Shown piece after piece: positions 1 to 64,000 of a stretch of DNA of 64,000 nucleotides; within the stretch, counting starts at the first letter, position 1, and every line of letters begins with the position of its first letter. A program made the position numbers and the translations under genes. Source of the stretch: Ophelia neglecta. Taxonomy: Eukaryota. The stretch spans positions 99,882,001-99,946,000 of the forward strand of contig OZ260664.1 of assembly GCA_965285935.1 (NCBI GenBank). Direction: 5' to 3'. Below the pieces are notes generated by a model, which was given only the letters and a program-made list of their open reading frames with translations, did no database searches and was not told the origin of the DNA.

Positions 1-548
1 GTATAAGTTGTTGCTCTTGACTCATAAGTCAGTTCATGGCCGGGCCCCGTCATATTTGTCTGGCCTGGTGAGTCATCATACGACAAACCGCACTCTAAGG
101 TCTTCGTCCATGGCACTTTTATCTATCCCTCGTGCCACCACAAAAACATATGGAGATCGTTGTTTTAAACTGGTGGCACCAAGCCTCTGGAACCAGCTTC
201 CTGGCCCCCTGAGACACATTGAGTCAGAATATGTTTTTAAAAAGGATCTAAAGACATTCTTGTTCAGACAGGCCTACAACTAGTCAATCTAGCTCTATAA
301 ATTAAATTCTTTACAATTATAGTTTTTAACTGGGGGGAATCTGTTCTTTTAGATAGAAATTTTAGTACTTTCTGCCTGGTATCATGAATCTAGTCACAGG
401 CCTATATCTAGTCGATGGTTAATTTTTAGACTGTAGTATTTGTATTATATTTCCAGTAATTTAAACTGTATATACTTTGATGTAAAGCACTTAGAGCTTA
501 TAGGATAAGCGCTATATAAATTTAATAAACATAAACATAAACATAAAC
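1..548 (+). mobile_element. 3' end of an L2/CR1-group non-LTR retrotransposon (ORF2 C-terminus, 3' UTR, tail), inside the NADSYN1 intron upstream of the first exon seen
   Basis: ORF 8-283 reads APSYL...LRSS...YGDRCF...APSLWNQLP...FKKDLKTFLF, typical of the L2/CR1 ORF2 C-terminus. The end has TGTAAAGCAC...AGCGCTATATAAAT followed by a (TAAACA)n tail. Confidence 0.85.
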
Positions 549-1379
549 ACACACGCTCTATAATAAAGCACGTAGACTACAAGTACATAAATCTGTATTT
601 GTCGTCGTTTTCATCAGGCTCTATGTCAAAGCTTGCTATACATTCTGTAGACCTATTATATACTATTATTGACCCTTGGAGCCATTTTACATGAGTTCTA
701 TTAGTGATTTCTTGGGCACACTAACATATTATGTACAGGTATCCCACCTGTCATATTATTCAGTTTATCACAACTATCAGTGATCCAGTGAGAGTGGGGA
801 GGAGCCTAATTGCCATTGCCTAATGCTTGGTCATGCATGGCTGATCACTATGGTCATGTGGCTAACAATACCATAACATGTCTTGTTTGTAAACAAACAA
901 TTAGCTGATGGGCATGAATAAAAATCCTTTTTTGAGTAAAATATAAAATGCTAAGAATGAAAATAAACACACCAATGGATAGAGCAGATTAAGCTCTATC
1001 TAAAACAGTACATTTTCAAAAATCACCCAATTATGAAATTTAACATCCAGTAGGGGTTCGGTATACCCTTAACAGTGATATAATATTTTCATAACCACAA
1101 GAATAGGGTATATATTTATTTTGTGTATTATATATATATTTTTTTTTTGCATTAAACAATGGCATCATAGCAGCCTGTACTACTGTTAGCTGTTAGTAAA
1201 GTGCAAACAATGCTCACAAAACAATTTTTCAAAGAAAAAGAAACCCAGGGTATGTCAGTAGATGCAATAACTTACACAGTTTAGTTTCAGGTTTTTTGAA
1301 ACCAGTTTATTGGGGTACTGTACCTACAAACACTGAATTATTTAGTTTTAGCTTATATGGAAATGTGTTGATCCCACAG

Positions 1380-4300
1380 GTATTGAACTGGCCAAGGCAA
1401 AAGGCGCCACCTACAGGCTTGGACCAGAATTAGAAGTTAGGTGAGTAATTCATGCAGAATACCATAGCTCTTCAGTATCAATGATTAATTTTTTTTTTCT
1501 ACTTTTGCACATTAAAGTAGCTAGAATTTTATCCACAATTTTGTGATAGTAACCTTTTTAGTGGTTTTGTTTAATATCAAAAACGGCAATGATGATTTGG
1601 GAAAACTCGGATTGTTTTGAAGTACAGTGAAACCTGTCTAATCAGGTCAGTCAAGGGACTGGAGAAAACTGTCCACATTATGTAGGTGACCTTAAAAGGC
1701 AGGTCATTTAAAACAGACATTAATTGGGATTGGTCTATTATTCAATGGCCTTAATGGGCAGGTGACCTTATTACACAGGTGACCACAAACACAGGTTTCA
1801 CTGTATTAATATCATGACACAATGTGCATTTTACTATTTATTATCAGCTTAGTTCAATTATCTAATGAGCCTGAAAGCTTTTTCAAGAACAGAATACTGT
1901 ATAATTATATATGTGTACTTTTATTGCAATGACAATGTCTTTGATGAATTTATTGATTATTAAACTTGATTATCATGTACCCTTTTTCAGTGGTTATGGC
2001 TGTAACGACCATTTCATCGAGAGTGACACAGCCTACCATTCCATTCAAGTGTTGGCTGAGCTCATTAAGTCTCCAATCTGCCAAGATATACTCTGTGATA
2101 TAGGCATGTGAGTAGTACACAGGGACATCGTGTAGCCGCACCGGGCGTAATGGCTGAAGGCTTTAGGTTTTGACGGGAGCAATTTTATTTCCTGGTTCTC
2201 TGGTCTATACAATCCGTAAGACGAACTCCGTAAAACTGTCATACAGGTGATATACATTAGAGCAATTATGCTACAAATGAGATACAAGAAGGCATTATAG
2301 GCAATCGATTAAATAGCATACACAAACCTCTTTGGCTTCTGGTGGGCTCGGTGCAGCCATCCGCCTGCCACGAGGATGGAGAAAGAACTGGGCAGTACAA
2401 AAGAGACCACGTGACAGGCCGGATAAGTACCACCGCACCCACCAGATGGCCTCACAATCGACTCAAAGCGGCAATTACAAATACTACTAATATGCTGCAG
2501 CTACAGTCTTTTCTGGGGAAAGGAGCGGTTAGCTTTTGCTTGGAGCATGTGGGATGGGTTCTCCTTGAGGAGTAGGGGGGTGGGGGGTATTGGGGCTAAG
2601 CGAGGTTGTTGGATGAGTATCCCCTTCCAGAGGGTTGTCTAGGGCTGAGTGGAGGGTGTAGGATGGGGTGTCTCCTCCCAGCACGGGGCTTAGAGATGGC
2701 TCGGGACTGTGTCCCTCCAAGTGGTGGAGTCTGGGGGCTGAACTCTTTTCACAAAAGATATATTATCCAAGACACTCTTTGATATTTTAATAATCAGCCA
2801 AAGTATATTGAAAAAAAAAGCTTCTATTTCCAAAATGGCCAGACTTCTCTCTGATTATTACCATGAATTCCTATGTTAATTCAAACTAAAAGCAAGGGTA
2901 CATTTTATGTGTCTACCTTATATGAAATCACTCTTTAGCATAATGTTAATTATTACTATTATCTCTGAATCACAGTTTCTCTCCAATTTTTCAGGCCTGT
3001 GATGCACAAAAATGTTTTATTCAACTGCAGGGTGTTCTTCTTTAACAAGTAAGTCGTGAACTCCCTTGTGTACTTTATATCTGTCCCAAATTCTTTGGAC
3101 ATTCTTGTGTTTGTATGTTTGTGTGATAGTGTTGTGGAGAACTGATTGATACACCTGTAGACAGTGTACCACAATGCATGTGTGGGAAAATTACTATACT
3201 ACTTGGTCAATCCCAATAAAATATGTTTAAACCAAAATTACTATACTACTTGGTCAATTGCAATAAATACATGTATGTTTAAACCAAAATTACTATACTA
3301 CTGTTGAGCCCCTGATGAGAGACCACCAGATCTGGGGTTCTGATAGTGTACAACCGTAACATTTTGCATGCCCTTTTTTTCGCTACTATTTTTCGTTATA
3401 CAGAAAGATACTGCTGATTCGCCCTAAAACTATTATGGCTGATGGTGGTAACTATCGAGAGAGTCGTTGGTTTACAGCCTGGGCCAAACTCAAGCAAGTG
3501 GAGAACTACTTCCTACCCAGAATCCTTCAGGAGGTCACTGGCCAGGTAGGGAAATTGCTAACACAGTAAAAGTACAAAGGGGCTTCCTCCCCCCCCCCCC
3601 CTCACATTTATTTGGAATTAAAAGGTGCATCTTGCCCAATATATAGAAAAGTAGGGACATAGCTATAACAGTTATAACAGAAGTATTTCTTCCCTTCCCT
3701 GGGAAGTTAGGGAAGTTTCCGGGAAGATTGGGAAGTTTCTTGGAAGTTTGGGAAAATACATAATTGTTTACCATATCTTATATTTATTTCAACTACAAAC
3801 ATACATACAATTATATATAAAACAATGTTTTATTTCATTAGAACAAGTAATAAATAGTACATGCACCATGCACATCTTATTCGTCATATACATGCTTATA
3901 TTTTCAAGTCTTTTCACTCAATGATTATCATATCAAACATTGTCATTTGACTTGATACTGTTATCCCTTTCAAAAAGTCTCCAAATGGCAGCAAAATTTC
4001 TCCCACTCCTANNNNNNNNNNNNNNNNNNNNNNNNNNNNNNNNNNNNNNNNNNNNNNNNNNNNNNNNNNNNNNNNNNNNNNNNNNNNNNNNNNNNNNNNN
4101 NNNNNNNNNNNTAAAAGTAGCCAGGGGGATGGGTAGCTATAGCTAGAGAGAACTTTGTGTCTTATTGCTGTATGGAATAACCAATGTAACTTTAAGCTAC
4201 AGCTTTGTTTTTGTCTTGAAAACAGCAGGGAGGAAGGGGGGGGGGGGTAAAGAGGTAGTTAATATATTAACATCTTGTAAAGGGACAAAGGCCATTTTAG

Positions 4301-7300
4301 AAAGTGATTTGTACTAGATCAATTTTACACTGTGTATTTGTATGCCAGTTTAGGTTTTAACTAGCATGCTGGGTTTTCAATTTACATATTGTCTTGTTTC
4401 AATTTAGTTTGTAATGGTAATTAACCCATTATTAACTTACTTTACTTGTCTGACTTTACAGAAAACCGTTCCGTTTGGGGATGGGGTGATATCTACTTCT
4501 GACACCTGCCTGGGCAGCGAGATCTGTGAGGAGCTCTGGGCCCCAGCCAGGTATGGTTTGTAAAGCTCTGGTAGTAACAGGCTATGAGGATAACTTTTTG
4601 TTAGAACCAGTCCATTTGATACAGTGACAGGGGAGGGGGAATAGGGGAGGCATCTTCCCATGAAGGTCAATGGCTGGTTGTAAATACAGTGAAACCTGTG
4701 AATTAAGACCACCAAATGGACTGGAAAATACTGGTCTGATTTTGGAGGTGGTCTGTTTAGACAGGTTATTCAACATTGAAAGCATACAGCATGGTCCTAA
4801 TATCAGTGGTCTGAATTGAAAGGGTGGTCTGATTATAGAGGTGGTCTTTAAGGCAGATTTCACTGTAGGTTCCCTAGGGCCAAATAAATAAAATAGGCAA
4901 TTCATGTTATGGTAATATTATATAATAAACAACCACAATTTTATTAATTTTCCAGAGCTGTTCTGTTTTAAAACATGCTTACCCCTCCACCTATATATGA
5001 AGCACCACACGGTGCCTGGGTCCCAGCCTTTTTCGGTGCATGTTGTGTTTACTACACAGGGTGACCTGGGGTAGTCTCGTGTAGGGGCGTAAGGATTTAC
5101 CAATACATCCATATATACCATTTTGTGTGCCAAAAATGATACGATTATCGATACACTCTAGGATATCATGATACATATAAGCAATGCACATTTTGCAGGC
5201 TTGACGGCGGTCTCAGCTCATTGCTGGGGGCGCAATTGAATATTAATTTAACAACAAGCTGTATATTTGTCAGAAGGCAAATGTGCGTAATCCATGTCAT
5301 GTTTTCTGGTGATAAAGAACCTTTTAATTGAACATTGTCCGGCCTGTTTGAAAGTTTTCGGCCGAAAGTGAACCGCATGCTTCGCCATTCTGTAGCAAGT
5401 GTATGTGTGTGGGTGTAGTAACTATGTATTAGAATGTGTTGTCAACTACTGCCTTTAAATGTATTTGAAAAGGATCATGGCATATAGCTACCATATCGTC
5501 GCACCAATGTGTACCGGCAATACAAACAGGGCCTACAGGTACAACATTTGGCATGGGATATGAGCATAGTACCCAATAAATAAATAATATTACCCTTAGC
5601 TCCCCCTCTGCCTTTGATGTAGGCCTATATATTAGAGTGCTGCCCTGTGACAGCACTTCTGATGTAATCTACCAGTGTAGGCTACTATTTGAGTGTACAT
5701 AAATTCTCTTTAATATATATTCAGTTAAATATGCATTTATAAATATTTTTTAATAAAAATATGCGTCATTGACTTGATTGGGGACTCGGTAGGCAGCAAA
5801 TATCATATCACAATATCTATTATATCGTTAGGTGTGTATTGGGATATGTATTTTATCGTAGAGTGTTTGTATCCTTACACCCCCAGTCCCATGTCTGAAC
5901 CAACATACCCCGGGTATGATGGTATGACTTTTTAAAAGCCCTAAAACAAGTGTTATTCTGCCTATAGTTGCTAATATAGGGCATTCTACAGAGATTCTTA
6001 TCTTATTTGAACAAGATTGTTTGTTAAGATGATCAATTTAGCCACTATAGAAAACAATAATAAAGATTTCATTAATTATCATGAACAGTGAGCTCTGGTT
6101 TTAAAGTGGAATTTTTAATAAATTATTGTCACTTTTATTGTGTCCCCCTTGCTCAATTTTATGGAAATTATAGTCATTTTTCACAGCATGACCCGACGGT
6201 GAGCTGACACACTGCAAGGTACATCATATTATCATCATTTAGGATTATAAGACATTCATAGGGCAATAGAGTACCTACGGAAAACCATAGTACAAATAGA
6301 ATGGGGTTTCACTGGTTCTACACGCATTTCTGATTACAGTGAAGTAGCCTTCGGCGAGTACTGTGTTTAGACTGACATTAGCTGTTTTCACATCAGTTTA
6401 CAGTATGTTTATTCATATTTCCAGTCGACATATTGACATGGCCCTCGACGGAGTGGAGATTATAACAAACGGCAGCGGCAGTCACCACGAACTGAGAAAG
6501 GGAAACATCCGGGTGGACCTTGTCAAGTCAGCCACGTCCAAGGTTAGTGGCTCGGAAGGGAATGTCAAAAATAAAGAAAAAGAAGGTTGAAAGTGTTACA
6601 TTACGTCAAAAGGAAACTTTTTTCCTAAACCTACATTTTTAGTATAAATATTAGTTAAAAGGTCCTGAGTAAAGCTTTATGCATGTTTCTTGTTAGTATT
6701 TTCTTGTTAGTATTCCTTCAGATGTTTATATTTATATTATATTTTGTTTCATTAAGATTAGGTTTATCACATCCTGTCCTAAATTTACTACTTTCTAACA
6801 TAGTTAGGAATCTACATGATATCTACAGTATACTACTATGGTGTAGTCCATTTAAAAATGTTATGGGGGTGGGGCAGAGGGCCTTAAGATATTTTACGCC
6901 TGCGCCCCTCCACATTTAAGTTTATTGAAACCCTAGCACATGAGTTTTTCATTTTGCCCCCCCCCCCACACACACACACACAAACACATACACACATACA
7001 ACATTTTAAAAAGGATAAATACTATGTTTTAAAATGGAATTATTTGTTAAACCCTATTAAAGACTATATGTATATATTTTGAAAAGTTCTCATGGACAAT
7101 GGTATAGACAGAGATTTTAACATGTTTGGGATTGGTGTCCTGGTGGCTTTTAATATGATCAGGGGTATGCAGCCATCGTAGTCGGCATTGATATATTCTG
7201 TTTTAGATGCATTCTCTATAGAAGAGCTCCACCATTTTATTTCCCCAGAGTGGAGGTATCTACCTGTTTGCCAATCAGCAGGGCTGTGACGGAGAGAGGG

Positions 7301-10300
7301 TCTACTTTGATGGCTGTGCCATGATCGCTGTCAACGGTGAAATTGTGGCTCAGGGATCGCAGTTCTCGGTCAAAGACGTGGTTAGTAGCATTTATAAGTA
7401 AAAGGGCAAATCGGGCATGACGTGTGACAAATGTGCATTTCCTATTTACTGGTAGTAATTAGTCCATTGGGTCTAGGAGGGGGAGGAGGAGAGGGCGTCT
7501 GGACCTAGAGCCAGCTCTCTGTCCTCTGTCACTACAGGGGTCCCTGCGATGTAGGGCCTCTCCAATGAAGGGCCACCAGCGATGGCAGGCCACTTTTTGA
7601 ATTCCCATGTCCTATCTTTACCATGTTAAAATACCTCTAATGAAGGGTCACCTGCAATGTAGGTTCACTTTTCCTTGGATATAGGGGTGGCCCTACATCG
7701 CAGGGACCACTGTACTGCCTCAGGGAGCAGAGCAGACAGCAGAGGCTGGGGACTGGGTCTAGAAGGGGGTGGAGGAGGGGGGTCTGGACCTAGAGCCAGC
7801 TCTCTGTCCTCTGTCACTACTGCCTCGGGGAGCAGAGCAGACAGCAGAGGCTGGGGACTGGGTCTAGGAAGTTATGACTTTAACCTGATGGCACAAGCAA
7901 TACTGGTAAAAAATTAACGAACACTCCATGTACCCATGTATATACAAGTTGTCTTCATTAATACCCAGTGCATTGATATTAACCCTCTAACTCCCCCAGG
8001 AAGTGATCACAGCCACATGTGACCTGGAGGATGTGAGGGCCTACAGAAGTTCTAACCGAAGTCGATGTACCCTTGCGGCCGATTCTGCCCCGTTCCCGAG
8101 AAGCCTTGTGGACTTTGCGCTGACATCAGACGATCTTTGTCTACCAGCCACTCCCCCTATGGAGTGGATATTCCACTCTCCTGAAGAAGAAATCAGGTAA
8201 ATACTACTTGGCGGGGGCGGGGGGGGGGGGATGACATGATATAAATCTAGCAGCTCTCTTTTGTAATTTAAAGTTTATTACCAGATTTGATATCCAAATG
8301 CATCCATTCCCTCCTGGGACATTTTTAATAGGGATAGGCCTTAATTTTATGTGTTTTGATTCCAGCCTGGGCCCCGCCTGTTGGCTGTGGGACTACCTGC
8401 GTCGGAGCGGTCAGGGAGGGTTCTTTCTCCCGCTGAGTGGAGGGATTGACAGCTCTAGTACGGCCTGCATTGTGGCCTCCATGTGTCATCTTGTCTGCCG
8501 GGCAGCACAGGACGGAGGTGGGAGCACCTGTATAGCTACACTAGTGTAAACCAACAAATTGTCTCACGCAGGAAATTTCCAAGAAATTTTCCCAAGCAGG
8601 AAATTTCCAAGAAATTTTCCCAAACAGGAAATTTCCAAGAAATATTACCAAACAGGAAATTTCCAAGAAATTTTACCAAACGGGAAATTTCCAAGAAATA
8701 TTTCTGAGCAAGAAATTTTAAAGAAATTTCTATGAAAAGTGGGGCTACAAGGGGTGATTGCATACCGGAACTGTTCATGAACAGGAAATAATCACGGAAT
8801 TCACTATTATGGCAACAGCTTGACCCCTGAGAGTGCTCAGCCCTATGTTCCCCTCAGGGCATAACCCACCTCCGCTACTATAATTCATTGAAATTAAACT
8901 AGAAGTCAAGTTGGATTCGACAACTACAACAGTACACTGTAAACCTTGAAAAATGATGCATACAAATCATTTACACTAGTTTGACATGAACCTAAAATAG
9001 AACACTACTCTAAAATAACACACCTCATAGTTTTATCAAGCATTGGTTCCCATTGGTATCTTTCAGAGATTTCAGGGCTAATATAAATAAAATGCCACGC
9101 CAAGTAAATGTACTCAGTTTTACCGAAAATTCCCACCAAATTTGTTACAATTTAAAGTATGTTCTGCCCTGAATTTGTATCAGTTCATGTAGTACATATT
9201 TTAATCTAAAATGTAATTTGACAGATGAGCAGGTGATTCATGATGCCCGTAAAGTAGTGGGCGACCCGACCTACATTCCTCATGACCCCCAGGAGCTGTG
9301 TGGCCTTGTATTTACCACCTGCTACATGGCTTCGTCAAACAGTTCTCAGGAAACCAGGAACTCTTCTCAGCAACTCGCCTCACAGATCGGCAGGTACTGT
9401 GACCAAGCATTTCCAGGAGTTGACCAGTTTCACAGATAATGTTTTCAACATGGAATTTTTCCCCAAAAATAAAAGGATCTCAGGGCCTGCACCACCTACA
9501 CAACACCTACCCCAGTTTCTTTTTATTCTTTTATTATTAAGATAAAAACTGCCTTTATGTCTGAACAGGGCCCAAAGGATTTTCTAAGAATTGGGGGAAA
9601 TGATAAAAATTGCCCTAACTTAATAATTGTGCATTTGTAAAAATTCTATTTTATTATATTGAAATAAGAAAAAAAAAACTGTGTTACTGTTCTGAGAACA
9701 GTAGTGCCCAACCAAATACAGAATTTAAAACAATATAAAATAAGACTATGCATATTAAAGTGGTTGAGAATATAATAAAAATCTTTTCCATCCCCCCCCC
9801 CCCCCCTCTCCCAAACACCAATCCCTTTTCAAACATTTTGAAGTGTGTGAGAAACTCTACTTTTTCAAACATCCTTCATCTGCCAGTGTATATATCCCTT
9901 GAAAATTATCGTCTAGCTGTTAATATTGACAAGAAACATCTCTACATGAAGAATGGTCATATTGTTTGACAAAGACTTTTGTGATTAAGATTTATGTGTT
10001 GTGTATAAATTTATATTATATTTAAGTTTTATTTTATGATGATGTTTCAGCTACCATTTGGCGATCAACATAGACCCTGCCGTGACGGCCATACTGGGTG
10101 TGTTCACTGCCGTCATGGGGATGGTCCCCAAGTTCAGGGTACATGGAGGCAGTCCCCGGGAGAACATCGCCATGCAAAACGTCCAGGTAGGAAATCATTC
10201 CTTGTAAATTAAAAATGTACAACCATAGGAGTAGGTTTTATGATTTACACTTCTTAATTTATGATGGTCTATTGAATACTATATATCCACCTCACTTTAT

Positions 10301-13300
10301 ATTATTTTCTCTTCTGTATGCATAGACTTGAAATCATACACTCCATGTGTTGCCCAGGCTGTATATGTCTAATTTAAAAAACTGGTGTTAAGTCATTTTA
10401 AACTTAATCTTAATTTATTAACTATGTCAATATTACATTTTAATTTATGATCTTACCAATTGTTGAGAGAGTTAAGATCTTGGTAATGTTCAAAGTTGAA
10501 AATAACTCTCCCCCTCCCTCCCCGCCGCCTCTTTTTTTAATATACTACATGTATAACACTTGAATTATAGATATAAGAGGTGAGAAAGTGGTTCACCATA
10601 TTTCATTAGTTTGAAAACCAGAAATTTGCAACTCTCCCAACAGTTTAATTTTTTTTTATTGTGGCCAGTCTTCCGTAATCAGTCATCGGTTGTATGTAAG
10701 TGCATACAATATGTCTACCTTCCTGAGAGAAGTGAAAACAATATGAAGACTTAAAGGAGTTAATTAGGACCTTAACATGAGTTATTTGATGTCTGGATTA
10801 TTGATTATTCTTTATTTTATATCTCAGGCCAGAGTTAGTTTGGTCCTTGCCTATCTGTACAGACTGGAGGCCTGGCTGACCCAGTGACCTGATGTGTCTG
10901 GATTGTTAATTATTTTTTATCATATTTCAGGCCAGAGTTAGGATGGTGCTTGCCTACCTGTACGCTCAGCTGACCCTGTGGGCTCGAGGGAAGTCTGGGG
11001 GTTTACTAGTCCTAGGATCTGCAAATGTGGATGAAAGGTAACTTACCTATAAGTGTGAACCAAGCCAACAACTAAATGATACAATTACAAATTATATCAC
11101 TTTTTTTGTAATTATAGATATATAGTAACACTATGATATATATCATGTCACTTGTTACCTACATGTACCATATATAGGGTCTCGTGGCTGGGGCACCCAG
11201 TATCGCGGTGTTTAGATGTCAGCCATTTTAGTTATCAGCCATTTCTAGTATTTACCAGTGTATTGATAACGTGAATATCCTTGTGTTCCAGTTTACGAGG
11301 CTATATGACCAAGTACGACTGCTCGAGTGCCGATGTGAACCCGATAGGAGGAATTAGTAAGACAGATCTGAGACGCTTCATACTCTACTGTACTGACAAG
11401 TTTGGATGGACCGCACTCAAAAAGTAGGAGAGCAATTAAATAGGGACTAATTATGGGAGCAATAAAGTTAGAGAGTTGTCAAGGCTGTAAAGATAAATAC
11501 GTTTACCTTACCTGTGGTCACTGAGCTTTTTCGGTTATATCATAGCCGATAAAAAGTATTTACCTGCAGTTGCCCATAAAATTTTGTGTTTTATCCAACG
11601 CTTGCAAAGAGCTGGAATTTACTAATTTTAGTTAGGGCAAGAGAAGCCAAGAAAGGTAGAACCAGAAATGTGCACATATTTTCTGTCACATGCATTAGGG
11701 CTTGACCACCAAAGTGTGGCCGAGTGGTTAGGGTGTCCGCCTCGCAAGTGGGAGATCGGGGTTGGAACCACGATCGCGTCAAACCTAAGACGTAAAAATA
11801 GGTACTGATAGATCCCATGCCAGGCGCCTGGTATTTCGGGGGTAGTATCAGGACTGGTCAACCCGGTGTCAGTATAATGTGACTGGGTGGGGTTCCCTGT
11901 CTGGTGTCTACGGCAGGTACTCCAGTGAGGCAGCATTCTTAAGATGGCATTGGGCCCACTGTCACAAGTAGGCACCGTGGCGATATGACGCATAAGTGTT
12001 GAAAGCCACGTAAAACCCCAAACAACAACAACAACAACATTAGGGCTTGAGTCTAGCAAAAGTGACTAGTTTATATAGTAATATAGTCACAAGCAAAAGG
12101 ACTTAACTTGATAAGAGTGAAGGGTTTATACTTTTGTACATGACCAAGTGCCACTGTGTGGTTTGACATCTTTATTAATGACCATGGGCAACTGTTTTTT
12201 TGGGGGGTGGGGGATAGGGATGGGGAGGGGGTTACAATAATAATATACCAAGGGCCACTGTGTTCTTTGGGTTTATAACTATATAAATAACCAAGGGCCA
12301 CTTTGTCATTTGGGTTTATAACTATATAAATAACCAAGGGCCACTTTGTTATTTGGGTTTATAACTATATAAATAACCAAGGGCCACTTTGTTATTTGGG
12401 TTTATAACTATATTAATGACCTAGGGCCTGTGTGTTCTTTTGGTTTTATTCCTGTATAAGGTACAATAATGGCCATTGTGTTCGTTGGTGTATACCTTTA
12501 TGTATTACATTTTGCTACAATCTTAAACACTCGGAAGAAGGATTTATGCCAAAAGGCCTCAGTGACAGCCCAACTTGCCCTAGCTCAAAGACATAATGGC
12601 CCTCATGATAAATCTAATCCTGTCCAAAGTCTGTCTTTTGTTATATTATACAAGCATATTTTCTAAGTGCCTGTGTTGGGTTTATAGGACTTCCACATGA
12701 CATTAGTGATAGGTATTGTCTTGTTGTAGGATCTACGCAGCCCCTCCGACTGCCGAGCTGGAGCCTCTGGCTGACGGACAGATAGCGCAGACGGACGAGG
12801 TGTGTCGAGGCTCATCATGTTCAATTCAATGCAATTTTAATTGCATGATATTCACTATTTTAATATTCACATATACATATTAACAGAGAATAATAAGTTA
12901 AGATCATAAATTACACTACATGAATAATTTGATAAAGTTGGGTGAGAAGCTTTAAGGCCCATATACCCCAAGGAACATAAAAAAAATTATTCCTTAAAGT
13001 AGTATTCACAATACTGATTACCTCATGTTAAATTTATTATCTACTTTCCTGATTTGTATTTTCCATAGCATGTGATGTCTGCTACCTACATTCCTTTTTC
13101 GTTTTCTCAAAAGCATATGATGTCTGTTCTGTTACCTGCATTCCTATTTTGTATTTTCCACAGCATTTGATGTCTGTTACCTACAATCCTATTTTGTATT
13201 TTCCACAGCATTTGATGTCTGTTACCTACAATCCTATTTAGTATTTTCCAAACCATGTGATGTCTGCTACCTACATACCTATTTAGTATTTTCCAAACCA

Positions 13301-16300
13301 TGTGATGTCTGTTTACTACAGTGAAACCTGCCTTAAGGACCACCTCTATAATAAGACCACCTTTCAATTCAGACCACTAATATGAGGACCATGATGTATA
13401 CTTTCTATGTTAAATAACCTGTCTAAACGGCCCACCTCTGAAATCAGACCAGTATTTTCCAGTCCTTTGGGTCTTAATTCACAGGTTAATTCACAGGTTT
13501 CACTGTATATTCCTGTTTCGTATTTTCCAAAGCATGTGAAGTCTGCTACCTACATTCCTATTTCGTATTTTCCACAGCATGAGACTCTGTTACCTATATT
13601 CCTATTTTATATTTGCCACAGCATGTGCTGTCATCTTCATTCCTGTTTCGTACTTTCCACAGGAGGACATGGGGATGACGTACGATGAGTTGTCCGTTTA
13701 CGGCCGCCTACGGAAACCTGGGCGCTGTGGTCCTTACAGCATGTTCTGTAAACTGGTCTCTCTCTGGAGCCACAAGTGTACGCCTGCCGAGGTAAGTGTA
13801 CACCTACTGAAGTAACATCCTAGACAACAGTATTATAATAAAACTGGGGACTTCTCATTTTTGTCTTAATAATCAAAAACAATTTCTAGGAAAGAATTTT
13901 ATGACTGTCTACTTGCATATAGTTCAGTTTTAAATTGTTTGATAGTAAAATTGAAGGTTTTTTATTAACAGCAGGGGTGCGGAGCCTGCTGGAAGCTAAT
14001 TCCGAGATTAGGAAACAACAAAAGACCTATATAAACCTGCCCCAACCCTTCCCTAACCCTAAAATAACCCCCAGTAGTATCCCTAGCCTTACTGATGATA
14101 TTTTGCTTCTTACCACTCGGATATACCCATGACCTCTGCAACCACATAGCCTCTGCACATCTGCATTTAAGTAATAGCCCAATTGAATATGTGAGATACT
14201 TCAAAGTTGTGGGTTCAACAGTATTCTTGCAATGTTGTGTATTTCTGTCATTATTTTTCAAGCACTAAATAATGAATTAATATTGGCCTTTATAGAATAC
14301 TCCTTTACTTGTAACTTAGGTCAAGGCCCCTTACAATAATGATTTTTTTAGAATATATATATCACACCTATATACAAACAGTGTACAAAGGCTCTCTGGG
14401 CTTTCAGCCACTAACAGTCCTAGGCCCCAGGGCCTCTCTCACCCTGAGCAGCCACATCTGGGCACATCGGGGAGCCTAACAACTCCAGGTGGTTTGGGAG
14501 GTACCACCTTTCCGAAAGACGCTCCATGCCTGGGCCTGGGATTATACCTCGGTTATCAGAGTGGCAGTGGGACATGTACGGACTGTACTACTCCTCCCTC
14601 TATAACTCAAAACTTTAAAATAAGCTTGGGATTAAAGCTGGTGGACTATGACAAGCAGATAACTTTTCTTTGCAATTGCCCTGAGGGCAAGTAGCACCAG
14701 GAAACTACTTGCCCTCACCATAGGCTTACTGTCCCAAAAATATTTGTACATATAAAATATACAAGATATCCAACAATCGGCGATTTGGGGAATTTTAGCA
14801 GGTTGCCCGGCGGGAAGTTATTAACTAAAACCTTTGTGCCCGCAAGCAGATTTGAGGTGCCCCGGGACGTCGGGCAAAAGTTAGTGTAGACCCCTGTTAT
14901 GACAAGCAGATTTTTCTGTTAGCTAAGATTATCACATGCTTGTAGCCCAGTTTGCCAATGCCTCTGGTTTTACAATTGGCACTCCTGCAAATACAAAGTG
15001 AGAAAATTATATTATATTATAAATATTATTGTAGTACATGATCAAAATTGTGCCATCCTCTCCCGTGTCCAGGTGGCCACCAAAGTGAAGCATTTCTTCC
15101 GATCGTATGCTATTAATCGACACAAGATGACAGTGGTGACACCTGCCTACCACACTGAGAACTACAGTCCTGATGACAACCGTTTTGACCATCGTCAGTT
15201 TCTCTACAACGTCATGTGGCCATGGCAATTCAGAGAGATCGATGCAGAGGTAGGGCTTTTAAAAAAATGCTGTCATTTTGCAGTAATTACAGGGTATTTG
15301 TTTTTAAATCATATTTATGGGAAATAGTTAAAGCAGGTTAGGAAAACAGTAGATGCTAAGGCAATCATTTTTAGTTGTTTAGTGTATGAAACTTTTTCAG
15401 AAACTATTAGACAAGGCAGGGGGAAAGGAAATTCTTATTGGTGGTTTTAAGAAAAAATACTAAAACAGCTTGATATAAAGGAACAGATGATGTGATACAT
15501 GATTATTGAATATATTTACTTTCTAATTAAAAAAAATATATAGTATTAACTTAGGTTGAGGTGGTTTAGAACAAGCTAATGTCTTCTGGCCAGATATATC
15601 TTGCACTTATTCCATCAGGCAGGATTAAAATAAACAATTCCTCATTTTAATTTTATTCCACTTGTTCCACAAAATTATTGATCAGGGCGGTTGTGTAAAC
15701 CAATGAATTAAAAAGTGTTGGTCTAAAGGCTTGCCAATCAGTGTACACCTTGAGTTACTGGAGACAGACATTGGGACAGGAGACTGAATCGCCAGTAGCC
15801 GGCTGACAGATACCAGCCTGTCTTTGAGTGTTATTGCTGTAGACTACATACCTTTTCTGACATCTGCAGTAGTCGTACATTTAAACTTTAATGATACAAA
15901 CTTTTAATTTCAATGATTTGGAGCCCAGCAGGATATTTCTGTAACTAACAACATAAAGGGTATGCTTAATGCTAGGGATTCCCTCTACTGTATTTCCTCT
16001 AAGTATTCATGCACTTTTAATTCATACACTCCAGTTTCTGATTATTTTAATTTCGTTTCAACCTCTAATTATTAGTACACTTATCTGATACCCTATTATA
16101 CCGAAAACTAGTAGTCAAAATACCGGTAGTAATAATTTTGTTTTTGCCTCTAATTATTCATATCGCTGGAATTTGAAATAATTTTGGTGTCTAAAATATT
16201 CGAGGAATTACAGTAGTTCAAATGAGTTCATATGTAGAACAAGATAATTGCGGAACACTGCTGTGAGGGTCTATAATACATGAACAGGTTATGTACATTT

Positions 16301-18362
16301 GAGTGTAGAGATAATTATTGTCATTCTTGTTAGGTGGATCTTGATTTTTTTCAGGTTAAGAAACTTGAAGAAAAACAGAGCAGATTAGGGCAACCCAGCT
16401 CCAGCCAATCCACCCCTAACCATAGCTCCCCCCACCCTGGTCCTGGACAAGGAGGCAGTGGAGGCAGAGGAGGTGGCAAGGGCGTGTTTGTAGCAGGGGG
16501 TATCATGGGAGAAGGGGTCCAGGTGGGCATCAGCCCTCCGGATGTGAACATGGACCTTAAGGAAGACACTAATAAAGCTATGGATCTTTCTACCAGCGGC
16601 CGTAATACCACATACCACACTTCAGATGTTAAAAGAAACGGAATGGATGAAACACAGAACATAACTCAAAGTCACACCGATAATGGGAAACTGTCCAACA
16701 TTGAATTAGACGTGTTAGTTCCAGGAGCAGACGCCTCTATGTCTGTAGGCCGTGTGTTTGACCTCCATGCTGATGGCTCGGTCACTGACAAATCTGGAGT
16801 GCCAAACACCGAGTCTATTGCCACCAGTATTACTAATAGGTATATATTACTACATTAACTTGTACTGACTGACTGATCAATGAATCAGTCAAAGAATTGA
16901 AAGATTGGTTGATTAATTTATTTATTGAATTATTGAATTATTGAATTATTGATTGGATGGTTGAAGGTCTTATCACGATCAAATAAGTAATTAGGGCACA
17001 TTTTTTTGGTAATAAATAAGGTTTTGGCTTACAATTGAAGGGTGTGGGATAGATGTCGTCACATAAAAGAGAGTCTTGGGATGAGGGGGTCCAGGGCTGA
17101 GGGGTCTGGTGCAGAGGGAGTCTGGGAATGAGGGAGTCTTGGGCTGTGGGAGTCTGGGGTTAAGGAAGTCTGAGGCTGGCACTCGGCGGTCTGGGGCTGA
17201 TGGGGTCTGGGGCCGCTTGAGTCTGGGGCTAAGGGGTGGGATTGAGGGGGTCTCGGGCTGAGGGGACCTCTAGCTGAGGGATTCATGGGCTGAGGGAGTC
17301 TCACCATCTGGTTGTCTTGAACAAGTTGTAGATACAGAGGTTGGGTAGGTATCCATGCAACAACCCCCCCTCTTACCCCACTCCATCCCCTTCACCCCAC
17401 TCCACCCCATGATTTTACCATCTGCCAGAGACCCTAATGAGTACTGTGAAACCCTTATATTTGGTGGCCCTTAATATGCACGATTTTGGTGCTCTAATTA
17501 TTTTGTGCCCCTTTAATTCTGCGTTCCAGGTTTTAGGGACCTATTAAAATCCCTATGTCTAACATGCAAAATCCATGCCTAGCTTGTCCTTTTTCAACTA
17601 TTCACGATATTGTTTGGGCTTAGCTGCTCTGTTTCACTTAAATAAACTAGTTTAGAAAACATTATCAAAAAATGATCATAGCATTAGTTGGCAAATTGTT
17701 TTCTATGTGTGCTTGAACAAAAGGAGCATTTTCCTAATGAATTATCCCTAAATAGTAAGACCCTCTGTCTATTTTATTCTATGGTAGGCTAGCTTATTTG
17801 GCCAATCAGATAGCCAAATATTTTTGTCGGTCCTGAAAGGTCTAGCACAGCCGGCAGGGGGCGCCACTGCATGGGGAAGTCCTATTACATCACTGCAACC
17901 TTTAGAGCTTCTGTCAAAGGCTTCTTGCAGGTCTGCAGGACCTTAATTTTTCGTGAGCCCTTTAATTTTGCAGTTTTGACCCTGCTTTGGAGATTTGCAA
18001 AATAAAGAGCTCAAAAAAATTAAGCGTTTTACAGTATAAACATATTGGATATTAATGGTTAATATTTCTTATGATAATACTTATCGTTTTCTATTATCAG
18101 GTTTGACCACGAAGGAATTGATGATGGACCGACATTTGAGAACACACTGGAGGCGTGCATTGTATTCAACAATGGTAAAGCAGGCGGTATGGAAACCCCA
18201 GCTTCTGATTTTATTCCAGTGATTACTGCTCATAGTAGTACCAGCCAGGGTGGTTCTGCCTTCAGTAGTATAGGCAGTGATTGTGGCAAAAGAGGAGGAC
18301 AGCATCTCATCAATGGACACAGAGAGAAGACGCCTTGGAGCACCTCCATACTCTCAAACTGA
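1380..18362 (+). CDS. NADSYN1: Glutamine-dependent NAD(+) synthetase, 5'-partial (first coding exon upstream of the window)
   Basis: Phase-consistent GT-AG exons: 1380-1440, 1991-2107, 2995-3048, 3404-3545, 4462-4550, 6425-6542, 7249-7380, 8000-8196, 8366-8517, 9225-9393, 10051-10186, 10931-11037, 11292-11423, 12730-12799, 13663-13791, 15073-15249, 16355-16839, 18101-18362. Motifs: nitrilase-fold triad GPELE / RPK / EICEELW, P-loop [59 protein letters not shown]. The last exon is less certain; without it the frame stops at 16858. Confidence 0.95.
1625..1803. mobile_element. MITE with TA target duplication (Tc1/mariner-like), TIR CAGTGAAACCTG
   Basis: TA-CAGTGAAACCTG...CAGGTTTCACTG-TA with internal CAGGTGACC repeats. 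Related copy at 22563-22741. Confidence 0.85.
2570..2740 (+). repeat. G-rich low-complexity repeat (GGGGCT motif)
   Basis: Clustered G-runs and GGGCTGAG-like units, similar to 17075-17305. Confidence 0.5.
3187..3302. repeat. Short tandem duplication, ~47-53 bp unit, about 2.3 copies
   Basis: AAAATTACTATACTACT occurs three times, the first two followed by TGGTCAAT...TGTTTAAACC. Confidence 0.8.
4012..4111. other. Assembly gap (100 N)
   Basis: Run of N in a NADSYN1 intron. The flanking exons join in phase, so no coding exon appears to be missing. Confidence 1.
4687..4865. mobile_element. MITE with TA TSD, TIR CAGTGAAA(C/T)CTG
   Basis: TA-CAGTGAAACCTG...CAGATTTCACTG-TA. Same family as 13319-13505 (opposite orientation) and 22428-22560. 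Confidence 0.85.
5082..5885. mobile_element. Non-autonomous hAT-like DNA transposon
   Basis: TIRs TAGGGGCGTAAGGAT / ATCCTTACACCCCCA. Flanking 8-mers GTCTCGTG / GTCCCATG match 6/8, consistent with a decayed 8-bp TSD. Confidence 0.6.
7469..7868. repeat. Tandem duplication (~105 bp unit, 2 copies); the first copy is interrupted by a MITE
   Basis: GGGTCTAG...TCTGGACCTAGAGCCAGCTCTCTGTCCTCTGTCACTACTGCCTC.GGGAGCAGAGCAGACAGCAGAGGCTGGGGACTGGGTCTAG is present twice. Confidence 0.85.
7535..7712. mobile_element. MITE with TA TSD, TIR CAG(T/G)GGTCCCTG
   Basis: TA-CAGGGGTCCCTGCGATG...CATCGCAGGGACCACTG-TA. Family member at 51348-51522. The empty site is visible in the adjacent repeat copy. Confidence 0.9.
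8569..8730. repeat. Minisatellite, 28-bp unit, ~6 copies
   Basis: CAGGAAATTTCCAAGAAATTTTCCCAA(G/A) repeated. Confidence 0.9.
10788..10963 (+). repeat. Tandem duplication of a NADSYN1 intron/exon boundary (duplicate acceptor 103 nt upstream of the real one)
   Basis: ...ATATCTCAG|GCCAGAGTTAGTTTGGTCCTTGCCTATCTGTAC (10828) versus ...ATATTTCAG|GCCAGAGTTAGGATGGTGCTTGCCTACCTGTAC (10931). Confidence 0.9.
11706..12037 (+). mobile_element. tRNA(Ala)-derived SINE, full length
   Basis: A box TGGCCGAGTGG 11717-11727, anticodon-like CGC 11743-11745, B box GGTTGGAACC 11760-11769, (AAC)n tail. Perfect 13-bp TSD CATTAGGGCTTGA at 11693-11705 and 12038-12050. Confidence 0.92.
12240..12450. repeat. Minisatellite, 43-bp unit, ~5 copies plus degenerate flanking copies
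   Basis: AAATAACCAAGGGCCACTTTGTTATTTGGGTTTATAACTATAT. CCAAGGG occurs at 12248, 12291, 12334 and 12377. Confidence 0.9.
13040..13662 (+). repeat. 45-bp tandem array ending in the real acceptor of NADSYN1 exon 13663-13791, interrupted by a MITE
   Basis: Unit TTCCTATTT(C/T)GTATTTTCCACAGCATGTGATGTCTGCTACCTACA. The 15-aa periodicity of antisense ORF 13107-13367 reflects it. The last unit supplies TACTTTCCACAG|GAG. Confidence 0.85.
13319..13505. mobile_element. MITE with TA TSD, TIR CAGTGAAACCTG
   Basis: TA-CAGTGAAACCTGCC...CAGGTTTCACTG-TA. Reverse-complement homologue of 4687-4865. Confidence 0.88.
14660..14896. mobile_element. Truncated hAT-like DNA transposon fragment
   Basis: Right end ...GGGCAAAAGTTAGTGTAGACCCCTG with internal TGCCC/GGGCA repeats. 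Flanked by the direct repeat TATGACAAGCAGAT. Confidence 0.45.
15988..16213. mobile_element. MITE with TA TSD, TIR CTGTA(T/A)TTCCTC
   Basis: TA-CTGTATTTCCTC...GAGGAATTACAG-TA. Confidence 0.7.
17075..17305 (+). repeat. G-rich degenerate tandem repeat (GGGCTGAGGGG(A/G)GTCT-like)
   Basis: About 12 degenerate ~17-20 nt units with G-runs, which give rise to Pro/Ser-rich spurious antisense ORFs. Confidence 0.75.
17444..18034. mobile_element. Non-autonomous DNA transposon, TA-CTGT...ACAG-TA ends
   Basis: TA-CTGTGAAACCCTTA ... TAAGCGTTTTACAG-TA, with subterminal CCCTTTAATT repeats at both ends. Confidence 0.65.
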
Positions 18363-20561
18363 TCTGAAAATAACAAGTAGTATATGGACGTTAACTACTC
18401 ATATGACATAGCTGACTGAATCTGAGAAAAGTACATCTGAACATGGTTGGCTTGAATGTTTTGACTTGGGGAGATTAAGGCTTGAGGAATCAATCTAGTG
18501 GCAAGGAGTGGGGAGTCTCTCCTGGACAGGGGTCCTGTTGGCAAAGTTCCCAAGACCCCATTTGATAGAAGTCCACATATATATATATATCTTTTATTCC
18601 TCTACTTTTTGGAGAGAGCATTATGTACATTGATATAGACACACTACAAACACAACTGGTACAAGCATCAAGCAGTCCTAGGAATACCTCCAATTCAAGT
18701 ATTTGATATTAAAAGAGTACAATTTGAGATATACGTTTATGTACAATACTACCCAGGGTAACATTGATTAAAGCTGTAGAGTTTACAGATATAGGGGTAT
18801 TTAACTCATGATTTGCAGTTTATGTGCTACCATAAATCAGTTCACCCTATCCCTTTTTACCAGGCGGGCCTACAAATTGCTTGTACAGTGTAATATAATT
18901 ATATGGGAAACGCTATGGTACGAACTACAACATAGGAGGGTATTACATGGGTCTTCATGGGGTCCGCCCCCCAAAGTACATACTTTACAGACTGCATGAA
19001 GTAAAATGTACTAGATTGCTGTGTTCTCTAGTCTAGACTGGCCAGTGTGTGGAAACACTAAATTATAGATATTTAAAATAGGGCCGGCAAATATGAGAAA
19101 TGATGTGTATGATTTGTTCTGTACGAGTTTATGGGTAGTATTTAGGAATGTTTGACATTCAATGTTTACAAGCCAGGTGATATTAAAGACCTGACTAGCC
19201 GTCTTCTGTTGCTGTCAAACCTAACAGTGCTTGTAGTATATAGAGTGCTATGGATATTAGAATTCATTTAGTGGGTCAAGCAAAAGGCATCAGTATTTAC
19301 ATATGACATATGATATTGTGTCTAGAAAGAGTTTTAACATTTCTGTCGGAGAATTTGGCAAGTTTTTGACATTTTTTAATAGTATACATCGTGTTATTCT
19401 ATATTTGTTGATTTCAGTTACCTAGTGGTGGAATCCTATGAATAGTAGTATTTATGTTAAGCTTTGAGCTTCCAGATTGAAAATTAGCAAAAATTAGGAA
19501 AAAAAATGTTTGTCTGCGTTTAAATTTGAGTTTTTACAAAAAATGACACTTTATGGGGGTTTTTTTTGTATTAATACCCCCAAGATGTAGGTACATGTCA
19601 AAACAATATACAGTTCCGCTCGCGTATTCCCTACATGTTCGGTGTCCGTAGTACGAAGACCGTACGCGCTGAATAGGCACACTGAAATCGACCACGGACA
19701 GCACCCGTCAGCGTATTAGGGCGTATTATTTGCAGAATTTTAGATTCTTTTAGATTTTGTTCTCATTAAAAGTCATTAGGATGTGAAAATTTGGGAGGGG
19801 TGTGGGGTGGTACAAGTCAAATCTTTGGGGGGGGGGGGAAATAAACCTGCCCCCCCCCCTCCCCCAAGCACCTTCTCTGTTGCAATTTGCAGAAACAAGA
19901 GATGTTTGGAGCCTGTTTTTGCCCAAGGCCTGGTTTCTAGGAGCGGTCATAAGTTTATGGATTAGATTAGCTGAGACTGCATTTATCGGTGTTTACATGG
20001 CCCAGAATTAAGTTTAAGACTAAAATGGCTAGGTTTAGACCAAATGCAGGTTCCAGTAACCCCAATTAGCAAGTTTAGACCAATTAAGCACTTTAATTTT
20101 TAATCAGAACTATGACTGCTTCGTGCGCCCTGTGAACTTCCCTATAAATTTACAAGTGAATTTAAATGACCTCTTTGAACCCTAAATGCCATCTAGAACT
20201 TCTCATCAACATTCCAATTATGTCATTACAACATGTACATGAAGATGGAAAATTTGATTTCTGCAACAAGTTTCTTTTATGTATATGAATATGTATATGT
20301 GGTGCTTTTTGTTCTTTGCCTTATGATGTAATTTTCTTTGAATTCATAATTGTTAAAATATTATTGTGAGATATTTTTCATTATTTTCCAGGTATGCTTA
20401 ACAGCTATATTTGTTATACCTCAAGTATTAATTCTACAAATATTGTCTAAACTATTGTACCTTGTATGTATTTGCTAAACAAAATGAGAGCTATGTGTTT
20501 TTTATATGATATTCACATGCCGTTTGAGTTGTTTTTTAAGTTAATTGAAAACTTGCTCTTA

Positions 20562-21086
20562 CACCCCAGTCACACAGACGGTCGGGCTTAAATTGGCACC
20601 CAATCGGCCTGATGATATTTCATTTCTCGCTGTTTTGATCGGTTGTCATAAGTGAATTCATTTCTTGCTTTTAGTGTGACTGGGTATCGGTGGTAAATAA
20701 TTGTTCATTCAGTCAAACTCATTGCTAGTAGGTGACATTTCGCCTTTTAATTCTCAGCTTTTTTCATCGGTGGTTAGTATCAGTTCATCGGTGCCTTATC
20801 AGTGGCTTATCGGTGGCCTATCAGTGATATCGGTTGTAGACAGATTGTTAATCGGTTATTTGTGAGTAAGACAGACATTTTCACTGATCGAGAATTTAAA
20901 CACGTTTAAAAATCCCTATCGGTAGTTTTTCCCGACGAAACTCACCTTTACCCAATAGGATTTGATAGGTGGAAAACAGGCGACCAATAGGTGATATCGG
21001 TGGTAAATAGGTTTGCATCGGTCCCCGCCCTAATCTGGCTAATAAAACTAACGATCAATCACCGATGGCTCTGTGTGATGGGGGTG
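20562..21086. mobile_element. PIF/Harbinger-type MITE
   Basis: TIRs CACCCCAGTCACACAG / CTGTGTGATGGGGGTG, 3-bp TTA TSD on both sides, internal ATCGGTG repeats. Confidence 0.8.
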
Positions 21087-22427
21087 TTAGATTGCATGCT
21101 GTAAAGTCATAGTTTATTAATTTTGATTAATGCTCTTATTATACTTATTATTATACTGTGGTATTTGAAGAGCAGCATGGATAATTGTAAACCGTATTCT
21201 CTGTAATAATGATCACGTCGCTTAATTATTTATGTGGTAATTTTATGCTTAAAACCCCCAAAAAGCTAGTGAAAAGGGTCTAAGGGAGAGAAAAAAAGGA
21301 GGGTGGGTGCTTATTACAAAGACTACCATATTCATACTATTTAAGCTGTCTGAATAAACAATAATACCCCTTGAAATAAAGTAAACTGTACCAGAAACTC
21401 ATCCTAATAACATTATTACGCATTATGTCTGGGTTAGGCTTTTTCCAAATATTGTCCTCAAAGAGGGGTGGAAGCCAATTTATTTCCAAATCCCCCTCCT
21501 CCTCCCCCCCCCCCCCCCTCCTCCAGACATAGACAAGTATAAAGTCCTTCAACCCTATGAAATATATAGAGAAAATCACCAACCCCTCCACCTTCAGCAC
21601 CAGACCTGGAATATGCCTACCATCCCTTCTTGTGGGCAATTTGTGCAAAAATCATAATAGGCAAAGTGGTTAGTGTACAAATAATGTATTTTGCTATATT
21701 ATAATGAAATGTTTCATGATGTATTGCCATATGTACATAGCGGTAGAAAGCCTTATTATTATTTGGTTACATTACAATATTCAAATCTTGGTTTGCATGC
21801 TTAATGAGTAGGAATAAATTGTTGTATTAGTTATATAAAAGTGGCCATTTACTATATATTACATTGAAATGAGTTACTGTATTACATTGAATTGAAGTAG
21901 ACCATTATTTTCCTGCTGGTACACCTTTAAATTTGATTTGTATGATGAACTATCGTAAAGTGTGTATTGATCTTCTTTACCTGGGCCTTTATTAATAGGA
22001 AAAAGGCTGAGTAATGCATCATTCCTTGCTTAGAATGAGTCGAGGCTGGTCAGTGCCGAGCATCATTTCATGCAATGAATGATTAGCTACAAGGATTTTC
22101 ATCGACATAAATCCCCCATAGTACAAGGAATGACCACTTGATGTTGACTAAGGTGATAGGAATGCTGAGCTTGATCAAAGAGCCTTTTGGTGGCTATTAA
22201 TATTTCCTGCCAAATAAGCCAATATCTCAACATCTAATCTAAATGGTTAAAAATCTCTTCTTGTAACTTTAGGGGTTAAAAATCTCTACATCTAACCTAT
22301 GAGATTAAACAGAAAGGAAGTTCAATGCCAGAGTTAATTCACTGGCTATTGGACTTTTTCTCTCTTTGTTATTTAGATGTAATGCCCGGCCAACCTGACA
22401 GCATTCTAGTAAGGAAACTTACTACTA

Positions 22428-22838
22428 CAGTGAAACCTGTCTTAAAGACCACCTGTCAATTCAGACCAATAATATGAAGACCAAAATGTACATTTTAATG
22501 TAAAATAACCTGTGTAAACAGACCACCTCCAACATCAGACCAATATTTTCCAGTCCCTTGTACAGTCAAACCTGTGTTAGCGGTCACCTGTGTAATAAGG
22601 TCACCTGCTTATTAAGGTCATTCTTTTTTAGCCCCTTCTCCAATTAGGACCATGTAACTTAACCTGTCTAGTCAGGTCACCTTGCTAATGTGGCCACTCC
22701 TAGCCAGTCCCTTGTCTGACCTTAATAGACAGGTTTCACTGTACATTGAAAGTGTACATTATGTTCTTCATATTATTATTGGTCTGAAGGTGACAGGTGG
22801 TTGGAATATGGAAGTGATCTTTTGCAGGTTTCATTATA
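22428..22838. mobile_element. Nested cluster of TA-target MITEs
   Basis: Family-A 5' part 22428-22560, then a complete family-B element 22563-22741 flanked by TA, then an inverted partial family-A copy ~22742-22838. Confidence 0.75.
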
Positions 22839-23345
22839 TCCCTTTTCAAAACATGACTAGTTGTTTACAATAATGTATAAGGTAAATAATTATCTAAAGG
22901 AAGTACAATTATGTACTTTGAAAAAATCCTTTTTAGTAGTTGTGCATGCACTCTGTGATATAAAGATTCTGCTGTGATACATTGTTGCAGAATTAAATAC
23001 ATTTCTTAATAAAAAAAAAAAAAAACAAGAACAAATATTATTGTCAAATCACCTTTGATTAGAATATGAAGCTTCATTTTGAAAATTTATGGTTCACTGA
23101 ATGTACAATTAAAGTTGTAAAAACATATTACTATGGATTTTCGATAGGTTGTATTCATACTAATTTTGTATGCTTGTTGTGTATTTACATGTATCAATTT
23201 TTTCATGACATTCATTGCAGCCTAATTTGCTTCTTGCTTCATTCACTGAAGCTATTTGTATATCTAGCTAATGTTAGGTAAATTTGTTTGAATACGTTTT
23301 ATAGATTTCCACAAATAAATGTTTGCCAATATTCTATTTCTCTTT

Positions 23346-24227
23346 TTATGCCTCCGCCCAAAGGGAGCCGGAGGCATTATGTAGTCGGGTTGTCCGTCCG
23401 TCCGTCCGACCGACCGTTCGTCCGTCCGTCCGACCGTCCGAAGCAACTTTAAGCAACTTTAAACCGCTATAACTCCTTAGGGCTTTGAGAAATTCACTTG
23501 TGGCTTCATGGATGTTTGTTATGGCTAGTTGAGGATAATTTCATATTGTTTTCGGACCGATCGGAAAAACAAGATGGCCGCTACGATTCATCGGGTAAGG
23601 TCTGTATGTCGCGCAAAATCTCTCAAACGGATGTAGGGATTTTTCCGAAACTACATGGAAGTCATCTATTGGACATTGCGGTGTGCTGAAAAGGTTTTGG
23701 GCGAGATTGGACAAACATGATGGCCGCCGAGGGCAATAGTTTAGAAATGCATTAACATTGAATCTTTTGGAAGCTTAACGGTGTGAGATAGCCGCATAAT
23801 ATGTATTGAACACTAATAGGAAATCATATACAAGGAATCCAGTGGTAACGTTGAATTTCACCTTGGGTTTATTTTTCAAGGTCAAATCTTAATGCTGAGA
23901 GATGGGCATATAAAATGTTTTAAACACTAATAGGAAATCATACACAAGGAATCCAGTGGTGTCCTTGAATTTCACCTTTCGGTTTATTTTTGTTCATATT
24001 GTTTTCGGACCGATCAGAAACACAAGATGGCCGCCACGATTCATCAGGTAAGGTTTGTATGTCGCGCGAAGTCTCTAAAGTCTTTGCAACACTACATCTG
24101 CTTCTGACAAATTTTCCCCTAAATCTTTCATCCGCTAATAAACATCTTGGCGGAGGCATCCAGGCGACGCCGCTAGGCATCGCTCGACTGTTCAAGTCGA
24201 CTTCGATCCACATTGACTACTATCTAG
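23346..24227 (+). mobile_element. Non-autonomous Helentron-type element (HINE / DINE-1-like)
   Basis: T-run then subTIR ATGCCTCCGCC with a nearby inverted copy CGGAGGCAT, (GTCC)n microsatellite, duplicated core blocks (23540-23623 / 23992-24075 and 23808-23876 / 23923-23991), 3' subTIR GGCGGAGGCAT, short hairpin, CTAG followed by a T-run. Confidence 0.8.
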
Positions 24228-38294: not shown

Positions 38295-41059
38295 TTACTT
38301 GGCCTTACCCTGAGCGGCCACCTTATCAAGGGCTGCTTTCACCTGGGCCTCATCAGCTAAGTAGTAGTGCTTGATGGGTTTCAAGTCCTTGTCTAGTTCG
38401 TACACCAGGGGGATTCCAGTCGGGATATTGAGAGCCATGATATCGGCGTCAGACATATTGTCTAGGTACTTGACCATGGCGCGCAGGCTGTTTCCGTGGG
38501 CAGCAATCACAACTTTCTCGCCTTTGAGTATGGATGGCACGATGACATCATACCAGAACGGCAGAGCGCGCTCGACGGTGTCTTTCAGGCACTCGGCTCT
38601 GGGAACCAGCTGCTTGTCGACCAAGGCGTACTTGGGGTCGTTGCCGGGCCAGCGTTCATCGCTGGTGTCCACGGCAGGGGGAGGAGTGTCGTAGGAGCGA
38701 CGCCAGATCTTCACCTGTTCCTCTCCGTGCTTGGCAGCTGTCTCAGACTTGTTCAAGCCTTGTAGGGCTCCATACATTCTCTCGTTTATTCTCCAGTGCC
38801 TCACAACAGGGATCCAGTGAAGATCAAGCTCATCCTAACAGCAAGAAAATAATAAATAAACATCATTCTACATTTGAAGTCTTTAAAAAATACGGGGAAA
38901 AATGGGCTGGAGTTGGCCATGAGCCATGCTTTCAAAAATTGGCAAAGTTCAAATAATGTGAAATTAGTCAGGAATGTGACAGTGCATTTCAAAGCAATTA
39001 AATTGACTATGGAATATCACAATATACACCAGACTTTTTATCATTCTGCAGTCAGATACGAGTAACCAAAAACCTACCAAATATGCATTTAATATATATA
39101 CAGTAGTCGGAAATTTGAACCCCCCCCCGCCCCCCTGTATTTTGGTTCGTGGTGTCCTCCCTGCAAAGTAGGGACACTTTGACTTGGATTTAGGGGTGTC
39201 CGTACATTGCAGGATATTCTGTATATACCTGCCACTATTTCATCCAAGACCATGATGAAAAGCATTGACACAGAGTGGATGTTAATCAAAGCTATCAAAG
39301 TAATAATCCAAATTATCAAAATCCGCTTCCTGCTTTAAAATAACCTTTGGATGGGTTGCATTTATCACCTTTATATTTCACCTCATATGCCTATATTTTA
39401 CACAATAATTGAATAATCAATCGGACATTAACAATCCATCGCTGGAATCAGGGATTATCTAGTGACCTTGATTGACATGTCCACCGAGCTGAGGGGTTAG
39501 AATACCCACCTGTACATAGTACAGTGTTTTGATAGCTCTCTTCAGGGTACTGGTGTAGGCAACATCAAAGGTGTACCCCTTCTCCTTCAACATCTTACCA
39601 GCGCTTTTGGCCTCCTTGACACCAAGTTCAGAGAGATCTGCATCATGCCTGCAAAAGATTCCATAGTGGTTTATAACATACTGAAAACAACAAAGCATGC
39701 AATCCAAGTGGAGAAGGATTTAGACATTATTCTGTTTCTTCTTCAAATTTTATACACAAAGTGGGGTAAACAGATATTAAAGAATTAAGGCCCAAAAATC
39801 ATGGTAATGAAAAATCAGGGGAACTTCAGAAAACAGCAACAACTGAATTCTTGTAGGAAATAAATTTATGCAGGACTGAGCATGCTGTGGCATTTTTCCT
39901 AAATGTACCGGTGCCCCTTATTCCCCAAAACCAATAACGTAGATCGATATCCATATGAAGCCAGATGGCAGGTGAGAAACAGGTACTTTGAATATTTTTT
40001 TGTGTCCCTTTGCCTCTTTTGTTGTAATCAATTTGACATTTCATTTACACCTTTATCCTTTTTTTTTCTGAAAGTGTTCTAGAAGATCCAAAGGTGCGAC
40101 TCCCAATCTTAGCTTGGCTAAGAGCTTACCTATTAATAAAATTCTAACACCGGCAACTCTGAATGCCTAAATTTGAGCTGCTCTGCTCTTTGGGAAGGGG
40201 GGTAAGCTCCTAAAACTTAGCCATGGAGGTGCCTCTGGGGTTCTCAAAGCCTGACCTAGCTGTGTTAAGCAGCTACATAACATACAAATCTGATCATTTG
40301 TAGTGTCAGCAGAAGAACAGTAATAAAAAAAATGAAGGGATTGGCAAAAATGGGGACCCCATACACGTAAATCCCAGCTCTGAAAAGCCCACCTTTGCAA
40401 TGTTACAAACAAAGTAGACCCATATGCATATATGTAAATCCCAGCTTTCAATACATTTCTATGTAAGCCGCATTCCCCCCTCCCCCCCCCCTCCCACAGG
40501 AGATCTGCTGTTTCTTACCCGTGTCTACATCCAGCTATTGGCCTACATTCACCTATGGGGCTTACACAGGGCTATATATACATGTACATAGATGCATCAC
40601 TCTTAATGAGTAAAGTCTTATCATTGTGAAAATTGTATTAACCACATACAGTTAATATATTCATTCTATATAAATATATATATGTCTGAAGTAATCCTCT
40701 AAAATAAAAATAAAAATAAAAATATGACAGTCTATCCAAATTGTTAAATGATTTCCACAATAAAGAGTGTATCCGTTGATTTGTTTCAGGGTACAAGAGA
40801 ATCTGGCTAGACTTTGCTACTCTAGAGTGTCAAAATAGATTGTATGCCTGTACTGGTGTACATGTCCACTTCTAAATATAGTAGGTCTATGTTCAGCCGG
40901 TACATAGTACATTTCATGATTACAGAATTGCAGGACACCTTGACATTTCTGTTTTTCAGAAAGATTAACAGTTAAAAATCAGACTTACCATCCACAAAAT
41001 TTGTTTTGCTGGTTCCATGTGCTCTCGCCATGCCTTATCATAACCACTGTATAAACCAT
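38295..41059 (-). CDS. PGAM: 2,3-bisphosphoglycerate-dependent phosphoglycerate mutase (249 aa)
   Basis: Exons 41059-40989, 39648-39510 and 38834-38295 total 750 nt in phase. Motifs: RHGES (phospho-His), [60 protein letters not shown]. Confidence 0.96.
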
Positions 41060-41249
41060 ATTGGAAGTATAATTGGTATATCTTCGAGAGAATACACACC
41101 GAAGACACTGCAGCCGACTGACGAACGTCCTTGTCAAAACGTTGACCTTCACCTTCAAAACGAGAGTATAGAGATGTTTTATAAAACAAATTGGTAAGCG
41201 TTCTTTATTGGTAAAAAAAGCTATATAAAATATGCCAAATTATTTCTGG

Positions 41250-41480
41250 TAACTTACACATATAAATTTTACCTGAATCAGTTGTTCTATGTTTATCAAA
41301 CATCAAAATGTTTACGAGAGTATATACCTGCATTTACCCTCTGTTATCGCCCAGGCTCGTGAGAACTACGTTTTATATTGTTGATTGTTGTTTCTCTCCC
41401 TCTATCTCACCGCCAACGAAACTGACAACATCTCGCACTGTTCTGAGAAGTGAAAGCACCCCGGTAAGGTAACGAAACGA
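41250..41480. promoter_or_regulatory. Probable bidirectional promoter between PGAM and AAR2
   Basis: The genes are head-to-head. Minus-strand donor-like sites lie at ~41255-41330 and a plus-strand donor-like CCG|GTAAGG at ~41463. The AAR2 ATG is preceded by an acceptor (TTCCAG, 43726), so its first exon is upstream. GCTCGTGAGAACTAC motif at 41355-41369. Confidence 0.5.
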
Positions 41481-43404
41481 AAGTTCAGAAACGCTTTTAT
41501 CAGGATATAGTTTTAAAATGAAATTTATGTGCCTAGTAGTACCAAGAGATAAATTATGATAACGAAGTGGTTATACGCACGCCGGGAAACGCACGACCTG
41601 GCGTGCAGTTATACGTTTTCGTGGCATTTCCTTTGGTTGTGGGTGGAGTAAAATTAACTTGTGTTCTTTTTAACGACAGATATGGCAATGTAGTAGGCCA
41701 TCCAAACAAAATAACTGTGAAAATAACCTCGAGCGACTTGGCACCCGCCCAAGTTTACTGGACACCCTCTCACCTTATGGCCATCCCTTAATGATACTAA
41801 TCTAATAGGACCTACAGAAAACAATCCTCCTAAGTCCTAAACTTACAGTACGAATGTCGGCCTACTAATATGTAAAAGATATCGCTTACACAACCTGGGC
41901 GCTGGAATAGTGAAGAAAATTTATTACACACATGCTGGCGCAGCTGGTGTGGGTATAGTAGAGAAAAAGTACTATCATTATCACTTACGATGGCATTACC
42001 TGTAGCACGGTGTTGGATCAGCTGGGCGTCTGAGCGACGAAAAAGCACGTTTGAGCATCTATGTGAGTAGGCTAATACGAACGAGCGATAAACAAGCGCA
42101 TAATCAGCGACATTCAGCACAGGCTCCCATACGTTTTACGCCATAGAGAGGAAAGATGAGCGAGTAAGATTATATTTTCTTGTGCATTCGGCGCAGGAAG
42201 TATTTATATCCACTAACAAATTTCAAATTAAAAGGTTTTCTGAAGATAATTTCTGTATGTGCCTGTCAAATGCATCGTGCATGCGGCGGGCTTCTCACGA
42301 GAGCGTACATGTTGACGCTGTGTTATCATTATATGTCGTTTGTCTTTCGAATTTACATGGCCTTTTGGCCTGATTTAGTAGGATAAAACATTCCTGGGCG
42401 AATCCCCTCCTGAGAAAAATTTCTCTCCTTAAATAATTTATAACTGTTATCAACAACATAAACATTACGTCAAGCCGACTCGTATAGCTATATTATCGAT
42501 GTGTTCTAAACCTAAACTATCACGACCTTTTATGATATTAACTATGCATGTGCACCATACGGCACCATACTGAATCGCGCCTTTTCACGCCAGACGCACA
42601 TGCACATGAGCCCGTATGCTGTTTAAAAGAGGTTTGAAATATTAAGTTAATTTGAATTTCCTGTAATATTCCCCTTTTGTAATAATCTACGCATCAATTT
42701 TCCCCTCCTGATGAGCTATGGGCCCCTTCCCCCTCCTTTGAAAAAAAGCTCTGGTATGTCTTCAACTTCTACTTCAAGTTGATAGTCAGCCCAGGTGTTC
42801 TATCTTGTCAGAGATTTTCATAGATTGTTGTTATAATCAATGGATATTATTATCAGTTACTTGTGCATACCAGTAGGCTAACTCAATTTAACATGGATTG
42901 TAAAATAGGCTAGCTTAACTGCTGACTAGTGAAGTCAGAGCAGGGCTATTGAACAAATATTATCATCATATGCCCTGCTGGCCTGAATATATAGGGTTGA
43001 TTAATAACATTAAGACAAGTAGCAAAATTATTATAATAATTATTTTGATTACTATTGACAATTATAACCCTTAGAAATGACTGAATCTCAGGTATTAACT
43101 CCGTACTTATCTATAAAATGCATATATTTTTTAGTTGTTAAAAATTGCGACTTAAATATTGTGTAGCGTAACAAAGCATTTGTAGCCAGGTGTCATTTTG
43201 AAGTTTTACTAATTATGAAATAAGCTGGATGAACCTGGAGAAAAATGAGGTGAACATGGGGAGAAAACTTGGACATTTTTTTGCTGGGAGATACTTTTAA
43301 AAACTTAGAGACTCCTGGAAAAACCAAGAGACTTGAGAGCCCGGTGAGGTGTTGACTCTTCATCGTACTGTAGAAGGCTACATCCCCATGGTCTACAGTA
43401 GGGG

Positions 43405-43575
43405 TCTAAGGCCAAGGGTAAACAGTTGGGGTCAAAGTCATACTAGCAGGGAAACAGTAGGTATCAAAGGCATGGCAAGGGGCTCAAGGTGTTTAAGGCC
43501 AAGGGGAAACAGTAGGTGTCAAAGGCAAGGCAGGGGAAAAGTGTCAAAGGCCAAGGGGAAACAGTAGGTGTCAAC
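43405..43575. repeat. Degenerate minisatellite, ~26-bp unit
   Basis: AAGGCCAAGGGGAAACAGTAGGTGTC-like units repeated ~6 times. Confidence 0.75.
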
Positions 43576-43728
43576 AACATGTATTGGCTGAGACATTAGC
43601 GGAGTTGAAACCACAACTCACGATCTTCATCTTTTTCTTCAAGGTGGGGCTACAAAATGTCCAAACAAAATTTTCCTTCTAATTATTTCAATTATTAACC
43701 TTAAATTGCCACATGTGGTATTCCAGAT

Positions 43729-46700
43729 ATGGCAACTTCAAGGGTTGAAGTAGTCACCCAGGACCCTACTAAAATGGATCAAGACATGGCTCAGCATTTA
43801 TTCAAAGAGGGCGCCACTTTTGTGTTCCTTGATGTTCCCATAGGAACAGAGTTTGGCATTGACTGTAACACTTGGGAAGTCGGACCCGAGTTCAAAGGAG
43901 TAAAAATGATCCCCCCTGGTGTCCATTTTGTTTATTACAGGTGGGTATTATTAGCAATTTTCTCTGCATGGTGGCAGCAGGGGTTACGTTACTGGGTATA
44001 TGTTGCTCATTAGTAAGATTAGGCCTACTATACATAGCTACCAATCACCAATGATATTTTAATGGCCCTGTATGATACATATGAGGAATCAAGTAAAATT
44101 GCAGCAAATCTGCAAGCAGTATAAGTCAGTAAGTCTCTCAAGGCAAAATAATTTTAAATGACCATGTACTTATCCAAACAGGCATTATGAGAGAACTAGG
44201 CACATGCATGTCCATTTAGTAAGCAAATCTGCTTTTTCTGTAACAATTACATGAAGTGTATAAAAAGGTGTATCCAAGGTGCCGAGCTCCAGCCTTGGGC
44301 TCTAAAAATGTTAAAACTAGTTTAATGTTGGCTCTTATTACGGCCATGTACCATACATACACCAGAAAATATAAATGTTTATGTCTCTAGAATTGGTTTG
44401 ACTTAATTTGACAAACAGAAACAATTGACCAAAGTGCGAAACTTTAATGAATTCATGACTCTATTTAATAATTAATTCATTTATGATGTAATAGCTGTTG
44501 CCTGCCTTGTCCCAAGGCTATTCTTTTAGTTTGATCAGGTGCAAACTGGCAAATTTTTCCTTTCCCCATTGATAGCATTGCTGCTTTTTGAAGCTCCATT
44601 CCAGGCTTTTAAAGTATTACTGTTTTTTTTGGTCTTTTTAAGCACTTAAGTGTATGCCAAATACAGCTTAGTCAAATATTAACTCAACCCTTTTCCTCCT
44701 GAAACTTAAATACATTTTTTGTGTACTAGTACATGTGCTTAAAAATAGTGTGTGTACATGTACTCAGGTACTGATATCAGTGATTGAGATAGAGAAGTGT
44801 GTACCAAACATACAATCATGGATGGAGGTGAACATGCTTAAGCTAAACCAAGACAAAACTGAAATTATGTTTTTCTGTTCGAGGCAGAATAAGGTCATTC
44901 CAGAAGGCTTGACCTTTACTCTAGGAGGCTGCAAACTCTGTCAAAAACTTAGGTTGCTTGTGGGATCGATCACTCACAATGGAGAACGATGTGCGGGCAA
45001 AAATAAAATCATGTTTCTGTCAGCTCAGGCACATTAGCCGTCTCCGGTGGTACATGTCAGAGGACGTGTCTAAAATGCTGGTGCAAGCCCTGGTAGTATC
45101 AAGACTGGACTACGGAAATGTTTTATTAACGGGGCTATCCAAATGTCTTCTCCAGAAAATTCAGCGTGTCATAAACTTTGCAGCATGTCTGATAACTTTC
45201 ACACCTCAACGGCAGCATATCACACCTGTATTCAAACAGCTTCACTGGCTGCCGGTCAACCGCCGCATAGAATACAAGGCTCTCCTGATGACTTACAAAG
45301 CACTCACTGGTCTGGCTCCTAGGTATATTCTTGATCTCCTTGATGTGTACCAGCCGCCTCGCCCTTTACGATCAAGTAGTAAATTGATACTTACGGTTCC
45401 TCACATGAGAACCGAAACTTAAAGGCGGCGCTGTTTCTGATATATTGCTCCATGCCTTTGGAACAAGCTGCCGGAGGATATCAAAACTGCCAAAACAATT
45501 ATGTCTTTTAAGAAGCAATAAAAAACACATCCGTCCTAATTAGAATACATCTAGTGCCATATTCTTAAAAATTTCTTTCTTTTTGTCTTATATTTTAAGT
45601 TTGTAACTTTTAACAAGGACCAATTTTAGCTTAATCTAGTTACTACTTTAATCTGAGTTGCTTGTAATAAAACTGTTAGATGCTTTTTATTTTGTAAAGC
45701 GCTTAGAGCTATGTATAGGCGCTATAGAAATCAATGTATAATAATATTATCACAGGTAGAACTGGGACTGGCTGCTACATTACACAAGCCAATAAGTGTA
45801 TTGAGAATTCTCTAATTGCACTTTGTGAGTTGAATTTGAATACCTATGGCTCCAGAGTAAGTCCATCTGAGACTTATGTTGGTATAGTGCTATCCTGTTG
45901 ATCACTTTGAAAACATAATTGCATTACCTTAGTTGACTTAACTAGCAATCACTACATGTAGTCCAAAGTGAGTACATTTGGCTGACACTGGAGTATATCT
46001 TACAATGAAGCTGTTAATTACATCTCTAGCCAATGCCAAATTCTCTTGACTGCCCTTTAATCTAACACATGAGCAGATCACGAGATCTGCTAAGTAAGAT
46101 GTGTTTGGTGAGCAGATCATTTGATTTTCTCATGAATTTGCTCACTGCCACTTTATAAGAAGTGTCTAGTTTGCCAGATGGCGTTAAGGCCGGTTCACAC
46201 TGCCCAAAAGTCGCGTAAAAGCATGAATCACGCACAAATTTCGAGTCTTACGCGATACCTCCGCGATACATCCGTGATTTGCGCATTTCATCAGTTTTTC
46301 TGACGTGGAGCCTCCGTGGTTGTCCGTCGATGTTTGCGGGATCGGTGCTTTACGCGATTCCAAGTTTTGAACAGCTCAAAACTCGTTTTCACGTAAGAGT
46401 TTTCGCAGTATTGCGCTGTTTTACGTTATTTTTGCATAGTTTGCATAGCTCTTGCGCGGACAATGCGTAAAATATGCGTGGAATATCAGTGATCGTTCGC
46501 GAAACTGTTGCCGCAATCGCGTTCGTCGACGACTTTCCACTGACGATTAGCAGACATATTGCGCAAGTCTCGCGCCTGTAACACGTACGTTTCACTAAAA
46601 ATCACCGAAGAAATTAACTTATACGCAGTTCAGTAGTGATAGTACGCAGATTATGCGTGGTTTTCCGTGAATCTTACGTGGCACACAACCACGTATTCGC

Positions 46701-49257
46701 CCTGTTTGGGGCCTTTGCGTGCCTATGCGCTGACGTGCGTGGTTTGTTAGTAATTTTTGCGTGATCCTTCCGTAGTTCTGGCGCAATTCATCGGTGATAT
46801 ATCATCGCGTACATCAGCGAAAATGATCAAATTCTCGACGGACAAGCACGCACAACCAAATGTTTATGCGTGATTCATGCGTTTACGCGACTTTTGGGCA
46901 GCGTGATCCGGCCTTTAGCTGATAATAAAAGTAAATAATAAATATGTAGATTGTGACTGTAGTGTTGTTGTGACTCACTTCATTGACTTTAATCATAATC
47001 CTTAAAACTCACGTCATGAGTATAGAAGAACTCGTACTCGAGTACATCCAGGATATCTTGTACTCGTACTTGTGTGATTGGCCAGTACTTGTACTCAAGT
47101 ACATGAGCCCTGTACTCACCCCAACCCTGGACCATCACTATACAGGGTGGATAGTGTTAAAAAAAAACTACCACAATAGTACATAGAGGACATGTGTACT
47201 TTTAACAGAAAGATTGGCCAGCCTAGCCAGTGCAGCGTCTCGTCTTTCCTTTCCGTTCATTAAGATGTCATCACTAAAGCTGTTGTCTTCTTTCTTTCCT
47301 TTTACAGAACTTGTTGCAATTATTTCATTTTTTTTCAGCAGAGTCAAGATATGTTTTTGTTATATTTGTCAAAGATGAACAAAAGAATGACCTGTGTCTT
47401 ATCCTGCTTACAAATGATATCAAACTTGTGATTGTTGTGTTGCAGTGCTGTAGGTAGAATTGATCACCAGGTGGCACCCAGAACAGGCTTTTTCTACAAC
47501 TTCAGACAGCGAGAAGTTGTCCTTAAGCGTTGGGATAAGCACACCGAAGGTATGTTTTGGTATTGATACCAATTGGGAAAAATCATAGCTCAGTGATAGT
47601 GTACAGGAATAAGACATAAAGGAAAACTAGATCATAGATTCACTGATAAATTTTATCTATACTTTCCCAGTCAGGGGTAAATCTTTAAATCAGCGATTGG
47701 GGTGGGAAAGGAGGGTTGTATATGTGGAAAAATTAAGCATTTATTGAAGAATTAAGTTGTATCTGTTTTAATACTAATATCTCCGGAATGTTCACACATA
47801 TGGGAAACTATTTAACTCTTCAGATATTAGAGATGAAGTAGTCAATGCTGAGGAGCTGGAGAGACTAGAATCTAATAAACAAGAATTGGACAGGAATCTC
47901 GGAGTGTACCCCTATGAAACGTAAGTAATCAGACCTGAGACATAAGTCATCTAGTAAACAAGAACTGGCCAGGAATCTTGGAGCATACCCCTATGTGATG
48001 TAAGTAACCTAATGAACTTGAACTGGCCAGGAATCTTGGAGCATGAACTGGCCAGGAATCTTGGAGTGTACCCCGATTAGACGCAAGTCATTTAATAAAC
48101 AAGAACTGGCAAGGAATTTAGGAGTGGACCCTTATGAGACATTAGCAATGTATACTTCAGTCTTGAAACTAAAGAATATGTTTTCAATTCACTCCCAAAG
48201 GCCTAGAAAAAAGGGATTAAAGATTCTGCTAAAGGTGCCCCTTACTTTTCTGCCTATGCCTCAATAGATTTAGCCATGTAGTTCTCCCTATTGTAGTCTG
48301 ATTCACAATAATTACCTTTCTTGATTTTGATATATTATTTTATTTATTACATTATCAGTTGATATGTAAACCAAAAATGTAGTCATTATAAATGTCAGAT
48401 TACCTTGTACTCAGTTTGTGAATATTGCAATGTTTTCAGAACTGACTGTAGCATTATTTTGGTAGTAAATCTATCTACAATTTTCCTTCAAATTCAGCTA
48501 TAAGAAATGGATGTCCCTAACCAGTCATGTGACTGAGGCGTTATCACATCGCCTGCAGCCTGTGACTGGAAAGATCTACGCAGTTACTCAGCTAGTCTCT
48601 GAACGCAGCACCACCCAATCACGGAGGGAAGAGGCAGACAGACAAAAACACAAAATGGAGACCGATTCAGCAGATTCTGATAAAATGAATTTTAATTCTG
48701 ACAACAGATTGCCAGAATTAAAGACAGTTGAAGGGACTGAGGTAAGATTCACCACAATTCCTCGCAAGAAGTACCCGGACGGCGCATCGCCTGCTGACAT
48801 CACCAAATACAGTATAGATCACAGTTATGTTCTTCAGACCCTTCTAGACACTGTATATAAAGATGACTATAACCAGATTCTCGGGGAACTTCAGTTTGCC
48901 TTTGTGTGCTTCCTCTTTGGACAAGTTTACGATGGATTCAACCAGTGGAAGCAGCTGGTAGCTTTGTTGTGTTCATCCGAAGAAGCGATGGCCAAACATG
49001 AGGATCTATACAACAACTTCATATCAATGATGCACTACCATATTCGGGAGATTCCCGAGGATTTTTTCGTAGACATTGTATCACGGAACAATTTTTTGGT
49101 GGACGTTTTGCATGGATTTTTTGAAAATTTGCTTAACAGTGAAGTAAGTGGCAGCCTCAAAAGAAGAGGTATTAAATTCAGGGAACATTTGGAGAAGAAG
49201 TTCAAATGGGACTTCACTTCTGAACTTGAAGAATATGCACCTACAGTTGTGGAGTAA
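43729..49257 (+). CDS. AAR2: Protein AAR2 homolog, U5 snRNP assembly factor (390 aa)
   Basis: Exons 43729-43940, 47446-47549, 47824-47920 and 48498-49257 total 1173 nt in phase. Motifs: [103 protein letters not shown]. Confidence 0.95.
44770..45750 (+). mobile_element. 5'-truncated, decayed L2/CR1-group LINE in an AAR2 intron
   Basis: [13 protein letters not shown], then a frameshift, then [43 protein letters not shown], with premature stops. 3' end TGTAAAGCGCTTAGAGC...GCGCTATAGAAAT and a TAA-rich tail. Confidence 0.9.
46187..46914. mobile_element. PIF/Harbinger-type non-autonomous element, CpG-rich
   Basis: ~50-bp TIRs AGGCCGGTTCACACTGCCCAAAAGTCGCGTAAA.GCATGAATCACGCA and its reverse complement at 46864-46914. 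TTA TSD at 46184-46186 and 46915-46917. Confidence 0.88.
47020..47130. mobile_element. hAT-like terminal fragment with GTACTC repeats
   Basis: Repeated GTACTC/GAGTAC, ending in GTACTCACCCCAACCCTG. Confidence 0.45.
47870..48141 (+). repeat. Tandem array derived from the 3' end and donor of AAR2 coding exon 3
   Basis: GAA(T/C)TGG(A/C)CAGGAATCT(C/T)GGAG occurs five times. Real donor at 47921; copies end in GTAAGT (48000), GCAAGT (48083) and ATTAGC (48141). Confidence 0.9.
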
Positions 49258-51031
49258 ATTTCCACTGATGAAAGACAGATTTAGACAATTTGGCTAATCA
49301 AGCTGTACTACAAGAATGAAATAAAGTAAAAGAAAAGTATTTGCTAAAACATGATCATTGTTTGGCCTAACTTTGAGTTGGGCTGTTATTTAAAGATTTA
49401 AATTACAGATAATTTAATAATACGTATTTGATTTAGCTCCACTGTTGGTGACATCAGTTGTTTATGATTTTACCAATAAACAGGGTTAAGATCAAAGATA
49501 TCAAATGTTCTAAACATTAATGGAATGTCATATTAATAGAATCACTCATTGCACGGCACTTTATTGCCCCTAGTACCGGTCAAAATTGACCCAATTTTCA
49601 ATTCCAATGTAACCTCATTGTCAAGGTCAAAGTTCATGCAATTCTGTACACGTCTGCATTATGGTTTTATAAGAAGGATACCAAATACATAATCACTAGT
49701 TTTCATGTAAGAAATCAATCTTTTTAATCATAAATGACCTTAACCACATTTTTAATGTCATATACAACCATTAGTTTTGGCAAGCCTTTTATTTTGCAAA
49801 TTTGGCAAGCAGGGTCAAACTCGCAAAATTAAATGGCTCCTGAAAGTGGTGGATGGAAATTTTTTAAGAAAAAATATATAGTGAAATATGACAACAAAAA
49901 GGGCAGAAATTAAGTCAATTTATTAATGTCTTACATTGTATTAAAATATTTCAAAGTTGCATATTAAAAAGCCAAATTGATTTCACAGTGTTACATTTGA
50001 TACATACATGATCCAAGTATGATCGGAGGCAATATGACATCAGGGACTCTACGTTTATAGTTAAAGCATTATACATTAGCAAGTGTATGAGTAGAAGCCT
50101 TTTATTTTCTCCACAATAGATTGATCCAATGAAAGGTCCAGCATCTCTGGGTGACTGATTACCGTAATGGTCAAAACTAAAATGGTTTATACAGGATTGA
50201 ATTTCACATGAAACTGATACGAACTTAAAACTCTCAAATATTATATTCGCATATATAAAGTATATAGGGCCTACATATGCCTATCAATGAAATCTAAAAC
50301 CTGCCCAAGTGTCATTTTTTGGCATTAATTTGAATTTAATTATATGCAAACATTTCAATCCTTTCAGTATAGTTCTTCATAGAGAACTACGGACTAATAT
50401 ACTTCTTGAAACAAGGAAAAAAATCCATGCATCGCTTTGCCGAAAATATTGTTTAAAAATTCTGTGCTATTCCATTTGAAAATATTTAAGTTATTCTTTA
50501 ACTGAATGACTCTATGTGCTGTGGGGGGGGGGGGGCAGGGACGGGGGGAAGCTGCTTCACCCCTTTCTTCCAAACATATGCAGACACACCGTTTTATGAA
50601 AGAATAGCAGTATAACCATAGATGTAGCCCTTAAAATATATATTTCATTCTTACTTATCTGTTTCAATTAGATATATATCCTTTACATATTAATTTTACA
50701 GCTGATATCACAGACAATGCTCAATAAATACTCACATTAAGATAATAAATTAACATTTGACCTCCTCTATGTAAATTTAAATGTTCATCAGAGTTGTTCC
50801 AATTCATCTGGAATGTTCCATTCACTTCACAAGGGGGGGGGGGGGGCAGGCAATAGCAAGGTTCATCAGGACTCTTGTTTTATAATTTTTACCAGAGAGG
50901 GGGCAGGGGTTAAAGTAGTGGTCATACTTCAATAAATTTTAACTTGATTACCGAACAACTTGGAGGTTGTTGCTCCTAAGAAATAATGGGGATTTGTATC
51001 GAGCATAATTATTGGAAAAGCTTTGTTTTAA

Positions 51032-54000
51032 TTAAGTTGACTGATGTGGTGTGTTTTCATTATATGACACTACCGGAGTGGACACTATAGGAGCTACAGC
51101 ATTGCGGGATTTGACATCATCTCCGGGGGCCAGCGCAAAAATGAGAGCCAGAAACAACTGAAAAAAAGATGGACAACGGTTACCCTGTTTCTTTGATATT
51201 ACTATAGTATTCTTGGGAGTTTTGTATATTTCATGGTCAAGTTATTGACATAAAGATATAAAAATAATCCATGGGATATATCAGATAACATAATCTCCAT
51301 TTTTGACAGTTTTAAGCAATATGAACAGAGTTGTATACATGTATATACAGTGGTCCCTGTGATGAAGGGCCACCCCTATATCCAAGGAAAAGTGGCCCTA
51401 CAATGCAGGTGGTCCTTCATCGGAGGTACTTAATGGAAAAGATAGGACATGAGAATTCAAAAACTGTCCTGCCATTGCTGGTGGCCCTTCATCGGAGGGG
51501 CCCTACATTACAGGGACCACTGTACATCTCCGGTATGAATTAGAAGGGTACTACTCTCCTACCTGTACACCAATTACAGCACATGTGCCAAAGATCAGTA
51601 TCGTAATCATGGATTCATACCAGTCTTTCAGAGAGACAAGACACCCCTGAATTAAAGAATATAACTTTCACTTGGCCGACCGAGTCAACAAGCTTTGATG
51701 GATTTGACGTCAATTTGCAAGCTAATCCAAAAAGATGTTGTTACCTGACTATTGATGTAATCATTGTCATAACTGGATGTGATGTGTTGAACATCTTGAC
51801 AGGCTGTGAAGTTGACGACATTGGCCCAGCTATTTTCATCTGTAGACGCCATTTTACAGCAGGTGTAGGGGACCTGAAACAAGACAAATACAGAACTTCA
51901 AAAAACTTTCACTTTACAAAACATCCTTCTACCTGGTGATACAACACAAACAATCAGCACTACTTACTCTGATTGCAACCTGTACGGTACAAGCCTTCAA
52001 TTTTGTAGGCCTTACTCTTTATGCTTTAGTATTACACAAAGGTGTTTGTTCCCTTTTAATTTAGCATTTTTGTGGTATCCCATATAGGTCCTAATGCAAT
52101 ATGTTAAACAACATGGACTGCGAACTAACAAGAATTAAGTTGAACATGTTAATGTGTAGTGGCACAATGCCAGGAAGCAATAAATAAAGATCTATGAAAA
52201 GAATTTGTATTTTAGGAATTCAATGAAACCATAATTTCTGTAACAATTTGCCCCCTGTATTAATTCATGCACTTCAGTGTAGTATATTTTGAATTATTAT
52301 TTTGCCTGCAAAAATTAGCCCACCTCCAAAAAATCCTATAGTGGAGACTATAAATGTCTAGTAATTTAAATAATAATGATTTGTACTTTGCCTGTAAAAA
52401 TTTGCAGCTATAAATTTGATCAATATTAGGTGGGTGAATTATTACAGCTATTATGGTACATGGCAATATGGTCGTCAATAATACTAACAATTATAAGGCC
52501 ACTCACATGATACATGATGCAATATGTATTCATGAGAGTCAGTTATTAAGGAATTTTTTCACTGTTACCGGATTGCCTGTGGACATATAGAACGAACTTC
52601 TTGCATAATCCTGGGGACTGACAATACCACAACATTCATTCTGAAAAACGAAAGACAACATTAATACTATAATATATCTATTGTAATGCAACGAACATTA
52701 ATAAAGAATTTATTATCCTTTTTTCAGAAATTTAATTTTGAGGTGTTCACATATCATGGACCGTGTGCAATTATTACTCTTTTCTTTGTGACTCTTATGC
52801 TTTTACAGATAGAACAGTGCTGAGCTCACCCCTGTATATTAATTTTTTGAAAAATTAATAGCCCCAGTGGCATCCAACCCTTAAAAAGGTCATTCCATCC
52901 CCCCCCCCACAAAGTTTGTCTCCAATTTTTTTTTGGGGGGGGGAGCAATTAATATCACTTCTTAAGAAAACATCCTGAGTGGACTCAAAATGAAATCAAA
53001 ATGAAATCAATATGTGATGCTCAGCCCGTTTACTACTTCGGTACTAGCTGTTAATTCCTTGAAACTCTGGCCATTGTTTTTGGAAACTTCACATAGGAAA
53101 CAACATTATAAAAAGGTTAAAGTTTGAATCATGGCACCAGTTAATGTCAGTTATTAACTTCTTGTCTTCTTTGGCACTTGAATACACTGTAATTACCTTC
53201 ACTTGTATTTCATTCAAAAGGTGATCTTTTGTTAACTGGCTGTCTGCTGTAGTATTTTCATCGCTATAGTGTGCATGTAACCACATCGTCATGGAATCCT
53301 TGAAAGGTTTATTCTAGGATTTAAACACAATAATTAATAGACTTAATAATGATAATTTATATTATTATAATAATCTCTAATTTGGGTTGGGTATGTAGGA
53401 CATTGGGTCGATACGCTGATATTGTTGTGTTATCCATGTACCCTAGAGGTGGTTCATTCATGTGTGATTATAGTAATAAGGTTTATTTGCTTACATACAC
53501 CACATAATGTAACCACCTTTACAGTGCTTGGTGTTATCGCAGTGGTTTTGGGGTTCAAATCCCAACCATCAAAGAAGTGACCTAAATTTATACAAAATAG
53601 AAATTGAGGATTTGGATTTCATAAAAGTGTTAGTCATTCTTATTCAGTTTATTTACAATAATTAGTAATATTTTAGATCATTTTGTATATTTACATAAAT
53701 AATCAATTGTAATTTTGGTGGAAAGATATATTACAGTTAATAATTTTAGATTTTCTTAATTTTATTTTTTATATTTATTAAATAAAACTTATCAACAGGC
53801 AAAGGAGAAGAATAACAGGGAATAAGTGTATTTTAAACATCTTTATTCATAAGAAGAGATTTGTGAAAGTTAGTAATTTATTAGCTTAATATTACAAAAT
53901 TTTCAACTCATAGTTATTCATCAAATAACCGAGATCTTTTGTCTTAAGGATGGATGTTCAGAACTTGAGGTTGGGAAAAAGTATTATTTTTTGTGAAGGG

Positions 54001-55494
54001 TGGATAAGCTGAATTGGATTGGAATGGGTGTGCAGTTTAGCCATATTTTTGTCCCCAAAAACTTCAAGTGGAGCCAATCAATGTACATGTAACTGTGCAA
54101 CCAGGTGAAAAATGTTCCCTAACATTAAATTGTTTCAACGATGCCCCTACTTATTGTTTGCATGGTAAGAAACCCTATTGATTTTGGTAAACCATCCGCA
54201 TACACAAGTTTTAATTTTACAAGTGGTTGGTTTTTCGTAAAATTCAGGAATCTAAACCTGTGCAAAATTTTTACTGTAAAAGTATCCTTTCCACAAAACG
54301 GCTTTAGATCGCTTCAGCTATGGCCTCACGAACATTGAATGCAGGTAGGAGGACATTGGCCCAAATGTGCTATTCGCCATCAAGAAAGGGGAGCTGCTTG
54401 CACCATATAAATGTAGACAAATATAATTTGCTAATTGTCAGAGAACATATTTCCCGCTAACTGCAACATCTTATATCAATATAAAAGATAAAAGTGACTA
54501 TTCAACCAACCGCATGGGTCTGTAATCCCCACGTTGCTGCTACTATCTCAAGAACAAGACACAAGACACAATGTAGCCAAGACAAAGTACTGAAATATAA
54601 AAAAAAATTAACAGTTCAACTAGAAAACAATAACAAACTGGAATAAAACATTTGTTAATATATCAGTATATGTACGAAAATGCTTATAACTGTTACAACG
54701 TTTGAAGTAGTTGAGCGCTATACATTTCAATCAATCAAATCAAATAATCTTTATTGTCATCTGACATGAAGTACAATTAAACATAACAGTCAGGGTAACA
54801 ATAAGGGTAACAACCTGGTAGCCGTAAGTGCTCAACAATTTGAAATTTATAATACACTTTCATGTTGACTATTAATAGCCAATCGTTGCTGCCCATAAAC
54901 TGTATATTCTATGGAAAATTAATGATGATGACAATGGGGTGGAAGCAGAATTCTGCTTATATACCCGTTACTTATGTTCAAAATGCAGTAAATTAATTGT
55001 CTTTTGCGAAAACAAGTTATTTAAATCTGAAAAAAAGTGTTATTAGTGGCTGACCAGTTTCAGTTTGCCATTCGCAGTTTTGCTGATACAGAAACCGAGT
55101 ATAGTGGTGCATAGCAGGAGAAGACCAGTTCCTTCCAAAGTGTACAGCATGACGAACCATTCAAAAACGTACGGAAACGTAGATCTCAATGTGGTTAATG
55201 CATAACTTAGTGGCCATTTCCGGTATGACTGATACCAAATCCACCCGGCGGCGCTTGACACAAATAGGGCCGATACCTGAAGGAGTCAAAGTAGAGAATA
55301 ACAGAAATGGTATACCTACATGCTTGATAAAATTGTTTTTTTATTCCTGTTTAAAATTTCTTATTTTCCATTTGTTTACGGCCTCATAAAACATTGTGCT
55401 TTACAACATAAGACGAAATGCAGAACTCATTACTTACAAAGTGAAAAAGGTTAAGTATCTTAAAGAGAGCTCCTTCTCCCCTCAATGATGCCAT
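51032..55494 (-). CDS. Tetraspanin family protein (292 aa if intact); this copy has a 7-bp frameshifting duplication in coding exon 3
   Basis: Exons 55494-55438, 55276-55055, 54589-54511, 53313-53197, 52640-52569, 51873-51745, 51646-51563, 51157-51032. Four TM segments with the polar residues N (TM1), E (TM3) and Q (TM4), and EC2 motifs ECCG, VPYTCC, C, GC. All exons are phase 0 except the 79-nt exon 3. Confidence 0.85.
51348..51522. mobile_element. MITE with TA TSD, TIR CAGTGGTCCCTG, in the last tetraspanin intron
   Basis: TA-CAGTGGTCCCTGT...ACAGGGACCACTG-TA. Homologous to 7535-7712 in the opposite orientation. Confidence 0.9.
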
Positions 55495-56006
55495 GTTTAC
55501 AAGAGGAAAGGGTGTTCTTCCGTGACTTCAATTTACAACAGAATAGTGTTTTACTGAAAAAGATCATTCAGAAGATAAACCTATTAAAGTAGGAGTGTTT
55601 TTATCAAAAATGCTTAAGTAGGGTTCTCTAAATTTGCACTTAAAGGAATAATATCTCACTTTAATGAATACAAACCCAATTCAGATGTTTTAACTGTTAC
55701 CTGGGGATGGGGTGGGGTGGCACTTGCCTTGAAAATCGGATATTTGTGCGCTGACAACTTTGAAATAAAGTTGAATTCTCTAAATTGGGACCGAGATTTA
55801 AGTGGACAAAACCTTGTATTATAACTGAAGACCGGGTCAATACTGTACATTGAGACTCATTAACTATTTATGGGGGTTAAAAAGCCGATAACAACCCTCA
55901 TCATTTGCTCTGGTGATGGCCCATCTCAAGTGAGTGGAGGAAAGGAGGTTTGAAGCGCTACATTATCCTAAAAAGAGAGAGTCGAAACTCACTCATTATG
56001 TATTAA

Positions 56007-56252
56007 AAACTTACAAGCCTGGGAATTAATATTAAATGGGACATCTAGTGTTTTATACCCAATAAATACCGTGATATCAAGACGCCTACACATATGTGTG
56101 AAGTATGTCTCTCTTTTCAAGTTGAGGCCAAGGTTGTACCAGCGTGGTAAAGCGTGTGACCATGAATATTTTGGCTATTAAATATTCTGCGCTTTAGATA
56201 TAAAAATTTAAGAGGGTAGTTAATCACAATACGAGATTCGCATTTGTGATTG
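56007..56252 (+). repeat. Left arm of a ~245-bp inverted duplication
   Basis: Near-identical reverse complement of 58888-59137. Confidence 0.92.
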
Positions 56253-58887
56253 AAAGAACAATGTTTACATTAACACGAATTTCCAAGTTTAAAATTAGAA
56301 ACATCATTTCCTAAACATCAAAGCTACAAGGGAGAAACCCGAAATTACGAAAAAAACACCATATTTCATGTTTAATATTTGAAGTTTCGTCTTTCTGAAA
56401 TTGAAATCAGTTTATTCGCTCTACAGGTAGTCAAAAGGAATAGTTTAAGCTAGATTAGCATACAGTGAATTCATAAACATTAAATAACTCACTAGATAAT
56501 GGCAAGGAATCAAGTCTTTAAAAAAGACTGCGGCAAGATTGCATTGAATTGGTTCTTGCGAAAGCCTGGGGACTAAAGTTTCGCGTTGACACCTGTCGAC
56601 ACTGACATCTCTCACTCTAGGGGGTATATGTGCAGAATATATGCCGATATTTATATATAACTTTATTTCCTTCGATATCGAATAGTACAATTATCATTGT
56701 GAATTACATAAATATAAGTGAATCAATTTGAGGTGAAAACAAATTACATATGAATGGGAATTTTAAACAAAGGAAATTAAATACTTCTTTTAGGTTAGGG
56801 TTTCGCGAGCAAGGCTAATTTACATTTTATAATCATTCCTCCCATGATTAAATCGTTGTGTCATAACTATAAATGTTAACTAGTACTGTTCAATTGTAAA
56901 TGATTAGGAATGATTGACTTATTATTGACATAAAGAGATACAGTAATCTTATTTTACTTAAATGGATCGCATCATACAAGAATATCACGATAACCGACAT
57001 GTTTTGTATTAGCATTTTGCTAAATTCCCTATTTTCTCTATTTTGCGAAATTAATTGCCGCAAACTATGAAAAAGTGCCCTAGGTCCTGTTTTGAGTATT
57101 AGAAATTTTGCGAAATGATATTCTATCGGAAACCTATTTCTTTTAAATTTGCAAAATAAAATACCCGAACATCTCTACTTTACAGTATTTTTCTAAACTG
57201 GCTTTACTTGTTTACGCATTTCATCATGTTTAATAATCATATATATCATTAATTATTAGTGGTATCTCATACCTAACCTCATTCCCTGCTATGATTATTT
57301 ATCCTGTGTTCTTTTTACTATTTGATAAATGCCATTATTTATCTTTAATTTTCCAAATATTTAGTCTATTTGTTTAGTTTCTCTTTTTTGTTTCTTTCTT
57401 AATAACAACTTTTGTAATCGAACATTTTGAATTGAATTGAAAATGATTACCATAGTTTGTAGATGCAAACTTTTAACTTACCTTTAGCGAAGACGATGTT
57501 AACACACTAAGCAAAGTGGATAGCTTTTGTAACTATCCGTCTGCTCTTGTGGATGTAAATCGTGTTTGACTGATCGTGTCTTTTATAAGTTACCTTTAAC
57601 AATGTCTCATTGGGCTGCCACATACATTTGGTAGTATGTGGGGTGTTATAAATGAATTACAACATTGCAATGCTTTATAGGCGATTGAAATGTTAAGCAC
57701 ATCCTATTGCATGTCATATGGTTGAGGTCAGTCAGTTTAAATTTCTTCAAAAAGCAAATGCTTTGAGGCTTTATGTTATTAGACAATCCTGCCGTTGTTG
57801 GGTTTTCTTGCCTCATAGGCTTTTTATTGTGTGGCTCACATGGGACCAAGAGGATATCAGCCCCTATTAAGAGCTATTAATTTATGGTGCTTACATCAGC
57901 TTACCGGTAATTCAAATGATTAGTCATCAGTGCCTACTGATTACAGATGCACCTGTAGTCATAGATTGACCAGTGACTGGCGATGCCTAGCAAAATGCTT
58001 ATTTAATCCCAGAGGAAAGCTTGGAGACCTTATTAGTAGGCACATGCAATGTGAACTAAGATCACAGTTTAAGATAAGCATGGCAACCTGTATGGAACTA
58101 TGTGGATAACATAAAGTCTTGGCAGGTGTAGCTTAATAATGCGCAGATTATATCAATAGGTAAATTTATTGAGAGACATAAAGTTTCAAATATTTTGCCA
58201 AGAAAAACCTGCGCCCCCTCCCCCCATCAAACATGAAATTACCTGAAATGTCCACAAAACAAAAAAAAGAAAAAAGTTTTGAACATTTTGTCGAAAAAAA
58301 GTCCTTTAAAAACTACCCCCTACCATAAAAAATTGGATATTTTACAAAAAAAAAAAGATATTACCCATCCCCCAGCTTAGTATTTAGATTATGCTGATGT
58401 CAGCAGTATAAATTTAATAGCTCTGCCTCCTACGTGATTATATACGTATTACATGTATAAGCTTACTGTATGTACTAGTTGTTTTGCATGAACAGTATAG
58501 GCTTACTGTATGTACTAGTGCTTCATGCCAAAGGGGGTCAATAAGAATGGAAGGGGGCATGGATGGCGTGTGTGTTGAGGGGGGGGGGGGTAGGTTGGGA
58601 AGAGTTGGGTGTCTCTGTAAACTTAAGTACTCCCTAAGTATATAGTAAAACGTTTGAAAGTGCGACATAACTTAAACTCCCTCCCGACACCCCCCCACCC
58701 CCACCCCTACCCCCATTCTTAGGGGGGGGGCAAAATTATGTGACCTATTCTTAAGGGGGAGGGGGCAGTTTTTATTACCCATTCTTAAGGCGCGGGGGGG
58801 GGGGGTAACTTTTTTTCATGTATTCCACTCGCTGAACCACCGCCCCCACCCCGGCCATAAATAATGACCGCTCCCTTACTGCATGTG

Positions 58888-59137
58888 CAATCACAAATGC
58901 GAATCTCGTATTGTGCGATTAACTACCCTCTTAAATATTTGTATCTAAAGCGCAGAATATTTAATAGCCAAAATATTCATGGTCACACGCTTTACCACGC
59001 TGGTACAACCTTGGCCTCAACTTGAACCAGAGAGACATACTTCACACATGTGTGTAGGCGTCTTGATATCACGGTATTTATTGGGTGTAAGAACACTAGA
59101 TGTCACCATTAATATCAATTTCCACGCTTGTAAGTTT
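58888..59137 (-). repeat. Right arm of a ~245-bp inverted duplication
   Basis: Near-identical reverse complement of 56007-56252. Confidence 0.92.
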
Positions 59138-60002
59138 ATTGACGCTTGGTCCCTAAAGTTAGCTGTACCGGTCAGTTAAATAATTTGTAATTTCCTGCCT
59201 GATCCCCAAACTGATCAACACAATTCATTCCCTAGTAAGTTAATTGGAGGCTACATCCAAGTTCAAATAGTTCCGTATTTGAATAAGCCACTAACCCGTA
59301 GTTGTAGGATGGTTCCAGCCGTTAATTCTTTATTCACTTCTTTCAAAAATGTAAAAAAGTCAAAACAATACATACAGTTGTTAATCAACCAGTACAACAT
59401 GTTTAAGTGTCATTAATGAAAAAATCGAGGCGACTGGCGTAGTAAAATTTCACTTCGAAGATCAAAAGTTGAATATAAGGTATAGGCCTACTGGCAACTT
59501 CAGGCCCAGAGGCCGATTCGAATAAGGAAATTAAGGAGCTGGGAACTGGCCTCCACCTGTAGGTTGTACTACATACGGCTGGGATTTACGTGTTTCAGAA
59601 TAGTTTAGTATTTTTCCTGTCATACACAGTTCTTTAAATTTTGCCTCATAATTACGGATAAATATAAATTTCTGCAAATAAGTATTAGGCCACATAAAAT
59701 TAATAAAAATTGTTCCTTATGCTTTTATTTTTGATTAGAAAAGGGGGTGAAGCAGGCTTTATTTTCATTTCGGTACAATAGGTTAAGGCAGGTTCTTAAG
59801 ACAATTTTTTATAGTTTTTTTTCTGAGTATTTAGTGCCCCTAAAAAGAGGGTGGTGGGAAGGGTGGGGGCGGTGGGGTGGGGGGAGAGGCTGCGCGGATG
59901 ATTTATCTATTTGTCGGGCGGAGATGTGGTTCGGAGATCTGGTGCGGCGATTTTTATTATTCTCAGAACGGAAATAAAAAGGGACGCAAGGAAACACGTG
60001 GC

Positions 60003-60214
60003 CTAAGGGGGCAATTTGAATTTAACCCCGAAAATTGAAAGGGGGGAGGGGGTCAAAGAATCAGCGGGGTTTCTGGTAGGGGTCGGGTAAGAAATTGGCG
60101 CGGTCTCTGACAGGTTGGGGGGGGGGGGGGTCATAAAAGTTTTACCGACACTTGAACATGGATTGATTTGTGCCCCCCCCCCCCCCCCTCCTCCATAATA
60201 AATGGCCACCCCTA
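60003..60214. mobile_element. MITE-like element with TAAGGG...CCCTAA ends and poly-G/C tracts
   Basis: CTAAGGGGGCAATTTG...ATAATAAATGGCCACCCCTAA. A similar end, ATAAATAATGACCGCTCCCTTA, lies at ~58857-58878. Confidence 0.5.
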
Positions 60215-60369
60215 ATGCTTTAATTGACATAAGCTATCGTGTTATATATATTTGTTTATTGGCCTCCGCTTTCCGGAGAGTACAAAATATATAAGTTTAT
60301 TTATAAACTGATGTAAACCAGTAGTACGCCAACCAAACATACTCTACAGCTGATTCTGTAGTGGTGTAC

Positions 60370-60700
60370 TCAATTTATACGATTCACTCTAGGCAAGGTT
60401 CTACCCTGATATATGTATTTGATTGAAACTTTCTGAGGTTTACTACAGTGTACGCATTTTCGGTACATATCAACTATTTTTGCGAGAACAACTGGTTGAT
60501 ATGCATTAGCACATGACCGACAATCTAGCAGATTTTGACAAATATTTATGCCGCGTGTGCGTAGGACTTCACGGTCGACACACCCGATCACCACTGTTCG
60601 CTCTTCATGCGTTTCTGGACATAGTAGTAACAAGTGCTCGAGGTCATCTCTCTCGTCATGGCATATAGTCTGTATTTCGCTGTAATTTAAATCGCTTAAG
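60370..60700 (-). mobile_element. Degenerate 3' fragment of a non-LTR retrotransposon ORF2 (C-terminal Cys/His finger)
   Basis: The minus strand reads ICHDERDDLEHLLLLCP, resembling the C...E...H....C motif at the end of LINE ORF2. The upstream frame is broken. Confidence 0.45.
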
Positions 60701-62214
60701 GATTTATGTCAACCTCAAACCAATGCATTGACACCATACATTACACAACATGGGGGAAATGCCTATTTATTTAAATATGATCCCACACGGAAGCTGAATG
60801 CTGTGAAACTAGCAAGAGGCTCGTGTCACATATCACGTGATTTTATAGATTGTTAACCCATCAGCTGAATAGATAATGACTTAATCGTGCTCGGTTTAAG
60901 TGGCTAAACTGATGTAAGTGTAAGGAATTTTGCAGGTGCAGATTCCAGGAAGGGGAGATCCCCCCCCCCCGCCGGTACTCGACAAAAATTGAATTATGGT
61001 CGTAACCTTTCTACCCCCCCCCCCTAGAAACATGCGTTATTTTAAATGAACGAGATTCAAACTGTGAACCGGGAACCGAGACCCCCCTAACCCCTTCCCC
61101 CTCCGGGGATTCCTCTGGACAGAAAAGGAAAGGTGAGGGAGGGGATGGGGACTTTCATACAGGGCCAGAACGGGTATGTGCGTTGGTTTTGACTCCCGGC
61201 CCCCTTCCCCCTATTCGCCATGAGCTCGATCTTTTAGAGCCCTTTGTTTTAGGACACTCTATTTTAGAGGGATCGTTTTGACCCCATTTTTCCCATGGCG
61301 GCAGATCGTTCAGGGTCCAGATTTCAAGTTGCTGCTTCACACCCTCGCCCTATATTGTGCTCCCCTCGGGGAGGAATCACTTTAGCATACTACTAAGGGA
61401 CGGAATTCGATATCAGAAAGCAGGGTGAAATATGGTTCGGGACATTTTCCTGCGCGCGGAAATTTCTTGGTTGACAGTACATGGCACTGTTTAATCTAAC
61501 TTTAAATTTGTGCTTTTGTAAAAAATGACATTATGGGTTTATTTCTGTGGTTAGCTTCATAGCTGACCAATTCATTTATTAAGGCGCATGCGTATCGGTC
61601 ACAGTTCACGCGGCTGTCGATGTTCCATATATATATATAATAGAATTGTTTATAGGGCATATGACATCATATGTAATTTGAATACTTAAGGTCATTGGTG
61701 AAGCCCCATCGGAAGTTGCACAAAAAAGACCATATTTCAAGGTACAATATATTTCCATTCACAATAGGTTTTTCAACACGTATATAGGTTTGTCGAGAAA
61801 CCCCTACACAATACAACCAGGGAGGCTGTTCGGCCAATGCTTTAATAGAAGGCCTATATATCTAAACAATAACTGCATGTAACGTTACGAATTTACTTTT
61901 AATACCGTGAACTATAAAAAGAGAAAAAAATAGCAAAATGATAGTAGAATTTGCTGGTTAAAAATATAGTAACTAACAGATGTGTGAAAGCTATCTAGCG
62001 CTTAGGCAGCTGGTGTGCTTTTGCTGAGACAATTTCTCTCAATTTGGCCAGTTATTTGCCTTGTTGTTCGATGGGAGACTATTGTGGTGCATTGTGATTG
62101 CTTCAGGGTCTGGACCTGGATCTTTTTTTGTAGAATTTTGCATGGAATATATGACTTTTAGGTGATTTTATGTTGTTCTGGATGGAAATTCATATGGATT
62201 GCTGTTTTCACTAA

Positions 62215-64000
62215 ATGTTTCTTGATTGTTGTGAAAGCATGCTTTTGTTGTTAGCATTCATCATGTGCATCGCCAGTGCTTTTAAACCAGTACATCAGTA
62301 TAGCCGTGAACAACTACTCGGGCTTCGACAGCTGAACACAAGGTTGGATGTGGTTCTACTTCAGAAGCTAAGAGCCTATCATGACATAGCTGTGAACATC
62401 CGTCCAGCTACGAGGAGAGGTACAGTCGGTGGCAGGAACCACTACTCCCGTATCCAGCCATTGACAGGTCACAGCTTTCAAGACTTAAGCACTGACACTT
62501 CACCGCAGTCAGTGGACGACGATCGATTCTGCACTAGGCAGAATGGAGTGAACAGCAGTAATCTTAAGCATGTGCTCATTGCTAACAATACTGCCTCACA
62601 GTCTGTTGATCCGAACGGTGCTTGTGTTAGGGTAAAGAATGGCAGCACTACTGGTAACAATAAACTGTCTGCTTGTCTGTTCAATGCGCGTTCCGTGAAG
62701 AACAAAACAACTTTGATATCAGACTATATCTCAACCCATAACCATGACATTGTAGCCATAACTGAGACATGGCTTAGACCAGGAGAAACTGATAAAGTGG
62801 TTATTGGTGACATTGTTCCACCTGGCTATGAAATACGCCACATTCCTAGAGACTCTGGTTATGGAGGAGTTGCATTTGTGTATAAAAGTAATATAGAAAT
62901 TGTGAAGGAAGCAACACATTGCTTCAAGTCTTTTGAAAGCTTAGATATTGTTTATAAAATTAATTCCAAGTGTTTGGTTAGGGCAATTGTTATCTATAGA
63001 CCTCCACCTTCTAGTAAAAATAGGCTTTCCTTTGTACAATTCAATGAGGAATTTGGTATATTTTTAGAGAGTCTAGCTCTTGAAACAACGCCTATAGTAA
63101 TACTTGGTGACTTCAACTTGCATGTGAATGATAAAAGAGACATCAATGCCAACAAATTTATTGATCTATTGGAATCATGTGATTTTGAGCAACTTGTACA
63201 TGAGCCCACTCATATAAGTGGCCATACCCTGGACTTGATTCTGACTAGGTCCAATAATGATTTTCTTACAGGTGTAAATATTGCATTCCCTATTTCCGAT
63301 CATTTCAGTGTTCACTTGAGTCTTGCTCTTGAAAAACCTATCAATCAGGTTCGCAAGATAAGCTATAGAAATTTCAAGGAAATTGACAGGGAAAAACTTA
63401 GCTTTGACATAAAGTCATCAGAACTTGTTGCAAATATTGGTACTTTTGAAGATGTTACTACTCTTGTAGACAAATATGATTCTGTACTCAGCTCAATTCT
63501 CGATAGTCACGCTCCAGAGAAAACAAAACTTGTAAGGGTCCAATCACAGGGCTCATGGTATAGCAAGGCTATAAATGATGCAAAGAGAATTAGGAGAAAG
63601 TTAGAGCGCCTCTGGAAAAAAACTAGATTGCATGTGCATTATGATATGTGTAAAGCTCAAGGCAAAATTGTATCAAAAATGATCGATGAGGCGAAAACAG
63701 ATTATTTTAATAACCGTATTGTTGAAAACCCCAAGGATCAGAAAGCACTCTATAAGATTATCGATGGCTTGCTGCATCGTAATGCTAATTCTCCACTGCC
63801 CTCACACAGTTCACCAGAGGCTCTTGCAAACAAGTTTGCCCAATTTTTCGGTGATAAGGTTAGAAAAATCCAAACTCAGTTGGCATCTGGCCGTGATTTA
63901 GGCATTGCTGAGCCCCCTGAAAACTTTGAGGGAATAGTGCTCAATGTATTCTCGCTTGCTACGACTGACGAAATTAGAAATGTCATTAAGGAGTCGTCAA
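62215..64000 (+). mobile_element. L2/CR1-group LINE: uninterrupted ORF with an APE endonuclease, running off the window (RT expected downstream)
   Basis: Open frame from ATG 62215/62239 to 64000, absent from the ORF track because it has no stop. APE motifs FNARSVKNK, AITETWL, GGVAFVYK, IYRPP, ILGDFN, PTH.SGHTLDLI, SDH, then linker motifs LDSHAP, RRKLERLWKK, FF..KV..I. The probable 5' UTR starts near 61975. Confidence 0.92.

What the first reader, a model, noticed from the sequence alone, without database searches (positions are those of the whole stretch)
10788..48141. Recurrent splice-junction-derived tandem arrays: four independent decoy splice-site runs in three genes
Seen in sequence: four unrelated tandem repeats are each made from the host gene's own exon/intron boundary. 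They are a NADSYN1 acceptor (x2, 103-nt offset), another NADSYN1 acceptor (45-bp unit, ~10 copies), the GPCR donor (32 bp x6) and an AAR2 donor (x4-5). In each case the functional site is the exon-proximal copy and the extra copies extend into the intron. Many extra copies have changed splice signals (GT>GC, GTAAGT>GTTAGG/GTTATT, CAG>AAC). The copies whose frame I traced (GPCR, AAR2, the 103-nt NADSYN1 duplicate) give a frameshift or premature stop. Four hits among roughly 60 coding junctions looks high. Inference: either a junction-targeted duplication process, or a repeat-tuned unproductive-splicing (NMD) dial whose copy number could vary between alleles. It could also supply raw material for intron sliding or gain.
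Basis: partly seen in the sequence, partly recalled or inferred. Interest (0 to 1): 0.78.

Follow-up and report, generated by a model that had tools for sequence, protein, structure and literature searches.

The report
Splice-junction minisatellites in three genes
Five introns in three genes of an invertebrate carry tandem copies of their own exon/intron boundary; the repeats are real, but they are an already described kind of repeat ("mirage" minisatellites), and much of their frequency here is what random duplications in short introns would produce.

Summary
All four arrays are real. They are single-locus and sit on functional splice junctions of NADSYN1 (two acceptors), a class-C GPCR (donor) and AAR2 (donor). 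I found a fifth on another NADSYN1 donor (13774-13815). Alignment to human proteins shows the exon-proximal copy is the functional site in NADSYN1 and AAR2, and Pfam profile continuity shows it for the GPCR. Every decoy would give a frameshift or early stop.

This class is already known: amphioxus "mirages" and the human F7 intron-7, IFI6, CBS, LMNB2 and PDGF minisatellites. This scan has already reported it at many other places in this same genome.

The "four of 60 looks high" claim holds only partly. The window has about 40 mapped junction ends. A null that accounts for intron length expects about 1 junction-spanning array, and 4 are seen. An independent 189-kb sample (kinase and myosin loci) gives 4-5 seen against 1.45 expected. 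That is roughly a 3-fold excess and an upper bound, because ancestral introns were probably shorter.

In the nearest available relative the orthologous introns are 76-148 nt and have no arrays. Decoy GT/AG signals have not decayed faster than neighbouring bases. No RNA runs exist, so the NMD-dial idea is untested and has no support. Verdict: ordinary members of a known kind.

The parts
10788..10890 (+). Array 1, intron-side (decoy) copy of a 103-bp tandem duplication. It holds about 40 nt of intron end, a decoy acceptor AG at 10826-10827, and about 63 nt copied from the exon start. Using it would add 103 nt and meet a TGA after 19 codons.
   Evidence: contigs of three runs span it with 0 differences
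10891..11037 (+). Array 1, functional copy (10891-10993) and the rest of NADSYN1 exon B (exon 10931-11037). The exon starts at the residue matching human A487.
   Evidence: (6OFB 441-486 then 487-521)
13024..13298 (+). Array 2, distal block: six 45-bp units, each ending in a pyrimidine tract plus AG. The AG is lost (AAC) in units 5 and 6.
13317..13507 (+). MITE-like insertion that splits array 2. It has 14-nt perfect terminal inverted repeats, belongs to a dispersed family (3 copies in the window) and has very high read depth.
13488..13662 (+). Array 2, proximal block: four units. The last one (13618-13662) supplies the functional acceptor (AG at 13661-13662).
13663..13791 (+). NADSYN1 exon E (43 codons, human residues 590-632), flanked by array 2 upstream and array 5 at its donor.
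13774..13815 (+). Array 5 (not in the finding): 20 bp x2.1. Copy 1 is the last 18 nt of exon E plus the donor GT (13792-13793). Copy 2 carries a weak decoy donor at 13812 (+20 nt, frameshift).
29430..29621 (-). Array 3: six 32-bp units, each 20 nt of GPCR exon end plus 12 nt of intron. The exon ends at 29602 and the functional GT is at 29601-29600. Decoy hexamers in order away from the exon: GCAAGT, GTAAGG, GTAAGT, GTTAGG, GTTATT.
47874..48146 (+). Array 4: about three units of 79-83 bp, with an internal exact 25-bp duplication, built on the end of AAR2 exon 47824-47920 plus its donor. Donor-like hexamers: 47921 (GTAAGT, functional), 47942 (ATAAGT), 48000 (GTAAGT), 48083 (GCAAGT), 48141 (ATTAGC).

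Best explanation
These are ordinary locus-specific minisatellites of the known 'mirage' / F7-intron-7 type.

How each arose (inferred): a tandem duplication, by slippage, unequal exchange or end-joining, copied a 20-103-nt segment that happened to include a splice junction. Some then grew by further unequal exchange.

Why the functional site is always the exon-proximal copy: only that copy leaves the mRNA unchanged, so selection forces this outcome. For donors, experiments in the human F7 gene also showed that the most upstream of identical sites is the one used. The extra copies end up inside the intron as unproductive pseudo-sites and drift neutrally.

Why they look frequent here, for three ordinary reasons:
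- This lineage has many intronic minisatellites.
- Duplications inside coding exons are removed by selection.
- The introns were short when the duplications arose, so a large share of the duplications that survive in a gene must include a junction.

Shown here: anatomy, uniqueness, which site is functional, unproductive decoys, absence in a relative, no special decay of signals. Inferred: the duplication mechanism, neutrality, and silence of the decoys in RNA.
For: - The arrays are real and unique in the genome.
- Five arrays have unrelated units, different unit lengths (20, 32, 45, about 83, 103) and different copy identities (about 75-89%), so they are independent events of different age. 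Array 2 predates a MITE insertion.
- The junction lies at varied positions within the unit. This fits random breakpoints.
- The exon-proximal site is functional and decoys are all unproductive.
- Splice-signal positions in decoys are no more diverged than their neighbours (35/186 vs 115/482, p=0.18).
- The orthologous introns in the nearest available relative (L066, synteny NADSYN1-PGAM-AAR2) are 76, 148, 132 and about 140 nt with no arrays. L066 has one tandem array in 20.7 kb, against 25 in the 64-kb window.
- Geometry: with such intron lengths, the chance that a duplication includes a junction is 0.27-0.75 for these unit sizes.
- The same class is published for amphioxus Adh3, globin, TnC and PGBD5 (PMC3087553, PMC3902484) and for human F7, IFI6, CBS, LMNB2 and PDGF (PMC1557585).
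Against: - Even the intron-aware null leaves about a 3-fold excess: window 4 vs 1.05 (P=0.009, post hoc), independent sample 4 vs 1.45 (P=0.04), or 5 with a marginal case (P=0.007).
- Arrays cluster within genes: three in NADSYN1, two in one myosin.
- Three or four of nine or ten arrays begin or end exactly at the splice site, which is rather more than random breakpoints predict.
- Triple AGGTAAGT repeats give 784 matches genome-wide against 97 for the reversed motif. By distinct arrays on contig C1 this is only 8 against 5, and the single motif is slightly rarer than its reverse (29,000 vs 33,557).
- Silence of the decoys in RNA could not be checked.
Confidence: 0.66

Rival explanations
1. 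A junction-proximal mutational bias. Tandem duplications would arise more often at or next to exon/intron boundaries than elsewhere in introns, for instance through transcription- or chromatin-linked breakage at exon edges. Junction arrays would then exceed what geometry predicts.
For: There is a residual excess of about 3-fold in both the window and the independent sample. Under the simpler uniform null the figures are window 0.53 expected vs 4 seen, and sample 0.95 vs 4. Several arrays start exactly at GT or end exactly at AG. Non-spanning arrays also lie within 30-75 nt of junctions.
Against: The excess is an upper bound, because intron length at the time of duplication was probably shorter than I assumed. 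Numbers are small and clustered by gene. The junction position within units is variable. By distinct arrays, the donor consensus is only 1.6 times its reversed control on contig C1.
Confidence: 0.22
2. A regulatory decoy array, the 'NMD dial'. Decoy sites would capture some splicing events, yield transcripts with premature stops, and so tune expression in proportion to copy number.
For: Many decoys keep strong signals: GTAAGT at GPCR unit 3 and at AAR2 48000, and seven of nine NADSYN1 decoy acceptors keep the pyrimidine tract plus AG. All would be unproductive. In human IFI6 and CBS the two nearest pseudo-sites are used (PMC1557585).
Against: No conservation: the arrays are absent in the relative. 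Decoy signals show no sign of constraint or of selection against them. F7 pseudo-sites are silent despite being identical to the authentic site. Amphioxus RT-PCR shows normal splicing. The arrays sit in unrelated housekeeping and receptor genes with no common logic.
Confidence: 0.07
3. Assembly artefact: the repeated copies were created by mis-assembly.
For: Short-read contigs break inside array 2 (13051-13518).
Against: Copies differ from each other by 2-25% with indels, which artefactual duplication would not produce. Array 1 is reproduced without any difference by contigs of three runs. A MITE interrupts array 2. The same kind of array recurs at independent loci.
Confidence: 0.02

Closest known systems
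Amphioxus 'mirage' minisatellites (Adh3, globin BflGb6/BflGb9, troponin C, PGBD5)
   Same: Tandem duplications whose unit spans an intron/exon boundary, at either the 5' or the 3' end of an exon. Units are 10-160 bp. Many copies keep AG/GT. Normal splicing uses the authentic site. They have been proposed as raw material for intron gain (PMC3087553, PMC3902484).
   Different: The host here is not amphioxus. Its AAR2 is only 52-53% identical to Branchiostoma, 56% to Lingula, and 68% to one unnamed ENA assembly. Copy-number or somatic instability, shown for Adh3, could not be tested. Array 2 copies only the intron side of the junction.
Human F7 intron-7 37-bp VNTR, and the IFI6 (6-16), CBS IVS13, LMNB2 and PDGF intron-4 minisatellites
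   Same: The first monomer spans the exon/intron boundary, so the donor is reiterated downstream. The authentic, most upstream site is used. Pseudo-sites are functional in principle but silent, or only the nearest one or two are used (PMC1557585).
   Different: The human cases are all donors, whereas two of the five arrays here are acceptors. The human arrays are near-identical and polymorphic. These arrays are 75-89% identical and their polymorphism is unknown.
Intron gain by tandem genomic duplication (Rogers model; human tandem-array introns, Zhuo et al. 2007; variable internal tandem repeats at exon-intron boundaries, PMC2812944)
   Same: Duplicated splice signals in tandem that could create new introns or alternative splicing.
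   Different: No new intron has been created here. All the affected intron positions are old, shared with human and with the relative. I could not read the Zhuo paper itself, only citations of it.

Membership tests
Junction-spanning ('mirage' / F7-type) minisatellite | Head-to-tail tandem copies at a single locus, not a dispersed element | tested here: met
   TRF and alignments; each array matches only itself in the 762-Mb genome
Junction-spanning ('mirage' / F7-type) minisatellite | The repeat unit includes the exon/intron boundary: the splice signal plus exon sequence | tested here: met
   Arrays 1, 3, 4 and 5 contain 63, 20, about 47 and 18 nt of exon. Array 2 contains only the intron side, namely the pyrimidine tract plus AG. 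Its post-AG part is not similar to the exon (p=0.32), so for that array the feature is only half met.
Junction-spanning ('mirage' / F7-type) minisatellite | The authentic, exon-proximal site makes the normal mRNA | tested here: met
   Shown by protein contiguity with human NADSYN1 and AAR2 structures and by Pfam profile continuity. Not shown by RNA, since no RNA run was available.
Junction-spanning ('mirage' / F7-type) minisatellite | Copy-number instability or polymorphism | not testable with these tools
   Only three DNA runs of one sample hold the region. No length variant was seen at array 1, and contigs break in array 2.
Regulated unproductive splicing (AS-NMD element) | Use of the alternative site in RNA, rising when NMD is blocked | not testable with these tools
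   No RNA runs for this organism in the index
Regulated unproductive splicing (AS-NMD element) | Evolutionary conservation of the poison sites | tested here: not met
   Orthologous introns in L066 are 76-148 nt with no arrays. Decoy signals are not conserved above neighbouring bases.
Intron gain by tandem duplication (Rogers model) | A new intron lying between duplicated AG|GT sites at a position absent in relatives | tested here: not met
   All junctions involved are at positions shared with human proteins and with L066

The most novel reading that the evidence does not exclude
In this non-chordate invertebrate lineage, tandem duplications are born preferentially at exon/intron boundaries, beyond what intron geometry and purging of exonic events explain. 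Junction minisatellites would then be a major genome-wide driver of intron growth and a standing supply of spare splice sites.
Probability: 0.2. Interest if true: 0.6.

Novelty: new member of a known kind. Interest (0 to 1): 0.3.

Why it matters
The individual arrays add nothing new in kind. The useful points are three.

- The 'mirage' phenomenon, so far described gene by gene in amphioxus and a few human genes, is common in a second, unrelated invertebrate genome.
- A simple geometric rule explains much of the apparent targeting. The chance that a tolerated duplication includes a junction is about 2u/(I0+2u), where u is the unit length and I0 the intron length at the time.
- The rule gives a quantitative null for a genome-wide test. 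It also shows how short introns (76-148 nt in the relative) can grow several-fold (574-862 nt here) through arrays seeded on their own ends.

Tried and rejected
- RNA evidence. The run index returned only three DNA contig runs of one sample. Laying them confirmed array 1 but can say nothing on splicing.
- Sampling junctions genome-wide through Pfam families. The Pkinase search returned mostly intronless genes. The myosin search was useful. The kinesin and dynein exon lists could therefore not be fetched, and I did not try to obtain those letters by another route.
- Motif counting genome-wide. Match counts are dominated by a few long satellites, and only the first 100 rows are listed, so distinct arrays could be compared on contig C1 only (8 vs 5). 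Inconclusive.
- Dispersed-repeat origin of the units: rejected.
- Exon origin of the array-2 unit: not supported.
- Faster decay of decoy GT/AG: not supported.
- Reading Canestro 2002 and Zhuo 2007 directly: not held. They are cited through papers that cite them.
- Exons were searched one by one by reference. The N stretch near 4012-4111 was left alone.
Full report
**What is in the window**

Pfam scans of exon translations identify four genes. NADSYN1 lies on the + strand at about 4.4-17 kb. A class-C GPCR lies on the - strand, with ANF_receptor, NCD3G and 7tm_3 domains; its 7tm_3 profile is split 2-120 | 122-251 between exons 29602-31836 and about 27830-28342. A phosphoglycerate mutase lies on the - strand. 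AAR2 lies on the + strand at 43.7-49.3 kb. The window is G000:C7:99882001-99946000 of a 762-Mb animal genome.

**The observation**

TRF reports the 45/44-bp array (13037-13320 and 13509-13662), the 32-bp x6 array (29429-29621) and the AAR2 array (83 bp x2.0 with an inner exact 25-bp duplication, 47962-48124). The 103-bp duplication (10788-10890 / 10891-10993) is too diverged for TRF (about 75% identity with indels) but is clear in the sequence and in a pairwise alignment. A register scan resolves array 2 into ten units. Seven of the nine decoys keep a pyrimidine tract plus AG, and two have AAC. The GPCR units read, from the exon outward, GTAAGT (functional), GCAAGT, GTAAGG, GTAAGT, GTTAGG, GTTATT.

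Each array matches only itself in the whole genome, so none is part of a dispersed element. Array 2 is interrupted by a MITE-like element with 14-nt perfect inverted ends (13317-13507). That element belongs to a family with three copies in the window and enormous read depth. The array is therefore older than that insertion.

TRF's 20-bp x2.1 row at 13774-13815 consists of the last 18 nt of NADSYN1 exon 13663-13791 plus its donor GT, followed by a second copy with a weak GT.

**Which copy is functional**

No RNA run for this organism is served, so I used protein contiguity, exon by exon and by reference.
- Against human NADSYN1 (6OFB), the exon before array 1 ends at Q486 and the exon after it starts at A487.
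- The exon before array 2 ends at E589 and the next starts at E590.
- Against human AAR2 (7PJH), the exon ends at the residue before T157 and the next exon continues there.
- For the GPCR, the Pfam profile is continuous across the junction.

In every case the exon-proximal copy is the functional one. This is forced, because any other choice would insert repeat sequence into the mRNA. A script confirms that each decoy gives a frameshift or an in-frame stop.

**Is it an assembly artefact?**

Contigs of three DNA runs (one sample) cover array 1 with no difference, but they break inside array 2. The copies differ from each other by 2-25%, which mis-assembly would not produce. I regard an artefact as very unlikely.

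**Do decoy signals decay faster?**

I compared each decoy with the functional copy. Splice-signal positions differ at 35 of 186 sites and the remaining positions at 115 of 482 (odds ratio 0.74, p=0.18). The GPCR donors alone lean the other way (6/45 vs 6/115) but the numbers are tiny. So 'many decoys have changed signals' is true, but it is what overall divergence predicts. There is no sign of selection for or against the decoy signals.

**Is four (five) more than chance?**

I map about 40 junction ends in the window, not 60.

Under a uniform model, each array is born from a random segment of unit length u, and exonic events are purged. This expects 0.5-0.8 junction-spanning arrays, and TRF detects 4 (P=0.002-0.009). 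But the window was chosen because of this feature.

For an independent sample I used the 60 loci returned by own-genome searches with the kinase and myosin-head families. These total 189 kb in 47 regions, and I mapped myosin exons with tblastn. Among 40 arrays of period 12 or more I found four clear junction arrays:
- a kinase acceptor, 75 bp x3 at 98% identity (C2:120216761-120216988);
- a myosin donor repeated about 6-7 times (C2:90257848-90258017);
- an acceptor array in another myosin (C8:74257249-74257421);
- a donor array in that same myosin (C8:74258346-74258396).

There is also one marginal case (C8:63913242-63913284). The uniform null expects about 1 (P about 0.02).

A fairer null conditions on the intron. 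A duplication of length u that must not disrupt the exon spans one of the two junctions with probability about 2(u+3)/(I0+2u). This gives 1.05 expected vs 4 in the window (P=0.009), and 1.45 vs 4 (P=0.04) or 5 (P=0.007) in the sample. That is roughly a 3-fold excess and an upper bound, because I0 at the time of duplication was probably smaller than today's intron minus the array.

A genome-wide motif count was inconclusive. Triple AGGTAAGT at 18-48-bp spacing gives 784 matches against 97 for the reversed motif. These are dominated by a few long satellites, and distinct arrays on contig C1 number 8 against 5. The single motif occurs 29,000 times against 33,557 for its reverse.

**Comparison with a relative**

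The word-index protein search with the last AAR2 exon found no near-identical protein. The best hit is 68% identical, from an unnamed ENA assembly. Next come Lingula (56%), molluscs and annelids (about 50-57%), and Branchiostoma (52-53%). The host is therefore not amphioxus.

The 43-kb contig of the best hit keeps the order NADSYN1-PGAM-AAR2 within 11 kb, and its NADSYN1 exons are 83-95% identical in protein. The four orthologous introns there are about 76, 148, 132 and 140 nt and contain no repeats. The whole 20.7-kb locus has one tandem array. Here the array-1, array-2 and AAR2 introns are 727, 862 and 574 nt.

The arrays are thus lineage-specific, and together with transposon insertions they account for much of the intron growth. 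If the ancestral introns were that short, the chance that a tolerated duplication of these unit sizes includes a junction is 0.27-0.75.

**Mechanism**

The junction lies at different places within the unit. The exon part is 63, about 47, 42, about 21, 20, 18, up to 12, 3 and 0 nt across the nine arrays examined. The breakpoints are therefore not set by the splice site. This argues against any process that cuts at the junction.

My best reading (confidence about 0.66) is ordinary tandem duplication and minisatellite growth. These arrays are tolerated because the exon-proximal site stays in use. They are over-represented at junctions mainly because exonic events are purged and the introns were short. 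A residual junction-proximal bias (about 0.2) is not excluded.

A regulatory 'NMD dial' (about 0.07) has no support. The arrays are not conserved, their signals show no constraint, and the host genes are unrelated. The best-studied human case shows silent pseudo-sites, although IFI6 and CBS do use the nearest one or two.

**What is known**

[quoted passage not shown] They have also been reported for globin, troponin C and PGBD5 genes, at both 5' and 3' exon ends, with normal splicing and with the same intron-gain proposal (PMC3087553, PMC3902484). Human F7 intron 7, IFI6, CBS, LMNB2 and PDGF carry minisatellites whose first monomer spans the boundary (PMC1557585). Variable internal repeats at exon-intron boundaries have been surveyed in human segmental duplications (PMC2812944). 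My searches found no genome-wide test of junction enrichment.

This scan has already reported the same class at many places in this genome. In one search, 372 notes match 'tandem splice', and eight followed-up cases appear. One agent estimated about a 7-fold excess in another gene. I treated these notes as leads. The term 'mirage' came from them, and I checked it in the papers.

**Verdict**

These are new members of a known kind, of low to moderate interest.

Noticed in passing
   Followed up: yes
window 13317-13507 (also 4840-4865 on the - strand, 22428-22453): A MITE-like element with 14-nt perfect terminal inverted repeats (TACAGTGAAACCTG). It is inserted in array 2, has three copies in the window, and shows read depth in the hundred-thousands.
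   Followed up: partly
window 11690-12040: A tRNA-like dispersed repeat ending in an (AAC)n run, inside a NADSYN1 intron. Contig depth there is about 600,000-1,200,000 against about 20 nearby.
   Followed up: no
L066 (ENA contig, 20.7 kb) versus window 4400-49300: The synteny NADSYN1-PGAM-AAR2 is kept in the nearest available relative, but within 11 kb instead of 45 kb. The class-C GPCR of the window is not in that interval, and introns there are 76-148 nt.
   Followed up: partly
G000 C2:120216761-120216988; C2:90257848-90258017; C8:74257249-74257421; C8:74258346-74258396: Four further junction-spanning arrays found in kinase and myosin genes elsewhere in the genome: an acceptor 75 bp x3 at 98% identity, a donor repeated about 6-7 times, and an acceptor plus a donor in one myosin gene.
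   Followed up: yes
G000 C1:87329866-87330737; C1:114341997-114346367; C2:1872101-1873590; C1:632241-633626: Long satellites (units 36, 27, 35 and 53 bp) in which every unit carries a perfect AGGTAAGT. I could not check whether they start at real exon ends.
   Followed up: no
G000 C1:136-140.5 Mb, C5:111-116 Mb, C9:15.8-19.8 Mb: Large tandem families of intronless kinase-domain ORFs of about 290 aa, with dozens of copies.
   Followed up: no
window 8551-8729 and 11211-11249: Purely intronic minisatellites lying 32 nt after a NADSYN1 donor and about 42 nt before an acceptor. They are close to the junctions but do not span them.
   Followed up: partly
   Followed up: no
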